Source of the DNA: Gammaproteobacteria bacterium
Lineage (GTDB): Bacteria; Pseudomonadota; Gammaproteobacteria; Natronospirales; REEB76
Direction: 5' to 3'
DNA length: 64,000 bases
Assembly: GCA_049591455.1 (NCBI GenBank)
Contig: JBAWFA010000015.1
Location: forward strand, 75,143 to 139,142
Shown: one piece after another, positions 1-64,000 of the stretch
Layout: every line of letters begins with the position of its first letter
Position numbering within the stretch: position 1 is the stretch's first letter
Translations under genes and position numbers: made by a program
Notes under the pieces: generated by a model
Told to the model about the DNA's origin: nothing
The model's database searches: none
The model's input: the letters and a program-made list of their open reading frames with translations, nothing else

Positions 1-978
1 CAACTGGTCACCGCTCACGATTACGTCGCGCCTGAGCAGCACCGGGTTGCCGGATTTGTCCGGGAACAACTGGTCATCCAGCGGGATATGGCCGGTCTGC
101 TTGGCCAGCACGGCATTAGCGTTGTAATCCACCAGTCGGAATTCGAGCGTAGCGGTGGCGCCGAGGATTTCCTTGGCACGCGCGGTATCCTGCACGCCCG
201 GCAGCTCCACCACGATACTGTTGCCGCCCTGCTGTTGCACCACCGGTTCGGCCACGCCCAACTCGTTCACGCGGTTGCGCAGTGTGGTGATGTTCTGCTC
301 CACGGCGAACTGCCGCAGTTGCTGAACGTCCTTGGGACCCATGCGCGCCGAGAGCGTATTGGGCTGGCTGCCCGTGGTCACGGTCAATTCCGGATAGTTG
401 CTGCTGAGAAGTATCTTCGCCTTGGCAACGTCATCCGGCGTGCGCAGCGTCATATTGATGGTGTCGCCGGTCAGGGACACATCCTCGTAGCGGATGAGCT
501 GGCTGCGCATGGTGCCGCGGATGTCGCCCAGGTCGCGTTGCAACTTGGTCTGCACCGCGGCGTTCATATCAATCAGCAACTGGAAGTGCACGCCACCCTG
601 CAGATCGAGGCCCTTGGCCATGGGCTTCATGCCGATGTCGCGCATCCACTTGGGTGTGCGCGGCGCCAGATTCAGCGCCACGGAATAATCGTTGCCCAGT
701 GCTTTCTTCACCGCATCCAGCGCGCGCAACTGGGTATCGGCGTCGCTGAAACGCACCAGCAGACGGTTGTCACTGAGGACCGCAGACTTGTAAGGCAGCT
801 TGGCTGTATCCAGCGCCTGCTCCACCTGGGTGGTGGTGGAGCCGGTCAGCGTGGCATTGTTCTCGGAAACCTGCACCGCCGGATCGTCCCCATACAGGTT
901 TGGCAGTGCCAGCAGGATACCCAGTACCGTCACCAGTATGACGATAATATTTTTCCAGGCCGGATAACGGTTCAGCAT
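1..978 (-). CDS. secD: Protein translocase subunit SecD, N-terminal ~325 codons (3' end lies beyond the window start)
   Basis: Absent from the ORF track because there is no stop in the window. Manual reverse translation from ATG 976-978 gives MLNRYPAWKNIIVILVTVLGILLALPNLYGDDPAVQVSENN..., a SecD-like N-terminus. It lies directly downstream of yajC as in the conserved yajC-secD operon. The listed 88-1014 + ORF is its antisense shadow. Confidence 0.85.
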   Translation of the reverse strand, partial: MLNRYPAWKNIIVILVTVLGILLALPNLYGDDPAVQVSENNATLTGSTTTQVEQALDTAKLPYKSAVLSDNRLLVRFSDADTQLRALDAVKKALGNDYSVALNLAPRTPKWMRDIGMKPMAKGLDLQGGVHFQLLIDMNAAVQTKLQRDLGDIRGTMRSQLIRYEDVSLTGDTINMTLRTPDDVAKAKILLSSNYPELTVTTGSQPNTLSARMGPKDVQQLRQFAVEQNITTLRNRVNELGVAEPVVQQQGGNSIVVELPGVQDTARAKEILGATATLEFRLVDYNANAVLAKQTGHIPLDDQLFPDKSGNPVLLRRDVIVSGDQL

Positions 979-1000
979 GCAAAAAACCCGGGAATACTGA

Positions 1001-1339
1001 TTAGAAGTTCTTGAGCGTGCCCTTGGGCATAACCGCGCCGATGGCCTGGCGCTGCACGCGCACCTCGACATCCCTGGCCACTTCCAGCGTGATGAACTGG
1101 TCGCCCAATTCCTTGACGCGTCCCAGCACCCCACCACTGGTTACGACTTCGTCACCTTTATTGATCGCGGCTAACATTTTCTGGTGCTCCTTCTGGCGCT
1201 TCTGCTGCGGCCGGATGAGGAAAAACCAGAAGAAGGCGATAAGGACAACAAAGATAATGATGGTGATGAACTGGTCGCCACCTTGCGGAGCCGTGCCGCC
1301 GGCGGCATAAGCGTCTTGTATGAAAAAGCTCATGGGCAA
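1001..1339 (-). CDS. yajC: Preprotein translocase subunit YajC
   Basis: 112 aa with a single TM helix (FITIIIFVVLIAFFWFFLIRPQQKRQKEH), followed by the KGDEVVTSGGVLGRV motif typical of YajC. Synteny tgt-yajC-secD. Confidence 0.9.
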   Translation of the reverse strand: MPMSFFIQDAYAAGGTAPQGGDQFITIIIFVVLIAFFWFFLIRPQQKRQKEHQKMLAAINKGDEVVTSGGVLGRVKELGDQFITLEVARDVEVRVQRQAIGAVMPKGTLKNF

Positions 1340-1442
1340 TCCTGGTCTGGTTTTTTGGACAAACGCCGAGGTTTGTAACCTCCGGCGCGAAAGCGCGGAT
1401 TCTACAACGTCTAGCGGGGTTTTAGGCCGCGACGGCGGCGCA

Positions 1443-3589
<2,147 letters not shown>

Positions 3590-3723
3590 AGGCCGCGTAG
3601 CGTAACAGCTCAAACCGCGGCCTGAACACGGGGGCAATGGTTCCCGACTGCAAAAAACTATTTCGGTATCGCGTGGTTTTGCCTATACTGTGCGCCCTCG
3701 CGGCGCGCGGCCGCATCATCCCT

Positions 3724-3811
3724 GCCCGGATGGCGGAACTGGTAGACGCGCGGGACTCAAAATCCCGTTCCCCTCAAAGGAGTGTCGGTTCGACTCCGAC
3801 TCCGGGCACCA
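3724..3811 (+). tRNA. tRNA-Leu, anticodon CAA, type II with long variable arm, CCA encoded
   Basis: Hand-folded cloverleaf. Acceptor GCCCGGA/TCCGGGC. Anticodon stem CGGGA/TCCCG with loop CTCAAAA. T arm GTCGG-TTCGACT-CCGAC. Variable arm TCCCCTCAAAGGAG. 3' ACCA. Confidence 0.9.
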
Positions 3812-3836
3812 CTTCGGCCTCCGGCCGGAACACGAA

Positions 3837-4379
3837 ATGAAATACTGCGGACAGTGCGGGCACGAAGTGACGGTGAAAATCCCGCCCGGTGACCACCTGC
3901 CGCGTTATATCTGCGAACACTGCGGCACCATCCATTACCAGAATCCCAAGCTGGTGGTGGGCTGCGTAGCGGAATGGGAAGACAAGATACTCCTGTGCCG
4001 TCGCGCCATTGATCCGCGAAAGGGCCACTGGACGCTGCCGGCAGGCTTCATGGAAAACGGCGAGACCGTGGAACAGGCGGCGTGGCGTGAAGCGGCGGAA
4101 GAAGCACTGGCCAACGTGGAGATCATCGCGCCGTTCGCACTGGTGAGCGTACCGCATATCAGTCAGGTGCATTTCATGTTCCGCGGAAATTTGGGCCAGG
4201 GGCGGTTCGGCGTGGGTGCGGAAACCCTGGAGACCGCCCTGTTCGCCGAAAGCGCTATTCCCTGGGAGGAAATCGCCTTTCCCAGCGTCCGCTACACACT
4301 GGAATGCTTCTTTGAAGACCGGCGCTGCGGCAGGTTCGAATTTCATATCACTACCTGGCAAAAGCCCATCGTGCCTTAG
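3837..4379 (+). CDS. NUDIX hydrolase with N-terminal zinc ribbon
   Basis: Start moved to MKYCGQCGHEV... because the upstream part of ORF 3690-4379 overlaps the tRNA. CxxC...CxxC ribbon, then Nudix box GFMENGETVEQAAWREAAEEALANV. Confidence 0.85.
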   Translation: MKYCGQCGHEVTVKIPPGDHLPRYICEHCGTIHYQNPKLVVGCVAEWEDKILLCRRAIDPRKGHWTLPAGFMENGETVEQAAWREAAEEALANVEIIAPFALVSVPHISQVHFMFRGNLGQGRFGVGAETLETALFAESAIPWEEIAFPSVRYTLECFFEDRRCGRFEFHITTWQKPIVP

Positions 4380-4454
4380 CCACGGAACCTGCAAGCGGTT
4401 CCGGCTTGTGGCAGAATTAACGCACCGAATCGCTGTTCACGAGGGGATTGGATC

Positions 4455-4778
4455 ATGGCCTTCGTCGTCACGGAAAACTGCATCAAGTGCAAGTACACCG
4501 ACTGCGTGGAAGTCTGCCCCGTGGACTGCTTCCACGAAGGCCCCAACATGCTGGTGATTGATCCGGACGAGTGCATTGACTGTACCCTGTGCGAACCGGA
4601 ATGTCCCATCAACGCCATTTACTCAGAAGATGATCTGCCGGAAGACCAGCAGCAGTTCCGGGAGCTGAACGCGGAACTGGCGAAATCCTGGCCGGTGCTC
4701 ACCCAGCAGAAGCCCGGGCCTGATGACGCCAAGGAATGGGAAGGCAAGCCGGGGAAGATGAAACTCCTGGAACGCTGA
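4455..4778 (+). CDS. fdxA: 7Fe ferredoxin (ferredoxin I type)
   Basis: 107 aa, [29 protein letters not shown]...[12 protein letters not shown]. This is the classic [3Fe-4S][4Fe-4S] cysteine spacing. Confidence 0.9.
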
Positions 4779-4805
4779 TTTTTTTGCATAGGCATATATA
4801 AAAAC

Positions 4806-4829
4806 GTCCGTCAAAGACGGGCATTTTTA
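4806..4829 (+). terminator. Rho-independent terminator after fdxA
   Basis: Stem GTCCGTC/GACGGGC (one G-U pair), loop AAA, followed by ATTTTTATTT. Confidence 0.6.
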
Positions 4830-4948
4830 TTTCCGCTGAATTAATGCTGCCGGCAATACACGGGCCGGTCGCGATTTGACAGGCAATTGCCCGCATGCGA
4901 TGGCGGTATGATCCCGCGAAACTGGATTCAACCGACTCCATGCGCCAG

Positions 4949-5677
4949 TTACTGCGCGGGCGATGATGCAATATCCAAAACGCTTGCCAATTCCCGGGGC
5001 GGAAGATAACCGTCAATCAGTCGGCCGCGATCGGTGATGATGGCGGGCGTGCCGTCGAGTCCCAGCAACTGGCCGAACTGGTAGCCGGCCGTCACGGCGG
5101 CATCATTGCATTTGGCGCTTTTCACCGCCGTGCCGCTCATCGCCGCTTCGAATGCGGCCTTGCGGTCCTTGGCGCACCATACCTCGACCGCTTTCTGCCA
5201 CGACGCGGAACCAGCGCCGTCGCGCGGGAAAAACAGGTATTGCACCGCGATGCCCATGGCATTCAGTTTGGGACGATCACGTTCGAGAACCCGGCAGTAG
5301 TCACAGTCAATATCGGTAAGCACGGTGATGGTGTGTTTGGGGTGCGGAGGCGCGAACACGATCATATCCACCGGATCGAGTTGCTTGAGATACGCCAGAC
5401 GTGCCTCGGCGCGTTGCACCACGGTGAGATTGTCGCCGCTTTGAAGATTGATAATATCGCCGCGGATAAGGTAACGGCCATCGGCGCTCACATAGGCTAC
5501 TTGCGGGCCGACGATGATGCGATATACACCGGGTATGGGTGCGGGAGTCACGTCGCTGAGCTTGAGACCGAGTTGTTTCGCCAGACGTGCTTCGACATCG
5601 TTGCTTTCAGCCGCTCTCGCGACCGAAGCAGTGCCCAGTAACATGAAGGCAAACAGCAGTGTCAGAAATATATTCAT
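4949..5677 (-). CDS. dsbC: Periplasmic thiol:disulfide interchange protein DsbC/DsbG family
   Basis: 242 aa with a signal peptide (LLGTASVARAA) and a thioredoxin-fold CxxC (DIDCDYCRVLE). The N-terminal dimerisation-domain pattern resembles DsbC. Confidence 0.8.
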   Translation of the reverse strand: MNIFLTLLFAFMLLGTASVARAAESNDVEARLAKQLGLKLSDVTPAPIPGVYRIIVGPQVAYVSADGRYLIRGDIINLQSGDNLTVVQRAEARLAYLKQLDPVDMIVFAPPHPKHTITVLTDIDCDYCRVLERDRPKLNAMGIAVQYLFFPRDGAGSASWQKAVEVWCAKDRKAAFEAAMSGTAVKSAKCNDAAVTAGYQFGQLLGLDGTPAIITDRGRLIDGYLPPRELASVLDIASSPAQ

Positions 5678-5771
5678 GTGGAGCAGCGCTTGGTCATGAA
5701 CCGTAAGACAAGCGGCACGGGGCCAGGTTCCGGTTTCCGCATGTTCCGCGCTCCTCCGGCAAACGCCGGAG

Positions 5772-6740
5772 TCACCCCCTCGGATGGTGCTGGGCGTGCA
5801 GGTCTTTCAGGCGTTCACGGGCCACGTGAGTATAGATTTGGGTGGTGGATACGTCGCTATGGCCCAGCAGCATCTGCACCACCCGCAAATCCGCGCCGTG
5901 ATTAAGCAGGTGAGTGGCAAACGCATGCCGCAAGGTGTGGGGCGACATGGCCGCGCGGATTCCGGCCTTCTGGGCATAACGCTTGATGATGTGCCAAAAC
6001 GCCTGGCGCGTCATGTGCTCACTGCGGCGCGTGGGAAACAGATAATCGCTTTGCTGTGTCCCGATGATCTCGAGGCGCGTTTCGCGCAGATACTTCTCAA
6101 CCCAGGTCTGGGCCTCCTCGCCCATGGGCACCAGCCGCTCGCGGTTGCCTTTGCCGAGCACGCGCACCACGCCCTGGCGCAGGTTCACCTGATCAAGACG
6201 CAGACTCACTAATTCCGATACGCGCAAACCTGTGGCATACAGCAGTTCCAGCATGGCGCGGTCACGCACACCGAGCGCTTTCTCGACATCCGGTGCCTTC
6301 AGCAGGGACAGCACTTCGGTTTCAGTTAGTGATTTCGGTAGCGGCCGGCCAAGTTTCGGCATGTCTATGCGCGTGCTCGGATCCTCACTGATGTGCCCCT
6401 CACGCTGCATGTAGCGATAAAAGCGCCGGATGCTGGACAACTGCCGGGCGGTGGAGCGTGGCCGCGCGCCATGTTGTACGCGCCAAGCGATGAAAGCCAG
6501 CAAGTGCTCGCGCCCTGCATTGAGCAGTCCCACGCCCTGCCCGTCAAGCCAGCGGCCCAAACTCAACAGATCTGCGCGATAGGCGGCAAGCGTGTTGTTC
6601 GCCAGCCCGCGTTCACTCCACATGGCGTCCAAAAAGCGTTCCACATCCCGTGCACTTGCCGTCGGAAGAGGGGGTGCCATTTCCCGGCTGTTAGGGGCTG
6701 GGGTGTTTACTTTGCTTACATATTCACTCATTGGGACCAC
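5772..6740 (-). CDS. xerD: Site-specific tyrosine recombinase XerD
   Basis: FLDAMWSERGLANNTLAAYRADLLSL at the N-terminus. C-terminal catalytic residues HTLRHAFATHLL...LGHSDVSTTQIYTHV. The true start may be the internal Met (MAPPLP..., about 6680). Confidence 0.85.
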   Translation of the reverse strand: MVPMSEYVSKVNTPAPNSREMAPPLPTASARDVERFLDAMWSERGLANNTLAAYRADLLSLGRWLDGQGVGLLNAGREHLLAFIAWRVQHGARPRSTARQLSSIRRFYRYMQREGHISEDPSTRIDMPKLGRPLPKSLTETEVLSLLKAPDVEKALGVRDRAMLELLYATGLRVSELVSLRLDQVNLRQGVVRVLGKGNRERLVPMGEEAQTWVEKYLRETRLEIIGTQQSDYLFPTRRSEHMTRQAFWHIIKRYAQKAGIRAAMSPHTLRHAFATHLLNHGADLRVVQMLLGHSDVSTTQIYTHVARERLKDLHAQHHPRG

Positions 6741-6908
6741 CTCGCCATGTTGATAATATTATTTAGTACACAAACAACATGTCAGAGTAACCAACTACAG
6801 GGTTTGCGCTCCATAAGATTACAGTAAAATACAAACCCTTATGTAAAATATTAGCATATTTTGGCCAACTTGCGAGGGCCGGGCTGAATCCGGATACTGC
6901 CCGCGGCC

Positions 6909-7676
6909 ATGAAATACCCCCCCTCCCGGCTTTATTCCCTGATTTTTGCCCTGCGGGCCTGGACCGCCTTCTTGCTGTACTTTTTGCCTGCAGCCCTCTT
7001 TGTCATTGCCCTGCCGGGCCGGGAACGCCGTCGCCGGGCAGCCCACCGGGCCGCCAGAGCGCTTTTTTACCTGGCCGGAATCCCCCTGCGGGTCGTTGGC
7101 CTGGAGCTCCTGCCTCCCGGCTCCTGTTTCCTGGCTTCCAACCACGCCACCTATCTGGACGGTCCCCTGCTGACCGCAGCCCTGCCGCCGCGATTCGGGT
7201 TCGTGATCAAGCGGGAAGCCATGAAAGCACCCTTGGTGGGATGGCTGCTGGTGCGTCTCGGTTCGGAATTCGTAGAGCGTTTTAATACCAGGGCAGCGCT
7301 CAGCGACGCTACCCGCCTGATCCAGTTGGCGCGGGACGGTGTATCGCTCGGCGTGTTTCCGGAAGGCACGTTCCGACCCGAACCGGGGCTGCGCTCCTTT
7401 CATCTGGGCGCGTTCCTGGCGGCCACCCGTGCCGGCATCCCCGTGGTGCCGGTAGTAATCCGCGGAGCACGCGACATTTTACCGGGTGAAACTCCCTGGC
7501 CGCACCCGGGACGGGTGGAAGTGGAATTGCTGGCGCCGATCATGGCCGCCGGTAAGCGCGGCGATGATGCGCGAACGCTGCGCGATAAAGTGCGCGCGAG
7601 CATCCTCGCCCATTGCAGCGAGGCCGAGCGACTCAACGCTCAGCCGCAACATCGGCAGTCAAAAGATTCACTCTGA
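6909..7676 (+). CDS. Lysophospholipid (1-acyl-sn-glycerol-3-phosphate) acyltransferase family protein
   Basis: 255 aa with an N-terminal TM segment, the NHATYLD (HX4D) motif and FPEGT motif of the PlsC family. Confidence 0.75.
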   Translation: MKYPPSRLYSLIFALRAWTAFLLYFLPAALFVIALPGRERRRRAAHRAARALFYLAGIPLRVVGLELLPPGSCFLASNHATYLDGPLLTAALPPRFGFVIKREAMKAPLVGWLLVRLGSEFVERFNTRAALSDATRLIQLARDGVSLGVFPEGTFRPEPGLRSFHLGAFLAATRAGIPVVPVVIRGARDILPGETPWPHPGRVEVELLAPIMAAGKRGDDARTLRDKVRASILAHCSEAERLNAQPQHRQSKDSL

Positions 7677-7783
7677 TTACACTACAGGCGTACCCCAGCA
7701 GCGTATTACTGCCGGCTACCGACCACAGTACAAATTGGTCCCGTCTGCATTCGGCAAACGGCGCTGTTAAACTGCGCGTCCCC

Positions 7784-9025
7784 ATGTCCCCCGTTACTTC
7801 CGCGAACGCCGACGTATCTTTGCTGAGACACCGCCCGTTCCGGCAATACTGGTGCGCGCGCGTGGCCGCCGGTTTTGCCTACCAGATGCTATCGGTTGCG
7901 GTCGGCTGGCAGATCTACGCCCTCACCCACCGTACGCTGGATCTCGGTCTCATCGGTTTGGCGCAATTTCTGCCCTCGCTGCTCCTGATGCTGCCCGCCG
8001 GCCACTTGGCCGATCGCTACGAGCGGCGCCGCATCCTGCTCGCCGCAGAATGGCTGCAAGGCTTGGCGCTCGCGTTGCTCGCCGCTGGCAGTTTCCTGCA
8101 CTGGCTCAACGAGAATGTCATTTTGGTGCTGGTACTGGTAATTGGCATCGGCAAGGCCTTTGAGTTTCCGGTGCGCCAAGCACTGCTGCCGGGTCTGGTA
8201 TCGCCTGCACTACTGCCGCGCGCCATGGCCACGAGCGCCTCGGCAGGGCAAATGACCATCATGGTGGGGCCAGCACTCGGCGGCTTTCTGTATCTCGCCG
8301 GTCCCGGCACGGTATATGCAATCTCGGCGTGTTTGTATTTCAGTGCGGCATTCTTGTTCTGGCGCATGTCACCGTTGCCACCGCCGGCCACGCATGAACC
8401 GCGCACACTCAAGACCGTGTTCGCCGGCATCGGATACATTCGTCGCCAACCGGTAGTCCTCGGCGCGATTTCGCTGGATCTGTTTGCGGTTCTGTTGGGG
8501 GGTGCCACCGCGCTGCTGCCGGCATTTGCACACGATATTCTGCACACCGGCCCATGGGGACTCGGCCTGCTGCGGGCCGCACCCGCGGTCGGAGCGCTCT
8601 CAATGTCCGTATGGCTGGCACGCCGCCCTCTGCGTCACAGCGTGGGCAAAATCATGTTCACAAGCGTGGCTGGATTTGGTCTCGCTACGTTGGTGTTCGC
8701 ATTGTCCACTTCGTTCCTGCTGTCGCTCGCCACGCTTTGTGCGCTGGGCGCATTCGACATGGTGAGCGTAGTGATCCGTGGCACGCTGGTGCAACTGGAG
8801 ACGCCCGACGACATGCGCGGGCGCGTGAGCGCGGTCAACGCCATGTTCATCTCCACCTCGAACCAGCTCGGCGAATTCGAATCCGGCGTCACCGCCGCCT
8901 GGTTCGGCACGGTGCCGGCGGTGCTGATCGGCGGCCTCGGCACGCTCGCCGCAGTGGGGCTGTGGATGTGGTGGTTTCCGGAGTTGCTACAACGGGAACG
9001 CCTGGGATCTGAAACGCCCGTTTAG
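7784..9025 (+). CDS. MFS transporter (ENTS/enterobactin-exporter-like)
   Basis: Start moved to MSPVTSANADVSLLRHRPFRQYW. About 12 predicted TM segments. The FRxYW N-terminal motif is typical of this MFS subfamily. Confidence 0.75.
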   Translation: MSPVTSANADVSLLRHRPFRQYWCARVAAGFAYQMLSVAVGWQIYALTHRTLDLGLIGLAQFLPSLLLMLPAGHLADRYERRRILLAAEWLQGLALALLAAGSFLHWLNENVILVLVLVIGIGKAFEFPVRQALLPGLVSPALLPRAMATSASAGQMTIMVGPALGGFLYLAGPGTVYAISACLYFSAAFLFWRMSPLPPPATHEPRTLKTVFAGIGYIRRQPVVLGAISLDLFAVLLGGATALLPAFAHDILHTGPWGLGLLRAAPAVGALSMSVWLARRPLRHSVGKIMFTSVAGFGLATLVFALSTSFLLSLATLCALGAFDMVSVVIRGTLVQLETPDDMRGRVSAVNAMFISTSNQLGEFESGVTAAWFGTVPAVLIGGLGTLAAVGLWMWWFPELLQRERLGSETPV

Positions 9026-9098
9026 CAGCTTCGGGAAAACGAGTTGTTAAGCAGACACGACAAGCATACAGAATTTCACAATCAAACTGGCTTGCCGC

Positions 9099-9126
9099 AG
9101 ATAAAGAGAAACCCGGAAATGCTATT
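9099..9126. terminator. Bidirectional hairpin between convergent genes
   Basis: Perfect stem AAACCCGGAAAT/ATTTCCGGGTTT with loop GCT(A). It lies between the MFS stop (9025) and the stop of the minus-strand gene at 9195. Confidence 0.55.
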
Positions 9127-9194
9127 TCCGGGTTTCGAATTGAACGAGTCTCAAGGCCAATCTGACGAGGGATCTTCAGTATCGGTGCAGCTCC

Positions 9195-10238
9195 CTAGCG
9201 CGGTGGTTTGCCATTATCCTTTGGCTTGCGATCATTCTTGGATTTCTGATGTTCCTGAGGACGCTGCATGCGCTCCTGGGGTTCTTGTGATGCACGTTCC
9301 TCAGGACGCGGCATGCGCTCCTGGGGCTGTGGTGCACGTTCCTGAGGGCGCGGTGCGGCTTCTTCGCGTCTTTCGGTATTGGAATTCTCAGGCCGCATGG
9401 TCGGAGGTTTCGCGGTACGCCGTGTATTCCGTGAAGCCGGCCGCTGCACCCTGGTGTTGTGCGCGGCAGGTTTGTAGTCATAAGAACCCTTCGTGCGGTT
9501 CATGCGTACCACGCCGGTGCCGGTAAATTTCCCGGGCCGGGCGGTAGCAGCGATATCCGGCCTGCCGTGATTCTCGGAGAACCGTTGCGCGGGATTACTC
9601 CTGGCGAGGTTCTCCTGACGCATTTGCGTGGCCGTGGCCGGAGTATGCCGTTCGTGGGCGTAGCTTTCCTGCGCACGAGTCGGCCGGACGTTGATCCCGC
9701 CAGGACCTCCGTTGTAACTAACACGGTCCTCTGACCGGTTGATTATCGTGCGGTTATAAGTGTTGTGAATCACTGTAACGTTCACATTGCTCACAGCGCG
9801 GTTGTAGTAAAAGTCGTGGCCTCTCCAATAGCCGCCCTCATACCCTGCACCTGCATAACCATAGCCATAGTTGACGCCGCCGTAGTAACCAACGTGCGGA
9901 CCCCAGTACCCGGCGTTCCATCTATAGAACCCGCCGTACCAACCCCACCAACCCGGGGTCCAGAGTAAACCGACGGCGGGTGCCAGAACCCAAGTGCCGG
10001 GCACCCAGTAATAGCCATACGTGCCATAGGCCCAATACCCGGGCGTCCAGATATAGCCCGCGGCCGGGGCATAAGGCTGTGGGTAAACGGGCAACGGTGG
10101 CGGCCCAATATTGACTGAAATACCCATGCTCACCTGGGCTGAGGATATTGCCGGAACGGCCAACATCGGCCCGACGAGCAAAGCTGCGATGAAAATCGCC
10201 GGAGTGATCCGTTTGATATTCATGGTCTTTATCTCCAC
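9195..10238 (-). CDS. Secreted YXWGXW/WxPGxW-repeat protein with repetitive Pro/Glu/Arg-rich tail
   Basis: Signal peptide, then YIWTPGYWAYGTYGYYWVPGTWVLAP...LLWTPGWWGW repeats (resembling the YXWGXW repeat family). The C-terminus is ERAPQPQERMPRPEERASQEPQERMQRPQEHQ. Confidence 0.6.
   Translation of the reverse strand: MEIKTMNIKRITPAIFIAALLVGPMLAVPAISSAQVSMGISVNIGPPPLPVYPQPYAPAAGYIWTPGYWAYGTYGYYWVPGTWVLAPAVGLLWTPGWWGWYGGFYRWNAGYWGPHVGYYGGVNYGYGYAGAGYEGGYWRGHDFYYNRAVSNVNVTVIHNTYNRTIINRSEDRVSYNGGPGGINVRPTRAQESYAHERHTPATATQMRQENLARSNPAQRFSENHGRPDIAATARPGKFTGTGVVRMNRTKGSYDYKPAAHNTRVQRPASRNTRRTAKPPTMRPENSNTERREEAAPRPQERAPQPQERMPRPEERASQEPQERMQRPQEHQKSKNDRKPKDNGKPPR
9251..9368. repeat. Tandem ~42-45 nt coding repeat (2 full copies plus 1 partial)
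   Basis: GTTCCTGAGGACGCTGCATGCGCTCCTGGGGTTCTTGTGATGCAC / GTTCCTCAGGACGCGGCATGCGCTCCTGGGGCTGTGGTGCAC / GTTCCTGAGGGCGCGGTGCGGC... It lies inside the 3' part of gene 9195-10238. Confidence 0.8.
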
Positions 10239-10345
10239 TTTAGTGACTCTCCAGGGTTGTTAACGCAAAGCCTGTGATGCAGTTGACTGACGCGTATGTC
10301 TCTCTATGGTGACATTTCAATTACATGAACCAAATTTAACCAATA

Positions 10346-10693
10346 TTAGAGGCTGCGGCCGTCGAAGTGATTGACCTTGAGCGTCTCGATACCTACGCCT
10401 TCCAGGCAACGCACGTTCACCGCCACTGTCTCGTTTCCCGCTTTGTCCTTGCCCATACCGAAGGGCGCACACCCGCAGGTCGGACAAAAATAATGCTTGA
10501 TGTGATGCTTGTTAAAGGTGTAATGCCTCATGTTTGATTCCGGCGTCTTGAGATGCAGCTTGTCGCGCGGTACAAACCACATCAAATATCCCCGGCGGCT
10601 GCAGATAGAGCAATTGCATTGTGTCACCTCGCCAATGTCGCCCTCCACTTCGTAGGCGATTTTTCTGCAATGACAACTGCCCTTGTAAAGCAT
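10346..10693 (-). CDS. GFA (glutathione-dependent formaldehyde-activating / CENP-V) family protein
   Basis: 115 aa, GSCHCRKIAYEV...CNCSICSRRG...CPTCG cysteine pattern. Confidence 0.8.
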   Translation of the reverse strand: MLYKGSCHCRKIAYEVEGDIGEVTQCNCSICSRRGYLMWFVPRDKLHLKTPESNMRHYTFNKHHIKHYFCPTCGCAPFGMGKDKAGNETVAVNVRCLEGVGIETLKVNHFDGRSL

Positions 10694-10775
10694 GGCTGCT
10701 CTCTCCTGTCGTCCGTATCAGTGGACCGCGTGCCGGCATAAGTCAGCCCTGATTTTAACACTTTCAACCCTCCCC

Positions 10776-12917
10776 TTATTTCAACCCACGATCTTCCAGC
10801 ATCGGCTCGATGATGGGGTCGCGGCCGCGCCAGTCGCGGTACACCTTCGCCAGGTCCTCGGTATTGCCACGCGACAACACCATCTCGCGGAAGCGGTCAC
10901 CGTTGGCGCGCGTCAGGCCGCCGTGTTCCTGGAACCAGCCGTAGCCGTCATCCGCCAGCATCTGTGTCCATGAATAGGCATAGTAACCCGCCGCATAGCC
11001 GTTGGCCCAGATGTGCAGAAAGTAGCTGGAGCGATAGCGGGTAGGCACTTCCGGCATGTACAGATGGGTCCTTTTCAGTGCCGCGGTTTCGAACCGGTCC
11101 ACATTCTGCAACGGTGCGCTGGCCGGCAGCAAGTGCCACTGCATGTCGAGATCTGCAGCGGCCAGTGCTTCGGTCATGTTGTAACCCATGTTAAAAACCC
11201 GGGCCTTGCGAACCTTGTCCACCAGTTCCTGTGGCATGGGCTGGCCGGTCTTGTAATTGACGGCATAATGCGCCAGCACTTTGGGATTGAGCGCCCAGTG
11301 CTCGTTAAACTGCGAAGGGAATTCCACGAAGTCGCGCGCGGTATTGGTACCCGACAGGCTCGGATATTCCTGATCCGCGAAAAAGCCGTTCAGGGCGTGG
11401 CCGAACTCGTGGAACATGGTGATCACGTCATCCATGCTGATCAATGCGGGCTGGCCGGGTGCCGGCTTGGTGAAGTTCGCAACGTTGTAGATCACCGGTA
11501 ACTGGCCCAGCAGTTTGGATTGGGTGACCATGTTATCCATCCAGGCGCCACCCGACTTGTTGTCGCGCTTGAAGTAATCGCAATAGAACAAGCCCAATGG
11601 TTTATCGTCTGCGTCGTACACCTCGAACACGCGCACATCCGGTTGATACACCGGGATGTCGTGACGTTCCTTGAAGGTCAGGCCGTACAGCTGATTGGCC
11701 GCATAGAACAAGCCGTTCCCCAGCACGTTGTTCAGTTCCAGATACGGTTTGACTTCGGATTCATCCAGCGCATATTTCTGCCTGCGCAACTGCTCGGCAT
11801 AAAACTCCCAGTCCCACGGTTCGAGCTTGAACTTGCCGCCATCCTTATAGATCAGCTTCTGGAGCTCAGCCGCCTCTTCCTGCGCCTTGCGGGTGGCGGC
11901 AGGAATCAGCTGATTGAGGAATTTATCAACATTCGCGGGCGTCTTGGCCATCTGATCCTGGAGTTTCCAGGCGGCGAAATCCGGATAGCCCAGGAGCTTG
12001 GCCTGCTCGGCACGAATCTTGGCAAGCCTCGCGACGATGTTACGCGTGTCGTTGGCGTCACCACGCTCAGTGCGCATCCACGAAGCCTCAAACAATTTCT
12101 CACGTGTGGCGCGATTCGTCAGGGATTGCAGATCAGGCTGTTGAGTGGTGTTCTGCAGCGGGATCACCCATTTACCGTCCAAGCCACGGGCCTTGGCGGC
12201 CTGAGCTGCTGCATCCAGCTCGCCCTGCGAGAGACCGGCGAGTTCGTCCTTGTTGCCAACCACCAGCGCGCCTGCCTTGGTACCGGCCAGCAGCTTGTTG
12301 ACAAACTGTGCGCTGAGTATCGCTTTCTCCTCATTCAGTTTCTTGAGTTTGGCCTTGTCCGCTGGCGATAACTTGGCGCCCGCCAGCACGAACTCCTGAT
12401 AGTAATACTCAATCAAGCGGTGAGATTCCGGATCCAGCTTGAGCGTGTTACGTTGCTTGTAAATCGTCTGGATGCGTTTGAACAGTTTGGCATTCAAATA
12501 AATCGCGTCCTGATTTGCGGCCAACATGGGCGCTTCCATCTCCTGCACTTTCTGCAACTCGGGATCGGTATTGGCGCCGGTGAGCACGTTGAACGCCTGG
12601 TTCACGCGGGTCAGCAACTGACCACTCTTTTCCAGCGCCACCAGCGTGTTCTGGAACGTCGGCGGGGCAGTATTGTTGGCAATCTTGTTCACCTCGGCGA
12701 GCTGCTGCTTCATGCCTGCTTCAAAAGCCGGCTGAAAATCGCTGTCCTTGATCTTGTCAAAAGGCGGCGCCTGGAACGGCAGCGTGCTGGGCGCAAAGAA
12801 GGGGTTGGTCTTGGCAGGATCAGTCGGGGGCATGGAGGTATTCTCGCTGGCAAAAGTCATGGTGGACGCGCCAAAGGCCAGCGCACCGATAAGAGTAAAC
12901 GTCACAGTGCGTAACAT
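10776..12917 (-). CDS. dcp: M3 family peptidyl-dipeptidase (Dcp-like), secreted
   Basis: 713 aa with a signal peptide and the HEFGH zinc motif (TMFHEFGHALNG). Length and flanking conservation are typical of Dcp. Confidence 0.85.
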   Translation of the reverse strand: MLRTVTFTLIGALAFGASTMTFASENTSMPPTDPAKTNPFFAPSTLPFQAPPFDKIKDSDFQPAFEAGMKQQLAEVNKIANNTAPPTFQNTLVALEKSGQLLTRVNQAFNVLTGANTDPELQKVQEMEAPMLAANQDAIYLNAKLFKRIQTIYKQRNTLKLDPESHRLIEYYYQEFVLAGAKLSPADKAKLKKLNEEKAILSAQFVNKLLAGTKAGALVVGNKDELAGLSQGELDAAAQAAKARGLDGKWVIPLQNTTQQPDLQSLTNRATREKLFEASWMRTERGDANDTRNIVARLAKIRAEQAKLLGYPDFAAWKLQDQMAKTPANVDKFLNQLIPAATRKAQEEAAELQKLIYKDGGKFKLEPWDWEFYAEQLRRQKYALDESEVKPYLELNNVLGNGLFYAANQLYGLTFKERHDIPVYQPDVRVFEVYDADDKPLGLFYCDYFKRDNKSGGAWMDNMVTQSKLLGQLPVIYNVANFTKPAPGQPALISMDDVITMFHEFGHALNGFFADQEYPSLSGTNTARDFVEFPSQFNEHWALNPKVLAHYAVNYKTGQPMPQELVDKVRKARVFNMGYNMTEALAAADLDMQWHLLPASAPLQNVDRFETAALKRTHLYMPEVPTRYRSSYFLHIWANGYAAGYYAYSWTQMLADDGYGWFQEHGGLTRANGDRFREMVLSRGNTEDLAKVYRDWRGRDPIIEPMLEDRGLK

Positions 12918-13050
12918 CAGCTATTCCTCGTACTGGTTGGGCTGGCCGGTCGCCCGGCACGGGATGCGCACTTTACCCGCAGACGCGTTGCAGGCCAAGA
13001 GCTGCCTTAGTACCCAGGTCCATCAGACAAATAAGGAATGACACAACCGG

Positions 13051-13662
13051 TTATGGCGCGGATTGCAACGGCCAGCGTCCGAGGACGCGATGCTCGGTTC
13101 GGCCAAGCAGACTGTGGATCAGGACAAATTCGCTCACCGTCCAGCGGATGGGCTCGATGGATTGCGGTTTCAGCTCTTTATCATCGTAAAGCAAAGTGAC
13201 GTGTGGCGTGTACGCATTTTCAACTAAACGCCCTAATCCGAAAACCGCCATGCATTCGCCTATTTCCCATCGGAGCGCGTGCAAGGGCTGAAGGTCCGCG
13301 CTGCTGAGTAACACAAAAGGACGGTTGCGGGGCTGACGGGAAAAGCTCGATACCTTGTCGAAGGCCACGTCGAACACGGAGCATTTGACCCGATTGCCCG
13401 CCGCTTTGGCCGAGACAACCACATCCTGCGGCAATCCTGCGTAATCGCCGAGGTGATGCAGTGTCACATGCAGGCGTTCCGGCCGCAACGGTTTGCCGCG
13501 TAAATATTTTTCACTGAGCAGTGCTCGCGCCAGTGCCGTGATACGCGCCGCCGTACCTGGGTCGGGAAAAATTGCGAAAAACAGCCGGTCGGTCGGCTGC
13601 GCTGGTTCGAGGCCACCCAGCGAGAGTTGGATATCGGATAATAATGGATTATCGGGTTTCAC
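13051..13662 (-). CDS. 2H phosphoesterase / 2'-5' RNA ligase (LigT) family protein
   Basis: Two HxT/S motifs (LHVTLHHLG and PHVTLLYD), 203 aa. Confidence 0.75.
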   Translation of the reverse strand: MKPDNPLLSDIQLSLGGLEPAQPTDRLFFAIFPDPGTAARITALARALLSEKYLRGKPLRPERLHVTLHHLGDYAGLPQDVVVSAKAAGNRVKCSVFDVAFDKVSSFSRQPRNRPFVLLSSADLQPLHALRWEIGECMAVFGLGRLVENAYTPHVTLLYDDKELKPQSIEPIRWTVSEFVLIHSLLGRTEHRVLGRWPLQSAP

Positions 13663-13718
13663 GACGTTATTGTTGCTCTGCTTGCCTTATACTCCAACAT
13701 CAACAGGAAGGGGTGCCA

Positions 13719-13871
13719 GTGGCCAAGATTAACTATCAATTCGACAAGCGGCAGCGCGACTTGGCCAGGAAGAAGAAACAAGACGACAAACGCGCGAAGA
13801 AACTGGCCAAGAAAACCGCGGCCGCGTCCCCCGAAGACACCGCGACGATACCGCAAGACGAAACCGTTTAG
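13719..13871 (+). CDS. Small highly basic hypothetical protein (50 aa)
   Basis: GTG start preceded by AGGAAGGGG. (V)AKINYQFDKRQRDLARKKKQDDKRAKKLAKK... No family recognised. Confidence 0.3.
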   Translation: MAKINYQFDKRQRDLARKKKQDDKRAKKLAKKTAAASPEDTATIPQDETV

Positions 13872-13906
13872 TGAGTGCCGCAAAAATTGAACCGGATCCC
13901 TTCACC

Positions 13907-14101
13907 TCAGGTGTCGTCTTCCTGTGAGACTTCGACGCCCGGCGTCCCGACTTCGTCAACGACAACCGCGACATCCATGGGCCGGCAGCACACCTGGCAG
14001 TCTTCTATATAGCGCTGGTTCTCCACCGAACAATCTACGATGATCTCGATGGTTTCCCCGCAGTAGGGGCATTGGATGGTGACTGGTTCGGTGCCGCTCA
14101 C
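13907..14101 (-). CDS. CPXCG-motif cysteine-rich small protein
   Basis: 64 aa, IQCPYCGETIEIIVDCS...YIEDCQVCCRPM, matching the CPXCG zinc-ribbon small-protein family pattern. Confidence 0.7.
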   Translation of the reverse strand: MSGTEPVTIQCPYCGETIEIIVDCSVENQRYIEDCQVCCRPMDVAVVVDEVGTPGVEVSQEDDT

Positions 14102-14161
14102 TTTCGATTACCTTTTAATGACAACTATCTGGACTGGGCCTATCCCCTGCGCTGAGTGCGC

Positions 14162-14662
14162 TCAGCGCTTGGCGACAGCCGCCATCAAAACGGCCCGACG
14201 CTCAAGACTTGCCTTGGGCCAATAGACATCACGGTCGTAATACTCTGCAACTGCGGGTTTGCCGGCAGGCAACACGACCCAAGGCTGTTTGGAGGAAGTG
14301 AAGATGTGGATGTCCGGCGGCAGGCGATCCGGTTCATCGAGCGTGCCGACCCGCACAAAACGGATGGCATCACCCGCTCCGGCGTAATTGCTCCAAAGCG
14401 CAATATGGCACACCGGACAGCGGCTGATCTTCTGTCCCTTGCCGCTATTCGATGGCGTATTGACGACATCAATTTCACCCTTCGACAAGATTACTCGATC
14501 CGCTTCAATCATGGCGTTCAGTACAAACGCTGATCCTGTTTCGCGCTGACACCAGCGGCAATGGCAGCAATGCACGAACAGTGGTTTGCTGATCATGCGA
14601 TAGCGCACCGCACGGCAGGTGCAGCCGCCTTCGAAGACTTGATTATTATACGTAGCCATCAA
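14162..14662 (-). CDS. GFA family protein (second paralogue)
   Basis: 166 aa, GGCTCRAVRYR...HCCHCRWCQRETGSAF...CPVCH. Confidence 0.8.
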   Translation of the reverse strand: MMATYNNQVFEGGCTCRAVRYRMISKPLFVHCCHCRWCQRETGSAFVLNAMIEADRVILSKGEIDVVNTPSNSGKGQKISRCPVCHIALWSNYAGAGDAIRFVRVGTLDEPDRLPPDIHIFTSSKQPWVVLPAGKPAVAEYYDRDVYWPKASLERRAVLMAAVAKR

Positions 14663-14669
14663 CTAAGTT

Positions 14670-15422
14670 TTAATGTCCGGCATATGCCCGCTCAAACGTT
14701 TCGCCATTCGCAACCCTGGTAAGCAACCGTGTTACGGCGGAACTACCGCCTCGGCTTGCCATCCACTCTGCCACGCGGCATCCCGCTTGTGCGTAGATGA
14801 ATGGATACTCGCTTGCTTCCTCAATCCATTTCGTCTTGTCGGCAGGTAAATCCTCGGTGAATTCATGTCGGCAACCGTTCTGGCCAGAGCTTGCCAACGC
14901 GGTAAACTCTGGCGCACCCGACACCACCACTGCGACACCCTCATCAAACCATGCCGGCACCGCACCCATAAGTGAATGATACAAGCCGATACGGCCTGAA
15001 ACTTCCATAAGAGACAGCTCGTGCGAGATATCGATCACGTTGATGCCTTTTGGTCCCAACAGCAGCACATATGACCCGACTGAACCAGTAGCGGCATCAT
15101 TTCCACCGAATCTGCCGATGCACTCCTGTGTTGCGCAAATCAGTATCCGTGGGTGATTTCCGATATTCCCATAGAACTCACGAATGTGATCATATGCAAG
15201 TGTCAGATTGCGCTTCACCAACGACTGCTCTTCATCAGTCATCCCGCGTTGCACATACACTTTTTCTGCACTTTTCTCAAAGCCATAACATTGCGGACAC
15301 ACGGCGGCAGCTACAGGCTTTACTCTCCAAGCAAGTACGCCGAAACACACTGCCGATAAGACCAGGGCCAAAATCAATAGCCTGATTACCCATGAGATCG
15401 CGTTGGCAATTATTGAATTCAT
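14670..15422 (-). CDS. Hypothetical membrane-anchored protein
   Basis: Start moved to MNSIIANAISWVIRLLILALVLSAV (TM anchor). The upstream part of ORF 14670-15551 is out of frame with an overlapping GFA-like fragment. No family recognised (HELSL, not a true HExxH). Confidence 0.5.
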   Translation of the reverse strand: MNSIIANAISWVIRLLILALVLSAVCFGVLAWRVKPVAAAVCPQCYGFEKSAEKVYVQRGMTDEEQSLVKRNLTLAYDHIREFYGNIGNHPRILICATQECIGRFGGNDAATGSVGSYVLLLGPKGINVIDISHELSLMEVSGRIGLYHSLMGAVPAWFDEGVAVVVSGAPEFTALASSGQNGCRHEFTEDLPADKTKWIEEASEYPFIYAQAGCRVAEWMASRGGSSAVTRLLTRVANGETFERAYAGH

Positions 15423-15424
15423 TA

Positions 15425-15532
15425 TTATTTGTCTGTCTTCGTAAACTGCAACTTGTCGCTCTTGCGATAGCGCACCGACTTGCAGGTGCAGGCTCCTCCG
15501 AAACTGTGATTGTTGTCGTTGGTAGTCATCAT
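15425..15532 (-). pseudogene. Truncated 5' fragment of a GFA-family gene (35 codons then TAA)
   Basis: Manual translation gives MMTTNDNNHSFGGACTCKSVRYRKSDKLQFTKTDK*. Compare the intact neighbour MMATYNNQVFEGGCTCRAVRYRMIS... DNA similarity runs from the start codon to about 15462. Confidence 0.7.
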
Positions 15533-15649
15533 GCATTTCTGCCGGAGCCAAAGAGCATTAAAACAAAAATGATTTTTGTTTCCTACGCCCTCTGCCCTAG
15601 TGGAAGACTGTTAGGGTGAGGGGGTACCATATTTTTGCAAGCTCGGATT

Positions 15650-16522
15650 TTACCCCTTAGCATCCAATTGTCGTACGCTATACGCAGAACGCTTCTCCAG
15701 GATCACCAACGCGATGCCGCCCAGGATGGCGATGGATGCCAATACCAAGCGCAGGCTGATATGCTCGCCCAGCAGTAGCACGCCGCCCAGGGCCGCGATC
15801 ACCGGGACGCTGAGTTGCACCGTGGCGGCGCTGGTGGCTTTCAATGCAGGCAATACCGTATACCAGATTGCGTATCCCAGTCCCGACGTCAACGCGCCCG
15901 ACGCCACCGCATACCAGAATCCGTCGGCTTCCATGGATATTCCCTTGAACGTCGCGGCGCTCAACACAATCGCAATCGGCACCGTGCGCAGGAAATTGCC
16001 TGCGGTCACTGCGATGGGATTGCCCGCGCCCCGGCCGCGCAAGGAATAGACACCCCAGGCCACACCGGCACCCAGCATCAATACAGAACCCAACAGCGAC
16101 GGTGCCGTGACACCTGGCAACAACAGACCGATCAGCCCCGCGAATGCCAGAATAAGACCGGCGAGTTGTATGTAGCGCAGGCGTTCGCCTGTCCAGATTC
16201 CATAGCCGATCATGGTGGCCTGGACAGCGCCGAACAGCAGCAAAGCGCCAGTGGATGCCGGCAAGGTGATATAGGCATACGAAAATCCGGCGGCGTAGAT
16301 GAATAATGCTGCTGCGGATCGCCAACTGCCTTTGCCAACGCGGGAGCCGCGCCTGATTTGCACGATCAACCACAGCATCAGGGCTCCGGAAATCAAGCGG
16401 ATGGTCGTGAAACTGGCGGCATCGATGTCGGAATGTCCAAGCGCGGCCCGGCAAAGCAGGGAATTGCCCGCGAAGGCGATCATGGTCAGCGCAGTGAGTA
16501 AAAGCACACGCGCGTAGGACAT
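15650..16522 (-). CDS. DMT superfamily transporter (EamA-like)
   Basis: 290 aa, about 10 TM, two EamA-type repeats. Confidence 0.8.
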   Translation of the reverse strand: MSYARVLLLTALTMIAFAGNSLLCRAALGHSDIDAASFTTIRLISGALMLWLIVQIRRGSRVGKGSWRSAAALFIYAAGFSYAYITLPASTGALLLFGAVQATMIGYGIWTGERLRYIQLAGLILAFAGLIGLLLPGVTAPSLLGSVLMLGAGVAWGVYSLRGRGAGNPIAVTAGNFLRTVPIAIVLSAATFKGISMEADGFWYAVASGALTSGLGYAIWYTVLPALKATSAATVQLSVPVIAALGGVLLLGEHISLRLVLASIAILGGIALVILEKRSAYSVRQLDAKG

Positions 16523-16573
16523 GTATTACTCTTTTACAGGGTGACGTGGAACCGCCCGCTGTTCCCGTAAGCC

Positions 16574-17170
16574 TCACAATTGCATGTAGATATAACCCTG
16601 CTGGCCGTAGATCACCGCATCGGTGAGAGCCGATAGAGTGATGGTGACATCCGGGTTTACCGCGCTGTCGGGTAAATTGCTCTCGGCCAAACCCTGGCCA
16701 CAAATCAGCAGATTAACTCCGGCTTTCTTGAGCGCATGCACGATGGCCAGATTCGGATTATCACCATTGAAGCGGTGACGGTAAAAAGCATTGGTCAAAG
16801 CCGCATAACCCGACTTGCTGTCGAACAGCGCCACTATATGCACGTGCTCTGCTGGCACTTTGGCGTAGGCCATCAGGTTGACCAGCCGGGACAGGCGCAC
16901 CAGCGCGTCGTAATGCCCTGCCGGATCTCGATCATCACTGATGATATCCACAAAAATTTTGTAATCCACTTTCGGGTCCGGGCGCACCGGCAGATCAGGG
17001 CGCGGATGCACACCGCCGACGCCAGGAATCACCGGATAAATCCATTCTGGTCCCGATGACGCCTTTGGTGCCGCCTGCGCCGGCATGGTCACCATCGCCA
17101 GCAGTAGACCGGCCGCCAGTGTACCGCCCAGGGAGACAGCAAAACGCCAATGACTGTCTACGACTCTCAT
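16574..17170 (-). CDS. Secreted DsrE/DsrF-like family protein
   Basis: Signal peptide. The C-terminal ~130 aa (KIFVDIISDD...LLICGQGL...GYIYMQL) resembles COG1416 DsrE-like proteins. Assignment is from memory of the family pattern only. Confidence 0.45.
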   Translation of the reverse strand: MRVVDSHWRFAVSLGGTLAAGLLLAMVTMPAQAAPKASSGPEWIYPVIPGVGGVHPRPDLPVRPDPKVDYKIFVDIISDDRDPAGHYDALVRLSRLVNLMAYAKVPAEHVHIVALFDSKSGYAALTNAFYRHRFNGDNPNLAIVHALKKAGVNLLICGQGLAESNLPDSAVNPDVTITLSALTDAVIYGQQGYIYMQL

Positions 17171-17273
17171 GATTAAATCTCCTTAGTTGATTGTTAAAGC
17201 GGCCTTTCAGCCGCATGATCCCCTTTGAAACAGATTGCGTCCATACCAGCCGGCAGAGCGCCTGCGTGTTTGG

Positions 17274-18341
17274 CTAATCATTGACATAGACAAACTTCGG
17301 GTCCTTCAGATACATCTCGAGATTCGTGGGGTGGTAATTTGAGTCCTGCCTGTCGAAACGGGCTTTTACCGATTCGTGGATGCCCTGGTTGGTATTGGGA
17401 GCAGGTAGCGGCTGCTTAAGGACGATCTTGCGGACACCAGCGCCAAACCAGCTGAGTACCTTGAACACGCCCGTCACAGAATTGTGCAATACATCGAAAG
17501 GATTCGGTTTCGGACATTGTTGCTGGTCCAGTCTCAGTCCCGCTTGCTCCGCCCGCCGCCACATCCAGGCGAGTGTGTCGTTGGACAAGCCGTCTTCTTT
17601 GTAACCCCCGCCCACATCGCAATGCACGCCCGCGAACCAGGCTTGTTCCAGCACTTGCGTCGCCGGTGCATCCACCTGCTGGGTCCATATACACGGCACG
17701 AAGGTACTGCGGCGTTCGTCCACTGCCAGCGCCTGATAGGCGTAATGCGTGAAGGTACTCAGGTCCGTGTCGTGGAAACGTTCCACCAGCGCTTCCACGC
17801 GCGTGTCGGGGATACCTAAAGAACCTACCGTGTCCCAAACGCCGATGAAATGGATAATGAAATCGTGTGGCTCCGCGAATTCCGGCCATGAATAGGCCTG
17901 GCGGTAATTGCGCGAATGCACCGCGCGCGGATGAGTCTCCAGTCCACGACTGATATATAAAGCGTAAGCTTCCTTGATACGGCTGTAATTTTCCGGCCGC
18001 AGAATGCCAGCACTGCGTATCAGCCCCGAGAGGCTGCGCACCGTGTAGGCGCCGCGGCTGAAACCGAACAGATATAGCTTGTCACCCGGCTGGTAATTCA
18101 GTACCAAGTAGCCGTAGAGATCCTGGACGTTTTCGCTCAGACCCGCGCCGGTGGCACCACTCAGCACACGCCACGCTTGCATACCTTCCGAACCCAGTCC
18201 GATCTGGTAGCAGGAGAGTTGTGGATTACCAGACGCATCCTGCGGCAACAGCGCCGCCTGAAGTTTGACTACATTGGTGGGATTGGCGGCTTCATTGCTC
18301 TCCCAGGTACCGTCCGCAAAAATCGCGATATTTCTGGCCAT
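17274..18341 (-). CDS. DUF2235 (Tle1-like alpha/beta hydrolase) domain protein
   Basis: MARNIAIFADGTW...NPTNVVKL...YLFGFSRGAYTVRSL (GxSxG nucleophile elbow)...HCDVGGGY, the canonical DUF2235 motifs. Confidence 0.7.
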   Translation of the reverse strand: MARNIAIFADGTWESNEAANPTNVVKLQAALLPQDASGNPQLSCYQIGLGSEGMQAWRVLSGATGAGLSENVQDLYGYLVLNYQPGDKLYLFGFSRGAYTVRSLSGLIRSAGILRPENYSRIKEAYALYISRGLETHPRAVHSRNYRQAYSWPEFAEPHDFIIHFIGVWDTVGSLGIPDTRVEALVERFHDTDLSTFTHYAYQALAVDERRSTFVPCIWTQQVDAPATQVLEQAWFAGVHCDVGGGYKEDGLSNDTLAWMWRRAEQAGLRLDQQQCPKPNPFDVLHNSVTGVFKVLSWFGAGVRKIVLKQPLPAPNTNQGIHESVKARFDRQDSNYHPTNLEMYLKDPKFVYVND

Positions 18342-18468
18342 CTGCTACTCCTGCCCGTGGCCTAGCCCCGATGATTAAAGATAGCACTGTACAGCGAAAT
18401 CTCCATATGCAAACGGAACGCCAAATAAGCGGCGCAGTGTAGGTAGCAAAGCCTGATACAAGTACTGT

Positions 18469-20484
18469 TCAGGAACCGAGGTACTTGACCACCCACTCGT
18501 TGATGGCTTGGTAGTACAGCTCGCGGTGCACCGGGTCCTGCGGCGAGTGGTGCGCGCCGGGGATGCCGATGAACTTCACCGGCACGTTGCGGCTAGCAAG
18601 TGCATGATAGAGCGCGAACGATTCGGTGATCGGCACGGTGGTGTCGTCGGTGCCCGAAAGGATCAGCGTCGGCGTCGTGATGTCGCCGGCGTAGGTAATG
18701 GGCGAGCCGTTGCGGTACAACGCGGCGCTGTCCTTGTCCCACGGGCCGCCGCCCAGTGAGTCGCGCGTCCAGGCCAGGTTACCGGCGGCAGAGAGTTCGT
18801 ATTCCTCGGTCCAGTCCACCGCACCGTCGGCCACCACCGCGCAGCGCCAGAAGTGCTGATGCGAGATCAGCCAGGCCGTCATGTACCCGCCGTAGGAGTG
18901 GCCGACCGCGGCGATGCGGGATTCATCCACGAGGCCATCCTTTTCCAGCTTCTTGATGCCCGAGATCACGTCGCTGTCCGGACCGTTGCCGGGATCGCGG
19001 AAGATCGCATGCACGTGCGCGTTGCCGAGATTGTCGCTGCCGCGGTAGTTGGGTTCGAATACCAAGTACCCGTCCGCCGCAAACAGGTCGCGCAGCGGGC
19101 CAATCTCATTGGTGTCAAAGCCTTTGCTCGAAGAGGCTTGCGGGCCGCCGTGGCTATACACCACCAGCGGGTAGCGTTTGCCCGACGTGTAACCGTTGGG
19201 ATAGGTCAGGATGCCGTCGTTGAACTGCCCATCCGGTGCGCGCCACTGCACCTCGATGCTGCGCGGCCATGTATAGGAAGCAAACCGGCTGTTGAAATCA
19301 GTCAGGCGTGCCGGACGGCCGTCCACTGTGCGCAGCAGATACAGCTCCGGTGCCTGCGTGGCACTGTCGGCGACGAAGGCCAGTGCGCCCTGAGACGAGA
19401 TGGCCATGCTCAGTGCATTCATTCCTTCCAGATTCAGCACATGGCCTTTGCCATGCAGCGGCTGAACATAGGCATTCACACCGACGTAATCATCCGCCAT
19501 CACCACCACGCCGCTGCCGTCGGGCAGCCAGGCGAAATCGGCGAGCAGGTTGCGGTCCAGATCGGCGCTGATGTCGCGTGCTGCGCCGCCGTTAGGCGAG
19601 CCGATGAACAGGTCCATGTCGCTGACCGCGCCCGGTCCATGTATATATAGATAAGCGATGGCATCGCCCCGCGGTGCGAAGCGCGGCGTGTACTCATAAC
19701 TGAGTTTGTCTGTGATCGGATGCTCGTCGCCACTCGCCACATTCACCGCGACGATGCGCGTACGGTCAGAATCGCTGTCGTTGGCGTTGGCCTGCTGGGT
19801 GTACACAATCCAATGGCTATCCGCCGACCACGCGGGTGCCGAGACGCCTCCGCCGAACGGCGGTGCCGCCTCCAGCACGCTGGTATCGCCATGCGTCAAC
19901 TGACGCGCCTTGCCGCTCTTCACCTCAAGCAGCCAGATGTGCGAGGGCACGGCCGGCTTGCTGATCAGATAGTCGTCGTCATGGATGATGAAGAGATCAT
20001 GGTGGGTGCGCCGATCCTTCTTGCTCAGCGGCGAATCATCCGGGGTGACATACGCGATCGCGCTCCCGTCCGGGCTCCAGGCGAACTGCTGGACGCCATT
20101 GTCCGCATCGCTGAGTTCCTCCGGCGTGCCACCCGCCGCCGACACTGTATATATCTGAGCTTTGCGCTTGCCCACCTTGGCCGTAAACGCGAGGGTCTTT
20201 CCATCCGGCGACCAGCGCGGCATCTTCATATCCTTCATACCCCGTGCCAGCACTTGTGATTTACCGTCGGCGATATTCATCACGCGCAATGCCGCATCGT
20301 AGCGGTCGTGAACGAAGTCCGAGCGTACCGTCATGAACGCGATCTGCTTGCCGTCGGGCGAAAACCGCGGCGAGTCAATCCGCACCAGCGACCGGTAATC
20401 CCGCAACTGGATCGTCATAGAAGCTGCCGAGGCAGCCAAAGGCGCGAGCGCAAGCAGCAGGCAGGCATAAGCGAAACGTTTCAT
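18469..20484 (-). CDS. S9 family serine peptidase (beta-propeller + prolyl-oligopeptidase catalytic domain), secreted
   Basis: 671 aa with a signal peptide, TolB-like propeller repeats (SPDGK), nucleophile GHSYGGY, then D and H downstream. Confidence 0.85.
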   Translation of the reverse strand: MKRFAYACLLLALAPLAASAASMTIQLRDYRSLVRIDSPRFSPDGKQIAFMTVRSDFVHDRYDAALRVMNIADGKSQVLARGMKDMKMPRWSPDGKTLAFTAKVGKRKAQIYTVSAAGGTPEELSDADNGVQQFAWSPDGSAIAYVTPDDSPLSKKDRRTHHDLFIIHDDDYLISKPAVPSHIWLLEVKSGKARQLTHGDTSVLEAAPPFGGGVSAPAWSADSHWIVYTQQANANDSDSDRTRIVAVNVASGDEHPITDKLSYEYTPRFAPRGDAIAYLYIHGPGAVSDMDLFIGSPNGGAARDISADLDRNLLADFAWLPDGSGVVVMADDYVGVNAYVQPLHGKGHVLNLEGMNALSMAISSQGALAFVADSATQAPELYLLRTVDGRPARLTDFNSRFASYTWPRSIEVQWRAPDGQFNDGILTYPNGYTSGKRYPLVVYSHGGPQASSSKGFDTNEIGPLRDLFAADGYLVFEPNYRGSDNLGNAHVHAIFRDPGNGPDSDVISGIKKLEKDGLVDESRIAAVGHSYGGYMTAWLISHQHFWRCAVVADGAVDWTEEYELSAAGNLAWTRDSLGGGPWDKDSAALYRNGSPITYAGDITTPTLILSGTDDTTVPITESFALYHALASRNVPVKFIGIPGAHHSPQDPVHRELYYQAINEWVVKYLGS

Positions 20485-20636
20485 GGAAATCTCCTATGAA
20501 ATGGCTTTGAAGGCAGACTGTGCATTATCATTGCCAGAAACCCTATTCTCCCGAATTCCGACTTGCACGGACTCGCGGAAGTTCCCGGAAACGGAGCCGG
20601 TTCAGTTTGACAACTGTTCTTCGCCCCCCCTGCTTC

Positions 20637-22187
20637 CTAGTTCTGTGACGCGGCAACTGCCGGATTCTCCACTCGCTGGTAATGAAGCGGCATGAGCGCG
20701 AAGCTCAGTTTGTCGGGTTTGCCATAAGCATCCAGGTCGAACGTCACGTAGTTCTTGTCGTAATAGTGGTCACGCCAGGTCACCCGGAACGTGTTGTCAT
20801 GCCAGGGTTCGAGATTACCCGTGAAACGCGGGTTGCCGAGTCGCAACACCAGATGCCCCTGCTCCACGCTCACGTGAGCCGTGCCGTAAAAATCATCCTG
20901 ATAAGCACCTGCATAGGCGGATAACGGCCGCGGCGCCCGCGCGCCTTTTTGGCGCGTGTCCGCCAACTTCTCCTGGGCCATCTTGTCTTTGGCGTTTTCC
21001 TTCTGCCTGGCATCGTACATCGCCTGGCTCACATCAAAGTGCGGCAGCCCCAGGTAGGACTGCAGCACATGGAATACCACGCCTTCCGGTGCGCGATTCT
21101 GATCCATGTTCGAAAGCGCGATTACGCCCAAATGCTCGGACGGCACCAGCGCCATGGCCGTAGCCATGCCGTTGATATCGCCCGCGTGCCAGACCACTTT
21201 GTATTTGCCGTAATCCTGCAGCATGAAACCGAAACCGTAGGCGTAGAAGTGGCTGTCCGGTGTCTGCGTGCGCAGCCAATCCCCGATCCAGGTGTGTGCC
21301 GGGATTGGTATCTGTGGTGTTTCCATGGTGTGGATCACGTCGGGGTCCAGCACTGTCTTGCCGTCGTATTTCCCATCGGCCAGCAGCATCTCCAGCCAGT
21401 GGCTCATATCGTCCACACTCGAGTTGATGCCACCCACAGGCGCGAATACGTCCATGTTGTTCGCCCAGTAGCGCTGGATGACCTCGACCTTGCCGTCTAC
21501 TTTCGCGTGCGGAATCGCGGCGTTGGTCGCGGCCTCAACGGCCGCTTCCGTGGTGTCGGTGCGCGTCATGTTGAGCGGCGCGAACAGATGCTGCGCCACA
21601 TAATCGTTCCAGCTCTCGCCCGTGATCGCGGGAATGAACAGACTGGCCGCGAGATACATGGTGTTGTTGTAGCAGAAATGCGCCCGGAAACCGTAGTCGG
21701 GCGTCTGGTAACGCAACCGCTGGATCACGTTGGCTGCAGTGTCGTCGGCGGTGTACCACATCCCCTGCGGATCGCAGTATCCGCTGCGGTGACTGAGCAG
21801 ATCGCTCAGCATAATGTTCTGCGTGACATACGGGCTGCTGAGCTGGAAATTCTTCAGGTATTGGGTCACCGGCGCATCCCATTGGAGCTTGCCGGCCGAA
21901 ACCAGCGTGCCCAGAGCCGCCACCGTAAATTGCTTGGACACAGAACCGATGGTGAAAAGCGTATCCGCGCCCACCTTGCCGGGCTTACCCAGTTCGCGCA
22001 CGCCATAGCCGCGCGCAAACACCACTTTACCGTCCTTGACGATGGCCACTGCCAGGCCCGGTACCCGCCACTGGGCCATGGCTTTGTGCACATAGGCATC
22101 CAGGTCAGCGGGCTGCGTGATTGTTTGTGCGAGCGCGCCGACATTCAGGAACAGGGCAACGAGCAGGACGCAAAGACGGGCTTTCAT
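20637..22187 (-). CDS. Serine hydrolase, class-C beta-lactamase/D-aminopeptidase-like, secreted
   Basis: 516 aa with a signal peptide, the SxxK motif (GSVSKQF), a YxN-like motif (YNN), and a C-terminal extra domain. Confidence 0.8.
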   Translation of the reverse strand: MKARLCVLLVALFLNVGALAQTITQPADLDAYVHKAMAQWRVPGLAVAIVKDGKVVFARGYGVRELGKPGKVGADTLFTIGSVSKQFTVAALGTLVSAGKLQWDAPVTQYLKNFQLSSPYVTQNIMLSDLLSHRSGYCDPQGMWYTADDTAANVIQRLRYQTPDYGFRAHFCYNNTMYLAASLFIPAITGESWNDYVAQHLFAPLNMTRTDTTEAAVEAATNAAIPHAKVDGKVEVIQRYWANNMDVFAPVGGINSSVDDMSHWLEMLLADGKYDGKTVLDPDVIHTMETPQIPIPAHTWIGDWLRTQTPDSHFYAYGFGFMLQDYGKYKVVWHAGDINGMATAMALVPSEHLGVIALSNMDQNRAPEGVVFHVLQSYLGLPHFDVSQAMYDARQKENAKDKMAQEKLADTRQKGARAPRPLSAYAGAYQDDFYGTAHVSVEQGHLVLRLGNPRFTGNLEPWHDNTFRVTWRDHYYDKNYVTFDLDAYGKPDKLSFALMPLHYQRVENPAVAASQN

Positions 22188-22292
22188 GACGAAGTTCTCC
22201 TGGAGGCCGGATTCTGAGGCTGCACTCTATTAACTAACGCGTACCAGCACAAGCACCAGACCCCATTCAGCCTCACGTTGAACCTACCCTAT

Positions 22293-22330
22293 GGACATAC
22301 GGAAAGTTGCCGATGGTCTATCCTTATGTA
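22293..22330 (+). repeat. HNH-3'-end-derived repeat, copy G (weak, decayed)
   Basis: GACATACGGAAAG...GCCGATGGTCTATCCTTATGT. Compare copy A GATACGAAAG...ACCGTGGTCTGCCTGTATTG. Confidence 0.35.
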
Positions 22331-23218
22331 AGATTTACATCGCCCATCGAGAGAAGCGCGGGAGCGAACATGCCAAAGCATCTTGAAGCAAATCGTAGCC
22401 TGAACTACCCCCTATTATTCCGGATGCTGGCAGGAGTATTTAGCTGTATGCACGGATACCAATTTCAGGCCGTCTTTATACTGACTTGCGCGTTAAGCGC
22501 CTGCGGCTCCAGGCCGCCTCGCGGCACACCACCGCCAAACTTGTACGCCACGACGTCCTACTGGATGAATCCGTATTGGCAAGCGGAGATGTTAACTGCC
22601 ATGCAGTCCGTGGTGCGCCTCCCTGCCAATGCGTCTAGTTCGGCCACACCCCGAATTTATGGAACGCTGAAGTTCCTGTTCGATAACGGGGCCATCAAAG
22701 ATCCGGTGATCGTCACCAGCACGGGCGACCCCGCGCTGGATAAGCTGCTGCTTCAGCAGGTGGTTACGGCGAAGGTACCCAAACCCTTCGGAGCTCATAC
22801 CGACCAAGCCCATGAATTCGAGTTACGGCTCGAGATGTTTACACCGTATGAGACGTTCGAGTACGACTTGAATGCAGCTATAGACAGCAAGAAAGGCTAT
22901 ACCAGGGATGCAATCTTGAAAGGAAACATGGGAATCACGACCGTGGATTTCGACTATCTGGATGGCAAAGCGCTCAATATTGCAGTCGCCAAATCCAGCG
23001 GGCATAAGGATTTGGATCAAATTTCCATCGACACCATATCCGGCGCTATCCTGCCGCCACCGCCTCCAGGTTATGCGGGTAAAACTGTACATATGCAGTT
23101 GATCTTCTGTTACGACATCGTTACTTCCTTCAACCAGCCCGGTAAATGTCCGGTGGGGGGAAATATCATCAGCGTGGAAGGCGCCCGGATTAAGCGTACT
23201 AGCGTAGTTCGTTATTAA
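22307..23218 (+). CDS. Lipoprotein with two TonB-C-terminal-like domains; start uncertain
   Basis: Lipobox ILTCALSACGS. GTLKFLFDNGAIKDPVIVTSTGDPALDKLLLQQV and TTVDFDYLDGKALNIAVAKSSGHKDLDQISIDTI resemble TonB_C folds. The real start is probably an internal Met (MPKH... or MLAG...). Confidence 0.5.
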   Translation: MPMVYPYVRFTSPIERSAGANMPKHLEANRSLNYPLLFRMLAGVFSCMHGYQFQAVFILTCALSACGSRPPRGTPPPNLYATTSYWMNPYWQAEMLTAMQSVVRLPANASSSATPRIYGTLKFLFDNGAIKDPVIVTSTGDPALDKLLLQQVVTAKVPKPFGAHTDQAHEFELRLEMFTPYETFEYDLNAAIDSKKGYTRDAILKGNMGITTVDFDYLDGKALNIAVAKSSGHKDLDQISIDTISGAILPPPPPGYAGKTVHMQLIFCYDIVTSFNQPGKCPVGGNIISVEGARIKRTSVVRY

Positions 23219-23230
23219 CGTCGCACTGAC

Positions 23231-23319
23231 GTGCGGTGATATCTATCGAAAGATTCGCTGGAGCGGCGATACGAAAGCTTCATGCGATAAACCGTGGTCT
23301 GCCTGTATTGCTATTATCG
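23231..23319 (+). repeat. HNH-3'-end-derived repeat, copy A
   Basis: ATCGAAAGATTCGCTGGAGCGGCGATACGAAAGCTTCATGCGATAAACCGTGGTCTGCCTGTATTGCTATT aligns with 32414-32484. In frame it reads LSKDSLERRYESFMR*. Confidence 0.8.
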
Positions 23320-23329
23320 ATTTTGATAT

Positions 23330-24271
23330 CTATTCCGGAATCATTCCGATTGTTTTCAACCACTGCGCCGCCAACCGGGGCCAGCGTGTAATCGGAAGTT
23401 TTGTGCGCCGCAGCCCAAACGCATGCCCGCCGTGCGCATACAAATGCATTTCAACGGGAACCCCAGCGTTCTTCAGCGCGGTGTAGTAAACCAGTGATTG
23501 TTTCACGCCGTCCACGTCGTCGTCCTCGGCCTGCACTAAAAACGTGAGTGGCGTCTCACGGGTGACCGGAACATTGGGATTCAACTTGCCATCATCAGTC
23601 GCGAGGTGGCCCGGATAAATCGCCATGGCAAAATCTGGGCGGGCACTCTTCTTGTCGGCAGCATCTACAGGCGTGTACAGGCGGTGTGCAAAGTCCGTGC
23701 TGATTTCCGCCACCAGATACCCGCCTGCCGAAAAACCGATTACTCCAATCTTGTGGGGATTGATGTGCCATTGCGCAGCATGAAAGCGCACCAGCCTCAC
23801 GGTTCTCTGTGCGTCCTCCAGCGATGGTACCGATATCGAAAGATTGCGCGGACGACAATCGCATTTCCAGACATAAGGCTCACTCGGGACACGATATTTC
23901 AGCAGCACACAGGTGACCCCGATGGACGTCAACCAGTCACACACTTCCGTGCCTTCCAAATCGATGGCCAGTATCTGAAAGCCCCCGCCCGGAAACACGA
24001 CTACAGCAGCACCGGTATTCTTTCCCGTTGGTGAATACACCGTCATCGTAGGCCGTGAGACATTGCCCACGTAAAGCCAAGATTTACCCGCCACCAGGTC
24101 ATTTTTCTCCACCTTCATATACTCCAGCCCCGGCACAGGCTGCGCATCCGGCACTGTTTCCGGCCATATCGGCATCTGCGTGTGCCCTGGCGATGGCTGC
24201 CAGGTCGCCGCGCGAGCGTACAAACTGCTGATTGCCAGTACCAAACAGACAGCGAACATGGATCGTTTCAT
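23330..24271 (-). CDS. Secreted alpha/beta hydrolase (esterase/lipase fold)
   Basis: 313 aa with a signal peptide, oxyanion VVVFPGGGF and nucleophile GFSAGGY. Confidence 0.8.
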   Translation of the reverse strand: MKRSMFAVCLVLAISSLYARAATWQPSPGHTQMPIWPETVPDAQPVPGLEYMKVEKNDLVAGKSWLYVGNVSRPTMTVYSPTGKNTGAAVVVFPGGGFQILAIDLEGTEVCDWLTSIGVTCVLLKYRVPSEPYVWKCDCRPRNLSISVPSLEDAQRTVRLVRFHAAQWHINPHKIGVIGFSAGGYLVAEISTDFAHRLYTPVDAADKKSARPDFAMAIYPGHLATDDGKLNPNVPVTRETPLTFLVQAEDDDVDGVKQSLVYYTALKNAGVPVEMHLYAHGGHAFGLRRTKLPITRWPRLAAQWLKTIGMIPE

Positions 24272-24295
24272 TGTGGGTTCCCAATGAGCTTAATT

Positions 24296-24326
24296 ATGTT
24301 GGGCTTTCTTCGTCAGCCCAACCTAC
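24296..24326. repeat. REP-like palindrome, type 2 (ATGTTGGG...CCCAACCTAC)
   Basis: ATGTTGGGCTTTCTTCGTCAGCCCAACCTAC. Same family as 53436-53517 and 63285-63329. Confidence 0.75.
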
Positions 24327-24330
24327 TGGC

Positions 24331-24428
24331 TGAAGGAAGTGGATGCACCAATGCTGAAATATGAATTGCAGGTACTGCAAAATTCTGAATTGGTTTTCCT
24401 TTTCGGGCTACGGATCGGCCATCAAAAG
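24331..24428 (+). repeat. HNH-3'-end-derived repeat, copy B
   Basis: Translates EVDAPMLKYELQVLQNSEL, versus EVDGPMLKYGLQALHNSEL of the intact gene (32325-32420). It carries CGG (about 24416-24418) where the intact gene has TGA. Confidence 0.8.
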
Positions 24429-24450
24429 AATTCCCCTCATTCTCGCAGCC

Positions 24451-24481
24451 AAAAAAACCCCGCGGGATTTCGTCCGCGGGG
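24451..24481 (-). terminator. Rho-independent terminator of the S9A peptidase gene
   Basis: Minus strand: CCCCGCGG-ACGAAATC-CCGCGGGG followed by TTTTTTT, about 20 nt after the stop at 24500. Confidence 0.75.
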
Positions 24482-24499
24482 CTGTGCAGATGCCGCTGA

Positions 24500-26680
24500 T
24501 CAATGCTTATTGAGTGTCGGTTGCCAGTCCGGCAGTCCGGCGCGCCACAAGGTAAAGGCGATCCAGTCGGCCGCCAATTCGTCACTTTGCGTGCGGGTCG
24601 AGCCGATGCCATGACCGGCCTGCGCATCGATGCGCAACAGCACCGGATTGGGCGAGCCAGAGGCCATCATCGCCGCGGCGAATTTCGCCGGTACCCAAGT
24701 AGCCACGCGCGGATCATTCAAACCCGTCGAGATCATGATCGCCGGATAAGTGGTGCCCTTCTTCACGTGCACCAGCGAATCCATGGCGTAGAGATCCTCG
24801 AAGCCCTGCTTGGTCTTGATGCTTCCGAATTCGGGAATGTTAGGCGGCCCGTTGGGCGTGAACTCCATGCGCAACGTATTGGCAGCAGGTACCACGTCCA
24901 TCACGCCGGCGAACAGATCGGGCGCCTCTTCCATCGCGCGACCCATGGTGATGCCACCCGCCGAGCCACCGAGGATGAAAAGTTTCTTCGGGGTAGTGAT
25001 GCCCTGGGCCACGAGATATCTGCCGCAGGCGATCAGGTCTTGCCAAGTGTTGTGCTTGTTGGGCCCCTTGCCAGCCATGTACCAGGCCTGGCCCTTGATG
25101 GCGCTGCCGCGCACGTGACAGATACCGTAGCCGATGCCTTCCTTCATGAACACCGCGCGGCGCGAGCTGAAGTCGGCCATATTGGTGATGCCATAGGAGC
25201 CATAGGCCTCGAGCACTACGATGCCGGGCCGCTTGGCGCCTTTGGGCTCGACCAGCGACAGCGGCACCATGACGCCGTCATGCGACTTGGCCTGAAGATC
25301 GCTGACCACGTAATTCGCCGCGTTGATGGGTCCGTGAACGCCCAGATGCAGATCGGCAAACTCGCCGCCCTTGGGATCATAGCGATATTCAGTGGGCGGA
25401 ATGACCCAGCTCGAAATCTCGAACGTGATGCCGGCCACGCGTGGATCGCTGAACACCTCACCGACATGGCCCTTGATGGGCAGTGCGATGTGCTCGATCT
25501 TGTCGGTGCCGGTCGGTACACGCAGCAGATCAGAATAAGCGCCGTTTCGCGCCAGCACATACAGTCCGTCGGCGGCGGCGTGGATGTTTTCGATCACCCG
25601 GCCAGACGCTTCCGGCACCAGCACCTTGGCCGAGGCCAGCGGCTTGCCCGCCTTCACCTCCAGCACTTTGAAATTGGACGCATCCTTGTGCGAAAGCAGG
25701 AAGATCCGGTCGCCGCGAATATCCAATCCAGTCACGTCGTTGTCGCGATCAACGAACAGCTTCCACGGCGCGTTCGGGTTCGATGCGTCAGCCACCGGAG
25801 CGGTCCACAACTTGACCTCGTTCTGCACACCGTTGATGGACGCCAGAACCGCGATTGGAGAGTTGGGCGTGAGCTGGATCGCGGGGGTCTCGTCAGGCGC
25901 GAACGTCGCGTGCTTGCTAACGCCATTACCGGCGACGGGCACCGGTGCCGAGGCGAGATTCCAGGCGACTGCGGTCGGGTCCTTGTATTTGTCGAGCGGA
26001 CTCTCGCCGGGCGCGAGCTTCTTCAGGCGGATCCAGTAGAGCGTTTTCGAATCCGGGCTCCAGCTGGTGGCGCCGAATTCGGCGCGGTCCAGCGGGCCGG
26101 CGATCAACTTGCCGCTGGCGGCATCGTAAACGCTGATCGAGGCCGCTTCCGAGCCGCCCTCGGAAACACCGACCGCGACCTTGGAGCCGTCGAATGAGGG
26201 CAGGAAATAGTTGACCGCGTAGGGCTTGCCACCATTGGCTTTCATGATCGCTTCGATATCGACGATTTTGCGCGTGCCGTGCGCGTCGCGCACCATCACG
26301 TCGAAATTGTTCGCGCCGGGCTGACGCTCTTCATAGAACTCACGCCCGCCATAGACCGAGTAATCCGAGATCGCGTCGAAGCTGCCGGTGAAAGCGGAAA
26401 CCCGCTGGCCCAGCGCCGCGCGCCCGGGAATCGAATCCATCAGCGCGCGGGTATAGGCGCCCTCGGCTTTCATCCAGTCGATGGTCTTGGGCCCGAGCTT
26501 TTCCATGTAGCGGTAATCGTCGGTGACCTTCCGGCCCCAGAGCGTTTCCGTGACCGGCTGCGCGGACGGAGGCGGCGGCTGGGTCGTCGCTGCGACCGAT
26601 GCCAGAGATACGGCAGCCAGCAGCGGCAAAAGCAGGCTCTTCAGAAGCAATGTAATAGACAGGCGTTGATGGAAAATCAT
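24500..26680 (-). CDS. Prolyl oligopeptidase (S9A) family serine peptidase, secreted
   Basis: 726 aa with a signal peptide. N-terminal VTDDYRYMEKL motif, a propeller, and nucleophile LGGSAGG. Confidence 0.85.
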   Translation of the reverse strand: MIFHQRLSITLLLKSLLLPLLAAVSLASVAATTQPPPPSAQPVTETLWGRKVTDDYRYMEKLGPKTIDWMKAEGAYTRALMDSIPGRAALGQRVSAFTGSFDAISDYSVYGGREFYEERQPGANNFDVMVRDAHGTRKIVDIEAIMKANGGKPYAVNYFLPSFDGSKVAVGVSEGGSEAASISVYDAASGKLIAGPLDRAEFGATSWSPDSKTLYWIRLKKLAPGESPLDKYKDPTAVAWNLASAPVPVAGNGVSKHATFAPDETPAIQLTPNSPIAVLASINGVQNEVKLWTAPVADASNPNAPWKLFVDRDNDVTGLDIRGDRIFLLSHKDASNFKVLEVKAGKPLASAKVLVPEASGRVIENIHAAADGLYVLARNGAYSDLLRVPTGTDKIEHIALPIKGHVGEVFSDPRVAGITFEISSWVIPPTEYRYDPKGGEFADLHLGVHGPINAANYVVSDLQAKSHDGVMVPLSLVEPKGAKRPGIVVLEAYGSYGITNMADFSSRRAVFMKEGIGYGICHVRGSAIKGQAWYMAGKGPNKHNTWQDLIACGRYLVAQGITTPKKLFILGGSAGGITMGRAMEEAPDLFAGVMDVVPAANTLRMEFTPNGPPNIPEFGSIKTKQGFEDLYAMDSLVHVKKGTTYPAIMISTGLNDPRVATWVPAKFAAAMMASGSPNPVLLRIDAQAGHGIGSTRTQSDELAADWIAFTLWRAGLPDWQPTLNKH

Positions 26681-26857
26681 GGTCGAGACCTCCGGGTTAC
26701 GTCACGCCGGTATAGGCGTGATCGTGAGCTTGCACCATTAAAGCGCAAATCGTTGTTTACTGCATCACCAACATCAATACTTACCAATGGGAATACTGTC
26801 TTAGTCGTGGAAGCCAACAGGATCATTCGAGGTAATTCAAGGAGCCTCTGATTTATT

Positions 26858-26927
26858 CGTCGTACCCGCGAACGCGGGTACCCAGGTTCTTGATTATTCT
26901 GGATTCCCGCTTGTGCAGGAATGACGG
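26858..26927. repeat. Two inverted REP-type palindromes, type 1 (the 'VIPAKAGIQ / WIPACAGMT' type)
   Basis: CGTCGTACCCGCGAACGCGGGTACCCAGG (26858-26886) and CTGGATTCCCGCTTGTGCAGGAATGACGG (about 26899-26927) are reverse-complement relatives of each other. A short TTCTTGATTATTCTGG piece resembling the HNH-repeat tail lies between them. Confidence 0.75.
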
Positions 26928-26950
26928 AAACGGAATTGATCAGAGCTTCC

Positions 26951-27016
26951 TTAACAGATCCTGCATTCGGCGAAGCCGCTGGCGAAGGGTTTGCGGTCCT
27001 TTTCGGTCATGTGCGC
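26951..27016 (-). pseudogene. Displaced 3'-end fragment (21 codons + stop) of a paralogue/allele of gene 29523-30545
   Basis: Reverse translation gives AHMTEKDRKPFASGFAECRIC*, versus the intact C-terminus YAHMDQKGREAFAGGFAECGIH*. About 80% nt identity by eye. Confidence 0.75.
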
Positions 27017-27017
27017 C

Positions 27018-27070
27018 GAGCGAAGATATCAACGCTTCATGCAATAAACAGTCTGCTGCCTCATATCGTC
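27018..27070 (+). repeat. HNH-3'-end-derived repeat, copy E
   Basis: GAGCGAAGATATCAACGCTTCATGCAATAAACAGTCTGCTGCCTCATATCG reads ERRYQRFMQ* plus tail. It abuts the fragment at 26951-27016. Confidence 0.75.
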
Positions 27071-27091
27071 ATGTGTCAATACAAAACTCCC

Positions 27092-29377
27092 TCATTTACC
27101 GGGATGGTAAACGCGTTCTGTGTGGCCCTTGAGTTGATCGGGCCAGAAGTACACGGTGCGGAGATCGCCGCTGACGTAACGGGCAGCCTGGTCGGTGAAA
27201 TGCGGGTATTTCGGATTGCCGCTGGCGCCGCCGACATGGATCGCGCGTGCGCTCACCTTTGGACCGAAATCAACTACCGCGACAAAGCTATTGCCGTCGT
27301 TACCGTAATACTTCTTGGTACCGGGCCACGTGTGCGCGCCGAACGAGGCCAACGAGCCCCAGCGTGAGGAAGTGAACGGCACCGCAATGCTGGGTTTGGC
27401 ATCGTCGAAATGCGGTTGGATCGAATCATCGAGGCGCTGGTAGCGGTTGATCTCGCCCCACGGCACACCCCAGTAACCGAAATCCGTCTTGAGTTTATCG
27501 ACCGCTTCGGCGAGTGCTGCAAGACGCACCTTCGGCGTGGCCTTTTCGGCGATGTAGTCGTACGTGCGCATGACATAAGTATGCGAGTCGAGGCCGCTGG
27601 CACGAGCGTCGGCGCCGACCTCATCCCACAATGTGTCGCCCCAGAACACCGCGACCGAAGTCGGGATCGAGGCAATGCCCCAGCGATAATCCCAATGGCG
27701 TAACACCCCGATCGGGCCGGCCAGTTTCGCTTTCAATGGGTCACTCGCGGGCAGGTCGTCGTAGTCCTTCACCAGAATCGGGATCAGTCGTGCGAACGCG
27801 GGCAGATACGAATCGAAGGCATCGGTGATCAGCTTGGCGCTGGTGAAATCGCGTGCGCCATTCAACATGAGCAGCGCATGCTTGCTGCGCGGATTCGGGC
27901 CGAACATATCCATGTACTGCGGATAGTCGGCAGCTTTCGGGCTGTACTTGCCGGCGGCCGTCCACGGCCAGTCGTTGGTATTGAACACCCAGCCATTGGG
28001 CGGGTTCATCACATTGGGCATGTCCTTGAGCGGCGTCAGGCCCTGCCATGCTGTGGCGGGATTGCTGCCGTCCACGGGCTTCATGTAATCGAACCGGTTA
28101 TTACGTTTGGGGATGAACTGCGGCACCAGAAACGCGATTTCGCCCTTGTCGTCGGCAAAGATGGTGTTGTTGGACGAGTTGGCTTGGAGTTGTGCAATCT
28201 TCATGTAGCTCGCAAGGTCGGTGGCCTTGGTGCGCAGCCAGCTTTGTTCCAGTGCGGGGATCGGTTCGTTCATCAGCGCCTCGGCAATCCACTTGCCATT
28301 TTCCTCCGCGACGATTGGCCCGGGTTGGGCGAAATACGCAGTGAACCTGCGTGACATCATCGTGCCGTCCTTGCCGAGGTAGCGGATGGTGATCACGCGC
28401 GTTTTTAGCGGCAACAGTTGTTTGCCGAAACGATAGAAATATCGGTCGTCTTGCTTGACGCCGGTTTCGGCGAACTGATCCACCGCATCGACGCCGGTCG
28501 AGGTGTGCATCCAGCCGACGTGCTTGTTAAAACCCTGATAGATGAAAAACTGGCCCCAGGTCGAGGCGCCGTAGGCGTCGAGTCCCTGATCGCTCGACAT
28601 CTGTGTCTCGTCGCGGAAATTGAAGGTGACGTGCGGGTTGATCAGCAGCAAGGCGTGGCCGTCGGCAGTCAGCTTGGGTGCGATCGCGATGCCATTCGAG
28701 CCGGTCGCCGCTTGCCATGTTGCGGGCTTGGTATCGGCCAATGCCAATGCAGTGGCGCGGTCAGCGCCGTAGAACGTCGCAAGTTTGGCCAGGTTCACAC
28801 GGGTGATATCGCCGCCGATACTACCCTCGGTGAAGGCCAGCGCCATCCACGGCTGGTACTGCTTGATGACCTCGGGGTGGATGCCGGGGTGTGTGGCCAG
28901 GTACCAGTTCATGCCGTCGGCCCAGGCGTTCATGAGCTGTATCAGCCATGCGGGACTTTTGGCGTAGTCCTGCTTCAGCACCACCGGGTCGATGAAAAGT
29001 TGTTCGCGCAGGTCCTCCCAGATGGCCGCCTCGCCCTTTGCCTGCGCGGTCCAGCCAAGCGCCAGCAGGTAGTTGTTCTCGACGCGGCTGAAGTCATCTT
29101 CACACTGCGCGTAGATCATCCCGAATACCGCGTCGGCATCGGTCTTGCCGTGCACATGCGCGATGCCCCAGTTGTCGCGGGTGATCGTGACCTGCTGCGC
29201 TTCGCGTGCGAGGCGGGCGTATTCAGGAGTGTTCCGGGTGACCGGGATTCGCCACGTCGCAGGGGCGTCGCTATCGGTGCGTGCGGTTGCCGCAGCGGCC
29301 GTGCCCGGTGCCAGCAAGATGGCAACTCCCAGCGCACACGCAAATGCAAACAGACTGCAGCGAATATTGGATGGCAT
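27092..29377 (-). CDS. Penicillin acylase (S45, Ntn-hydrolase) family protein, secreted
   Basis: 761 aa with a signal peptide and a predicted autoprocessing site ...ATG|SNGIAIAP (N-terminal Ser nucleophile of the beta chain). Family-typical length. The substrate (beta-lactam, acyl-homoserine lactone, other) cannot be told from sequence. Confidence 0.8.
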   Translation of the reverse strand: MPSNIRCSLFAFACALGVAILLAPGTAAAATARTDSDAPATWRIPVTRNTPEYARLAREAQQVTITRDNWGIAHVHGKTDADAVFGMIYAQCEDDFSRVENNYLLALGWTAQAKGEAAIWEDLREQLFIDPVVLKQDYAKSPAWLIQLMNAWADGMNWYLATHPGIHPEVIKQYQPWMALAFTEGSIGGDITRVNLAKLATFYGADRATALALADTKPATWQAATGSNGIAIAPKLTADGHALLLINPHVTFNFRDETQMSSDQGLDAYGASTWGQFFIYQGFNKHVGWMHTSTGVDAVDQFAETGVKQDDRYFYRFGKQLLPLKTRVITIRYLGKDGTMMSRRFTAYFAQPGPIVAEENGKWIAEALMNEPIPALEQSWLRTKATDLASYMKIAQLQANSSNNTIFADDKGEIAFLVPQFIPKRNNRFDYMKPVDGSNPATAWQGLTPLKDMPNVMNPPNGWVFNTNDWPWTAAGKYSPKAADYPQYMDMFGPNPRSKHALLMLNGARDFTSAKLITDAFDSYLPAFARLIPILVKDYDDLPASDPLKAKLAGPIGVLRHWDYRWGIASIPTSVAVFWGDTLWDEVGADARASGLDSHTYVMRTYDYIAEKATPKVRLAALAEAVDKLKTDFGYWGVPWGEINRYQRLDDSIQPHFDDAKPSIAVPFTSSRWGSLASFGAHTWPGTKKYYGNDGNSFVAVVDFGPKVSARAIHVGGASGNPKYPHFTDQAARYVSGDLRTVYFWPDQLKGHTERVYHPGK

Positions 29378-29451
29378 CGGTCTTCTCCCGAATCGCGTGG
29401 CGAATGATCTTGATCTTACGCCACAGGTGTAGATAGGAATAATGAATAATT

Positions 29452-29478
29452 GGGATCAGTCTGTCCCCATTTATTCGC
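29452..29478 (+). repeat. HNH-repeat tail-only copy F
   Basis: GATCAGTCTGTCCCCATTTATTCG. Compare the tails CCGTGGTCTGTTCCCGATTATTCC (C) and ACAGTCTGCTGCCTCATATCG (E). Confidence 0.45.
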
Positions 29479-29522
29479 AGTGTCACTCCACGGCAGCGAG
29501 AATTTGAGTCGTGCCGACAAAC

Positions 29523-30545
29523 TCAGTGGATCCCGCATTCGGCGAAGCCGCCGGCGAAGGCCTCGCGCCCTTTCTGGTCCATGTGCGCGTAGAGATATTT
29601 CCTCGCTGCACAGACTTTCAGTGCGTGGGGGTCCTTGTGTTTCAGTGCTGCCACCATGTCGAGCTTGCCGACAGGTGCGACATTACCCGGGCAGGTATAG
29701 CGTCGGTACGAATCACCTTTGGTGGTCAGCTTGGCTTTGTCATTACCGCACCAGACCGTGATGTAAGGATCGTCGGCATTCAAATCCCAGGGCCGATCGT
29801 TGACCAAAGTCATGGAGTCGGTCAACACCGTGATGGGCTGATAGAAACCGTCCGCATCGGTCTCCGGAAACGAATCTCCGCTTTTCGTCGTGGTTGTCGG
29901 CACTGGCCGGTTAGCCTGGTGGCAGGCGCCGCATTGATTGAGCCGGCGAAACTCCGCCATTTCCTGCTTGGCCTTGGCCGGCGCACCCGGATAGTAGAGT
30001 TTGAGCAGACTGTCGGCAGCCAGATTGTCGCCCGCGGGCCCGGTGCGCAGCCATGCGAAACCACTCAGCCATTTGGATGATTGGCCGGGAACCGGCTCGT
30101 AGACATGCCACCATGTTTTGCCGTTGGCGGCGATCATCGCGCCGCGCACATCGGAGATGCCATTGACCGTAAACATCGCTTGTATCTGTTTTTCGCCGCC
30201 ATCGATGCGGTCGGCCACGGTGCCCGGTGGGAATTTCAAGGTATAACGCTTCTGGTCAGCAAGCCACTGCACGCCGACGTTCTTGCCTGCCGGAACACGC
30301 AGCCAGACCATGACGTATTCATGAATGCTCTTGTCCGTCGGCAACCTCACGGGTGGTTCCATTTCCACGAAACCGGACTGCTGCCAGTGGCTAATGCTGT
30401 TGGGAATGCGAACCGCATGCAGTTGAATGTTCTGAGCGCAGACCGTGAGCGGACACAGCAACGCCAGCAAGCCGGCAACCCACAACCATCCCGGGAGCGC
30501 AGTCAGGGTGAGCCAGCAAATCGGCGGGTGCGAGAGCTGCTTCAT
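29523..30545 (-). CDS. Secreted hypothetical protein with a single CXXCH haem-c-type motif
   Basis: Start moved to MKQLSHPPICWLTLTALPGWLWVAGLLALL (RBS AAGAGGAAG upstream). Motif NQCGACHQ. No family recognised. The longer listed ORF (to 30710) would overlap repeat C and the next gene. Confidence 0.6.
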   Translation of the reverse strand: MKQLSHPPICWLTLTALPGWLWVAGLLALLCPLTVCAQNIQLHAVRIPNSISHWQQSGFVEMEPPVRLPTDKSIHEYVMVWLRVPAGKNVGVQWLADQKRYTLKFPPGTVADRIDGGEKQIQAMFTVNGISDVRGAMIAANGKTWWHVYEPVPGQSSKWLSGFAWLRTGPAGDNLAADSLLKLYYPGAPAKAKQEMAEFRRLNQCGACHQANRPVPTTTTKSGDSFPETDADGFYQPITVLTDSMTLVNDRPWDLNADDPYITVWCGNDKAKLTTKGDSYRRYTCPGNVAPVGKLDMVAALKHKDPHALKVCAARKYLYAHMDQKGREAFAGGFAECGIH

Positions 30546-30606
30546 GGGCTTCCTCTTTGGAATGGCTTCGAGTTCAGATTGAGCGGTATTGTTGCATGAA
30601 ACATGT

Positions 30607-30683
30607 TTAAGGAAGTGGATGGACCGAGGAGCGGAGATATTAACGTTTCCTGCCATAAGCCGTGGTCTGTTCCCGATTATTCC
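30607..30683 (+). repeat. HNH-3'-end-derived repeat, copy C (internal ~90-bp deletion)
   Basis: TTAAGGAAGTGGATGGACC joined to GAGGAGCGGAGATATTAACGTTTCCTGCCATAAGCCGTGGTCTGTTCCCGATTATTCC. Both halves align with 32325-32343 and 32430-32484. Confidence 0.8.
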
Positions 30684-30690
30684 CAGCATT

Positions 30691-31485
30691 TCATAATTCG
30701 CTATTCGCAAACTCCTCCGCCACGGCCCGAATTAATAAGATCATGTTAACAATGTCACCGTCTATTTGAAATTGCATCGGATACGTGTTTCCTATTTCAT
30801 CAATAAATAACGGTTCGAACTTTCCTAATCCATCAATTTCATCATGAACCTTCATGGCCCCATCAAAGTCACCATTTTTAAACATCGTATTGGCCTTACT
30901 TTCTAACCCTCGATATAGCAATACTTCCTCCGGTGTTAGAACACTTGGTGCTACATAATTTGGAATCCTGTGCGCCGCCGGGTCGCGTATAGTTTTCATG
31001 CCCTCATGCCACTGCTGATAATTTTTGAGTACCTGGCTCAGTGCTACATACCGTTTTCCTATGCGGGAAATAAAGCCGCCATTAAATAATCCAATTTTTT
31101 GTGGTGTCTTCTGCAATAAATCTAACGGATAGATAACAAACTCGAACTCCAATGCCCATGCAAGATTGTCTAGCACCCCCCTTATATGCAAATAAAGTGA
31201 ATTCAGATGTAAATCCAAATTAATCTGCTCACTATTATTTAGTGGCTCTTTTCTATCATTTTCTATCACTTCGTAGAGTGCTAAATAATTTTGCTGAATT
31301 ACGCGTAACCTTCTTGCAATACCAAGAATCATATAACGTTTAGCGTATTCATTCTTGCGATTATGACCAATTCGAATGCAAGCGACTATTTCGCTACTAA
31401 TCGCTGCATTAAGAAAAATAAATGCTAGATGTGTTCCTAGCTCGTGAGCTTCTGGAAGCCGAGAAAGATTATTAATAGCTGACAT
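30691..31485 (-). CDS. Hypothetical protein, AT-rich, with an Rx4H motif (possible HEPN-like)
   Basis: 264 aa, all-helical-looking, IRDPAAHRIP at about residue 165. Divergent from the HNH gene across a 63-bp gap. No family recognised with confidence. Confidence 0.5.
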   Translation of the reverse strand: MSAINNLSRLPEAHELGTHLAFIFLNAAISSEIVACIRIGHNRKNEYAKRYMILGIARRLRVIQQNYLALYEVIENDRKEPLNNSEQINLDLHLNSLYLHIRGVLDNLAWALEFEFVIYPLDLLQKTPQKIGLFNGGFISRIGKRYVALSQVLKNYQQWHEGMKTIRDPAAHRIPNYVAPSVLTPEEVLLYRGLESKANTMFKNGDFDGAMKVHDEIDGLGKFEPLFIDEIGNTYPMQFQIDGDIVNMILLIRAVAEEFANSEL

Positions 31486-31548
31486 TTATAATGCTCCGAA
31501 GAACAAATATTTATGCTGACATCTTAAAAATTCAGCTATGCTAATAGC

Positions 31549-32412
31549 ATGCCGGAACAAAAGTGGGATACCAAGGTCAGGCTGAGAGCCTTCCAGTGGC
31601 TGGACCACGTATCACCAGCACATGAGGATATTTTACCCAGAGCGGTACTACAGGATGGCTTTGAGCTGGGTGGGCAGCGAATCCATTTGATGTCGCCCCA
31701 AGGCATTTTTACCCCGCAAGGCTGCGATTACCCAATATCCATCACCACCGTCATGAACGGCCCGTACCCTGATCGATTCGAGGATGTCCATCGCCTCTCC
31801 TATCGGTATCGGGGCACAGACCCGAATCACCGCGACAATGTCGGACTACGCAACGCTATGCGTAATGACATACCGCTGGTGTATTTCTTTGCCGTGGCTC
31901 AAGGCCGCTATCAGGCTATCAAGCCGGTTTATGTAACCGGCGATGATCCAATGCGTTTAACATTCACGATCATGGCGGATGTAACAAGGACGTTTGAGAG
32001 CGCAATCGCACTAGAGTCAACAGTTGCCGATCCCGTACGCACAGAGCTGCGGCGCCAATACGCGACTGCGGCCGTGCAAGTCAGATTACATCAGGCTTCT
32101 TTCCGGGAACGGGTGCTGGATGCCTATCGGACCCACTGCGCCATGTGCCGACTCAAGCATCGGGAATTGTTGGATGCGGCGCATATCATCCCTGACGCTG
32201 ACCCCGGCGGGCATCCAGAAGTCTTTAATGGTCTCTCCTTATGCAAGATTCATCATGCCGCCTTTGATCGTAGGATCATCGGCATCCGGCCAGACTACGT
32301 GATCGAAGTGCGAGAAGACGTACTTAAAGAAGTGGATGGACCTATGCTGAAATATGGATTGCAGGCGCTGCATAATTCAGAATTGCTTTTGCCTTCCAGA
32401 TCTGCGGATTGA
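31549..32412 (+). CDS. SRA/PUA-like N-terminal domain + HNH nuclease (COG3440-type putative type IV restriction endonuclease). It ends at a TGA 16 codons before the ancestral stop (TAA 32458-32460).
   Basis: HNH core CAMCRLKHRELLDAAHIIPDADPGGHPEVFNGLSLCKIHHAAFD. N-terminal YRYRGTDPNHRDNVGLRNAMRNDIPLVYFF pattern. After TGA 32410-32412 the frame continues PSKDALERRYHSFVR*, which is conserved in repeat copies A and E. Confidence 0.75.
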   Translation: MPEQKWDTKVRLRAFQWLDHVSPAHEDILPRAVLQDGFELGGQRIHLMSPQGIFTPQGCDYPISITTVMNGPYPDRFEDVHRLSYRYRGTDPNHRDNVGLRNAMRNDIPLVYFFAVAQGRYQAIKPVYVTGDDPMRLTFTIMADVTRTFESAIALESTVADPVRTELRRQYATAAVQVRLHQASFRERVLDAYRTHCAMCRLKHRELLDAAHIIPDADPGGHPEVFNGLSLCKIHHAAFDRRIIGIRPDYVIEVREDVLKEVDGPMLKYGLQALHNSELLLPSRSAD

Positions 32413-32484
32413 CCATCGAAAGATGCGCTGGAGCGAAGATATCACAGCTTCGTGCGATAAATCGTAGCCTGTTCCCTATTACTC
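32325..32484 (+). repeat. HNH-3'-end repeat, master copy D (native 3' end of the gene + ~25-nt tail)
   Basis: Reference sequence to which copies A, B, C, E, F and G align. Confidence 0.8.
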
Positions 32485-32494
32485 TATTTATTTC

Positions 32495-33010
32495 TTATCT
32501 CCGCATTGACCCCGACAAACAACCGAGAATATCTTTGCCAGACTCATAGCCGTTGCATGTCTCGAAATAACTAGCGTTTGCCGGAAGAACACCTTCATGC
32601 GCAAAACTGTTTCGCTAGACAATTACATTACCATAAGAAGATTTAACACTAATTTTTTTAGAAACTAGAGACTTCTTCTCACATTTTTCAAGTGACTCAG
32701 AAAGTCTTCTTACATATTTTTCACCAAATTTTTTAACATGAAGTTCCTTTAGATCATTTAAGGATATTCGGCCATTAATGCGATCAAACACGCTACCACA
32801 ATATATGCCAAACGATTTGTGTTTTTTTTCAGCGAATGAAATGAATATATCCTTAATGCACAGTTCTAAAACGGTAACGACTGATACGCATAGAAACCCG
32901 ACGTAGTGATTGCGCAAAAAAGGATCGGCGAGCCCAGGTATAACTGTATCAAGATGAATAATAAGCCGATCTAGTGGTTCGAAACGGTCGGTATACACAA
33001 CCGTATTCAC
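32495..33010 (-). pseudogene. HEPN-family (RiboL-PSP/MAE_28990-like) nuclease gene interrupted by in-frame TAG at 32615-32617
   Basis: ORF 32615-33010 ends ...SSYGNVIV*. The same frame continues RNSFAHEGVLPANASYFETCNGYESGKDILGCLSGSMRR* to TAA 32495-32497, so the Rx4H catalytic motif lies immediately after the stop. GTGA start/stop overlap with the DUF262 gene. Confidence 0.65.
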
Positions 33011-34086
33011 TCGATTAGATGACTTTTCGCCGCCTTGAATCTTTCCTTCACAACAGCAACGTCGCTGGTACTATATAAAGTAGCTTCGTTAAATTTTTCA
33101 TCCTTTACAAGATCAGAGTATCTAGTACCAAGATTAGCAGGTATCTTGCGTCTATTCATAAGAATAGTTGCAAGTACCGAATCAAGTGCTGACACATTTA
33201 GACGACCGCCTCTCAAGTGAAATGGCTTTTCTGGTAAGTACTGAACCGTTTTAGCACATATCTCTGGAAATGCTTTAGAGAATTCAATCGCCTCTTTTGT
33301 GTCCCCAGATTGATGATTAAGCATCGCATTATTTAAAAACTCCTTCATCGGCTTCTCATATTTTTCAAATCCATAAGTAAGAGCAAAAATACGGAGTACA
33401 AGCTCTACATCTTTCTGGTGCCGATCAAAAGTATTTTTACCAACTAACTTTCTCCAGTTCTTATCTTGATTAGCTTTTCGCAAAACATTGACGATTCCAC
33501 CACGAAAGACACAATTTCGAATTTCCTGTGGCTTTAATGGAGTTCCGCCAGTATTTAATCTTTCGAAGATATGATAAATGCTTGTTTTTTCGCCTTTAGG
33601 ATTCATCTGCCTAATATTGATAGCGCGTAATACAGCCCCCTTCAATTTGCGCTGGTCACTTTCACCAAGGTCAGCAAAAGATTTTTTCGAGAATGGGCTC
33701 TTGTCACTAAGTCCTAAAAGACGAAATACTTGCTTCTTTCCTTGTATTGACTCTTCTCCAAAATACCCATCCATGAAATATACAATGGACATCATTCTTT
33801 AAAGGCCATCAATTACCAAACTGCGATTTTCATCGTCAACGTATAGGAACATCTGCGGTACAGGTAATCCCATCAAGAAAGATTCAATTAACAAGGACGA
33901 CTGATATATTGTCCATACAAAGTTTCTCTGAAAATCAGGGACGATCAAATCGCCTGAATGCCACATACTATGAATCCCACTCAATGTAAGATCTGACGGG
34001 TATGCGGTAATATCATATGGAACATATGGCTCATCGTCCTGCGCTTCTTCGACAACGCTTAGCTCATCTTCTTGGACTTGACTCAT
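33007..34086 (-). pseudogene. DUF262 (ParB-like nuclease/NTPase, GmrS-type) gene interrupted by in-frame TAA at 33799-33801
   Basis: ORFs 33799-34086 and 33007-33795 are in the same frame, separated by TAA + AGA. The junction reads VIDGL*RMMSIVYF, where the family signature is DGQQR. Upstream is VPDFQRNFVW, the DUF262 motif. Confidence 0.75.
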
Positions 34087-34164
34087 AACAAATCCTTATT
34101 AATTAATAAGTAGTCAGGCAAAAGGCAATTTCACACCCCGCAGTCATCGACAATCGATTCTACT

Positions 34165-34242
34165 TTATTCATTGCTCACCTGGTCCATCGAGTCGTACTT
34201 CACCGTTTCTATCAGTAAATAAAGATATTCATGCGATCGCGT
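34165..34242 (-). pseudogene. Decayed icmF 3'-end-like fragment (F2)
   Basis: The minus strand reads ...LLIETVKYDSMDQVSNE*, versus icmF ...[17 protein letters not shown]... DNA similarity starts at the shared GCGATCGCA, the same point where the F1/icmF homology ends. Confidence 0.45.
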
Positions 34243-34272
34243 GGGACCTTCTGATACGCTGCCCATTTAGGG

Positions 34273-34405
34273 TCAGGGATGTTGGATTGATCCGTAAACG
34301 ATGGCAAACATTATTCCGCCGAAGATGCAAAGTATGTAGGCCGCGATCACGACGATGGCGAATATCCCCATGTACTTCCACGGGGATTTCTGATGCCGGA
34401 GCGCG
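34273..34405 (-). pseudogene. Displaced 3'-end fragment of the 4-TM membrane-protein gene 35221-35661
   Basis: Translates (M)EDALRHQKSPWKYMGIFAIVVIAAYILCIFGGIMFAIVYGSIQHP*, versus intact EDALKHQKSFWKYLGIFAIVMIVAYIVIIIGGIAFAVIYGLGHHP*. About 75% nt identity by eye. Confidence 0.8.
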
Positions 34406-34429
34406 TCTTCCATGTCCCAAGCTATATAC

Positions 34430-35212
34430 TCATTTGCAACCTAGTTTACGCCACGTGGCCAGGTCATTCTTCTTCGCGGCAGCCAGGCATTCATCGCTGA
34501 GGTCAGTCTCCTCCTTCTTCGCTGCGTTTTGGCTCGCGGCTTCTTCAGCGCGCATTTTATCCATTAGCTGTTGCTTGGCTGACATCTGTTCCGCATACCA
34601 ATCATCATCTCCGCAATATCTTACATCTTCTGCATCATCCACTGCCTGAAGATTCTGCTCGGCGACTGCGATATCGGCTTTCGTTCCGCCCTTCTTTGCA
34701 ACCTTCAGGGCTGCTTTCATAGCATCTTCTTGCGCTGATAACGCAGCACACTTGGTTTGATGCACATGCAAGGCCGTGGTGAAATTAGCCGCGTCCTCGG
34801 GTACGTAAATGGCGAGCCCCGTGACGGAACCACGGATAATCGGCACAGAAGCACCAAAGGCGTAACCACCGTAATCATTGCTATTCCAAGTTGCTGTACT
34901 GATGGAGCCGGATGTGACGGTGCCAGCTGATTGCAAAAGGACACCGGTGGCGCCTGCATCCATGGCTTCTTCTTTAATACCCTCCAAGGCATTTTCCATC
35001 TTGCTTTCATCACTGAATCCACGGCCTTTTCCAGTGACCATGCCTATCACTTCATAGTGAGCTGGTGGCGAGAAATAGAGATATACGTTCTCCCAGTTAT
35101 CTATGACAGGTTGTCTCTCCTGCCCCTGCTCGACGATAGTTCCAGAACTGCACCCAGCCAAGAGAATCAGGAAACCACAGAAGACCCAAGTCTTCATGCT
35201 CTTAGTATTCAT
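34430..35212 (-). CDS. Lipoprotein, hypothetical
   Basis: Start moved to MNTKSMKTWVFCGFLILLAGCSSG (lipobox LLAGC). N-terminal globular part, C-terminal charged coiled-coil-like part. 8-nt gap after the upstream gene. Confidence 0.6.
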   Translation of the reverse strand: MNTKSMKTWVFCGFLILLAGCSSGTIVEQGQERQPVIDNWENVYLYFSPPAHYEVIGMVTGKGRGFSDESKMENALEGIKEEAMDAGATGVLLQSAGTVTSGSISTATWNSNDYGGYAFGASVPIIRGSVTGLAIYVPEDAANFTTALHVHQTKCAALSAQEDAMKAALKVAKKGGTKADIAVAEQNLQAVDDAEDVRYCGDDDWYAEQMSAKQQLMDKMRAEEAASQNAAKKEETDLSDECLAAAKKNDLATWRKLGCK

Positions 35213-35220
35213 CACTGCCT

Positions 35221-35661
35221 TCAAGGATGATGGCCCAATCCATAAATAACGGCAAAAGCTATTCCGCCGATGATGATAACGATATATGCCACGATCATAA
35301 CAATCGCGAATATTCCCAAATACTTCCAAAAGGATTTCTGGTGCTTGAGGGCATCTTCAAGCGCGGCCTGCCCGGACGCCGGGATGCGTGTAATGGCATT
35401 GCCATAGCGCATCAGATACAGGCAGGGAATCAGATAAAAGAAAACCGCCATCAGGATATAAAGAATCCCAAAGACAGGGCCGAAAACCGGCGACAGTCCG
35501 GATCGCGCAGGCATGGCAGAGAAGCCCGCGAACATGACCAGTCCGGCGAGCACCATGAACGCCATCACTACGAACCCCAGGATCGCGAGAAATTTCACCC
35601 ACGGACGCGTGGCATTCAAGGCGTCCAGCATGTCATCTGAAACTACGATTTGCTCGGCCAT
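35221..35661 (-). CDS. Small polytopic (about 4 TM) membrane protein, hypothetical
   Basis: 146 aa. WVKFLAILGFVVMAFMVLAGLVMF..., FGILYILMAVFFYLIPCLYLMRY..., C-terminal FWKYLGIFAIVMIVAYIVIIIGGIAFAVIYGL. Confidence 0.6.
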   Translation of the reverse strand: MAEQIVVSDDMLDALNATRPWVKFLAILGFVVMAFMVLAGLVMFAGFSAMPARSGLSPVFGPVFGILYILMAVFFYLIPCLYLMRYGNAITRIPASGQAALEDALKHQKSFWKYLGIFAIVMIVAYIVIIIGGIAFAVIYGLGHHP

Positions 35662-35876
35662 CTTCCTTCTCCCCGGTTAGTTATCGTTGGAATCCCGATT
35701 AAATCTAGTCCAGTTGATGGAGACTCGCAACAAACTTCTCACAGCATTTCCACGGTCCTAAATCCCTGGGGCTGGCCCTATTGCGCAGGGGATAGATGAC
35801 TGAGGCCAGGCCACGTCAGACTTCTGCTGCTCCACAGCCTGACGGGCACTGGTTCCACCGGCACCGGAGAACACCC

Positions 35877-38800
35877 TTATGGAGGCGAACTTTTGCCATC
35901 GCTCTCGCCGGCACCTCCCACAAGCGGGAATATATTCTCGCGGACAAGCGTTTGATTGAATTGCGGCAGATCACTCTGCATCAGAGTTTGGTACTGCGCC
36001 CTGGCATCGCCCAGCCTCTGGTCGAGCAGCTGAAGGACCTGGATCGTCGCGTCGGTCGGGGGATAACCCGGATCGCCGTACACATCACCGGCACCGGTAC
36101 CCAATTCGCCGTTCAGCCAGATCAGGTGGAGGTACAGGCCGTAGTGGGCAAGGTAGCTTTTTTCGTCGCTGTTGGCGAGCGCCGGCGATAGCAGTTTGTT
36201 TTCCAGATCCTGGATCTTCTTGTCCATGTCCTTGATCGCCTGCAACGTTTTGCTGTGTGCGGATTTTTTATCGGCTTTCAGCATCGCCTCCACCGTCTGG
36301 AGTTGCTTCCGCAGCCACTCTGCCTGGTTCACCATGGCGGTTACGCTGGAAATATCACCCTGGATATGCAGCAGCAGCTTGACTCTGGCTTCGGTCTGCG
36401 CGGGTGTTTCCGGCGAGCGCGGGCTGGCCAGCACTTTGAATGTCTGGTCGTAGGTTTTGCCAGCGACCGTCACGCGCGCGGTGTAGGTGCCGGGCGCGAC
36501 CAGCGGACCGACTTCCGCTTCCTTGATGCCCCAGTGGGTGATCGGCCGCGAATCCTTGCCCATGAATCGCAACGCGTCCCAGACATGCGGATTCGTCGTG
36601 GGCGTGGTCCGCAGCATGATCAGTTTCGGTGGTGCATAACGGAGATCCCAGTACACGCGATTGATGCCCGTGTGTACCTGCGCATCGGGGTCATGCGCCC
36701 AGTGTCCCTCCTTATATGTGGGGTTGAGTCCCGGCTTCTTTTCGTCCGCGACGAGCTTGAGCTCGCGCACCACCTTCCCGTCCGCATCCAGTATGGCGAC
36801 CTTGATGCCCGCCGTGGCCTTCTCCTCTTTTAGCTTTTTCTCATTTTCCTCATCGTCTTTGCTGTTCGTGGTTTCCTTCACCTTGGGTACGGAGTCAAGC
36901 CAGAAGGCAATGAAGGCATGCGCGCCATTGAAGAAGCGATACGCCGGCCGCGACTTGAAAACCCGGACCGGCGCAGTGGCGCCGCTGTTTGCCAAGCGTT
37001 CCAGCGGACTGATGTCTTCCAGCACGTAGATGCCGCGCCCGTACGTGGAAACCACCAGATCGTGGAACGGCTTCTGCACCGTTTCCCAGGAGACCGGCGC
37101 ATGCGGCAGGCCCGCTTGTAACGGCATCCAGTTTCCACCCGCGTCAAACGAAACATACAACGCGTTGCCGGTCCCGGCGAAAAGCAGGTTCTTGTTGTAC
37201 GGATCCTGCGCCACCGAGCTCACATTGCTTGTGGGGCTGACCGGAATGCCATGCACGATGAGCTTCCAGCTTTGTCCGAAGTTCGTGGTTTCGTAAATAT
37301 ACGGCTTGCTATCGCCCATCAGGGCAAGGTCCACCGCGATATAAGCGGTCCCGGCATCGAAGTGCGAGGGTTCTATGCGGCTGACCGTTCCCCATGGCGG
37401 TAAGTTGGGGATGTTCTTGGTAACGTTGGTCCAATGGCCACCGGCATCGCGCGTCAACCAGATTTGTCCATCGTTCGTACCCGCCCAGATCAGCCCTTTC
37501 TGCACCGATGAGGGCGCAATGGCGAATACAAGCTCACCGTAGAATTGCCCCAAGTTGTCCTGCCGGCGTATTTTGCCCTTGTCCGGGATGCCACCCGATG
37601 GCACGAGATATTTGGGATTGTGCGTTGAAAGGTCGGGGCTGATCACGCTCCAGCTCTGGCCGCCATTTGTCGTCTTGAAAATCACCTGACAACCGTAATA
37701 CACGGTGTTGTGGTCGAACGGATCGATTGCCAAGGGTGGCGTCCAATGGCAACGGTATTTCAGATCCTCCGGGGGCGAATCAAGCGAATGCAGGGGCCAC
37801 GGGCTTACCGCCCGTGGATAACCGACCTTGGTGTCGAGGCGGGTGATCTCATTCCCGTAGCACGTGCTCCAGATGATGTCGGCATCGGTCGGATCCGGAT
37901 AAGTGAAGCCGGATTCACACCCGCCCAGCGGTTCCTGCCAGCCGGCATTGAGCTCCCCGATGCCGCCAAGCAGCGGCGTGGAGTCCGGATAAGCCGGCCC
38001 GCGTTCGGCGTCGTCATCCTGCATGTTGGTATACACCCAATAGGGCACCTGGTTGTCGACGGCCACGTGATACATCTGGCCGATAGGCAGCGTCACGTGA
38101 TGCCAGTTTTCGCCGCCGGTGGTGCTGATTTCAACCCCGCCGTCATCGCTGATCATGATCCGATTGGAGTTGCTTGGATCGAACCAGATATCGTGGTTGT
38201 CACCGCCCCAGTGCTTTTCCTGGAATGTTTTGCCCCCGTCCCCGGACACATAGAAGCCGTTGCTGGCCACGAAGATTTTGTCTTCGTCTGTCGGAGAGAC
38301 GGCGAGACGCACGCAATAGCCGGCGCGTTCCGTCAGCAGCCGGCTATAGTTCTCGACATTCCAATGCTTGCCGCCGTCGTCGGAACGCCACAGTGAACCC
38401 TGTTGCGCGGTCTCGATGAGGGCGTACACGCGGTCGGGATTGGACGGCGCGATGGCCACATCAATTTTGCCGAGGGGCGCGTCCGGCAGGCCGTGGTCCT
38501 TGATTTGCTTCCAGGTGTTACCACCATCATGCGAAACATAAACGCCACTTGACGGGCCGCCGCTGGTCATCGCCCAGGGGCGAATCATCCACTGCCACAT
38601 GCCGGCAAACAGAATGTGCGGATCTTGCGGGTCCATTGCCAGGCCGGAACAGCCAGTGTTGCCGCTGACGAACAGTGTGTGCTTCCAGGTCTTGCCGGCG
38701 TCGTCGGTGCGCCACACACCGCGGGACTGCTCCGGACGCGTGCCCGTACCCATGGCGCAAACGAAAATGTTTTGCGAATCATGGGGGTTGACCACGATGC

Positions 38801-39251
38801 GGGCAATCAGCCCTGTGTCATCCAAACCCATATGCGTCCAGTTGCGGCCGCCGTCGCTCGACTTGTAAACACCGTCGCCTGGCGTAATGCCATTGCGGAT
38901 CACCCAGGGTTCGCCGGTGCCGACCCAGATCACCGAATGCTGGTTCGGATCGACCGCCAGGGCGCCAATCGACTGCACTGGTTGCTTGTCGAAAATCGGT
39001 TTGAACTTATAGCCGCCATCGGTCGATTTCCAGACACCACCGGAGGCGGCACCGATGTAATAGACGTTCGGATCGCCGGGAACGCCGACCACAGCGCTCG
39101 CGCGGTTGCCGCGATCCGGACCGACGAAGCGGAATCGAAGCGACGTGAGATCCTTGGCAGTGACGTCGTGGGTCCCGGCAGCGCGCGGCGCACCGGCGAT
39201 CGCCAACAGGAAAAGTAGGACCAACCACGTCATGGATACTCGGGCTTTCAT
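35877..39251 (-). CDS. Large secreted BNR/Asp-box repeat (sortilin/VPS10-like beta-propeller) protein
   Basis: 1124 aa with a signal peptide and at least 10 SxDxGxTW-type boxes (STDGGYKF, SSDGGRNW, TDDAGKTW, SHDGGNTW, SDDGGKHW, SGDGGKTF, TTNGGQSW, TRDAGGHW, TTNFGQSW, SFDAGGNW). Confidence 0.8.
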   Translation of the reverse strand: MKARVSMTWLVLLFLLAIAGAPRAAGTHDVTAKDLTSLRFRFVGPDRGNRASAVVGVPGDPNVYYIGAASGGVWKSTDGGYKFKPIFDKQPVQSIGALAVDPNQHSVIWVGTGEPWVIRNGITPGDGVYKSSDGGRNWTHMGLDDTGLIARIVVNPHDSQNIFVCAMGTGTRPEQSRGVWRTDDAGKTWKHTLFVSGNTGCSGLAMDPQDPHILFAGMWQWMIRPWAMTSGGPSSGVYVSHDGGNTWKQIKDHGLPDAPLGKIDVAIAPSNPDRVYALIETAQQGSLWRSDDGGKHWNVENYSRLLTERAGYCVRLAVSPTDEDKIFVASNGFYVSGDGGKTFQEKHWGGDNHDIWFDPSNSNRIMISDDGGVEISTTGGENWHHVTLPIGQMYHVAVDNQVPYWVYTNMQDDDAERGPAYPDSTPLLGGIGELNAGWQEPLGGCESGFTYPDPTDADIIWSTCYGNEITRLDTKVGYPRAVSPWPLHSLDSPPEDLKYRCHWTPPLAIDPFDHNTVYYGCQVIFKTTNGGQSWSVISPDLSTHNPKYLVPSGGIPDKGKIRRQDNLGQFYGELVFAIAPSSVQKGLIWAGTNDGQIWLTRDAGGHWTNVTKNIPNLPPWGTVSRIEPSHFDAGTAYIAVDLALMGDSKPYIYETTNFGQSWKLIVHGIPVSPTSNVSSVAQDPYNKNLLFAGTGNALYVSFDAGGNWMPLQAGLPHAPVSWETVQKPFHDLVVSTYGRGIYVLEDISPLERLANSGATAPVRVFKSRPAYRFFNGAHAFIAFWLDSVPKVKETTNSKDDEENEKKLKEEKATAGIKVAILDADGKVVRELKLVADEKKPGLNPTYKEGHWAHDPDAQVHTGINRVYWDLRYAPPKLIMLRTTPTTNPHVWDALRFMGKDSRPITHWGIKEAEVGPLVAPGTYTARVTVAGKTYDQTFKVLASPRSPETPAQTEARVKLLLHIQGDISSVTAMVNQAEWLRKQLQTVEAMLKADKKSAHSKTLQAIKDMDKKIQDLENKLLSPALANSDEKSYLAHYGLYLHLIWLNGELGTGAGDVYGDPGYPPTDATIQVLQLLDQRLGDARAQYQTLMQSDLPQFNQTLVRENIFPLVGGAGESDGKSSPP

Positions 39252-39525
39252 CTGAGTCTCTCCTTCGAAGCGTTTAGCAGTTTGTTGAAATATACTTTTG
39301 ATTTTCCACTGATCTTGGTTTGAGAGGTATCACGAATCAGTGGCGACACACTTGCGATTGCCCATATCGAGATCTCCGCTAGCAAACCCGCATCACTCAA
39401 TCGAATCTGACCCTATTAATCTTGATCTAGTTCACATTGGAACCTGAGCAGTGCCTTTGACAGCCAATTGATGAAGCTGGCTGAACGCGTTGCTGTAATC
39501 ACCAACCCGTTCAACCGACCATGAG

Positions 39526-39643
39526 CTACATGTTCCTTCGGTATTCCCCGCCCACTTCATACAGCGCATGACTGATCTGCCCTGGCGTGTTGTACTTCAC
39601 CGCTTCCATCAACGAAGTGAGGATGTTCTTGGGGTCGCGGGCG
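39526..39643 (-). pseudogene. Displaced icmF 3'-end fragment (F1; 38 codons + stop)
   Basis: Translates [39 protein letters not shown], versus the intact icmF end [38 protein letters not shown]. About 80% nt identity, with differences mostly at third codon positions. Confidence 0.85.
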
Positions 39644-39644
39644 A

Positions 39645-39842
39645 CTACAATCTGAATACCCGGTATTTTTCCGGTGGCCGCGCTGGCCATTTCGGGCACA
39701 GGGCTTCGACAACCTCCATGAGGTCCACCCAGTCGGACAAATCCAATTTGGCTGGCAAGGATGTCTTCATGACAGCGTTCCCAACCAGCGGATGGCTATC
39801 CCGGTCAGTCATTGTCATTCGCGATTTCGGCAAGCCACTCAT
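39645..39842 (-). CDS. Small hypothetical protein (65 aa), third gene of the NTase cassette
   Basis: MSGLPKSRMTMTDRDSHPLVGN...DWVDLMEVVEALCPKWPARPPEKYRVFRL. Its ATG overlaps the upstream stop (ATGA). Its stop abuts fragment F1. Confidence 0.4.
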   Translation of the reverse strand: MSGLPKSRMTMTDRDSHPLVGNAVMKTSLPAKLDLSDWVDLMEVVEALCPKWPARPPEKYRVFRL

Positions 39843-40027
39843 CTGTTGTCTACTGGTGGAACGGGTTCCCGTAACTGCTTGATAACACCCGAGCGCCATG
39901 CGAAATCCAGCATGTCCTCAAACGATCGAATCTTGTCGTCAGTGGTCATGCGGATACCATCCAACAAATGGTTATGCTCTGCATCTTCGAACGTACACTT
40001 CAGATCACTTTGGCTTTCAGATTTCAC
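39839..40027 (-). CDS. Small hypothetical protein (62 aa), second gene of the NTase cassette
   Basis: (GTG start) KSESQSDLKCTFEDAEHNHLLDGIRMTTDDKIRSFEDMLDFAWRSGV. The start overlaps the NTase stop. Confidence 0.4.
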   Translation of the reverse strand: MKSESQSDLKCTFEDAEHNHLLDGIRMTTDDKIRSFEDMLDFAWRSGVIKQLREPVPPVDNR

Positions 40028-40542
40028 TATGCTCGACCTTCACTGTAGGACATCTGGCGCTGTATTTCCCGCAATTTCTCAATGTCGTCCTCGTCCCGTA
40101 CACGATGTGTACCGCTCTTCATTTCTATCAAATGGGCAATACTGGCTACCCTGATTGGTACGCCATCATAGACCTTGACAATCGAGTCATGCCACAAGTC
40201 CGTGAATTTCACAGGTTCGTGCACGAAAACATCTATGGATCGCTGAGCATTCTTGGGATCCCAGAGCTGGAAAACCATCATATGCTTGTTTCGGTACCAA
40301 TCCTCACGCTTCTTGGGATCGGCAAAATCCTGCATGACGACCGGCAGGCGCGGCTTGAGTCCGATGCTCTCCAGGGTTTCGAGTGCCTTCCTGCAATTCA
40401 CCGGGTCCAGATCAATCACGAGATCCAAGTCCTGGGTCAAGCGAATGTGGCCATGCAATATGACCGCCAATCCGCCCACAACCACGTAACGCACCTGCGC
40501 CTTGTCCAAGGCGGTAAAAATTTCATGCACGTTAAAGGCCAT
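40027..40542 (-). CDS. Minimal nucleotidyltransferase-fold protein (AbiEii/MNT-like)
   Basis: Start moved to MAFNVHEIFTALDKAQVRYVVVGGLAVILHGHIRLTQDLDLVIDLD (G[GS]x9-13DxD NTase motif). The listed longer ORF would overlap icmF. Confidence 0.65.
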   Translation of the reverse strand: MAFNVHEIFTALDKAQVRYVVVGGLAVILHGHIRLTQDLDLVIDLDPVNCRKALETLESIGLKPRLPVVMQDFADPKKREDWYRNKHMMVFQLWDPKNAQRSIDVFVHEPVKFTDLWHDSIVKVYDGVPIRVASIAHLIEMKSGTHRVRDEDDIEKLREIQRQMSYSEGRA

Positions 40543-40570
40543 ACTTTTTGATCGCCCAGTTACTTTCGTG

Positions 40571-43500
40571 CTACATATTCCTTCTATATTCGCCACCAAC
40601 TTCATACAGTGCATGGGATATCTGCCCCAGCGAGTTGTACTTCACTGCTTGCATCAACGAGGTGAAAATATTTTTGCGATCGCGGGCAGTTTGCTGCAGC
40701 AGTTTGAGGCTGTCTGTCCCGCGTGAATTACGCGCCTCACGATAGCTCTCCACGTTCTCGATTTGTTTGCGCTTCTCGCCCTCGGTGGAACGGATCAGCT
40801 CGATCTTGGTGACGATATCGCCGGCGTGTTCCTTGGGCAGGAAGGTGTTGACGCCCACCAGCGGCAACGAACCGTCGTGCTTCTTCTGTTCGTAGTACAG
40901 GCTTTCTTCCTGGATCTTGCCGCGCTGGTACATGGTGTCCATAGCGCCCAGCACGCCGCCGCGCTCGGAAATGGACTCGAACTCCTTATATACCGCCTCC
41001 TCCACCAGGTCCGTGAGCTGTTCGATGACGAAGCTACCCTGCCAGGGGTTCTCGTTGAAGTTCAGCCCCAGCTCGCGGTTGATGATGAGCTGGATGGCCA
41101 CGGCGCGGCGCACGCTCTCTTCAGTGGGCGTGGTGATGGCTTCATCATAGGCGTTGGTGTGCAGGCTGTTGCAGTTATCAAACAGCGCATACAAAGCCTG
41201 CAAGGTGGTACGGATATCGTTGAACTGGATTTCCTGGGCATGCAGCGAACGGCCGGAAGTCTGGATGTGGTATTTCATCATCTGGCTGCGGGCCGAGGCG
41301 CCGTAGCGTTCACGCATGGCGCGCGCCCAGATACGCCGCGCCACCCGGCCGATGACGCTGTACTCCGGGTCCATGCCATTCGAAAAGAAGAACGAAAGGT
41401 TGGGCGCGAAGTCGTCGATCTTCATACCGCGTGCCAGGTAATACTCCACAATGGTGAAGCCGTTACTGAGCGTGAAGGCGAGCTGCGAAATGGGGTTCGC
41501 GCCGGCTTCGGCGATATGATAGCCGGAAATGGATACCGAATAGAAGTTGCGGACCTTGTGGTCCACGAAATATTGCTGGATGTCACCCATCATGCGCAGC
41601 GCGAACTCGGTAGAGAAGATGCAGGTGTTCTGAGCCTGATCCTCTTTCAGGATGTCTGCCTGCACGGTGCCGCGCACTTTGTGCAGCGTCTCGGCCTTGA
41701 TGCGCGCGTAGGTTTCTGCGTCCACCACTTCGTCACTGGTGACGCCCAGCAATCCCAAGCCCAGACCATCGTTACCTTCCGGCAGTTCGCCGGCGTACTG
41801 CGGACGCGGTTTGTCTCTATATATAGAGGCAACTTTCTTTTCGGCCGCTTCCCAGCGCTTTGTGTCTTCCTTGAAATACTTCTCCACCTGCTGATCAATC
41901 GCCGTGTTCATGAACATGGCCAGGATCATGGGCGCGGGGCCGTTGATGGTCATGGACACGGAGGTCTTGGGGTCGCACAGATCAAAGCCCGAGTAGAGCT
42001 TCTTCATGTCGTTGAGGCTGGCGATACTGACACCCGAATTGCCCACCTTGCCGTAGATATCCGGACGCTCCGCCGGGTCTTCGCCGTAGAGTGTGACGGA
42101 ATCAAAGGCGGTGGAAAGTCGTGCCGAATCCTGGCCGTGGGAGAGGTAATGGAAGCGGCGGTTGGTGCGCTCCGGCGTGCCTTCGCCCGCGAACATGCGC
42201 GTCGGGTCTTCGCCGATGCGGCGGTAAGGATACACGCCCGCAGTGTAGGGATAGGCGCCCGGCAGGTTCTCGCGCATCAGAAAGCGCAGCAGGTCCGCCC
42301 AACTTTTGTACACGGGCGGTGCAATCTTCGGCACCTTGGTGCGGCTCAGGGATTCAGTGTAGTTGCTGCCCTGGATGGCTTTGCCGCGCACTTCATAGGT
42401 GTAATGCTCGTCGGTAATGCTTTTCAGACGCTGCGGCCATTCACGCAACAGATGCAGGACTTCAGTGGAGAGTTCCTTGACGGCTTCGTTGTAGCGCTGG
42501 CGCAGCACAATCAAAGAAGAATCGGTTCCTGAATCTGATATGGGCTGGACCCCGGCTTTTGCCGGGATGGCGGCGTGCAAATCATTTGATTCATACAAGT
42601 CCAGCGGCTTTCGCAGGCCCGGATCGTTGAGATCACGCAGAACTTCATAGAAATGCTGGGCGCGACCGGCCGTCTCTGCCTGCCGGTCAATGTCCTGGTT
42701 AATGCCGCGGCCCTGTTCGGAAATCTCGGCGAGATAGCGCACGCGCGCGCCGGGGATCAGCACCGTGGCGCGTGGTTCCTTGATGGAAACATCCACCTGT
42801 GGCGTCCACTTGTCCGCCGGCAAATGTAATTTTTCTCGCAGCAGCCGGCACAGGTTCACGAACATCCAGGTGATACCGGGGTCATTGAACTGGCTGGCGA
42901 TGGTGGGATATACAGGTACATCTTCGTCCTTGAGTTTGAAGGCGGTGCGATTGCGCTTCCATTGTTTTTTGACGTCGCGCAGCGCGTCATCGGCGCCGCG
43001 GCGGTCGAACTTGTTGAGCACCACCAGTTCCGCGTAATCCAGCATGTCAATTTTTTCGAGCTGACTGGCCGCGCCGTAGTCGCTGGTCATCACGTAGCTG
43101 GAAAAATCCACCATGTCCACGATCTCGGAATCGCTTTGACCGATGCCCGCGGTCTCAACGAGAATCAAGTCATAGCCCTGGCCACGCAAAAAATGGATGC
43201 AGTCCTTGAGCATTTCGTTGGTGGCAGCGTGCAGGCGGCGCGTAGCCATGGAGCGCATGAATACGTGCTTGTTACGCAGCGCGTTCATGCGAATGCGGTC
43301 ACCCAGCAGTGCGCCGCCGGTGCGGCGGCGCGTGGGGTCCACCGCCAGCACCGCGACACGCATCTGCGGAAATGCATGCAGGAAGCGCAACAGCAGTTCG
43401 TCCACCACCGAGGACTTGCCCGCGCCGCCGGTGCCAGTGACGCCCACCACCGGCACTTTCTTGCCGGCGAGATCCCATTGCTTGCGCAACCGTGTCAGCT

Positions 43501-44062
43501 CGGTGTCGCCGATGATCCCCGCTTCGATGGCGGTGAGCATGCGCCCTACGGAGATTTCGTCGTCGGTTGAAACTTTCGCGGGCTTTTGTGGTTCCAGCCG
43601 GTGCTTCTGTACCCGCTCCACCACGTCCTCAATCATCTGGGACAGGCCCATGTGCATGCCGTCATTGGGGTGATAGATGCGCTCCACGCCGTACGCCTGG
43701 AGTTCAGCGATTTCTTCCGGGGTGATGGTGCCGCCGCCGCCGCCGAACACGCGGATGTGGGCCGCGCCGCGCTCGCGTAGCATGTCCACCATGTATTTGA
43801 AGTATTCGAGATGACCACCCTGGTAGGAGCTGATGGCGATGGCGTCCGCGTCTTCCTGCAGAGCCGCGCGCACCACGTCTTCCACCGAGCGGTTATGGCC
43901 AAGGTGCACCACTTCCGCGCCCTGGCTCTGAATGATGCGGCGCATGATGTTGATGGCCGCGTCGTGGCCGTCGAACAGCGAGGCTGCCGTCACGAAGCGC
44001 AACGGCAGTTTGACCGGATGTGGTACCTGAGCTTCGCGGGGATTGGGGACGACAGTGCTCAT
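40571..44062 (-). CDS. icmF: Fused isobutyryl-CoA mutase IcmF (B12-binding domain + MeaB-like GTPase + mutase barrel)
   Basis: 1163 aa. N-terminal B12 domain ([16 protein letters not shown]), P-loop [10 protein letters not shown]-terminal acyl-CoA mutase domain. Confidence 0.9.
42544..42573. repeat. Type-1 REP palindrome embedded in frame inside icmF
   Basis: GCTGGACCCCGGCTTTTGCCGGGATGGCGG on the plus strand. On the coding strand it encodes [11 protein letters not shown] in the segment between the GTPase and mutase domains. Confidence 0.7.
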
Positions 44063-44136
44063 GCGGGCCTCGGATACAGGGCGGCTTTGGCATTATACCG
44101 GTGCGCCCCGTGCCCGACTGGCCGCAGGGCCAAAAC

Positions 44137-45000
44137 TCAGTTGAAGCGCGTTCGGACCTCGCGCAGCGAGCGGATCATGGCATAGCCGCCGGCACCAATC
44201 GGCACCAGCACCGCCAGCAAAAACCCGGCGTCCAAGTGTGCGAGATTGTGTACCCGGATACCCGTATTCACGCCAATATCGCCCAGTCCCGGGAACGCTA
44301 TGCCGGCAAGACCCAGGATAACGAACGCAATGCCACCCCAAAACAGTGTGCGCCCAGCCACAGTACGCGCCACCCAACTGCGCGCCGAATCAGCCATGCG
44401 ACGGCGCGCCATCCACGCACCCACCAGCGCGCCGAACAATATCTGCATCGCCATGGTGCCAAGACCAAACAACAACCCCGGCAGGAAACCAACATACGCA
44501 CTCGGCATGGCGGGCGCGAGCACGGTATAAACAATGAGCGCAAACGCGCCGGTGCCCCAACCGGCGATGAAACCGTGCACCAGCGGCATGTAACTCGGCA
44601 GCGCGCGTGGCTCTTCGGATTTGTCCAGGTTATGACTGTGGAAAAGATGCACCAGACGATGACGGTGTACCGCGTACCAGCCGGATACCAACATCACTGC
44701 GCCCACCACTATATAGATAACGTAATTCCAGCGCGCGCTGGGGATCAACCAACTGAGTGCAAAATAAGCGATCTCACTTGCAATCGCCCGCTGTACGGTG
44801 AAGGCGAGCGAGAACAGCAATCCAGTACGCATGCCGCCGCGTGAGCTGTAGCTGCCCACCGAATAACTGAACGTGATGGGCCAGGTGTGCTCGTCGGGCG
44901 TAATGCCATGGATAAGACCGAGGAAGAACGCGGTGACGAGCGCGATCCCCGGCCCGAGGCCGACTGCAGGGTTCCAGAGATTGAGGTTGAACAGGTCCAT
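44137..45000 (-). CDS. Integral membrane protein with His-rich loop (possible metal-ion transporter)
   Basis: Start moved to MDLFNLNLW... About 7 TM. HGITPDEH and LVHGFIAGWG motifs. Loop HRHRLVHLFHSHN. Function is inferred only. Confidence 0.5.
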   Translation of the reverse strand: MDLFNLNLWNPAVGLGPGIALVTAFFLGLIHGITPDEHTWPITFSYSVGSYSSRGGMRTGLLFSLAFTVQRAIASEIAYFALSWLIPSARWNYVIYIVVGAVMLVSGWYAVHRHRLVHLFHSHNLDKSEEPRALPSYMPLVHGFIAGWGTGAFALIVYTVLAPAMPSAYVGFLPGLLFGLGTMAMQILFGALVGAWMARRRMADSARSWVARTVAGRTLFWGGIAFVILGLAGIAFPGLGDIGVNTGIRVHNLAHLDAGFLLAVLVPIGAGGYAMIRSLREVRTRFN

Positions 45001-45257
45001 GAGCACCACAAGCTGAATCGAGTCGAATGCTGAAAAACGGGTTTTGGCGTTGCGGCCTATTATACTGACGCGCGTCAAGATGTTCGGCGGACGGCGCTGA
45101 ACGGTTATAATCATGTGCTTCCCCCGGCAGCTAGGGGTTTTATATGGGTTACGTCGCGGCTGTGCATGCCCGATCGATACCCGCCAGGCCGCGGCCTGTG
45201 CACCCATTCGCATTTTCAGTCCTGTTTAATAATCCGAATTCCAATTAAGGAGGTCGT

Positions 45258-46361
45258 ATGGAGCTTTTCAGCACGCTCGACACCATGGGGCACGAAGAAG
45301 TTGTGTTCTTCCACCATAAAGATTCCGGCCTCAAGGCCATCGTGGCCATCCACAACACGGTACTCGGGCCGGCCCTGGGTGGCATGCGCATGTGGCCTTA
45401 CCGTAACGAGCAGGAAGCGATTACCGACGTGCTGCGTCTTTCCAAGGGCATGACGTACAAAGCCGCGGTCTCCGGACTGAATCTCGGCGGCGGCAAATCC
45501 GTGATCATCGGCGACCCCAGCCAGAAATCCGAGGCTTTATTCCGCGCCCTGGGTCGCTTTGTGCAGTCGCTCGGTGGCCGTTACATCACCGCCGAGGATG
45601 TGAACACCAACGTCCAAGACATGGATTACATTTTCCAGGAAACCGATTACGTGACTGGCGTACATCCCGTACACGGCGGCAGCGGCGATCCTTCACCGTT
45701 CACCGCGCTGGGTGTGATACAGGGCATCAAAGCCTGTCTCAACAAGAAGTACGGCCATACTGATCTCAAGAAAGCCAGCTATGCGGTGCAGGGTTTGGGT
45801 CATGTCGGTCATCATGTGGTTAAACACTTGCGTGACGCGGACGCCAAAGTATTCGTGACCGACATGCAGCAGGAACGCATAGACGCGTGCGTGGCACTGG
45901 GCGCTGAAGCGGTCAAGAATGATGACATCTACGGCGTGAATGCCAAGGTGTATGTACCGTGTGCACTCGGCGCCACCGTGAACGAGAAGACCATCCCGCA
46001 ATTCAAGTTCGAGATCGTGGCCGGCGCAGCCAACAACCAGCTGGCCACTGACGCCTGCGGCGACGAACTGCACAAGAAAGGCATCGTGTATGCGCCGGAT
46101 TACGCCATCAACGCCGGCGGTCTCATGAACGTATCCATCGAATTGCAGGGTTATGACCGCGAGCGTGCCAACCGCATGGTCAACAGCATCTACGACATCA
46201 TCGGTAATATCTTCAAGCTGGCGGAACGCGAGAAGATACCTGCATACAAGGCTGCCGACCGCCTGGCCGAAGAACGCATCGCTTCCATCGGTCGAGTGAA
46301 ACTGCCGACGGTACGCCAATCTTACGATCGCTACTTTGCAGGACGCAAGAACGGCCATTGA
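45258..46361 (+). CDS. Leucine (branched-chain amino acid) dehydrogenase
   Basis: 367 aa. RBS AAGGAGG. HEEVVFFHHKDSGLKAIVAIHNTVLGPALGGMRMWPY and GGGKSVIIGD, typical of the Leu/Val/Phe dehydrogenase family. Confidence 0.85.
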   Translation: MELFSTLDTMGHEEVVFFHHKDSGLKAIVAIHNTVLGPALGGMRMWPYRNEQEAITDVLRLSKGMTYKAAVSGLNLGGGKSVIIGDPSQKSEALFRALGRFVQSLGGRYITAEDVNTNVQDMDYIFQETDYVTGVHPVHGGSGDPSPFTALGVIQGIKACLNKKYGHTDLKKASYAVQGLGHVGHHVVKHLRDADAKVFVTDMQQERIDACVALGAEAVKNDDIYGVNAKVYVPCALGATVNEKTIPQFKFEIVAGAANNQLATDACGDELHKKGIVYAPDYAINAGGLMNVSIELQGYDRERANRMVNSIYDIIGNIFKLAEREKIPAYKAADRLAEERIASIGRVKLPTVRQSYDRYFAGRKNGH

Positions 46362-46413
46362 GTATTGATAGCCTCTCCCTCAGGGAAAGAAGCAACAAGG
46401 AAAGGAAATTATT

Positions 46414-47571
46414 TTGGTCATCAACACCGGCATAAACGAAGAACTCGATCTGTTGCGCGACACGGTACGTCGTTTCGCAGAAACGGAAATCGCGCCGCGG
46501 GCGCATGAGATTGACGAAAAGGCCGAGTTTCCTCACGATCTGTGGTGCAAGCTGGGCGAATTGGGACTGCTTGGTATTACGGTGCCGACCGAATTCGGCG
46601 GCGCCGGCTTGAATTATCTTGCTCACGTGGTCGCCATGGAAGAAATATCGCGTGCGTCTGCATCCGTGGGCTTGTCGTATGCGGCGCATTCCAACTTGTG
46701 TGTCAGCAACCTGTTTCTGAATGGCAACGAGGCGCAACGCAAAAAATATCTGCCGAAACTCTGCAGCGGTGAATGGATCGGTGCGCTCGCCATGTCCGAA
46801 CCTGGTGCCGGTTCCGACGTGGTGGGCTCCATGAGCTGCCGCGCAAAGAAACACGGCAACAAGTGGATCGCCAACGGTTCCAAGATGTGGATCACCAACG
46901 GTCCGGAGGCCCAGGTGCTGCTGGTGTACATGCGCACTGCGGGCAAAGAAGCCAACTCCAAATCCATCACCGCCTTCATCGTCGAGAAAGGAATGCAGGG
47001 CTTCAAGACTGCGCAGAAACTGGACAAATTTGGTATGCGCGGCTCCCACACCTGCGAGCTGGTGTTCGAGGATTGTGAGATACTCGAAGCCAACGTGCTC
47101 GGACAGGTGAACGAAGGCGTGTATATATTGATGCGTGGCCTGGATTCCGAGCGACTGGTGCTATCCGCGGGTCCCATCGGCATCATGCAGGCGGCGCTCG
47201 ATGTGGTGCTGCCCTATGTGCGAGAACGCAAGCAGTTCGGCAAGCCCATCGGTGAATTTGAAATCATGCAGGCGAAACTCGCTGACATGTTCGTAGCGCT
47301 GCAGACTTCGCGCGCATTCACCTACCGCACCTGCGAGCGTTTCGACCGCGGCGAGGATCCGCGCGAGGAAGCGGCCGCCTGTCTGCTGTTCGCCTCCGAG
47401 CACGCCGTCAAAGTAACACTGGAAGCCATCCAGAGTCTCGGCGGCAACGGCTACATCAATGAATACCCCACTGGCCGCCTGCTGCGGGACGCCAAGCTCT
47501 ACGACATCGGTGCTGGCACGAATGAAATCCGGCGAATGTTGATTGGGCGGGAACTGTTTAATTCAAAGTAA
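46414..47571 (+). CDS. liuA: Isovaleryl-CoA dehydrogenase
   Basis: 385 aa acyl-CoA dehydrogenase ([14 protein letters not shown]-terminal [19 protein letters not shown]). Context with the MCC/HMG-CoA lyase genes. Confidence 0.85.
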
Positions 47572-47665
47572 GGCATGAAGAAAAAAATCGGATGATTAGA
47601 AGAGAGAGCTTGAATCTTCTTCTCGCGCCCTCATACCTTATCCGTTCTACGAGGAGTTACATCTG

Positions 47666-48850
47666 ATGCCGCAGGACCCCATTGTCATCGTCTCCGCACG
47701 CCGCACCGCCATTGGTTCCTTCCAAGGCCAGTTCGCATCGGTAAGTTCTCCACAGCTGGGCGCTGCCGCCATCAAGGCGGCCGTCGCCGACGCCAAGATC
47801 AAACCGGAAGACATCAGCGAGGTGATCATGGGCTGTGTGCTTCCGGCGGGTCTCGGCCAGGCGCCGGCACGCCAGGCATCACTGGGTGCGGGCATACCCA
47901 AATCTGTCGGCTGCACCACGGTCAACAAGGTCTGCGGCTCCGGGATGAAGGCTGTGATGATGGCCCATGATCTCATCGCCGCCGGCTCGGCGGAAATCAT
48001 GCTGGCGGGCGGTATGGAATCCATGACCAATGCGCCCTATTTAATTCCCGGCGCACGCGCCGGTTTGCGCATGGGTCATCAGCAGATTCTGGATCACATG
48101 TTCTTCGACGGCCTGCAGAATCCCTACGACGGCCAGATGATGGGGGTGTTCGGCGAGATGTGCGCCGAGAAATTCCATTTCAGCCGTGAACAGCAGGACG
48201 CCTTCGCCATCGAATCCGTGAAACGTGCGCAGCATTCCGTAAAGAACGGTATTTTCAAAACCGAGATTGCAGCGGTGACAGTGAAAGACCGCAAGGGTGA
48301 GCGCACGGTGGATACCGACGAGGAACCGGGCCGTTGCGACATCAGCAAGATTCCCACGCTCAAACCGGCATTCAAGAAGGACGGCGGCACTGTGACCGCC
48401 GCCAGCTCATCTTCGATTTCAGACGGCGCCGCTGCATTAGTACTGATGCGCGAATCGGAAGCAGGGAAGCGCGGTCTCAAGCCACTGGCGCGCATTCTGG
48501 GCCACGCTGGTTTTGCCCAGGAACCCGCCTGGTTCACCACCGCGCCCGTTGGCGCCATTGAAAAACTGCAGAAGAAACTCGGCTGGTCGGAAAGGGACGT
48601 GGAGCTGTACGAAATCAACGAAGCCTTTGCCGTGGTCGCCATGGCCGCCATGCACGAACTCAAGCTGCCCCACGAAAAGGTGAACGTGAACGGCGGCGCC
48701 TGCGCCCTCGGCCATCCCATCGGCGCGAGCGGCGCGCGCCTCATCGTCACGCTTCTCCACGCCCTCAGGGCACGTGGCCTCAAGCGCGGCATCGCCTCGC
48801 TCTGCATCGGCGGCGGCGAAGCGACGGCGATTGCGGTTGAGATGGTATAA
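47666..48850 (+). CDS. Acetyl-CoA C-acetyltransferase (thiolase II)
   Basis: 394 aa. VNKVCGSGMKAV active-site Cys, C-terminal NVNGGACALGHPIGASG and CIGGG. Confidence 0.9.
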   Translation: MPQDPIVIVSARRTAIGSFQGQFASVSSPQLGAAAIKAAVADAKIKPEDISEVIMGCVLPAGLGQAPARQASLGAGIPKSVGCTTVNKVCGSGMKAVMMAHDLIAAGSAEIMLAGGMESMTNAPYLIPGARAGLRMGHQQILDHMFFDGLQNPYDGQMMGVFGEMCAEKFHFSREQQDAFAIESVKRAQHSVKNGIFKTEIAAVTVKDRKGERTVDTDEEPGRCDISKIPTLKPAFKKDGGTVTAASSSSISDGAAALVLMRESEAGKRGLKPLARILGHAGFAQEPAWFTTAPVGAIEKLQKKLGWSERDVELYEINEAFAVVAMAAMHELKLPHEKVNVNGGACALGHPIGASGARLIVTLLHALRARGLKRGIASLCIGGGEATAIAVEMV

Positions 48851-48953
48851 GCGCAATCTAAGCCTTCCTGAAGGGTAAACCCGTTTGACGGAATTCAGGA
48901 GCCATCCGCATTTTGCAAGCCCAGGCCTCAAGTTAACAAGGGAGGATCTGCGC

Positions 48954-49457
48954 ATGTCCCCTAAGCTGTTTTTTATCGGTTGCTGCTGCTTATTGCCCAT
49001 GCTGGTTGCCTGTTCTGACGATACCTTTATCGAACACAACGAACCCGGCAACAGCATGCTGGTCATCGGCGCGCAACTTGACGCCATGAACCCCGTCGGT
49101 GACGTTTACAACAAGCGTTACATTGTAAGTGAAGTATCAGTCAAGAATCTGAGTACCGGCCAGGTTTACAGTATGGATCTGGACGCAGACCATGCGGTTG
49201 CTGAACTCCCGTCGGGTACTTATTGTTTCAATAGCATAAGTCCGGAAAACAGTTCGGCGCTTGTATATTGCGGCAAACCTTTCTTCACGCTTGCGCCTCA
49301 GAAGATCGTCGTTACCGGTTATTTCATTTTCGCAATCGATTATTCAGATAATAGCTATGCGCTGAAGAACTCGTTTATCGACAAGCAAGGCCTCTTCAAC
49401 CGGCTTTCAAAGGCGGAAATCAAGTCGCTGGAGGACTTCGACGGACAAGGGAACTAG
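48954..49457 (+). CDS. Hypothetical lipoprotein
   Basis: Start moved to MSPKLFFIGCCCLLPMLVACSDD (lipobox). No family recognised. Confidence 0.5.
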   Translation: MSPKLFFIGCCCLLPMLVACSDDTFIEHNEPGNSMLVIGAQLDAMNPVGDVYNKRYIVSEVSVKNLSTGQVYSMDLDADHAVAELPSGTYCFNSISPENSSALVYCGKPFFTLAPQKIVVTGYFIFAIDYSDNSYALKNSFIDKQGLFNRLSKAEIKSLEDFDGQGN

Positions 49458-49567
49458 CATCCTCCGGTCTTTCAAAGAAAGACCCACATGGACAAGTGGT
49501 GATAAAGAGCCTTTGATCCCTCCGGTTGTCCCCTTCCATGCTTGAGGATCGCTGGCTCACGAATTGA

Positions 49568-50827
49568 TTACCTCGGTCCGCGCGCTGCATCGGCATCCTG
49601 GAAGCGCACGCGTTCGCGGCGAAATCCATAGCCAAATATGCGCGCCGGGATATTGCGTACCACGCGGAAGCGCAATAACCAACGCAGCAGCACAGGGATC
49701 TCGGTAGATCGTCCGGATTGCGAAAGCGCTGGCGAGATCACTCGCCGCTGGATCTGCAACTGGACCGCCTGGGTCCACTTGGTCGGCCGCAGCCGACGCT
49801 GTTGCACGGCACGCAGCGGCATTTCGCCGACCGGGCCGCCTCCGAGCAAGACCGGCGTCAACGCGTTTGCCGCCGCGACTGCGTCCTGGATTGCCAGGTT
49901 GATGCCGACCCCACCCACCGGTGACATGGCGTGAGCGGCATCGCCGATCAGCAACAGCCCAGGGAGATACCAATGTTCGAGGCGATCCACGCGCACTTCC
50001 AGCGTCTTGACCTGATCCCACGACGCCAGCTTGGTGGTGCGGTCGGCAAGGAACGATGCCAACTGTGCGATCGAAGCCTGCAGCATGGCAATTGGTTGCG
50101 CACGCAGCGCGCCGTCGCCGCCTTTTGGCACCAGATAAGCGGCCTGCCAATAATCGTTACGGTTGAGCAGCACCATCATATGGCCGCCGCCGATGATGCC
50201 GAAGGTATCCTGAGGATCGCTATCCTGCCGAGACAACCGGAACCACAACACGTCCATTGGCGCGCCGTAGTCTTGTGCATGTAAACCGGCGGCAGCGCGT
50301 ATTACGGAATGGCGGCCATCACAGGCGACAACCAGATCGGCACGGACCACGAGCGCTCCGCCCAGCGTTCGCACGCGCACGCCAACTATGCGTCCAGCTT
50401 CTTCGACAAGCCCCACGGCTTCGTGATGCATGCGCAGATCAAACTGCGGATAGCGGCGTCCCTCGTCCGCTAGCAGATCAAGCAAATCCCACTGGGGCAC
50501 CAATGCCAGATACGGGTATGGCCTTAACCCGCGAAAATCCACCAGCTGCTGTTCACGCCCACTAACGATGCCGCTCAGGTGGTCAACCTTGTGTTGCGGC
50601 AGTTGCTCGAATTTCGCCAGCAGACCGATTTCGTCGAGAATCTGCAGCGTCGAAGGGTGCACGGTATCACCGCGGAAATCCCGCAGGAAGTCATCGTGCT
50701 TCTCCAGCACCATCACCGGCACACCGGCACGCGCCAGCAGCAGGCCCAGCATCATCCCGGCCGGGCCGCCACCGACGATGCAACAGCGTGTGGTAATTTC
50801 CCGAGTTTCCGATAGCTCCATGCGCAT
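49568..50827 (-). CDS. FAD-dependent monooxygenase/oxidoreductase
   Basis: 419 aa. GxGxxG CCIVGGGPAGMMLGLLLARAG, DG motif ACDGRHS, GDAAH motif. Confidence 0.8.
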   Translation of the reverse strand: MRMELSETREITTRCCIVGGGPAGMMLGLLLARAGVPVMVLEKHDDFLRDFRGDTVHPSTLQILDEIGLLAKFEQLPQHKVDHLSGIVSGREQQLVDFRGLRPYPYLALVPQWDLLDLLADEGRRYPQFDLRMHHEAVGLVEEAGRIVGVRVRTLGGALVVRADLVVACDGRHSVIRAAAGLHAQDYGAPMDVLWFRLSRQDSDPQDTFGIIGGGHMMVLLNRNDYWQAAYLVPKGGDGALRAQPIAMLQASIAQLASFLADRTTKLASWDQVKTLEVRVDRLEHWYLPGLLLIGDAAHAMSPVGGVGINLAIQDAVAAANALTPVLLGGGPVGEMPLRAVQQRRLRPTKWTQAVQLQIQRRVISPALSQSGRSTEIPVLLRWLLRFRVVRNIPARIFGYGFRRERVRFQDADAARGPR

Positions 50828-50933
50828 AGTATAAAAGCCGCGGGCAATACAATTGCCATCCCGGGAGCTAAAATACGCTATCCAGGTCTTGCCCTATCCG
50901 ACATCATTACTGCAGCTATCCAAATAACAAGGT

Positions 50934-52550
50934 TTGCTCATGCCGATTCTCAAATCCACGATTGACAAAAACAGCAAGGAATTCGCTACCAACCGCGCTC
51001 ATTTGGAAAAATTGGTGGCGGATTTGCGCGAGAAACTCGGTAACGCCGCGCTCGGCGGTGATGAAAGGGCGCGCAAAAAACACACCGACCGCGGCAAGCT
51101 GCTGCCGCGCGACCGCATCGAGGCGCTGCTGGATCGCGGTTCGCCGTTTCTGGAACTTTCGCCGCTTGCTGCATGCGGCATGTACGACGATGACGCACCC
51201 GCTGCCGGCCTCGTCACCGGCATCGGCCGCGTGCATGGACGCGAAATCATGGTGGTAGCGAACGACGCTACCGTGAAAGGCGGAACCTATTACCCGATCA
51301 CCGTCAAGAAGCATCTGCGCGCTCAGGAAATCGCGCTGGAAAACCGCCTGCCTTGCATATATCTCGTGGATTCCGGCGGCGCGTTTCTGCCGCTGCAGGA
51401 CGAGGTGTTTCCCGACAAGGAACACTTCGGCCGCATCTTCTACAACCAAGCGCGACTCTCGCGTGAGCGCATTCCGCAGATTGCAGTGGTCATGGGCTCC
51501 TGCACCGCGGGCGGCGCCTACGTGCCCGCCATGTGCGACGAAGCCATCATCGTCCGCAACCAGGGCACGATTTTCCTCGGTGGTCCGCCGCTCGTGAAGG
51601 CTGCAACCGGCGAGGTGGTGGACGCCGAGACGCTCGGTGGCGGCGAGGTGCACAGCAAGATTTCCGGCGTCACCGATCACTTGACAGACAACGACTCGCA
51701 AGCCCTGCAAATGGCGCGCGACATCGTCGCACATCTCAATTATCGCCGTCCGGAATGGCTGACGAAGCGTGAGCCGGTCGAACCGCGTTACGCGGCGGAC
51801 GAGCTGTACGGCATCGTGCCGCAGGACACGCGCTACCCCTACGATGTGCACGAAGTCATCTCGCGACTCGTGGATGGCTCGGAGTTTCAGGAATTCAAGA
51901 CGCTGTACGGCAAGACGCTGGTCACCGGCTTCGCGCATCTCTACGGCTATCCCGTTGGCATCATTGCCAACAACGGGATTCTCTTTTCCGAATCTGCGCT
52001 CAAAGGCACGCACTTCATCGAACTCTGCGAGCAGCGCCGCATCCCGCTGGTGTTTCTGCAGAACATTACCGGCTTCATGGTAGGCAAGAAATACGAACAC
52101 GGCGGCATCGCCAAGGACGGCGCCAAAATGGTCACCGCCGTCGCTTGCGCCACGGTGCCGAAATTCACCATCATCATCGGCGGCAGCTTTGGCGCCGGCA
52201 ATTACGCCATGTGCGGGCGCGCCTACGGCGCGCGTTTCCTGTGGATGTGGCCCAACGCCCGCATCTCCGTCATGGGCGGCGAGCAGGCCGCTTCGGTGCT
52301 CGCCACCGTGAAGCGCGACGGCATCGAAGCCAAGGGCGGCAAATGGAGCAAGGATGAGGAGGAAGCCTTCAAGGCGCCACTGCGTGAGCAGTACGAACGC
52401 CAGGGCCATCCTTACTATGCCAGCGCACGCCTCTGGGACGACGGCATCATTGATCCCGCCGATACCCGCCGCATTCTCGGTCTTGCGCTGGCCACCGCCG
52501 AAAACGCGCCGCTCGAAGCTGGCGGCCGCTTCGGCGTGTTCCGAATGTAA
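50934..52550 (+). CDS. liuB: Methylcrotonoyl-CoA carboxylase, carboxyltransferase (beta) subunit
   Basis: 538 aa, full-length carboxyltransferase pattern. Cluster context. Confidence 0.9.
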
Positions 52551-52642
52551 TTACAGTGTGTGGGAACGGCGGTCCCCGCCGCGATTTCTGAAGTTAAGAA
52601 TTGCGATCGGAACGACCGCTCCTACAACGCAAGGAATAGATC

Positions 52643-53434
52643 ATGACAGAAAGCGTGCTTCTAAACACCGATTCTCGTGGCGTCGCGACGCTGACGCTCA
52701 ACCGTCCCGAGAAGCACAACGCTTTTGACGACATCATTATTGCCGAGCTAACACATAAACTGGTCCAGCTTAACAATGACAAAAAAGTGCGCATCGTGGT
52801 GCTCACCGGCGCTGGCAAGTCGTTCTCCGCAGGCGCGGACCTGAACTGGATGCGTTCGGTGGCGAAGTTCAGCGAAGAGGAAAATATCGAGGATGCGTTG
52901 AAACTCGCGGTGTTGATGGATGTGCTGGATACGCTGCGCAAACCGACCATCGCACGGGTCAATGGCGCAGCGTATGGCGGCGGTGTGGGCCTGGTGGCCA
53001 GCTGCGACATCGCCATCGCTGCGGAAAACGCAAAATTCTGCCTGAGCGAAGTGCGGCTTGGATTGGTGCCCTCGATAATCTCACCTTACGTTATCGCTGC
53101 CATCGGCGCGCATCAGGCTCGGCGTTACTTCCTCACTGCCGATGCTATCAGCGCGCAGAAAGCTCATGAAATCGGATTGGTGCATGAGATCGTGGCCGCT
53201 GACAGGCTGGATGAAGCAGTAAACAGAGAGGTGGACTTGCTGCTCAAGGCCGGCCCCAAAGCGATTACTGCCTGCAAGGAAATCATTGCCGCCAATAGCG
53301 CCACTTCAGTTTCCACGCGCCGCGCGCTCAAACAGAAGACCGCGCAGCTGATTGCGCAGTTACGCGTATCCGAGGAAGGCCAGGAAGGGTTGAGTGCCTT
53401 CCTGGAAAAACGCGATCCCGAGTGGACTAAATGA
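52643..53434 (+). CDS. liuC: Methylglutaconyl-CoA hydratase (enoyl-CoA hydratase/crotonase family)
   Basis: 263 aa crotonase fold (GAGKSFSAGADL). Position between liuB and liuD. Confidence 0.8.
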   Translation: MTESVLLNTDSRGVATLTLNRPEKHNAFDDIIIAELTHKLVQLNNDKKVRIVVLTGAGKSFSAGADLNWMRSVAKFSEEENIEDALKLAVLMDVLDTLRKPTIARVNGAAYGGGVGLVASCDIAIAAENAKFCLSEVRLGLVPSIISPYVIAAIGAHQARRYFLTADAISAQKAHEIGLVHEIVAADRLDEAVNREVDLLLKAGPKAITACKEIIAANSATSVSTRRALKQKTAQLIAQLRVSEEGQEGLSAFLEKRDPEWTK

Positions 53435-53435
53435 T

Positions 53436-53517
53436 GTAGGTTGGGTTGAGGCATTAGCCGAAACCCAACATTTTTTGTTCCTGAACGTTGGGCATCGCTG
53501 CGCTCAACCCAACCTAC
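53436..53517. repeat. Pair of inverted type-2 REP units
   Basis: GTAGGTTGGGTTGAGGCATTAGCCGAAACCCAACAT ... CGTTGGGCATCGCTGCGCTCAACCCAACCTAC. Confidence 0.8.
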
Positions 53518-53590
53518 ATAACTTGCAGATTCGCTTCATGAGCAGGACAGATAACACGCTGGATTACCGGGAAGTGAAATAAAACCGCAC

Positions 53591-55561
53591 GTGTTCAATA
53601 AAATCCTAATCGCCAACCGTGGTGAAATCGTCTGCCGCGTGATCCGGACCTGCAAACGTCTCGGCATCGCCACGGTCGCGGTGTATTCGGATGCGGACCG
53701 CCATGCCCTGCACGTGCAGATGGCCGACGAAGCTGTGCACATCGGCCCAGCGAAATCGTCTGATTCCTATCTCAACATGGAGCGCATTCTGGCTGCGGCC
53801 AAGCAGACGGGTGCCGAAGCGATTCATCCCGGTTATGGATTTCTGTCCGAGAACAGCGGATTCGCGCGCCGCTGTCAACAGGCCGGCATCGTCTTTATCG
53901 GACCCTCTCCGGAGAGCATGGATGCCATGTCCTCGAAAAGTGCCGCGGTCACCTTGATGGAAAAGGCCGGTGTGCCGGTGACGCCTGGTTATCATGGCGA
54001 TGATCAGAGCTTGAAGAAGCTCGAAGCGGAGGCCAAGCGCGCAGGGTTCCCGCTGCTGATCAAACCATCAGCCGGTGGTGGCGGCAAAGGCATGCATATC
54101 GTGCACTCAGCCGGTGAATTCAAGGATGCGCTCGAAACCGCTAAGCGTGAAGCCAAAAATGCATTCGGCGATGGTCATGTGCTGCTGGAAAAATACATCC
54201 GGGAGCCGCGCCACATTGAATTCCAGGTATTCGGCGATAGCCACGGCAACGTGGTGCACCTGTTTGAGCGCGAATGCTCGCTGCAAAGGCGTTTCCAGAA
54301 AGTCGTGGAAGAAACACCCTCGCCATTCCTGGATGAAGCCATGCGCACGCGGATGGGTACGGCGGCAGTGGCGGCGGCCAGGGCCGTGAATTACGTGAAC
54401 GCCGGCACCATCGAATTCATCGTTAGCGCCGACAAATCCTTTCACTTCATGGAGATGAACACGCGCTTGCAGGTGGAACATCCCATCACCGAGGAAACTA
54501 CCGGCCTGGACTTGGTGGAATGGCAGTTGCGTGTGGCATCCGGTGAAAAGTTGCCGCTCACCCAGAACGAAATCCAGCAACGTGGGCACGCTATCGAAGC
54601 GCGATTGTATGCAGAAAATGCTGACAAAGACTTTCTGCCAGTGACCGGCCGCATCGAGAGATTCGAAACGCCTGCCGAGGGTTTCGTACGCGTGGACACA
54701 GGCGTACGCAGCGGTGACGAGATCGGCATCTTCTACGACCCCATGATCGCCAAGATCAGTGTGTGCGGCAAAGATCGCGCTGAAGCCGTGAACCATCTGC
54801 GCGAGGCGCTGGCACACACCGCGGTATTCGGATTGGTGACCAACCTGCCCTTGTTGCGTGGTATTGCACGGCATCCCAAGTTTGCCGCCGGCCGTTACGA
54901 TACCGGTTTCATCGAGCGCGAACTGAAAATGCTGCTCATTCGTCCAGCGCCGGCCCCGCCCGCAATTGCCGCGGCAATCGCCAGCGCTCTTGCAGACGAC
55001 AACCGGAATACCGGCCCGTGGCGCTCCGACGGCTGGCGCGTGGGGGGTACTGGCGGACGGCATTTGTTGATTCGCTCAGTGAATGGCACGGAAAGATCAA
55101 TCCGGGTCATGGGCGCTGCATCCGCTTTTAGTTTTACCTTTGGCGACACGCTCTGCGAAGTTCGGGACGCACGCACTCAGGAGAGCCACGTTGAATTCGG
55201 GCTGAACGGCCGGCCATATCGTGTTCAGGTGCGGCGGTGCGGAGACGAATTCCAGGTGGCGTTGGGCGATGAAACCTTCAATTTCACTCTCACTTCGCCA
55301 TTTGCGCCCAAATCCACTCGTCACGCCGACACGGCCACCCGCCCCGTGAGCCCCATGCCGGGTCGCGTGGTCGCGGTGCACGTCAAGCCCGGCGATAATG
55401 TACAGGTGGGTCAGACCTTGCTGGTGCTGGAAGGCATGAAGATGGAATACACCGTCAAGGCCGGCGTCGCCGGCCGTATAGAAAAGATGCTCTGCAAGGA
55501 GGGCGACATGGTGGATGCGGAAGCGCCACTCGTGGACATCAAGGCGAGCACTGACCAATGA
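53591..55561 (+). CDS. liuD: Methylcrotonoyl-CoA carboxylase, biotin carboxylase + BCCP (alpha) subunit
   Basis: 656 aa. GTG start. [16 protein letters not shown]-grasp, C-terminal biotinylation motif EGMKMEY. Confidence 0.9.
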
Positions 55562-56493
55562 TCGGACTGCCGAAATCCGTCAAGATCGTCGAAGTCGGCC
55601 CACGCGATGGTCTGCAGAACGAGAAAACTATCGTGCCGGCAGCGGTCAAGATCGAGTTCATCAACCGCCTGTCGCAGACAGGACTGAAAACCATCGAGGC
55701 CACCAGCTTTGTAAGTCCGGAATGGATTCCGCAGCTCGCGGACGCGGACGAAGTGTTCAGGGGCATCGAAAAGAGACCCGGCGTGTCCTATCCGGTGCTG
55801 GTGCCCAATGAAAAGGGTATGCAGCGGGCGCTGGACGCAGGCGTGAAGGAAGTTTCAATTTTTACAGCCGCATCTGAAACCTTCAATCAAAAGAACATTA
55901 ACTGTTCCATCACCGAATCAATCGAGCGCTTCAAGCCGGTGATGGCGCTGGCCACGAAGCACGCTGTGCGCGTGCGTGGTTACATCTCCACCGTCATTGG
56001 CTGCCCCTACGAAGGATCCATCGCGCCGGAAGCCGTGGCCCGCGTGGCAAAGCAACTCGTTGCCATCGGTTGTTATGAAATCTCGTTGGGCGATACCATT
56101 GGCGTGGGCACGCCAGTGAAGGTGCAGCGCATGGTGACGGCAGCAGCCGCCGAAGTACCGATGGAAAGACTCGCTGTGCACTTCCACGACACCTACGGCC
56201 AGGCGCTCGCCAACATCCACGCTTGTCTCGAAATGGGCGTAGCCGTTGTGGATGCCTCCACTTCCGGTCTCGGCGGCTGTCCCTACGCAAAGGGCGCCAC
56301 CGGCAACGTGGCAACTGAAGACGTGCTGTTCATGCTCACCGGGATGGGCATTGAAACCGGCGTGGACCTCGCTAAACTGCTCGCCGCCGGTGACTTCATC
56401 AGTTCCGCCGTGCAGCGCGTGCCAGCCAGTAAACTGGGGCGCGTGCCGTCAGACAGCCGGCGTGACGCCAAGACCCTGGAAGTATTCAAATGA
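55558..56493 (+). CDS. liuE: Hydroxymethylglutaryl-CoA lyase
   Basis: 311 aa. [12 protein letters not shown] motif. 4-nt overlap with liuD. Confidence 0.9.
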
Positions 56494-57581
56494 AAAAAAT
56501 CAGAGTTGGGATTCTCTTCGGCGGCAAATCCGCCGAGCACGAGATTTCACTGCTGTCCGCGAAAAACGTCATTGACGCGATTGATAAAACCAAATACGAA
56601 GCGGTGCTGATCGGCATCGACAAGAGCGGGCGCTGGCTCATGAATGAGCCGGCCCAATTCCTGCTTAACAGCACCGATCCAAAACTCATCGCACTCAACA
56701 AGGCCAACAGCAAAAACGTGGCGCTTCTGCCCCAAAGCAGGGGCCGGCTCATCAGCCTGGACGGTCGCTTGGACATGACGGTGGACGTGGTGTTTCCCAT
56801 CCTGCACGGTCCATTCGGCGAGGACGGCACCATCCAGGGTCTGCTGAAACTCGCCAACGTGCCGTATGTGGGCGCAGGGGTGCTTGGCTCAGCGGTGGGC
56901 ATGGACAAAGATGTGATGAAGCGGCTATTAAGGGATGTGGGTATAAAGGTGCCAAAATTCATGGTTTTCAGACACGGCGAAAAGCCTGACTTCAACAGCG
57001 TGACGCAAGCGCTCGGCCTGCCGGTATTCGTAAAACCGGCTAATCTGGGTTCGTCCGTGGGTATCAGCAAGGCCAAGGACGAGACAGTCTTCCGCAAGGT
57101 GGTACAAAACGCATTCCGCTACGACACCAAGATTCTGATTGAGGAAGCCATCCTGGGGCGTGAGATCGAATGCGCGGTATTGGGGAACGACCAGCCCATC
57201 GCCTCGGTACCGGGGGAGATCATTCCCAATCATGAATTCTACGATTACGACGCGAAATACGTGGACGAAAACGGCGCACGCCTCGAAGCACCGGCAAAAC
57301 TGTCACCGGAAAATGTAAAACGGGTGCAGGACTTGGCAGTCTGGACTTTCAAGGCACTCAACTGCGAGGGCATGGGACGCGTGGATTTCTTTCTGAAACC
57401 CGACGGCACGCTGCTGGTGAACGAGATCAACACTATCCCGGGGTTCACGAAGATCAGCATGTACCCTCGGCTATGGGCGCTGTCAGGCATCTCCTACACG
57501 GAACTTATTGAACGGCTGATCCAGTTCGCCTTTGAGCGCTTCAAGCGCGAACAAGAACTCAAGACCGTATACGAAAGTTGA
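56490..57581 (+). CDS. ddl: D-alanine--D-alanine ligase (DdlA-type, long form)
   Basis: 363 aa. [24 protein letters not shown]..., ATP-grasp, [13 protein letters not shown] overlap with liuE. Confidence 0.9.
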
Positions 57582-57597
57582 TGATCAGGAAAACGGC

Positions 57598-58341
57598 ATG
57601 ACTAAACTTGTCCTCCTCCGTCACAGCCTCAGCCAGTGGAACAAGGAAAACCGCTTTACAGGTTGGGCCGACGTGGACTTGGCGCCGGAAGGCATGACCG
57701 AGGCTCATGAAGCTGCGCGTCTTTTGAAGGAAGCCGGCTTCACTTTTGACGCCGCCTACACCTCGCTACTGAAGCGCGCCGTGCGCACGCTCTGGACCGT
57801 GCTGGACGATATGGATTTGATGTGGATTCCGGTCGAAAAGGACTGGCGGTTGAACGAGCGCCATTACGGCGCCTTGCAGGGGCTGAATAAATCGGAAACG
57901 GCAAAGAAATACGGCGAAGACCAGGTAAAGATATGGCGCCGCAGTTACGCTATCCGGCCGCCAGCTCTGGACGAACACGATAAACGCCATCCGAATTACG
58001 ATCCCCGCTATAGCGGACTGAAGCCCGGCGAACGCCCTGCCACGGAATCCCTGGCCGATACGGTGGCGCGCTTCGTACCCTATTACGAAACCGAAATCCT
58101 GCCGGCCATGCAGCACGGCCAGCGCCTGGTCATCGTGGCACACGGTAATTCATTGCGCGCGCTGGTGAAACATCTGGACAAGATGAGCGACGATGAAATC
58201 GTCGCGCTCAATATCCCTACCGGCATTCCGCTGGTGTACGAGCTCGACAAATATCTCAACCCGGTACGCCACTATTATCTTGGTGATGCCGCAAAAGTTA
58301 CCGCCGCGGCCAATGCGGTTGCCAATCAGGCCGGCCAATAA
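57598..58341 (+). CDS. gpmA: 2,3-bisphosphoglycerate-dependent phosphoglycerate mutase
   Basis: [28 protein letters not shown]..., near-colinear with enterobacterial GpmA. The RHG motif reads RHS here. Confidence 0.85.
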
Positions 58342-58363
58342 TATTCACAACTGGAGCCAACCA

Positions 58364-59131
58364 ATGCAGTTTGCAGAAATCCATGCCATTGTCTCCGGCG
58401 GCGTTTCCGGTCTCGGCCTCGCCACCTGCGAGCGCATCGTCAAAACAGGTGGCAAGGTCACCATGCTGGATGTGAACGAACAGCACGGCGCGGATGCCGC
58501 GAAGAAGCTTGGCGCTAATGCGTTGTTCATCAAAACCGACGTATCCTCGGAAAAAGAAGTGAACACTGCAGTGCAAAAAGCCAAAGCCGCGTTCGGCAGC
58601 CTGCAACTGGTGGTGAACTGCGCCGGCATTCTCGGCGCCGGCCGCACGCTCGGCAAGGAAGGCCCCATGGCGACCGATTTCTTCGCCAGGACCATCCACG
58701 TGAATCTGATCGGAACATTCAATCTCATCAAAGCCGCGGCCAATGTCATGCAGCACAACGCACCCAACGCTGAAGGTGAACGCGGTGTGATTGTGAATAC
58801 CGCCTCTGTCGCCGCTTATGAAGGCCAGATCGGCCAGGCCGCTTATTCCGCATCCAAGGGTGGTGTTGTCGGCATGACTCTGCCCATCGCACGCGAATTC
58901 GCGCGCTTCGGCATCCGTGTCATGACCATCGCGCCGGGTATCTTCTGGACGCCCATGATGGCCGGGATGTCCGAGGAAGTGCAGAAGTCACTCGGCGCCC
59001 AAGTACCCTTCCCTTCACGTCTCGGCAAACCGGAGGAATACGCACAACTGGTGCAGCAGATTTGTGAAAGCGTGATGCTGAACGGAGAGACCATCCGCTT
59101 GGACGGCGCCATCAGAATGCAGCCGAAATAA
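58364..59131 (+). CDS. SDR family 3-hydroxyacyl-CoA dehydrogenase (type II / HSD17B10-like)
   Basis: Start moved to MQFAEIHAIVSGGVSGLGLAT. YSASKGG catalytic motif. C-terminal NGETIRLDGAIRM is typical of this subfamily. Confidence 0.75.
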   Translation: MQFAEIHAIVSGGVSGLGLATCERIVKTGGKVTMLDVNEQHGADAAKKLGANALFIKTDVSSEKEVNTAVQKAKAAFGSLQLVVNCAGILGAGRTLGKEGPMATDFFARTIHVNLIGTFNLIKAAANVMQHNAPNAEGERGVIVNTASVAAYEGQIGQAAYSASKGGVVGMTLPIAREFARFGIRVMTIAPGIFWTPMMAGMSEEVQKSLGAQVPFPSRLGKPEEYAQLVQQICESVMLNGETIRLDGAIRMQPK

Positions 59132-59165
59132 GAAGTGAGGGATGAGGCGGTAAAATGGACTTTTG

Positions 59166-60779
59166 ATGGCGGAGCATAGTTTGGAAATTCAAAGAGAAAT
59201 AATGCAATACGATGTGGTGGTGGTCGGTGCTGGACCCGCAGGCCTGGCCTGCGCCATTCGTCTGAAGCAAAAGAAGCCTGATACCCGCGTGTGCGTGCTG
59301 GAAAAAGGTTCACAAGTTGGCGCACATATTCTTTCCGGTTGCGTCATGGAACCGGCCGCACTGAACGAGCTGCTGCCCGACTGGCGCAAGACGCCACCCA
59401 CGATCTGCGTGCCAGCTACTAAAGATGAATTCGTGCTGCTCACCAAAACCCGCCGCGTCCGTCTGCCGACGCCACCGCAGATGCACAACCGCGGTAATTT
59501 CATCATCTCTCTGGGCAGTCTGTGCGCCTGGCTTGCGCAACAAGCGGAAGCGCTGGGCGTGGAGGTCTTCCCCGGTTTTCCCGCCGCCGCGCCACTGATC
59601 GAGAAGGGCGGCGTTATCGGCGTACGCTGCGGCGACATGGGCCTGAACCGGGACGGCACGCCCGGACCCAACTTCGCCGCCGGCGTGGACATTCACGCAA
59701 GCGTCACCGCGCTCGCCGAAGGCTGCCGCGGCAGTGTCAGCAAGCAGCTTATCCGGAAATTCAAACTCGACGCCGGATGCTCGCCGCAAACCTACGGCAT
59801 CGGTTTCAAGGAACTCTGGCAACTGCCGGCCGGCCGTGCAAAGCCCGGTTACGTTCAGCACAGCGTCGGCTGGCCTCTCGATTCCAGAACCTACGGTGGC
59901 AGTTTCCTGTATCACCTGGACCAGGACCGCGTGTACGTGGGCTTCGTGGCGGGCCTCGATTACGAAGACCCGGAATTCAAACCCTTTGAAGCCTTCCAGC
60001 AATTCAAGCATCATCCGAGTGTGAAACCGCTGCTGGAGGGCGGCGAGATTCTCTCCGCCGGCAGCCGTGCGCTCATCGAAGGCGGCTTGCAATCCCTGCC
60101 GAAGCTGGAGATGCCCGGTGCGATGCTGATAGGTGACGCTGCCGGCACTCTGAATGTCCCCAAGATCAAAGGCGTGCACATGGCGTTGCGCTCAGGCATG
60201 CTGGCGGCGGATCATCTTGCGGAACACAACACCAGCGAAGGCTTCGATGCGCGCTGGCGCCAATCATCGTCGGCGAAAGAGTTGCACAAAGTCCGCAACA
60301 TCCGCCCCGGATTCCACAAGGGCCTTTGGTTTGGATTGCTGAATGCCGCATTGGAAACCCTCACCTTCGGCAAACTGCCCTGGACGCTCAAGAACCGCGC
60401 GGACTGGAAGAGTCTGGACAAACTCGGCGCACACTTGCGCGCGGCGGAAGACTATGTGACCCGCACGCTGCCGCCAAAGGATCGCCTGTCTTCTGTGTAT
60501 TTCGCTGCCACCCGCCATGACGAACATCAGCCTGCCCATCTCATCGTGCCAGATACTAATATATGTGTCGGCCGCTGTGTCACCGAATACGCCAACCCCT
60601 GCACCCGCTTCTGCCCCGCGCAGGTGTATGAAATGGTCGAGGAAAATGGCCAGAAACGCCTGCAGGTCAATGCCGCCAACTGCGTGCACTGCAAGACCTG
60701 TGACATCAAGGACCCGTATGAGAACATCACCTGGACCACGCCGGAAGGCGGCAGTGGACCGAATTATCAGAATCTGTAA
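59166..60779 (+). CDS. Electron-transfer flavoprotein:ubiquinone oxidoreductase (ETF-QO)
   Basis: YDVVVVGAGPAGLACA FAD motif. C-terminal 4Fe-4S ferredoxin-like CPAQVY...CVHCKTCDIKDP...GGSGPNY. Confidence 0.9.
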   Translation: MAEHSLEIQREIMQYDVVVVGAGPAGLACAIRLKQKKPDTRVCVLEKGSQVGAHILSGCVMEPAALNELLPDWRKTPPTICVPATKDEFVLLTKTRRVRLPTPPQMHNRGNFIISLGSLCAWLAQQAEALGVEVFPGFPAAAPLIEKGGVIGVRCGDMGLNRDGTPGPNFAAGVDIHASVTALAEGCRGSVSKQLIRKFKLDAGCSPQTYGIGFKELWQLPAGRAKPGYVQHSVGWPLDSRTYGGSFLYHLDQDRVYVGFVAGLDYEDPEFKPFEAFQQFKHHPSVKPLLEGGEILSAGSRALIEGGLQSLPKLEMPGAMLIGDAAGTLNVPKIKGVHMALRSGMLAADHLAEHNTSEGFDARWRQSSSAKELHKVRNIRPGFHKGLWFGLLNAALETLTFGKLPWTLKNRADWKSLDKLGAHLRAAEDYVTRTLPPKDRLSSVYFAATRHDEHQPAHLIVPDTNICVGRCVTEYANPCTRFCPAQVYEMVEENGQKRLQVNAANCVHCKTCDIKDPYENITWTTPEGGSGPNYQNL

Positions 60780-60865
60780 TGATTGTCCAATCTGAAAATG
60801 TGTCGTAACAAGTAATCTCGTCTCATGATCTTTAATATCACAACTTCTCCCAAAAGAAGGTTGAG

Positions 60866-61177
60866 ATGCAAAATCAAGATAAACAAGCGATTATTGGTCT
60901 CACTACATGCTGCGGTATATTTATTGGTGGGCTAATTGGTTTCCTATTACGCCCAGCAGTATTCCTTGTTGGTCAATTGCCATTTTCTACGGTTATTACT
61001 CGTGGTACAAACTTGCAAGGTCTTAATTCACTACTGGTTCCAGCGGCTGAACAATCATTCAACTATTTGCTTATCGGCATTATTATTGGTGCAATAACAG
61101 GATTCATACTTGCAACTATGTACATCAAAAATGGACAAACCCCTAATAACCCGAATGAAGAAGAAAAGAAAAAGTAA
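60866..61177 (+). CDS. Small hypothetical membrane protein (AT-rich islet)
   Basis: 103 aa with two hydrophobic segments and a Lys/Glu tail. Codon usage is visibly AT-biased compared with its neighbours. Confidence 0.4.
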   Translation: MQNQDKQAIIGLTTCCGIFIGGLIGFLLRPAVFLVGQLPFSTVITRGTNLQGLNSLLVPAAEQSFNYLLIGIIIGAITGFILATMYIKNGQTPNNPNEEEKKK

Positions 61178-61235
61178 CACTTGACTATCTAATAGGATAA
61201 TCTTCGAAGGCAATGCGCGCCTATCGAGTTGTGCC

Positions 61236-61445
61236 ATGGCTAAAAGTGATTTCATCTGTAAGGTTTGCAAGAGCGTTAGAAGTAAGGGATTTTTGTCAAG
61301 TGGTGGCAAATATAAATGCCCTGTATATAAATTTATTTGCGGTGATCATGTCACTGGTTTCTTGATTCCGCGTTGCCGTATCTGTAGCAACCGTGTGCTC
61401 AAGTATGTATTCAATCCTTTCAAAGGAAGATGGATACAAACTTAA
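61236..61445 (+). CDS. Small Cys-rich (zinc-ribbon-like) hypothetical protein (AT-rich islet)
   Basis: 69 aa. CKVC...CPVYKFICGDH...CRIC. Confidence 0.4.
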   Translation: MAKSDFICKVCKSVRSKGFLSSGGKYKCPVYKFICGDHVTGFLIPRCRICSNRVLKYVFNPFKGRWIQT

Positions 61446-61501
61446 CATGAGCCCCCTTACCATTTAATGTACTTCGCATAGATAGCTCTAAGGATAACAG
61501 A

Positions 61502-62248
61502 GTGAAAACACTGGTTGGCATCAAACGCGTCATTGACTTCAGTGTGCGCGTCCAAGTGAAGAAAGATGGCAGCGGCGTCAACACCGATGGCGTGAAGCTG
61601 AGCATCAACCCGTTCGACGAGATCGCGCTGGAAGAGGCGCTGCGCATCCGCGAACGTGGCATACCGGCGGAGATCGTCGTAGTCAGCATCGGCCCGGCTG
61701 ACTGCCAACAGCAGTTGCGCACCGCACTCGCTATGGGCGCGGACCGTGCCGTTCTGGTGGAAACCGGCGAAAGTTTGCAACCGCTAATGATAGCGCGCGT
61801 GTTCCACGAGCTGGTGAAACGCGAGAACGCCGATCTGGTGATTCTCGGCAAACAGGCGATTGACGACGACTGCAACCAGACCGGCCAGATGCTGGCGGCG
61901 CTGTGGGATCGTCCGCAGGCTACGTTTGCGTCCAAGGTGGAACTCAAGGACAAGACGCTCGCCGTAACGCGCGAAGTGGACACAGGACTGGAAACCATCG
62001 CGGTGGATCTGCCTGCCGTGGTCACCACCGATCTGCGGCTCAACACGCCGCGCTTCGTGAAGATGCCGGACATCATGAAAGCCCGCAGCAAGCCGTTGCA
62101 GATTCTCAAGCTGGGCGATTTGGGCATGGCCGCGGCGCCGAAACTGGAAGCAACAAAATATGCTCCGCCGCCACAGCGCAGCAGTGGCAAGAAAGTGGCG
62201 GACGTACCCGCGCTGATTGTCGCACTGAAGGAACGCGGGGTGCTGTGA
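61502..62248 (+). CDS. etfB: Electron transfer flavoprotein beta subunit
   Basis: 248 aa. GTG start. MKTLVGIKRVIDFSVRVQVKKDGSGV... Confidence 0.9.
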   Translation: MKTLVGIKRVIDFSVRVQVKKDGSGVNTDGVKLSINPFDEIALEEALRIRERGIPAEIVVVSIGPADCQQQLRTALAMGADRAVLVETGESLQPLMIARVFHELVKRENADLVILGKQAIDDDCNQTGQMLAALWDRPQATFASKVELKDKTLAVTREVDTGLETIAVDLPAVVTTDLRLNTPRFVKMPDIMKARSKPLQILKLGDLGMAAAPKLEATKYAPPPQRSSGKKVADVPALIVALKERGVL

Positions 62249-63195
62249 TGAGTAAAATTCTGGTGATCGCCGAACACGATGGGAAAAAACTCAATGCTGC
62301 CACCGCGCGTGCCGTGAGCTGTGCGCTCGCCATCGGCGGCGAGATTCATGTTGCGGTATTTGCCACCAACGCTTCGGTGGTCGCGGATACCGCCGCCAGG
62401 CTCAAAAGCGTGAAGCGCGTGCTGAAAGTGGAGCGCGCGGAAAACGCCCAGCAACTGGCCGCCGTATTGGCACCACAGATTGTCCAGCTGGCGAAGGATT
62501 ACAGCCACGTGCTCGCGCCCTCCACCACCTTCGGCAAGGACACACTGCCGCGCGCCGCGGCGCTGCTTGGTGTACAGCAGGTGAGCGACGTAATGAAGGT
62601 GATTGACGCCACCACCTTCGAGCGGCCCATATACGCCGGTAATGCCATCGTCACGGTGAAGGCGCCGGAAAAGCCGTGCATCTTCGCCACGGTGCGCACC
62701 GCGTCGTGGCAGGAGTGCGGCACCGGTGGTACGGCGGAAATTGCCGCCGTCAACACCGACGCGGTGATGCCGACGCATACCCGCTTTGTTGAACTTAAGG
62801 CCCAAAAGAGCGACCGGCCCGACCTGCAATCGGCGCCGCGCGTAGTCTCCGGCGGCCGCGGCGTGGGCAGCAAGGAAAACTTTGCCATCATCTACAAGCT
62901 CGCCGACAAACTCGGTGCGGCCGTGGGGGCTTCGCGCGCGGCGGTAGACGCAGGCTTCGTGCCCAATGATCTGCAGGTGGGTCAGACGGGCAAGATCATC
63001 GCGCCCGATCTGTACGTGGCGGTAGGCATCTCTGGCGCCATCCAACATCTCACCGGCATCAAGGATGCGCGCACCATCGTCGCCATCAACAAGGACCCGG
63101 ACGCGCCGATCTTTCAGATCGCGGATATCGGGCTGGTAGGTGATTTGTTTCAGATTTTGCCGGAGCTGGAAAAAGCATTGGATCAATTGAAGTAG
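62248..63195 (+). CDS. etfA: Electron transfer flavoprotein alpha subunit
   Basis: [23 protein letters not shown]...; C-terminal FAD-binding [31 protein letters not shown] overlap with etfB. The listed ORF 61903-63195 is 5'-extended. Confidence 0.9.
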
Positions 63196-63284
63196 GATCG
63201 TGTGTTTTGCATCACCTCTCCCTCCGGGAGAGGGATTCAAGGCTTTGCAGGTTAGGGTGAATATAGCGAATCCCAGCGTCAATA

Positions 63285-63329
63285 ATGTTGGTTGATTGTT
63301 GGGTTTCGGCTGTGTCTCAGCCAACCTAC
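63285..63329. repeat. Type-2 REP unit (plus partial half-unit)
   Basis: ATGTTGGTTGATTGTTGGGTTTCGGCTGTGTCTCAGCCAACCTAC. It is preceded at about 63217-63236 by another hairpin, CTCTCCCTCCGGGAGAGGG. Confidence 0.7.
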
Positions 63330-63347
63330 ATCTTCTGGAATTTCGAT

Positions 63348-64000
63348 ATGACTCAACCGCTCTGGAAACCTGGCAAAGCCGTCATCGAACGCGCCAACAT
63401 GACGCGCTTCTTGGAGCACGTGCAGCGCGAGTACGGTGAGGGCATCCGGAGTTATGCGGCGCTGTACCAATGGTCGGTGGAACATCCAGAGCGTTTCTGG
63501 CCGCAGGTTTGGGACTTCTGTGGCATCAAATCCTCAAAGACCTGGGGCCACGCGCTCACGGACGGCGACAAGATGCCGGGCGCAACGTGGTTCGCGGGTG
63601 CGCGGCTCAATTTTGCCGAGAACCTGCTAGGCCACCACGATGACCACACGGCACTGGTGTTTCGCTGCGAACACGACAGCCACCGCGTTGCGATTACCTA
63701 CCGCGAGCTGTACCGTCAGGTGGCGGGACTTGCGGATGCGCTGAGGCAATCCGGTGTGAAGATCGGTGACCGGGTGGCGGGCTTCATGCCCAATCGCCCC
63801 GAGACCGTCATCGCCATGCTGGCAGCCACCAGTATCGGCGCCATCTGGTCCTCCTGCTCACCGGACTTCGGCATCAACGGCGTGCTGGACCGCTTCGGCC
63901 AGATTGAACCGAAGGTGCTGTTCACCTGCGACGGCTATTTCTACGCCGGCAAAACCGTGGACTCGCTGGAGCGCATCCGCGGCGTGCTGGAGAAATTGCC
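63348..64000 (+). CDS. Acetoacetyl-CoA synthetase (acetoacetate--CoA ligase), N-terminal part; continues beyond the window
   Basis: Manual translation gives MTQPLWKPGKAVIERANMTRFLEHVQREYGEGIRSYAALYQWSVEHPERFWPQVWDFCGI...LNFAENLL..., the typical AACS N-terminus. There is no stop in the window, so it is absent from the ORF track. Confidence 0.8.
   Translation, partial: MTQPLWKPGKAVIERANMTRFLEHVQREYGEGIRSYAALYQWSVEHPERFWPQVWDFCGIKSSKTWGHALTDGDKMPGATWFAGARLNFAENLLGHHDDHTALVFRCEHDSHRVAITYRELYRQVAGLADALRQSGVKIGDRVAGFMPNRPETVIAMLAATSIGAIWSSCSPDFGINGVLDRFGQIEPKVLFTCDGYFYAGKTVDSLERIRGVLEKL

Follow-up and report, generated by a model that had tools for sequence, protein, structure and literature searches.

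The terminal repeats (TIRs) around TIRYT genes share the consensus GGGGWSAS (PMC3733652). Two other described systems place repeats next to inserted genes: integrons, for which an attC-type hairpin and the integrase IntI are defining features, and phages of the e14/21 type, whose integration at icd leaves displaced gene ends downstream of the intact gene. Here, we describe a stretch of ~14 kb on the chromosome of an uncultured gammaproteobacterium that carries five 3' stumps of an HNH nuclease gene (relics G, A, B, E, and C), or six if F, a remnant of the repeat only, is counted. The five stumps are all on the plus strand and upstream of a near-intact HNH gene (D), and every copy adjoins the stop codon of the following gene. 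The analysis covered 64 kb around this array (the window) and related loci in other genomes.

HNH 3' ends and genes of the array

Copies were identified by blastn using positions 32200-32490 as the query against the window. This search returned relic B (24330-24429; 80% identity, E 4e-20), relic A (23245-23301; 82%, E 6e-11), relic G (22344-22402; 78%, E 1e-7), relic C (30628-30682; 76%, E 2e-5, plus 30607-30625), and relic E (27018-27048; 87%, E 6e-5), in agreement with an earlier note that had placed HNH 3'-end copies in the gaps to the left of D. That note regarded G as weak, which does not hold; a second piece of G (22313-22335) matches HNH codons 224-240 (E 0.002), and G, therefore, has an internal deletion that splits the match. 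For relic C, none of 100 shuffled controls yielded a match, and relic E was also matched by nhmmer with a model of which E itself is a part. F (29455-29476) has 6/22 mismatches to the repeat core and no significance alone; its support comes from the repeat-like sequence that adjoins the stop codon of the CXXCH gene in two relatives (L002 and L007). Across the remaining ~50 kb of the window, blastn, nhmmer, and the core pattern gave no further copies, and the TIR pattern had 0 matches in 64 unrelated genome loci (981 kb). The HNH stumps are real and confined to a hypervariable locus.

From left to right, a degenerate solo TIR (18356..18377, plus strand) lies 15 nt upstream of the start of a Tle1-like gene and appears to mark the left edge of the hypervariable region. 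With 6/22 mismatches to the core, it is, taken alone, at chance level in the window; its sequence recurs in L195 directly before the HNH gene, and a good TIR copy past the S9-674 stop codon in L002 (993-1016) was counted as support. Relic G (22303..22420) consists of the piece from codons 224-240, the deletion, the last 16 HNH codons without the stop codon, and a TIR (22390-22420). Relic A (23243..23319) retains the last 16 codons and the stop codon, followed by a TIR (23287-23319) that has a small insertion, and ends 11 nt before the abh stop codon. Relic B (24330..24445) comprises HNH codons 259-~290 (LKEVDAPMLKYELQVLQNSEL..), a deletion, and, of the TIR, only the last ~16 nt (24430-24445). 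It is followed by a terminator-like hairpin and T run (24455..24487, minus strand) downstream of the S9-726 gene; in L007 and L192, too, the B-site relic is followed by this conserved right flank. Relic E (27018..27071) retains the last nine codons and the stop codon, followed by a degenerate TIR (27043-27071); it stops 21 nt short of the acylase stop codon and is fused by a deletion to a 3'-end fragment of a CXXCH-gene paralogue (26957..27023, minus strand; direct repeat D6, 78% identical to 29529-29595, tblastn E 2e-4). F, on the plus strand 46 nt before the CXXCH stop codon, has no HNH coding part, as the note had proposed with "tail only." In relic C (30607..30682), a deletion separates the first 19 nt of the LKEVDG segment from the last 10 codons, which are followed by a TIR (30655-30682; 2/22 mismatches); the relic ends 8 nt before the stop codon of the Rx4H (HEPN-like) gene (30691..31485, minus strand), which is divergent from the HNH gene. 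Further right, a possible degenerate stump (32593..32612, plus strand; CTTCATGCGCAAAACTGT..; repeat family D5) is weak and lies 5 nt before the stop codon of a RiboL-PSP HEPN gene.

Between the relics (22457..30545) are single-gene units for a TonB-like protein on the plus strand and, on the minus strand, an alpha/beta hydrolase, an S9 peptidase, a penicillin-amidase-type acylase, and a CXXCH protein. The distances of 7-71 bp from the copies to the next stop codon, and the difference in GC content between units, were both confirmed (GC3 of 0.63-0.78 for the array genes, 0.35 for the HEPN gene, and 0.56 for the HNH gene). The units are whole genes with stop codons that abut the preceding TIR, which is not expected from random left truncation and counts against the reading favored below.

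The gene for the HNH_2 (PF13391) restriction-type nuclease (31549..32461, plus strand) contains an in-frame TGA (32410-32412) at a position where homologues have Q or R. The gene is interrupted by this TGA and not by a frameshift. Homologues are 303 amino acids long with the C-terminal end ..PSKDALERRYQSFLR, and a conserved CTATGCT is located 7-9 nt upstream of the ATG. Among HNH enzymes, the protein resembles those of the restriction type, with a weak match to TagI and a match to a PADLOC HNH model; the score for the phosphorothioate-restriction model was below the cut-off. Homology across contexts extends from ~17-23 nt before the ATG to just past the stop codon, whereas the upstream partner gene differs between contexts, Rx4H being common only to L002 (61% amino acid identity).

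The note also held that the copies keep the peptide and derive from different functional alleles. Differences among copies by codon position (21/18/28, p=0.09) support the former weakly and do not demonstrate the latter; the peptide-preserving pattern looks convincing only for the LKEVDGPMLKY.. part of relic B.

A terminal repeat at the HNH stop codon

The copies share a core, overlooked in the note, that consists of the HNH stop codon and ~27 nt (AAAYCGTGGTCTGTCCCCTATTATTC). At gene D, this TIR (32457..32484, plus strand) overlaps the stop codon (ATAAATCGTAGCCTGTTCCCTATTACTC). The ~27-nt motif is common across metagenomes, in which IS200-like Y1 transposase genes have it as their inverted termini: at least 120 metagenome stretches match a 22-nt degenerate pattern, for which a rough mental estimate assuming ~1e12 bases gives a chance expectation of around ten or fewer. 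The motif is inverted around a gene of ~240 amino acids, with one copy 45-55 nt ahead of the ATG and the other immediately past the stop codon, and this gene belongs to Pfam Y1_Tnp and is related to REP-associated tyrosine transposases. The HNH stop codon is fused to such a terminal repeat, a solo end of a Y1-transposase (TIRYT/RAYT-like) element. The uncharacterised recombination site suggested in the note exists in this form.

The HNH gene adjoins a TIR in at least five contexts. The TIR at its stop codon is clear in the window, L192, L196, and the L007 stump and degenerate in L195 and L004, and L200 retains only the first half. Quality varies from one mismatch (L007 D site) and two (C) to five to eight in many decaying copies. 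Among 63 same-orientation motif pairs within contigs, which are not independent and to which ~8-9 independent loci contribute, a left flank of at least 12 nt is common in 13 and a right flank in 0; the repeat family is anchored at its right end. In L086, a full transposase gene and TIR are followed by a 386-nt 5'-truncated copy with TIR and then a 60-nt copy with TIR, each copy beginning immediately past the previous TIR end.

The locus in related genomes

The hypervariable region extends from 18.4 to 40.5 kb in the window, between the Tle1-like gene and a mutase gene, and consists of gene-sized units separated by solo TIRs in the same orientation. In L195, the HNH gene stands alone between these two flanking genes, while L002, L007, and L192 carry differing sets of units; the array is real and resembles a cassette array in that whole units are present in some relatives and absent from others.

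Other species have relics A, B, and G, and probably C, in the same places but eroded differently. Relic A directly follows the TonB-like stop codon in the window, L007, and L192; the B-site relic precedes the S9-726 terminator in the same three loci with different parts of the tail retained; and the HNH piece of G is also present in L007. At a position similar to that of C, L192 has a longer relic (7419-7537) beside an unrelated HNH partner gene. Same-site relics are ~70% identical between species (by eye). The relics are old, are decaying where they lie, and evolve in a roughly neutral manner, and this genome shows no sign of recent activity.

The note interpreted B and C as a discrete segment. 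In the window, both indeed begin at one codon, but at the B site the left ends of the L192 and L007 relics differ from that of relic B, and the L192 relic beside the HNH partner gene begins 18 nt further in; the left boundary is, therefore, not discrete, while the right boundary is. The coincident left boundaries of B and C are not explained by the reading favored below.

At the L007 D site, the HNH gene is lost and a stump is kept (..GTGATCGAAGTGCGA|TAAACCGTGG..), with two GTGCGA microhomologies bounding the deletion. The abh unit is missing from L192, which has a single relic whose left part is that of A and whose right TIR half and flank are those of the B site; the junction falls inside the repeat, and units are thus gained and lost at TIRs. 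On an unrelated contig, L199 contains two intact HNH copies (88% nucleotide identity) and a 5'-truncated one (codons 186-302) on the same strand, separated by other genes, with a truncated Y1 transposase gene nearby. L199 is a living example of tandem HNH modules and, together with the L007 stump, makes tandem cargo-plus-HNH modules with deleted nucleases the best fit of the three explanations offered in the note. At least eight stumps (the five in the window, L192 7419-7537, L199 copy i, and the L007 D site) retain the 3' end and TIR, and none is a 5' stump; by our own arithmetic, the chance of all eight being of the 3' type is ~0.004 (0.5^8) if either end is equally deletable.

Origin of the stumps

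We favor, with somewhat better than even confidence, that the stumps derive from units of the HNH gene and terminal repeat that were added repeatedly, probably by repeat-anchored copying, and then decayed. The copies are eroded remnants of earlier HNH genes, each still joined to a solo TIR. In this HNH clade, the stop codon is fused to the inner TIR edge, so that a short promoter, the HNH gene, and the TIR travel as a compact unit. A Y1 transposase supplied in trans, the inferred maker of the stumps, would act on a single TIR end, copy or move a segment whose right end is fixed and whose left end varies, and place it beside an existing TIR end, after which ordinary deletion would erode it further. 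Such additions would have occurred several times over a span exceeding the divergence of species with ~80% nucleotide identity. The lack of a Y1 transposase gene in the window and in the relatives' ±10 kb speaks against this reading.

That same lack fits a passive alternative, in which ordinary duplication or horizontal transfer gave rise to full-length HNH paralogues in the locus and random deletions then destroyed them with no transposase involved, 3' ends surviving only where they abut a convergent stop codon or terminator or by selective TIR retention. The internal deletions in G, C, and the L007 D site and the fusion of E to a gene fragment mean that plain deletion clearly contributes; the different erosion of same-site relics and the intact tandem paralogues of L199, 12% different, also agree with it, and deletion could by itself account for the whole pattern if DNA near a TIR is simply lost less easily. 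This alternative nevertheless leaves unexplained that all of the at least eight stumps are of the 3' type, that several unrelated contexts have the HNH gene joined to a transposon end, and that across the repeat family only left flanks are shared and truncated copies are nested. We consider it possible but clearly the less probable account.

A driving role of the nuclease itself, as a homing-type enzyme that recognizes solo TIRs and copies its own gene beside them, would suit the recurrent adjacency of HNH and TIR and the compactness of the unit. Homing, though, needs homology on both sides, while left flanks differ between contexts, and no HNH homologue was present in 522 kb of metagenomic TIR loci; we regard this scenario as quite improbable. 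Highly improbable, in our judgment, is a repeat kept for a host function, as a 3' UTR, terminator, or protein-binding element of the minus-strand genes with incidental HNH similarity. The repeat does lie 0-46 nt after stop codons in the window, relatives, and metagenomes, and some copies are nearly perfect, but we found no predicted structure and no Rfam family for it, many copies are decaying, its orientation is fixed relative to the array and not to the gene (the TonB-like and HNH genes are on the plus strand), and incidental similarity cannot account for the HNH coding parts (codons 224-240 and 259-290).

Serial site-specific integration at the HNH 3' end, each element bringing a surrogate end, had been proposed in the note. 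Direct repeats of a gene 3' end with one gene-sized insert per interval, and a shared TIR core that could serve as the crossover site, are in line with it. However, stumps have internal deletions and variable left ends and recur, differently eroded, at matching positions in further species, L007 without an intact HNH gene among them, and the only tyrosine recombinase in the 64 kb is XerD (5772-6731), beside dsbC. This explanation is extremely unlikely. The window has no integron integrase, in agreement with the note; the models for these enzymes score XerD far below cut-off. An integron-like cassette array with the repeat as an attC-type site would account for one ORF in most units, sites in one orientation right after the ORF, divergent geometry relative to the gene at the array end, and relatives differing by whole units. 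We give it virtually no credence, as the motif instead forms the ends of Y1-transposase genes and, in line with the note, the repeats form no significant hairpin on either strand (z-scores −1.25 to +1.6).

Transposon ends are the basis of this hypervariable gene-swapping spot, which is neither an integron nor a phage-style integration site. Both defining integron features, the attC-type hairpin and IntI, are missing from the array; the displaced HNH ends lie upstream of the intact gene, in contrast to those of e14/21 downstream at icd; and the HNH protein is unlike known homing enzymes and nearer to restriction-type HNH enzymes. The reverse complement of the TIR, GGGGACAG, fits the GGGGWSAS consensus of the TIRtron/TIRYT class (PMC3733652).

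HNH gene stumps in the window

Using positions 32200-32490, at the 3' end of the HNH gene, as a blastn query against the window, we identified + strand matches at relics B (24330-24429; E 4e-20), A (23245-23301; E 6e-11), G (22344-22402; E 1e-7), C (30628-30682 and 30607-30625) and E (27018-27048). A separate piece of G (22313-22335, +) matches HNH codons 224-240, and F (29455-29476, +) is a remnant of only the terminal repeat (TIR) at the HNH stop. Thus, of the ~7 copies of the HNH 3' end counted in the earlier note, G, A, B, E and C stand together with the HNH gene's own end (D), but F does not. The window copies all run on the + strand, each ending 8-71 nt short of the stop codon of the next gene. 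As had been noticed, this gene is on the minus strand, with the exception of the + strand TonB-like gene that follows G. No further HNH 3'-end copies were found elsewhere in the 64 kb by blastn and a further search of the window, and the window contains no TIR copies outside 18.3-32.6 kb. The motif was also absent from 981 kb of unrelated genome loci (64 loci), a distribution that, over the window and these loci, is at odds with the genome-wide scatter of a plain REP that the earlier note had considered.

By blastn, all stumps are located upstream of the HNH gene. They measure from 22 to ~120 nt in the window, 119 nt in the related contig L192 and 354 nt in L199, compared with 912 nt for the full gene. 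At least eight stumps are known, all of which retain the TIR and the 3' end, and the number of 5' stumps is zero. The copies had been thought to diverge in ways that keep the peptide and to derive from different functional alleles. The differences between them fall at codon positions 1, 2 and 3 in 21, 18 and 28 cases, respectively (p=0.09); the tendency to keep the peptide is therefore weak, and the derivation from different functional alleles was not borne out because the codon-position test is not significant overall.

The left ends of B (24330) and C (30607) fall at the same HNH codon (TTAAGGAAGTGGATGG), which by eye loosely resembles the repeat core AAACCGTGGTCTG. This shared end may be a coincidence, a deletion hotspot or a transposase pseudo-site; inspecting the stump left ends by eye, we saw no short common sequence before them that would be a candidate left cleavage site. 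E is joined to what remains of a CXXCH-gene paralogue, its last 22 codons: the 67 nt at 26957-27023, immediately left of this relic, are 78% identical to the CXXCH 3' end at 29529-29595. This fragment implies that a second CXXCH-(HEPN)-HNH-type module would once have been present at E and was lost by deletion.

The HNH_2 nuclease gene itself is located at 31549-32412 (+), and its product matches PF13391 in a Pfam search (E 8e-11), with the HNH_2 domain at residues 197-246. Close homologues have 303 aa and the C-terminal end ..LLLPSRTADQPSKDALERRYQSFLR; the window reads ..PSRSAD-TGA-PSKDALERRYHSFVR-TAA. The TGA at 32410-32412 (codon 288) is an in-frame nonsense codon, at a position occupied by Q or R in all close homologues, and the natural end of the gene is the TAA (32461). 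The TGA removes the last 15 residues, which are conserved in all close homologues, and the window copy may be a fresh pseudogene, contain a sequencing error of the MAG or still be functional.

The stretch from 30691 to 34086 is a low-GC islet (GC3 0.30-0.41) with three defence-type genes, i.e., an Rx4H/HEPN-like gene, a RiboL-PSP-type HEPN gene (32615-33010) and a GmrSD/NsnA-like gene in two ORFs (33799-34086 and 33007-33795) that is probably a pseudogene. PADLOC made no defence-system assignment for the HEPN-like, CXXCH and RiboL-like proteins.

The TIR family and its transposase

In an alignment of the copies, the stop codon and ~27 nt beyond it form the best-conserved part. The degenerate 22-nt pattern CGTRGYCTGTYCCCNATTAYTC matched at least 120 stretches in a metagenome collection, while we take the chance expectation, by our own rough estimate and assuming ~1e12 bases, to be ~10 or fewer. 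The consensus of the matches listed is (A)AAAYCGTGGTCTGTCCCCTATTATTC, and the reverse complement of the repeat core is GGGGACAG. In 21 of the ~120 loci among the matches listed, the motif adjoins a gene for a ~240-aa protein that begins MPRRARxxLPNVPLHLIQRGNNRQ. The motif pair around this gene is inverted, with one copy 45-55 nt before the ATG (GAATAATAGGGGACAGACCACGGTTTT in the metagenome loci L108, L116 and L158) and the other directly after the stop codon (AAAACCGTGGTCTGTCCCC in the same loci). The protein matches Pfam Y1_Tnp (E 4e-12) and is related to the REP-associated tyrosine transposases (RAYTs); at 63.4 bits with the NCBIfam model REP_Tyr_transpos, it is below the cut-off of 80 for the RAYT equivalog. 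In intergenic DNA, the motif is present as single, paired and clustered copies.

Di Nocera, De Gregorio & Rocco (2013; PMC3733652) described tyrosine-transposase (TIRYT) genes flanked by TIRs rather than REPs and named these units TIRtrons; the TIRs have GGGGWSAS in common, which is contained in GGGGACAG, and occur as singles, dimers and clusters. Eight copies of our motif, folded as DNA on both strands, gave no significant palindrome or hairpin (z −1.25 to +1.6), and a repeat search of the window identified no inverted repeat pair inside a copy. Rfam had no family for the motif in the window and nine loci, and a literature search for its sequence matched only an unrelated primer. Since only one match was in a viral contig, we discarded a viral origin. 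By tblastn, no Y1 transposase gene is present in the window or the relatives' loci.

The repeats have an asymmetric relation to their flanks. Among the matches listed, 13 of 63 same-orientation motif pairs within metagenome contigs share at least 12 nt, and up to >200 nt, of left flank, while none of the 63 share right flank. In the metagenome locus L086 (reverse strand, 427-1660), the Y1 transposase gene is present three times, each time with a TIR: first in full, then as a 5'-truncated copy of 386 nt and finally as one of 60 nt. Each nested copy begins directly after the preceding TIR; L076 apparently has the same nesting at the element's other end. Moreover, the last 8-20 nt are very often re-duplicated, as short partial copies, directly 3' of the motif. 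By these patterns, the motif is an element end: in each new copy the outer end is constant and the inner extent varies, and the copy is placed exactly at an outer end already present. The same asymmetry is seen in the HNH stumps, with their retained TIR and 3' end.

The HNH-TIR fusion and the locus in relatives

In the window, in L192, in L196, which represents another genomic context, and in a stump in L007, the TIR is fused at its inner edge with the HNH stop codon. A degenerate TIR follows HNH in L195 and L004, and only its first half in L200. Between contexts, homology extends from ~17-23 nt before the ATG, at a CTATGCT motif, to just past the stop codon. CTATGCT, a −10-like hexamer 7-9 nt before the ATG (window 31533-31548; alike in L002, L004, L192, L198, L199 and L200), is conserved at the HNH start in nearly every context, which suggests a leaderless transcript or one with a very short leader that moves along with the gene. 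The gene upstream of HNH is not conserved and differs in every context except L002, and we therefore rejected a conserved two-gene HEPN-HNH system. No HNH homologue was found in 522 kb of metagenome TIR loci among the matches listed, which argues that the fusion is restricted to this HNH clade or lineage. TIR copies without the HNH coding part recur in relatives, always on the same strand and abutting the stop codon of the next gene: in L002 after S9-674 (993-1016) and after DsrE (4278-4308), in L004 at 7750-7779 and 6813-6839, and at several sites in L007.

Four related assemblies (L002/L006, L007, L192-194 and L195) are syntenic with the window, with ~70-87% nt identity over aligned genes. 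We compared the variable region between the Tle1-like gene (17274-18341) and the MeaB-mutase gene (40571-44062; window coordinates). Between these borders, L195 contains only HNH; L002 contains S9-674, abh, DsrE, S9-726, RibD_C, CXXCH, HEPN and HNH; L007, in which intact HNH is absent, contains S9-674, bla, TonB-like, abh, a DsrE-homologous stretch, S9-726, RibD_C and CXXCH; and L192 contains bla, TonB-like, S9-726, two small genes and HNH. Thus, the relatives do not share an identical gene order, which the earlier note had set against its reading; unit content differs among L195, L002, L007 and L192.

Several stumps have counterparts at the same positions, which marks them as old. In L007 and L192, as in the window, A directly follows the stop codon of the TonB-like gene; the HNH piece of G is common to the window and L007; and in the same three lineages B precedes the terminator of S9-726, with a different part kept in each. 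The window (C) and L192 each also have a stump next to the gene that partners HNH, the two partner genes being unrelated. Decay is directly visible at the D site of L007, where HNH has shrunk to ..GTGATCGAAGTGCGA joined to TAAACCGTGGTCTTTCCCCTATTATTCT, a deletion between two GTGCGA repeats, and in the fusion at E in the window. The abh unit is missing in L192, in which a single stump combines the left side of A with the right TIR half and flank of the B site. Units are gained and lost at the repeats.

L199, from another genomic context, contains three HNH genes on one strand, with other genes between them: two are intact (88% nt identity), and the third is 5'-truncated (codons 186-302). Nearby is a truncated Y1 transposase gene, preceded by the motif at a distance of 52 nt. 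Judged by this arrangement, L199 can be regarded as a living counterpart of the stump array. A second repeat of ~30 nt, ATGTTGCAATGCGAGACCTGACCCTGAAT, is present at least eight times in 13 kb of L199 (e.g., 1476-1511, 4716-4746, 7951-7980, 10936-10970, 12044-12072, 12515-12544 and 12812-12847), also just after the HNH copies; CTGACCCC-type motifs, alike by eye, lie beside the main motif in several metagenome loci.

Other duplications were observed at the locus and its borders. In L002, the S9-726 5' end and promoter (7192-7260) are duplicated at 9065-9132, upstream of the CXXCH gene (81-86%), another junction duplicate of the hypervariable locus. In the window, a 138-nt direct repeat (34273-34410 and 35221-35358; 74%) resembles a fragment of a paralogue of a 146-aa membrane protein, of whose gene L192 and L194 have two full copies. 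The ~117 nt at 39527-39643, on the right side of the variable region, are a repeated intergenic segment that matches L002 at 15416-15528 and 16946-17061 and one place in L007.

Origin of the array and comparison with known systems

It is well supported that the copies are what is left of HNH+TIR units and that the locus is hypervariable and punctuated by TIRs. The mechanism that we favor, and on which we are almost evenly divided between belief and doubt, is that a Y1 transposase would act in trans on the TIR, with TIR-anchored copying or insertion, and that ordinary deletion would afterwards erode the copied units; a TIRYT would be predicted to cleave at the outer edge of the TIR, directly after ..TATTATTC. 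We are cautious about the transposase because its gene is lacking in the window and the relatives' loci (tblastn), because deletion clearly contributes, because whole-gene units bounded at gene ends are unpredicted by random truncation and because the stumps are ancient. The main rival is passive duplication or transfer followed by deletion, which we consider somewhat unlikely.

A bolder form of the trans-acting transposase is improbable in our judgment: TIRYT-class Y1 (HUH) transposases might work from a single terminal repeat, such that variable-length DNA inside the repeat would be copied or moved and placed exactly at another repeat's outer edge. Repeated rounds would then build same-orientation arrays of gene-sized units, and HNH, through its fusion to the repeat, would usually be carried along and thereby seed new arrays in different genomes (the window lineage, L004, L196, L199 and L200). 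If true, such arrays would stand beside integron cassette arrays or ISCR gene capture as a single-strand counterpart built on an HUH enzyme.

Solo REP/TIR-type repeats are commonly regarded as inert litter or small regulatory elements, and to our knowledge, the action of RAYT/TIRYT enzymes on solo repeats is not established. Here, the TIR family has a footprint with a constant right end, a variable left extent and new copies exactly at an existing repeat end; TIRs mark the borders of gene-sized units gained or lost between related species; and a defence-type nuclease gene is physically fused to the TIR and accompanies it in several genomic contexts that are unrelated. If the transposase mechanism is true, the locus would offer a testable model for the role of domesticated-looking transposases and a route, so far unrecognized, by which genes are captured and islands built; if it is false, the locus is a well-documented hypervariable spot with its history in nuclease-gene stumps.

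The array resembles an integron in its single-ORF units, a site after each ORF, one orientation and relatives that differ by whole units. Unlike in integrons, the site is a transposon terminus, and we rejected this model because IntI and attC hairpins are lacking. We found no integron integrase in the window, whose ORFs of 110 aa or more were all searched against Pfam; the only tyrosine recombinase (5772-6731) is XerD (TIGR02225, 402 bits vs. a cut-off of 330), which scored 132 vs. 265 and 96 vs. 435 with integron-integrase models. The repeat copies gave no significant fold of the attC type, with its R''/L''-L'/R' symmetry. The earlier note had likewise seen no integrase and no attC-type palindrome in the window. 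The dsbC-xerD pair (4949-6731) follows a tRNA gene (3724-3808), and xerD is a housekeeping gene ~16 kb from the array. Serial integration with a surrogate end, as for e14/21 at icd, had been proposed, and it shares with the array duplicated gene 3' ends that border inserted DNA. Under this model, the displaced 3' ends would be downstream of the reconstituted gene and an integrase beside one junction. It fails because all copies are upstream of, and thus on the wrong side of, the intact HNH gene, because they are deletion stumps and because the array has no integrase.

One-ended rolling-circle capture by IS91/ISCR was reportedly set out by Toleman et al. in 2006. In IS91/ISCR, the constant end is just past the 3' end of a gene and the other end is variable, captured genes are upstream of that gene's 5' end, and partial copies are anchored on the constant end. 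The locus resembles IS91/ISCR in these points, and the stumps likewise have a common constant end and differ in reach at the other. However, the gene at the constant end here is an HNH_2 nuclease rather than an HUH Y2 transposase, the ori/ter sequences of IS91/ISCR are absent, and any transposase would act in trans. The nuclease itself is likely of the restriction type (TagI, 6ghs; phosphorothioate-dependent ScoMcrA-like), based on its HNH_2 domain, a weak match to TagI and a match to the PADLOC HNH model, although its N-terminal domain has no assigned family and the window copy has a premature stop codon.

As for REP/REPIN elements and their RAYT transposases (Bertels & Rainey 2011, PMC3116915; Bertels et al. 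2017, PMC5581495), short extragenic repeats are tied to an IS200-like Y1 transposase, are mostly located after genes and often form inverted doublets. In contrast to these, the TIR motif is not palindromic and lacks a 20-40 nt hairpin, its transposase is below the RAYT cut-off, and the window array consists of one-orientation singlets that carry neighboring coding sequence. With the TIRtrons, our family shares a Y1_Tnp gene flanked by the motif as inverted repeats at fixed distances, the GGGGWSAS motif and the single, paired and clustered intergenic copies. Repeats of this class are already known, as are hypervariable loci and pseudogene stumps. New here are the fusion of a solo TIR with a restriction-type HNH gene, at its stop codon, and the resulting stump array, in which HNH-gene stumps go with several solo TIRs and copies bound gene-sized units in one orientation. 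Also new is the right-end-anchored signature of the family, whose truncated copies are absent from the available part of the TIRtron account and which bears on RAYT/TIRYT function.

Follow-up and report, generated by a model that had tools for sequence, protein, structure and literature searches.

Several known systems come close to the locus described here. In the displacement of Rhs C-terminal regions (Jackson 2009, cited in PMC5361080) and in the T6SS effector-immunity arrays of Vibrio cholerae (PMC5361080), sequential displacement leaves an intact gene followed by orphaned 3′ fragments, each attached to the module that followed it earlier. The most recent module adjoins the intact gene, the cargo is of the conflict or addiction type, integrases play no part, and the model combines an anchor by homology on one side with an illegitimate join on the other. 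Restriction-modification (RM) systems can insert with long target duplications (Nobusato 2000; Furuta, Abe and Kobayashi 2010; PMC2853133). Variable slots without mobile elements that pass between genomes through homologous recombination in the core genes beside them include core defence hotspots (PMC10250203), toxin-antitoxin (TA) islets (PMC13617665) and those of Oliveira 2017 (PMC5635113); for TA islets, such recombination is the current view (PMC13617665). Integrase-mediated islands at gene 3′ ends with their integrase-less derivatives (CIMEs, MGI-type mobilizable islands), and integron cassette arrays with the attC clusters that lack an integrase (CALINs), also combine cargo with repeated elements. 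Neisseria minimal mobile elements belong to the variable slots named above.

The locus described here shares with the Rhs and T6SS arrays each of the features listed for them above. It differs in that its anchors are the housekeeping metabolic gene icmF and ordinary neighbours rather than a polymorphic toxin gene, that the fragments comprise only the last 40–400 nt and encode no alternative toxin tip, that mirror cases at 5′ ends occur, and that the cargo includes TA, RM and type IV restriction genes, X-Tfe/LprI pairs and hydrolases.

Gene-end copies in the window

The window is the whole 64,000-nt stretch analysed, positions 75,143–139,142 of the forward strand of contig JBAWFA010000015.1 (Gammaproteobacteria bacterium, GCA_049591455.1). 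Repeats within it were searched by self-BLASTN. For comparison, displaced icmF ends were counted in 151 icmF loci across Lysobacterales/Xanthomonadales, and empty sites were read from two relatives, L162 (acylase) and L082 (lipoprotein). A first-pass annotation of the window had reported gene-end copies around cargo. These copies are real: the self-BLASTN repeats are statistically significant and all direct. The icmF-proximal features are as follows.

40571–44062, minus strand: icmF, fused isobutyryl-CoA mutase (translation; Pfam B12-binding, MeaB and MM_CoA_mutase on orthologues)
40570–40687: repeated end A within icmF (self-BLAST)
39645–40542, minus strand: newest cassette, DUF6036 nucleotidyltransferase (NTase) gene (40027–40542) and small ORF remnant (39645–39899) (Pfam)
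39525–39642, minus strand: displaced icmF 3′ end B, 38 codons plus stop, frame intact
35877–39251, minus strand: BNR/Sortilin-type glycosidase-like gene (Pfam)
35221–35661, minus strand: 4-TM membrane protein gene, with the in-gene, incoming end in its final 138 nt (35221–35358)
34430–35212, minus strand: lipoprotein gene, cargo of the 4-TM end insertion
34273–34410, minus strand: displaced 4-TM 3′ end, native (collinearity with L082)
34150–34247, minus strand: decayed displaced icmF 3′ end C (self-BLAST; comparison with L082)
32615–34086, minus strand: decayed low-GC defence genes, DUF262/NsnA-like (33007–34086, split by a frameshift) and HEPN (32615–33010)

The anchor of the array is icmF, a conserved core gene, and the region upstream of it is collinear with L001. 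Translation and Pfam on orthologues identify the gene as the fused mutase; its reading as a type VI secretion gene was rejected. That its end had been duplicated twice holds for copies B and C, the latter being decayed. End A matches B at 80.5% over 118 nt (E = 4e-24), with 15 synonymous and 5 non-synonymous codon differences, and B begins 2 nt past the stop of the small ORF. This remnant is akin to the ORF that accompanies another type of NTase in L082 and L004, and orthologous NTase cassettes adjoin icmF in L032, L025, L082, L162 and L165. A displaced icmF end with its 160-nt spacer and NTase gene in L162 matches the in-gene icmF end, spacer and NTase gene of L165. Compared with L001, L162 and L082, the BNR gene and copy B make up an additional block: there is no BNR gene between the NTase cassette and the 4-TM gene in L162 and L082, nor between icmF and the 4-TM gene in L001. 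Copy C, whose start lies at about −117 nt relative to the stop, has its orthologue in the L082 copy ending at 12226. In L056 and L071, too, a DUF262 gene follows icmF or one of its displaced ends.

The remaining features lie beyond the defence genes.

31549–32484, plus strand: HNH type IV restriction-like gene with a premature TGA (32410–32412); true end near 32471
30607–30682, plus strand: HNH 3′ fragment c30, between a 264-aa gene and the CXXCH gene; orthologue in L162
29523–30545, minus strand: CXXCH protein gene, backbone; its last ~60 nt (29529–29588) are the incoming end
27018–29377, minus strand: incoming block of a penicillin-acylase gene (27092–29377) and HNH fragment c27 (Pfam)
27018–27061: HNH 3′ fragment c27, 44 nt, at the far end of the acylase block
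26951–27016, minus strand: displaced CXXCH 3′ end, native, with the stop context of L162
24330–24429, plus strand: HNH 3′ fragment c24, between POP and esterase; orthologous with L162 13377–13542
22313–23301, plus strand: TonB_C lipoprotein gene (22370–23218) with flanking HNH 3′ fragments c22 (22313–22402) and c23 (23245–23301)
14593–15514, minus strand: membrane-protein gene between the intact GFA 5′ end (14593–14647) and a GFA 5′ fragment (15460–15514)

Two relatives provide empty sites. The two CXXCH ends (29529–29588 and 26957–27016) are 84% identical (E = 7e-9). The acylase gene is absent from L162 and L165, and in L162 the CXXCH gene is directly followed by POP. The displaced copy has the stop context of L162 and continues into ~90%-identical native intergenic DNA and POP; in contrast, the in-gene end runs on into unrelated DNA and the acylase gene. 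Identity of the CXXCH gene to L162 drops from ~90% to 77–80% at the 3′ end. The displaced copy is thus the native end, and the in-gene end came with the cargo. At the far end of the acylase block, the sole junction examined for microhomology, the join is to an arbitrary 44-nt HNH fragment (c27) with GCGCA microhomology. The scope was overstated at first: CXXCH, POP, esterase and S9 are no separate insertions but conserved backbone, common to L162 and L165.

For the 4-TM gene, the in-gene and displaced ends (35221–35358 and 34273–34410) share 74% identity over 138 nt (E = 1e-17). L082 shows the site without the lipoprotein gene: its in-gene 4-TM end, a spacer and a displaced icmF end are collinear with the displaced 4-TM copy, spacer and copy C of the window. 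Here too, the displaced copy is the native end. Construction of the region by serial and nested insertion, leaving truncated, diverged gene-end copies, is supported.

The HNH case is different. The HNH gene, intact as a 303-aa orthologue in L165, represents the master copy of these 3′ fragments: its 3′ region (32228–32484) matches five fragments with E from 4e-18 to 2e-3. The multiple copies reported earlier are therefore there, but the proposed order of gene, cargo and copy is not, as the fragments lie upstream of the HNH gene. Three of them occupy the same positions in L162, and they are old relics. They call for a separate history, in which the restriction gene once sat in several slots or anchoring took place from the other side. 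The GFA gene, reported as duplicated at its 5′ end, is found by self-BLASTN as the mirror-image case (E = 1.6e-4 between the two 55-nt segments listed above).

Boundaries, recurrence and divergence of the copies

Homology had been said to start exactly at the stop codon. This is so within 0–2 nt for icmF and the 4-TM gene, but for CXXCH it starts ~5 nt before the stop. The repeats span 38 (icmF), 45 (4-TM) and 20 (CXXCH) codons, where 21–44 had first been given. At the other side, the inner boundaries vary from −44 to −407 nt. Of ~22 displaced icmF copies, 8–9 begin −116 to −129 nt from the stop, with different cargo on the left; the deletion endpoint of copy C relative to L082 is one of these breakpoints. 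As first noted by eye, junctions of the duplicated genes share no motif that we could find, and no hairpins were detected in the repeats (folding z about 0).

The supposition that the pattern recurs was borne out: displaced icmF ends are present at ~20 of the 151 loci, about one in eight related genomes, cultured isolates included. L082 carries four in a row. The cargo at these loci consists of TA, RM and effector-immunity modules. Some blocks of cargo measure only 0.6–0.8 kb, and L165 has a copied POP 5′ end.

Sixteen pairs of displaced and in-gene icmF ends were compared by codon position. Differences numbered 62, 44 and 214 at first, second and third positions (67% at third positions), and synonymous codon changes far exceeded non-synonymous ones (for example, 30 versus 3 in L004). 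The two ends therefore accumulated their differences while functional, so that two orthologous ends were brought together rather than one being duplicated in place. Compared with close relatives, in-gene ends also show more local divergence than the remainder of the gene.

Origin of the arrays

Homology-anchored recombination is a better fit to the pattern than a dedicated mobile element would be. Our preferred reading, to which we give a probability of about 0.6, is that the region from icmF to beta-lactamase/S9 is an integrase-less gene-exchange hotspot built by one-sided, homology-anchored insertion followed by homologous recombination. DNA from a diverged relative would pair with the chromosome through a shared gene beside the insertion point (icmF, 4-TM, CXXCH, POP or GFA). 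On one side, homologous recombination would take place within this gene; on the other, an illegitimate join would form upstream of the gene's edge and not beyond it. The gene would gain the incoming end plus cargo, and the resident end would be pushed downstream, truncated but keeping its old downstream DNA. That homology ends at the stop codon would reflect conservation between donor and recipient in coding sequence alone. Repeated events would stack cassettes, the newest adjoining the intact gene, a sequential displacement like that put forward for orphan arrays of the T6SS and Rhs types (PMC5361080). Once a cassette lies between two conserved gene-end copies, a double crossover could move it to any genome with that gene. 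Addictive cargo (TA, RM, immunity genes) would favour events that add a module over those that replace the resident one. The repeats, the empty sites, the native copies, the selection signature and the recurrence are observed; the enzymology (RecA with an illegitimate or end-joining step), the DNA entry route and this selective argument are inferred. Campbell-type capture through a gene-end segment, put forward earlier, comes close to this scheme. Several points speak against the preferred reading: illegitimate joins at random positions would not be expected to cluster within −116 to −129 nt, cargo is packed close to stop codons on both sides, the intact HNH gene has its fragments upstream, microhomology comes from a single junction, and homology-facilitated illegitimate recombination occurs only rarely under laboratory conditions (PMC5361080).

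One rival is a dedicated, site-directed system, either a recombinase acting in trans, as also suggested by the first-pass annotation, or a nuclease cutting recurrently ~120 nt before the icmF stop, with the ~120-nt gene end as recombination site for compact cassettes in integron-like arrays. The clustering of breakpoints at −116 to −129 nt with unrelated left-hand cargo, including the copy C endpoint, the array of four in L082, and tight cassettes co-directional with icmF, often with no room for a promoter of their own, agree with it. Like integron arrays and CALINs, the locus has compact, co-oriented, TA-rich cassettes separated by a repeated element and joining at the front. In contrast to these, the element is a coding fragment that does not fold and is not attC-like, and intI, attI and R′/R″ motifs are absent here. 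More than half of the boundaries fall outside the cluster, no sequence is conserved to their left, and DUF4160/DUF2442 cargo stands at different junction distances across genomes. The other duplicated genes of the window share no motif, copies of 5′ ends (GFA, POP) occur, and a dead HNH fragment flanks the TonB_C gene. In the window, the housekeeping xerD (5772–6731) is indeed the only recombinase found, and no mobility gene was found. Within 10 kb downstream of icmF in 160 loci, no tyrosine recombinase was found by phmmer with XerD, a weak test, nor was a recombinase found by Pfam among selected large cargo ORFs; together these searches are not exhaustive. We consider such a system unlikely.

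The same negative searches count against stripped classical islands, which would have entered gene 3′ ends with a gene-end mimic and later lost the integrase and most cargo, as CIMEs did. The attL/attR geometry fits, with the in-gene end incoming and the displaced end native, and the copies diverged under selection; direct repeats of a gene 3′ end, a gene kept intact by the insert and tandem accretion, established for ICESt1/ICESt3 and CIMEs, are common to both. Unlike such islands, however, the locus has no fixed core, its icmF boundaries vary, and 5′ ends and pseudogene fragments were copied. Cargo goes down to 0.6–0.8 kb with junctions at cargo stop codons, and five target genes within 30 kb would each need their own integrase. 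This origin, also raised at first, appears quite improbable.

True target duplication at insertion, as described for RM systems (PMC2853133), has in its favour the small selfish cargo (RM, type IV restriction) between direct repeats of 46–423 bp, some published ones overlapping a gene 3′ end as here, with no mobility gene and a single copy at the empty site of relatives. Repeats in L040 (~95%, extending beyond the stop codon) and L126 (94.7%) are near-identical. But published repeats are nearly identical, as expected of a true duplication, whereas those here are 72–95% identical (74–84% in the window) and carry a purifying-selection signature, so that one copy came with the insert. The third-position excess with most frames intact is unlike neutral drift of one copy and argues against this origin in most cases, and it is the in-gene copy, not the displaced one, whose stop context departs from that of close relatives; the explanation is very unlikely. 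Finally, an assembly chimera of mixed strains can be practically dismissed: the window probably derives from a metagenome-assembled genome (MAG), its closest relatives in the genome collection are MAGs, and the matching Logan contig from run SRR28024125 ends near a repeat (window 26924), but that independent assembly is 100% identical over window 26924–38430 (11.5 kb) and spans four repeat pairs, the divergence of the repeats is too great for an assembler to be misled, and the same architecture is present in a 918-kb contig and in the isolates Dyella humi, Dokdonella soli, Lysobacter hankyongensis and Dyella ginsengisoli.

Under homology-anchored insertion, the locus joins the mobile-element-free hotspots, with which it shares a variable slot between conserved genes, defence and TA cargo and no mobility genes. 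On this reading, it takes up conflict modules (toxin-antitoxin-like, restriction, effector-immunity) along with secreted hydrolases. Models of those hotspots invoke clean, scarless double crossovers; in contrast, the displaced gene ends described here record one-sided events and their order.

Repeated gene ends in the window

The icmF gene of the first-pass annotation (40571-44062, minus strand) is present, but Pfam searches on its orthologues identify it as a fused isobutyryl-CoA mutase and not as its type VI secretion namesake. Core leucine and valine catabolism genes lie upstream of it. The genes on its downstream side are listed below.

Genes downstream of icmF, in order toward lower coordinates
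DUF6036 nucleotidyltransferase (NTase) and a small ORF
BNR/Sortilin-type gene, 4-TM gene, lipoprotein gene
Low-GC block (39-45% GC): DUF262/NsnA-like gene (in two pieces, 33799-34086 and 33007-33795, owing to a frameshift), HEPN (RiboL-PSP) gene (32615-33010), HNH type IV restriction-like gene (premature TGA at 32410-32412), 264-aa gene
CXXCH protein gene, penicillin acylase, prolyl oligopeptidase (POP)
Esterase, TonB_C lipoprotein gene, beta-lactamase-fold gene, S9 peptidase

The segment 31549-34086, where GC is 39-45%, is a decaying defence islet. Long plus-strand ORFs antisense to the NTase cassette and to the displaced icmF end (39568-39882 and 39898-40551) appear spurious in this high-GC DNA; similar ones were also seen in relatives. 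Outside this region, a gene with a Tle1-like T6SS phospholipase-effector catalytic domain (17274-18341) lies amid secreted hydrolase genes, and no T6SS genes were found near it in the window.

The first-pass annotation had described gene-end duplications flanking cargo. These are real: they are significant, stand at the top of the self-BLASTN of the window and extend to the icmF loci of relatives. All are in direct orientation.

Direct repeats at gene ends (self-BLASTN)
40570-40687 and 39525-39642: icmF end (A, in-gene; B, displaced), 80.5% identity, E=4e-24
32323-32423 and 24330-24429: HNH end, 80% identity, E=4e-18
35221-35358 and 34273-34410: 4-TM end, 74% identity, E=1e-17
29529-29588 and 26957-27016: CXXCH end, 84% identity, E=7e-9
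15460-15514 and 14593-14647: GFA 5' end, 80% identity, E=1.6e-4

Four more HNH fragments came up in the same search, as did a third, weak copy of the icmF end near 34185-34241 (copy C). In alignments of the icmF and 4-TM ends, the stop codon is the edge of homology to within 0-2 nt. On the inner side of the repeats homology breaks off abruptly within the gene, and the window repeat pairs have no block of identity at this boundary. Since a Logan contig (run SRR28024125) matches window 26924-38430 at 100% identity, four repeat pairs are not the artefact of a single assembler. This contig ends at 26924, 27 nt past the displaced CXXCH copy, and at 38430; coverage or repeats could be the reason for these ends, as could strain variation within the sample. 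An exact-protein look-up with the 4-TM protein returned the same organism only.

Displaced icmF ends in related genomes

We fetched 160 icmF loci (designated by L-numbers), 80 of them from species-representative genomes and 80 from metagenomes. All are Lysobacterales/Xanthomonadales-like, with a highest IcmF identity of 89%. About 20 of the 151 loci with downstream sequence have further, partial copies of the icmF 3' region, 0.4-9 kb downstream and direct without exception. The affected loci include those of the cultured isolates Dyella humi, Dokdonella soli, Lysobacter hankyongensis and Dyella ginsengisoli. In L082 (IcmF identity 83%) four displaced ends follow in tandem.

Blocks split by displaced icmF ends in L082
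VapBC and NTase
Second NTase, small ORF and 4-TM gene
DUF4160 and DUF2442
Methyltransferase and restriction enzyme

The cargo of other loci includes HigBA, HicAB, DUF4160/DUF2442, NTase modules and X-Tfe (XVIPCD) effectors with LprI-type partners, which look like immunity proteins and are taken to be such. T4SS effector genes (XVIPCD and peptidoglycan-binding domain) with LprI-type partners were seen in L108 (11885-13435), L124 (13772-17012), L060 and L071. Because such genes occupy the slot in several relatives, the icmF hotspot also gathers effector-immunity pairs. Cargo is packed to within 0-30 nt of the stop codons on both sides. In at least eight loci (L004, L024, L053, L061, L069, L072, L081, L116) no more than 1-4 nt separate the icmF stop from the start of a second type of NTase (~195 aa, start MSRLVDQIKQ...), which leaves it no room for a promoter of its own; judged from this spacing, expression from icmF or from inside its 3' end seems likely. 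A consensus scan for promoters and terminators over window 39300-40800 gave nothing, so that a role of the icmF end as cassette promoter is unsupported.

REP-like GC-rich repeats (CCCTCTCCCCCGG / GGGAGAGGGTGAGGG) often adjoin the icmF stop or displaced icmF copies (L162 3290-3360; L165 3300-3440; L082 11990-12040), and lie just past the icmF stop in L070, L105, L124 and L144. A crude scan for gene-edge repeats over 2.9 Mb of loci returned 296 direct vs 70 inverted cases, mostly paralogous domains and REP elements, and is not taken as evidence.

The inner boundaries of the icmF copies (the start of the displaced copy, in nt before the stop) vary between -44 and -407. Internal fragments are found among the copies, and the copy in L040 is a plain duplication extending beyond the stop. 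The interval from -116 to -129 (sequence CGCCCGCGAC) accounts for eight or nine of about 22 boundaries. The cargo to the left of these is unrelated, and one of them is the endpoint of a deletion in window copy C relative to its L082 orthologue. The DNA left of the icmF boundaries holds no conserved sequence, and no common short motif was seen at the boundaries of the window pairs or of the relatives. Copies of 5' ends also occur. The window case is GFA; in L165 the copied stretch, found upstream of CXXCH (9867-9929 vs 11739-11802), comprises the POP promoter region with the start codon and first seven codons, and together with the real POP start it flanks CXXCH and RibD_C. It is the mirror image of the 3'-end copies.

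Resident and incoming ends

Over 16 pairs of displaced and in-gene icmF ends, differences at codon positions 1/2/3 number 62/44/214, and the reading frame stays open in most displaced copies. Synonymous-only vs non-synonymous codon differences are 30 vs 3 in L004, 24 vs 5 in L052 and 15 vs 5 in the window. This pattern is not expected from a drifting copy and disfavours duplication in place followed by neutral drift: the two copies represent orthologous ends. Decay is seen in a few old copies, with internal stops in L082 and indels in window copy C. In the nearest-neighbour comparison of A and B, icmF ends in general were about 75-85% alike.

Closer relatives were obtained through a look-up of CXXCH protein homologues. 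The layout of L162 is given below; that of L165 is similar, with an intact HNH gene.

Gene order in L162
icmF, DUF4160-DUF2442, displaced icmF end, NTase, 4-TM, lipoprotein, displaced 4-TM end
SIR2-like genes, HNH fragment, CXXCH, POP, HNH fragment, esterase, HNH fragment, GST, S9

Since L162 and L165 likewise carry CXXCH, POP, esterase and S9 (protein identity 80-94%, window vs L162 or L165), these genes form a shared backbone. The acylase, TonB_C, BNR and defence genes are strain-specific blocks. The beta-lactamase gene is found in the window and L082 and is absent from L162 and L165.

These comparisons tell which end is the older one. L162 lacks the acylase and has an empty site with a single CXXCH end; the displaced CXXCH copy of the window and the DNA behind it line up with this end, its stop context (GTTAA) and the intergenic DNA as far as POP, whereas the in-gene end of the window has a different stop context and leads into unrelated DNA and the acylase. 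L082 lacks the lipoprotein gene and is again an empty site: the displaced 4-TM copy of the window, followed by its spacer and copy C, is collinear with a stretch of L082 made up of the in-gene 4-TM end, a spacer and a displaced icmF end. The displaced icmF end of L162, followed by a 160-nt spacer and the NTase, matches the in-gene icmF end, spacer and NTase of L165. In the acylase, lipoprotein and NTase cases the displaced copy is thus the old end with its old neighbour, and the in-gene end arrived with the cargo. In agreement with this, the window CXXCH gene is about 90% identical to that of L162 overall and 77-80% in its last ~100 nt. Similarly, DUF262 follows icmF itself in L056 and a displaced icmF end in the window and L071. 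Just past the displaced CXXCH stop, the window has a 116-nt insertion vs L162 (~26835-26950) with two GC-rich inverted repeats, ...GTCATTCCTGCACAAGCGGGAATCC... and GGGTACCCGCGTTCGCGGGTAC; possible readings are a terminator or a small element of the MITE or REP kind.

The multi-copy element behind the HNH gene is coding sequence. Read past its premature TGA, the HNH gene continues as PSKDALERRYHSFVR up to a stop, and the fragments translate to matching peptides, e.g. LSKDSLERRYESFMR, also ending at a stop; in L165 the orthologue is intact and 303 residues long. All five HNH 3' fragments are found on the upstream side of the intact HNH gene, each directly behind the stop of a convergent gene, and three of the five are orthologous in L162, a locus without an HNH gene. 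In the window an HNH fragment, itself dead, is present on both sides of the TonB_C gene, and the acylase block terminates in an arbitrary 44-nt HNH fragment (c27) that abuts the CXXCH copy. At this junction, the only one with known parental sequences, there is a 5-nt microhomology (GCGCA). The fragments look like relics of a restriction gene once present in several slots; alternatively, they may mark the right ends of incoming DNA such as the acylase block. Tandem duplication of the S9 hydrolase genes was rejected as their source: the fragments are 75-85% alike and the hydrolase genes have no DNA similarity.

Probable insertion anchored by homology on one side

Judged from these sequence comparisons, the data most likely fit a homology-anchored insertion. 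One crossover would occur inside the shared gene, and the other end of the incoming DNA would be joined illegitimately. As this join would fall upstream of the gene's edge, the resident end would survive as a displaced copy, and repetition would lead to sequential displacement. Such a homology-anchor/illegitimate-join model was proposed for T6SS effector-immunity arrays and Rhs C-terminal displacement (PMC5361080). The displaced fragments are indeed contiguous with older DNA that follows the intact gene elsewhere, and the in-gene end is donor-derived, as seen from the local divergence of CXXCH and from an identical tract in L004. In the latter, the first 80 nt of a 405-nt repeat are identical and differences rise toward the stop, which is how a tract from junction to crossover would look. 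The interpretation of the first-pass annotation is right in part: serial insertion without a mobility gene holds. The Campbell-type variant, a single crossover with a circularised fragment, would give the same map and is plausible.

Homology-anchored insertion leaves unexplained the clustering near -120, the tight packing of cargo and the positions of the HNH fragments, and on their account a site-directed mechanism retains a low probability. We consider it unlikely that the last ~120 nt of icmF are a true recombination or break site (an enzyme, or a Chi-like or fragile site with host recombination). If they were, a housekeeping gene would, order-wide, be followed by compact addiction and defence cassettes in one orientation, in arrays reminiscent of integrons, and the cassette system would lack an integrase gene of its own.

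The 'insertion with long target duplication' of restriction-modification (RM) systems (PMC2853133) shares with our cases long direct repeats (>30 bp), the missing mobility gene and single-copy empty sites in relatives (acylase vs L162, lipoprotein vs L082). However, repeats there are nearly identical, whereas those of the window are 74-84% identical and the icmF pairs differ mainly at third codon positions. The NTase cassette with copy B had no BLASTN match in plasmid and phage collections, and no vehicle was identified.

By the defining tests, our cases qualify neither as integrase islands at gene 3' ends nor as integrons. The former resemble our cases in their 3'-end direct repeats and in the restoration of the gene by the insert, but a fixed, identical attL/attR core is missing, boundaries being variable and only partly near -120. 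As to integrons and CALINs, the repeats, when translated, prove to be coding sequence of HNH or icmF and not attC palindromes, and icmF stands at the head of the array in place of intI and attI. Single-strand folding of seven repeat copies against shuffled sequences gave z from -0.15 to +1.5, with no attC, REP or terminator signal. Rfam (gathering threshold) and ARAGORN detected just tRNA-Leu (3724-3811) in the window, and neither a structured RNA nor a tRNA target within the repeat region. The sole recombinase found in the window is the housekeeping xerD (5772-6731), which lies 34 kb away and adjoins dsbC. Jackhmmer and phmmer searches with XerD, weak for distant integrases, had no match among 9342 ORFs of the 160 loci, and Pfam found no recombinase among large cargo ORFs. 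With variable boundaries, 5' copies, no motif and no integrase found in 160 loci, the proposals of a trans-acting recombinase or of stripped islands are not supported. Remnants of tandem paralogues were considered and rejected, as none of the loci examined carries two full icmF copies.

On present evidence we are dealing with a known process in varied form, and with a useful natural system, not with a new element class; the nearest descriptions are sequential displacement and the RM long target duplication. How defence, toxin-antitoxin (TA) and restriction modules reach hotspots without mobile-element genes is an open question. The current view is that TA islets move via homologous recombination at flanking core genes (PMC13617665), which homology-anchored insertion extends. 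Clean recombination of this kind, the usual answer, is traceless and hard to test. Displaced ends are physical scars that tell incoming from resident DNA and give the order of arrival; they also indicate diverged relatives as donors and the sufficiency of one-sided homology. They point to a self-reinforcing effect as well: once flanked by two gene-end copies, a cassette could enter any genome with icmF by a plain double crossover, the left arm lying in the icmF body and the right one in the last 120 nt. Addictive cargo would favour addition over replacement. Some 20 cases, independent or semi-independent, make the icmF locus of Lysobacterales/Xanthomonadales a natural test system for this process.

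Follow-up and report, generated by a model that had tools for sequence, protein, structure and literature searches.

How did a handful of small, toxin-antitoxin-like genes come to lie between two copies of the end of one metabolic gene, with no integrase nearby? The question is raised by a window of 64,000 nt (the whole stretch of DNA analyzed here) from contig JBAWFA010000015.1 of GCA_049591455.1, the assembly of a Gammaproteobacteria bacterium (Natronospirales; REEB76). An earlier note had described a single three-gene cassette inserted at the icmF stop codon, with one old icmF end left behind it.

Copies of the icmF end

The anchor gene of the array, icmF (40571 to 44062, minus strand), encodes a fused isobutyryl-CoA mutase/MeaB GTPase of 1163 aa; its orthologues contain the B12-binding, MeaB, and MM_CoA_mutase Pfam domains, and the same tail is annotated as IcmF in plasmid records. 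The last 38 codons and the stop codon (working tail; 40571 to 40688, minus strand) recur at 39526 to 39643 on the same strand (pseudo-tail 2), where 38 codons plus stop remain in an intact reading frame that begins 2 nt past the stop of the last small gene, p65. The placement of icmF, of the three small open reading frames with their overlaps, and of this displaced tail was confirmed throughout. A repeat search recovered the two tails as a 118-nt repeat (81% identity, offset 1045), the longest within the surrounding 10 kb, where the remaining repeats measure at most 34 nt; the longest identical run between the tails is 12 nt.

Residues are identical at 33 of the 38 positions, rather than the 31 counted previously. 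By the Nei-Gojobori method, the tails differ by 16 synonymous and 7 non-synonymous changes (64% of synonymous versus 8% of non-synonymous sites; dN/dS 0.06), while the synonymous share expected under neutrality is 22% (P = 1.5e-6). The differences are thus mostly synonymous, as had been proposed, and the comparison supports divergence of both tails as functional genes under purifying selection.

Pseudo-tail 2 is real, but it is not the only displaced end. A third, decayed tail (34170 to 34243, minus strand) lies 5.3 kb beyond it; only its 5' half is recognizable, and it carries a 1-nt deletion. This pseudo-tail 3 was found as repeat D4, gave a weak tblastn match (QKVPRDRMNIF), and can be aligned with the other tails. 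Positions 38403 to 40934 were 100% identical in an independent assembly (Logan SRR28024125, L177), which excludes mis-assembly of the icmF arrangement.

Foreign origin of the working tail

Composition and third codon positions both identify the working tail as foreign. Its GC3 (0.56) is cassette-like and departs from that of the icmF body (0.82), while pseudo-tail 2 has a host-like value (0.77). Over the last 50 icmF codons, synonymous identity to the closest relative drops from 0.71 to 0.44; at the gene end, third-position identity to relatives collapses while amino acid identity stays high. The block of working tail, nucleotidyltransferase (NTase), and p62 is colinear with a displaced pseudo-tail, NTase, and p62 in the related locus L004, the tail itself at 83%. 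The block of p65 and pseudo-tail 2 is colinear with p65 and tail of L181, and a single position distinguishes the last 54 nt of pseudo-tail 2 from the L178 working tail. The working icmF end therefore came from a foreign segment, and the earlier end now lies downstream, in agreement with the original proposal.

Cargo of the array

The first small gene (40027 to 40542, minus strand; 171 aa) encodes a DUF6036 nucleotidyltransferase (Pfam E value, 4.7e-9), a putative MenT1-like toxin. It starts 28 nt past the icmF stop with MAFNV, a start common to its homologues. The search yielded 363 homologues, and T36, D38, D40, K142, D150, and D153 are invariant in the family. Foldseek searches with a structure model (pLDDT 89) returned the MenT1 structures 8an5 and 8an4 as best PDB matches (E value, 3e-6; TM, 0.64 to 0.67), and the family profile matched MenT1 with an E value of 2e-6. 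The T-x-D and K...D motifs align, RxTxDLDLV falling over RFTRDVDIVV and AHLIAxK...RDxDD over AHLIAMK...QDRSD, and the residues concerned are family invariant. In MenT1, the catalytic and phospho-acceptor residues are T39, D41, K137, and D152 (PMC10435456). By profile, the family does not belong to DUF1814/AbiEii, as Pfam assigns DUF6036 and the PADLOC AbiEii model reached an E value of only 0.007.

The second gene, p62 (39839 to 40027, minus strand; 62 aa), begins with a GTG that overlaps the NTase stop codon (ATAGTGA). It follows the NTase in every relative seen, forms a conserved family with 26 invariant columns, and is predicted to fold into two helices (pLDDT 70). As in MenAT1 of Mycobacterium tuberculosis, the NTase has a very short adjacent partner (62 aa versus 68 aa for MenA1); MenA1 neutralizes MenT1 (PMC10435456), and by analogy p62 may be a short antitoxin that neutralizes a toxic NTase. 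However, the window NTase differs from MenT1 and the other AbiEii/DUF1814 toxins in its DUF6036 assignment, its identity of ~16%, and the reversed gene order, with the NTase first.

The third gene, p65 (39645 to 39842, minus strand; 65 aa), whose ATG overlaps the preceding TGA, also belongs to a conserved family and encodes a putative partner protein. Elsewhere (L020, L026, L099, and L181-183) it lies downstream of, and is paired with, an AbiEii/NTP_transf_5-type NTase (F20), which is absent from the window. Homology of the window to relatives begins exactly at the p65 ATG, the breakpoint at which F20 and an intervening tail are missing. The supposed single cassette consists of two modules, NTase plus p62 and an orphan p65 of a lost AbiEii-like F20. 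The cargo still looks like toxin-antitoxin genes, as had been suggested; its description as unassigned does not stand for the NTase, which matches the MenT1 fold and catalytic motifs.

In this clade, the association of NTase plus p62 with icmF is ancient and almost without exception, and the presence of the module therefore does not reflect a recent one-off arrival. As NTase identities roughly parallel those of IcmF, the history of the module may be largely vertical. No promoter- or terminator-like site was found between icmF and the old tail, and transcription from icmF probably continues through both modules.

icmF tail arrays in other genomes

Among relatives, some icmF loci have an empty site and others carry different cargo at this point. 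A single icmF tail followed by ordinary metabolic neighbors was present in ~69 of the 80 surveyed species. Arrays of up to 8 tails were found in Gammaproteobacteria, Bacteroidota, and Chloroflexota, with compact modules between the tails (VapBC, restriction-modification, DUF4160/DUF2442, and nucleotidyltransferase); the tails are lineage specific across the three phyla. The single inserted unit described earlier is thus one instance of a widespread array. In L099, 5 tails separate VapBC, NTase plus p62, F20 plus p65 plus a membrane protein, DUF4160/DUF2442, and a restriction-modification pair, and L075 has 8 tails within 5.8 kb. Other cargo includes a restriction-modification pair in L065 and a PhD/PIN pair in L080, and L178 and L181 show further module orders. 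Two 93%-identical populations (L097 and L099) differ by a tail-bounded cassette swap.

Cassettes are compact, promoterless, and in the same orientation, with whole operons kept and units of 0.4 to 2.5 kb; they start 1 to 30 nt past a tail stop and end 0 to 6 nt before the next tail. The left boundaries of pseudo-tails range from codon -22 to beyond -110, with a concentration between -38 and -42 that is shared by no fewer than 4 cargo types. Apparent breakpoints elsewhere fall at codons -28 to -8, although a six-fold Ser codon near -15 limits the precision of these estimates. The pseudo-tails of L075 have frameshifted 5' halves in common and 3' ends that differ at synonymous sites, and an identical, non-functional "adapter" half-tail with a palindromic insertion recurs there behind different cargo.

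Tracts imported into icmF extend well beyond the tails. L178 and L099 have radically different arrays although they are close by icmF body; their synonymous identity falls from 0.92 in the body to 0.76 over the final 200 codons (P = 1e-8), and the raised divergence extends well 5' of the 40 duplicated codons. Next to arrays, elevated synonymous divergence is seen as far as 600 nt into icmF. In L017, the icmF end and downstream DNA form a plain 579-bp tandem duplication. An IMG/VR viral contig (L095) opens with an icmF tail, which phage-like ORFs follow.

A second gene with a replaced end

The window contains a second case of this architecture. A gene for a 146-aa membrane protein (35221 to 35661, minus strand), whose orthologues adjoin icmF tails in L097, L099, and L178, has a replacement end in its last 138 nt (35221 to 35358; repeat D1). 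The displaced old end, 46 codons at 34273 to 34410 on the minus strand, is 74% identical to it at a spacing of 948, with a dN/dS of 0.19 (P = 7e-4). Between the two lies a lipoprotein gene (34430 to 35212, minus strand) recognized by its signal-peptide/Cys motif, for which no homologue was found in any related locus; the replacement end arrived together with it. The insertion at this second gene hints that the tail-replacing principle may be general and extend beyond icmF.

By eye, the displaced membrane-protein end seems nearer to the C terminus of the L099 orthologue than the working end does.

A 1124-aa Sortilin/BNR-repeat protein (35877 to 39251, minus strand; Pfam Sortilin-Vps10 and BNR) is encoded in the interval from pseudo-tail 2 to pseudo-tail 3 and is absent at this position in L099 and L178. 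Just beyond the array, Pfam identified three defence-type genes: a split GmrSD-like gene (33007 to 34086, minus strand), a RiboL-PSP HEPN gene (32615 to 33010, minus strand), and an HNH gene (31549 to 32412, plus strand). All three families also occur downstream of icmF in relatives.

Search for a recombinase and a recombination site

The earlier statement that no integrase is nearby stood up to closer inspection. No recombinase domain occurs in any of the three cassette proteins, Pfam detected no recombinase in the 16 kb next to the cassette, and the sole tyrosine recombinase of the window is the housekeeping XerD (5775 to 6740), 33 kb away. In the loci surveyed, 92 + 113 ORFs downstream of icmF were classified by Pfam and the 25 commonest families listed for each set; a single weak integrase match could fall below this cut-off. 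Among these families, Phage_integrase was absent, and none was a recombinase in or beside the ~35 cassette-bearing loci or in the 113 ORFs by single-tail loci. Likewise, no intact integrase-bearing element was found at icmF among the families listed (~100 loci), and no intI integrase next to the array.

The tails themselves gave no sign of a known recombination site. Eight tails folded as single-stranded DNA, on one or both strands, showed no attC-like structure (z-scores of -1.4 to +1.3), and no dif-like XerC/XerD site was present in the tails, as the best matches to the E. coli dif 28-mer (13 to 14 of 28) did not exceed those of shuffled sequences. No isolated icmF tail was found in phage or plasmid records, nor a second icmF tail in the viral collection.

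How cassettes may be exchanged

On balance, we lean toward reading the icmF locus as an integrase-free cassette array that is seated on the last ~40 icmF codons and exchanged by homologous recombination. A unit would consist of the 3' part of an icmF tail, a short spacer, one compact module of addiction or defence type in icmF orientation, and the 5' part of the next tail. Donor DNA from another lineage, ordered as icmF 3' region, module, and pseudo-tail, would recombine with the resident chromosome through one crossover inside icmF and another between the donor pseudo-tail and the resident working tail. icmF would come out intact but with a foreign end, followed by the incoming module, and the former end would persist further downstream as a pseudo-tail. 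The duplicated tail would serve as a portable right-hand homology arm, so that no integrase would be needed, while founding events could have been homology-facilitated illegitimate joins that landed by chance in the last ~120 nt of icmF. Recombination between tails would also delete, swap, and reorder modules. A resident addiction module may be costly to replace, in which case arrays would tend to grow rather than turn over.

Homologous recombination is preferred over a site-specific process because synonymous divergence between L178 and L099 reaches far upstream of the duplicated codons, left boundaries and apparent breakpoints vary, and the unrelated membrane-protein gene has the same architecture. 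However, tails of 80 to 120 nt at ~80% identity are poor RecA substrates, which counts against it, and both the boundary cluster at -38 to -42 and the L075 adapter half-tail would also fit a site-specific system. The raised divergence inside icmF could, moreover, stem from separate recombination events hitchhiking by a selected locus. A plausible though doubtful reading leaves the enzyme open to either host homologous recombination or another recombinase: the icmF 3' end would be the recombination site of an unrecognized integron-like platform in at least three phyla, without integron integrase or attC, which stockpiles toxin-antitoxin, restriction-modification, and defence modules on cassettes that carry split tail halves and are captured, excised, and shuffled at the tails.

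It is rather unlikely that a site-specific recombinase encoded elsewhere moves the cassettes, with the icmF tail as both the attachment site and the cassette-borne site, in a cis-mobilizable or integron-like manner. The compact, promoterless cassettes that closely abut the tails, the left boundaries recurring behind different cargo, and the identical half-tails of L075 would all suit such an enzyme, and tandem accretion of integrase-less elements at a gene 3' end is known (PMC5704250). Against it stand the lack of a recombinase among the families listed, tails with neither dif-like site nor fold in a window with XerD only, the variable boundaries and breakpoints, imported sequence as far as 600 nt 5' of the tail, a different gene with the same architecture, and lineage-specific tails in three phyla. 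Serial prophages or islands that entered at an attB within the icmF tail and decayed to an addiction module and an att remnant would leave exactly this tail-replacing geometry, with addiction modules resisting deletion, and the phage-like ORFs behind the tail in L095 point the same way. This origin is nonetheless improbable, as cassettes precisely abut tails with whole operons preserved, the same small modules turn up in varying order, and neither an intact integrase-bearing element nor an isolated or second tail was found in the loci and records listed above.

A purely local origin, by tandem duplication of the icmF end beside vertically inherited neighbors and with no horizontal input, would agree with the plain duplication in L017 and with the broadly congruent NTase and IcmF identities. 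It is very hard to reconcile with the heavily skewed synonymous divergence of the tails, the foreign composition of the working tail, the collapse of synonymous identity to relatives only at the gene end, and the radically different arrays of L178 and L099. Superficially, a near-repeat of ~118 nt at a gene 3' end with a copy 1 kb downstream also resembles the variable and template repeats of a diversity-generating retroelement, or a chimeric assembly. Both were refuted and retain virtually no credence: the independent assembly is identical and the same layout occurs at dozens of independent loci, Pfam detected no reverse transcriptase in the cassette proteins or the next 16 kb, and tail substitutions are not adenine specific.

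Relation to known systems

Restriction-modification units that insert with long target duplication were reportedly described by Nobusato et al. in 2000. Furuta, Abe, and Kobayashi (2010) treated such insertions, which are integrase free and mostly found in naturally competent species (PMC2853133). The icmF case resembles them in its direct repeats of tens to hundreds of base pairs that align to a single copy at empty sites, and in a selfish module without transposase or integrase, with restriction-modification pairs among the cargo (L065 and L099). Their defining repeats (>30 bp), insert size (<20 kb), and single copy in the absence of the insert are matched by the 118-nt repeat and the ~69 of 80 species, and the icmF inserts lack mobility genes among the Pfam families listed; in the window, however, the cargo is NTase/toxin-antitoxin-like rather than restriction-modification. 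Unlike in known cases, the icmF repeat consists of coding sequence from the end of a conserved gene, its upstream copy is foreign, and the copies have drifted apart (81%) instead of being nearly identical. Insertions at icmF are also serial, in arrays of up to 8 repeats across three phyla with mostly toxin-antitoxin cargo.

Integrating elements such as e14 and phage 21 supply their target gene, icd, with a new 3' end. The earlier comparison with them was sound in geometry: the duplicated end flanks the insert, the proximal, element-borne copy completes the gene, the original end lies beyond, and the copies differ mainly at synonymous sites. An integrase-mediated mechanism is probably wrong; the cassette proteins include no recombinase and the icmF units (0.4 to 2.5 kb) have neither integrase nor phage genes, form serial arrays, and vary in their boundaries. 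The tandem stacking of integrase-less units between att-like repeats also recalls CIMEs of the ICESt1 family (PMC5704250). However, these are decayed ICEs/IMEs that coexist with integrase-bearing relatives, none of which was found at icmF among the Pfam families listed for the 92 + 113 ORFs, and icmF units are compact operons, not remnants.

Chromosomal integrons share with icmF arrays the compact, promoterless, same-orientation, toxin-antitoxin-rich cassettes, the repeat between cassettes, and a recombination site apparently split between cassette ends, but icmF arrays have no intI or attI and their repeat is a coding tail without an attC-like fold. Minimal mobile elements of Neisseria likewise exchange alternative cargo without an integrase, by homologous recombination in conserved flanks (PMC3787668). 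Their flanks are two distinct genes, whereas the right flank at icmF is a duplicated icmF fragment that travels with the cargo.

Implications

If the preferred reading is true, the coding end of a gene can act as a portable homology arm for small selfish or defensive modules, which would permit serial knock-in behind a gene that stays undamaged, without integrase or transposase. Cassette arrays would then have a third route of origin, in addition to integrons and the tandem accretion of integrative elements, and long target duplication would no longer be confined to isolated restriction-modification cases but would also cover a recurrent hotspot shared across phyla. Pseudo-tails provide an easy computational flag for mobile cargo, and the arrays point to uncharacterized candidate toxin-antitoxin pairs, namely the DUF6036 NTase with p62 and the AbiEii-like NTase with p65.

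Organization of the icmF locus

The icmF gene, which encodes a fused isobutyryl-CoA mutase/MeaB GTPase of 1,163 aa, occupies positions 40571-44062 on the minus strand. It is followed on the same strand by a gene for a 171-aa nucleotidyltransferase (NTase; 40027-40542) that starts 28 nt past the icmF stop codon, and then by two small ORFs, one of 62 aa (p62; 39839-40027), with a GTG start overlapping the stop of the NTase gene, and one of 65 aa (p65; 39645-39842), with an ATG overlapping the TGA that ends p62. A 118-nt copy of the 3' end of icmF (the old tail; 39526-39643, minus strand) starts 2 nt past the last of these stops. Old and working tails are 81% identical at an offset of 1,045 nt and form by far the longest repeat detected by a repeat search within the surrounding 10 kb. 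As L177, a contig from an unrelated run (Logan SRR28024125), is 100% identical across 38403-40934, this layout is not an assembly artifact, and the arrangement described in the earlier note was recovered at the same coordinates. Codon-wise alignment of the tails yielded 33 identical residues out of 38, instead of the 31 counted previously. The predominantly synonymous character of their divergence was confirmed, with 16 synonymous and 7 nonsynonymous differences (dN/dS, 0.06), the synonymous share expected for this pair under neutrality being 22% (p = 1.5e-6).

The body of icmF has a GC3 of 0.82 and the old tail one of 0.77, against 0.56 for the working tail and 0.52 to 0.67 for the three small genes. 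Third-position identity to the closest relatives is 0.6 to 0.9 along icmF and 0.2 to 0.45 in its last 50 to 90 codons, over which amino acid identity to these relatives holds at 0.8 to 0.9. At codons with identical amino acids, the comparison with the related locus L004 gave 0.71 for the body and 0.44 for the last 50 codons (p = 5e-4). Both GC3 and third-position identity indicate that the working tail, not the old one, is the foreign one, in agreement with the proposal that the inserted segment provided a new icmF end and left the old end downstream.

A window-wide repeat search identified a third, decayed icmF tail (34170-34243, minus strand), recognizable by its 5' half alone and carrying a 1-nt deletion. 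It is located 5.3 kb past the old tail, beyond a 1,124-aa sortilin/BNR gene and a 146-aa membrane-protein gene. The same search detected the same architecture at this second gene (34273-35661, minus strand, with insert and duplicated end). The last 138 nt of the membrane-protein gene (35221-35358) are duplicated at 34273-34410 (74% identity; dN/dS, 0.19; p = 7e-4), and the two copies bracket an inserted lipoprotein gene that has no counterpart in any related locus compared. Judged from these repeats, the tail-replacing architecture also occurs at a gene other than icmF, and the locus is an array rather than a single insertion. Directly past the array, Pfam searches identified defense-type genes (31549-34086), namely, a split GmrSD-like gene, a RiboL-PSP HEPN gene, and an HNH endonuclease gene; these families recur 3' of icmF in the relatives L178 and L181.

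A 64-nt element is present in three copies (22339-22402, 23238-23301, and 32408-32471), flanking a TonB_C ORF and following the stop of the HNH gene, and the last 73 nt of the HNH gene (32323-32395) have an 84%-identical copy 8 kb away (24330-24402). Such sequences may mark additional cassette boundaries or be relics of gene ends. The window also encodes a T6SS Tle1-like phospholipase effector (17277-18341, minus strand) and a housekeeping xerD (5775-6740, minus strand), both with no evident link to the array.

Cassette genes and their expression

The NTase belongs to the large and well-conserved Pfam family DUF6036, the invariant residues of which are R34, T36, D38, D40, K142, R147, D150, and D153. 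Its AlphaFold model (pLDDT 89) best matched the Mycobacterium tuberculosis toxin MenT1 (TM score, 0.64 to 0.67), followed by LnuA, TM1012, and ANT(2'')-Ia. MenT1 was also recovered at the sequence level with the family profile (E = 2e-6), in an alignment that matches the T-x-D and K...D motifs. MenT1 acts by extending the acceptor ends of tRNAs, and the 68-aa MenA1 blocks it (PMC10435456). The predicted structure of the conserved p62 consists of a short helix and a long one. As the NTase resembles MenT1 and p62 is short like MenA1, we infer that the two form a putative MenAT1-like toxin-antitoxin pair, although with a gene order reversed relative to that of MenAT1. The fold and profile matches thus agree with the toxin-antitoxin-like cargo suggested in the earlier note.

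The three genes do not constitute a single cassette, as that note had assumed, but a composite. In four related loci (L098, L099, L100, and L144), a tail lies directly behind p62, and NTase plus p62 is one conserved module. The 65-aa p65 family follows a different NTase of approximately 179 aa (F20), which matches AbiEii/NTP_transf_5, in L020, L026, L099, and L181 to L183. Homology of the window to these F20-p65 loci starts exactly at the p65 ATG, and F20 and its preceding tail are absent; the window therefore carries NTase plus p62 fused to an orphan p65. Both small ORFs encode conserved proteins.

The stretch from icmF to the old tail showed no site resembling a promoter or terminator, which makes transcription of the cassette genes by read-through from icmF plausible. 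Array-associated tails use the codons GAA TAY MGA AGR AAY ATG (Shine-Dalgarno-like AGAAGGA), even where GC3 is 0.85 to 0.9, and empty-site relatives have CGS CGS in place of the Shine-Dalgarno-like codons. The start of several cassette genes 1 to 5 nt past a tail stop suggests their translational coupling to the tail.

Arrays in relatives and other phyla

All NTases at least ~50% identical to that of the window are located 18 to 30 nt past an icmF tail (~25 metagenomic loci and several MAGs), whereas among the loci examined, more distant NTases were never placed behind one. In a separate observation, an NTase-partner pair lies away from icmF in L012 to L014, where flanking gene-tail repeats were not found. 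Extra icmF pseudo-tails, i.e., displaced copies of the icmF 3' end, are present in many loci with an NTase behind icmF. The order is icmF, DUF4160/DUF2442, tail, and NTase-p62 in L004 and icmF, NTase-p62-p65, tail, a 220-aa gene, and tail in L007. In L099, icmF is followed by VapBC, NTase-p62, tail, F20-p65-membrane protein, tail, DUF4160/DUF2442, tail, methyltransferase-endonuclease, and tail; L178 and L181 contain these modules in different orders. Cassette genes start 1 to 30 nt past a tail stop codon and end 0 to 6 nt ahead of the next tail. Between L097 and L099, from populations that are 93% identical, the differences are whole cassettes bounded by tails.

The comparison with relatives' icmF loci proposed in the earlier note was made with the IcmF C terminus and one genome per species. 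Approximately 69 of the 80 loci surveyed have a single tail and ordinary metabolic neighbors, and others carry different cargo at the icmF end. Pseudo-tails were found in a Lysobacter MAG (L017) and Oleiagrimonas (L023), in Kapaibacterium (L065; restriction-modification cargo), in a Flavobacteriales MAG (L075; eight icmF tails within 5.8 kb), and in "Ca. Leptovillus" (L080; PhD/PIN cargo). Pseudo-tail arrays of icmF thus span three phyla. Alternative cargo immediately 3' of the icmF stop includes HigA-like, ParB-like, and membrane proteins, and a Pfam census of 92 ORFs 3' of icmF included AccI and XhoI endonucleases, DNA methylases, Mrr, GmrSD, HNH, and AbiEii.

Several loci show additional features. 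In L017, the 3' end of icmF and downstream DNA are simply duplicated in tandem over 579 bp, without cargo (10030-11190), which could be a starting state or reflect a different process. The 146-aa membrane-protein family forms tandem runs of three to five paralogues 3' of icmF arrays in L001 (10086-12312) and L181 (2519-3991), and the run in L001 includes a 37-residue C-terminal fragment. In L055 (10463-10598), the icmF tail looks frameshifted, with SLGSIITCAL and a stop in one frame and the remainder in the following one; either a true pseudogene or an indel introduced during assembly could account for this.

Definition of the cassette unit

Window positions 40656-39870 (the last 85 nt of the working tail, spacer, NTase, and p62) align as one block, at 83% identity, with L004 5847-6673, where the counterpart tail is a displaced pseudo-tail behind a newer DUF4160/DUF2442 insertion. 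Likewise, p65 and the old tail (39843-39528) align as a single block with L181. Over its last 54 nt, the old tail has a single difference from the working tail of L178, while the icmF bodies of the window and L178 share just 0.65 third-position identity. In L075, four pseudo-tails with differing cargo ahead of them have a common 2-nt deletion. Three of these (4900-4989, 6150-6250, and 7430-7523) add a 17-nt palindromic insertion (TCCCGGCTCGCAGGCCGGGA), and the fourth, near 2910, has the deletion alone. The last ~25 nt of the deletion-sharing tails differ at synonymous positions only, and these tails are nonfunctional half-tails that propagate with cassettes. Taken together, these four lines of evidence fit a unit in which the genes are preceded by the 3' part of the upstream tail and followed by the 5' part of the downstream one, crossovers falling within the tail. 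Such a split-tail unit reconciles observations that initially pointed either to a tail moving with the genes after it or to one moving with those before it.

Pairwise identities of the 84- to 117-nt tails were too noisy and mosaic to decide tail-cargo pairing, and DUF4160/DUF2442 in L004 versus L099 was not decisive, the cargo itself being highly diverged. Three loci were badly aligned in the global alignment used for NTase-IcmF congruence. A REP-like sequence (GTAGGAGCG...CGCGA) occurs in frame within the variable icmF linker just 5' of the conserved tail (L099, ~4100-4170; L144, ~4800-4860; L097, ~1750-1800); it translates as VGAVVPAA and similar sequences and was copied into a long pseudo-tail of L099 (L099#3).

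Mechanism of cassette acquisition

As stated in the earlier note, no integrase accompanies the insertion: no recombinase was found in the cassette or in the 16 kb past it, and the single tyrosine recombinase in the window is the housekeeping XerD, 33 kb distant. Recombinases were also not among the matches listed for 92 ORFs 3' of icmF in array loci or 113 in single-tail loci, nor in the Pfam-marked gene neighborhoods retrieved for relatives. Eight tails folded as single-stranded DNA (one or both strands) had no excess stability, which argues against attC-like structures. Hijacking of Xer/dif was rejected, as the tails have no dif-like site and the XerD is a housekeeping enzyme, and so was a diversity-generating retroelement, as no reverse transcriptase was found and substitutions are not adenine specific. 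A phage or plasmid carrier was likewise rejected: the icmF tail was in none of the phage records searched, plasmid matches to it were full icmF genes, and viral-contig scans returned one contig just starting in icmF, with no second tail. The NTase was not found in viral contigs, and no contig placement was found for P0001 (NTase, 99%). One 34-kb predicted viral contig of very high GC (L095; IMGVR_UViG_3300027896_000128) opens with the last 52 icmF codons (1-159), followed directly by phage-like ORFs; neither an integrase nor a second icmF tail was seen within the 10 kb read.

A site-specific recombinase unlinked to the array could nevertheless move the cassettes, as pseudo-tail boundaries cluster at codons -38 to -42 from the icmF end and the "adapter" half-tail of L075 recurs. 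We consider this rather unlikely. Between L178 and L099, synonymous identity drops from 0.92 in the icmF body to 0.76 over the last 200 codons (p = 1e-8), so that the imported sequence appears to extend far 5' of the duplicated 40 codons. Moreover, left boundaries of pseudo-tails range from about -22 to beyond -110 codons, apparent breakpoints vary among tails (a variable Ser codon confounded their systematic mapping from nearly identical blocks), and the same geometry recurs at the unrelated membrane-protein gene. These observations favor homologous recombination over a fixed-site enzyme, and the integrase analogy drawn previously is probably the wrong mechanism.

We therefore lean, with slightly better than even confidence, toward two-stage homologous recombination. 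In a founding event, a recipient would acquire a donor "icmF end plus neighbor gene" through homologous recombination at the left side and an illegitimate join within the last ~120 nt of its own icmF at the right side. The resulting structure would carry its own right-hand homology arm and could enter icmF loci, whether naive or already occupied, through a double crossover, while tail-tail recombination would delete and shuffle units. Addictive cargo may select for insertion over replacement. Insertion with long target duplication, a process documented for units of restriction-modification genes and mainly in competent species (PMC2853133), comes close to this model.

Literature searches turned up neither a report of icmF serving as an insertion site nor a mention of DUF6036. 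As a class, the icmF arrays are akin to the known long-target-duplication insertion and tandem accretion. Overall, the icmF locus is one part of a far larger cross-phylum phenomenon, and there is a real chance that icmF arrays represent an unrecognized integron-like cassette platform.
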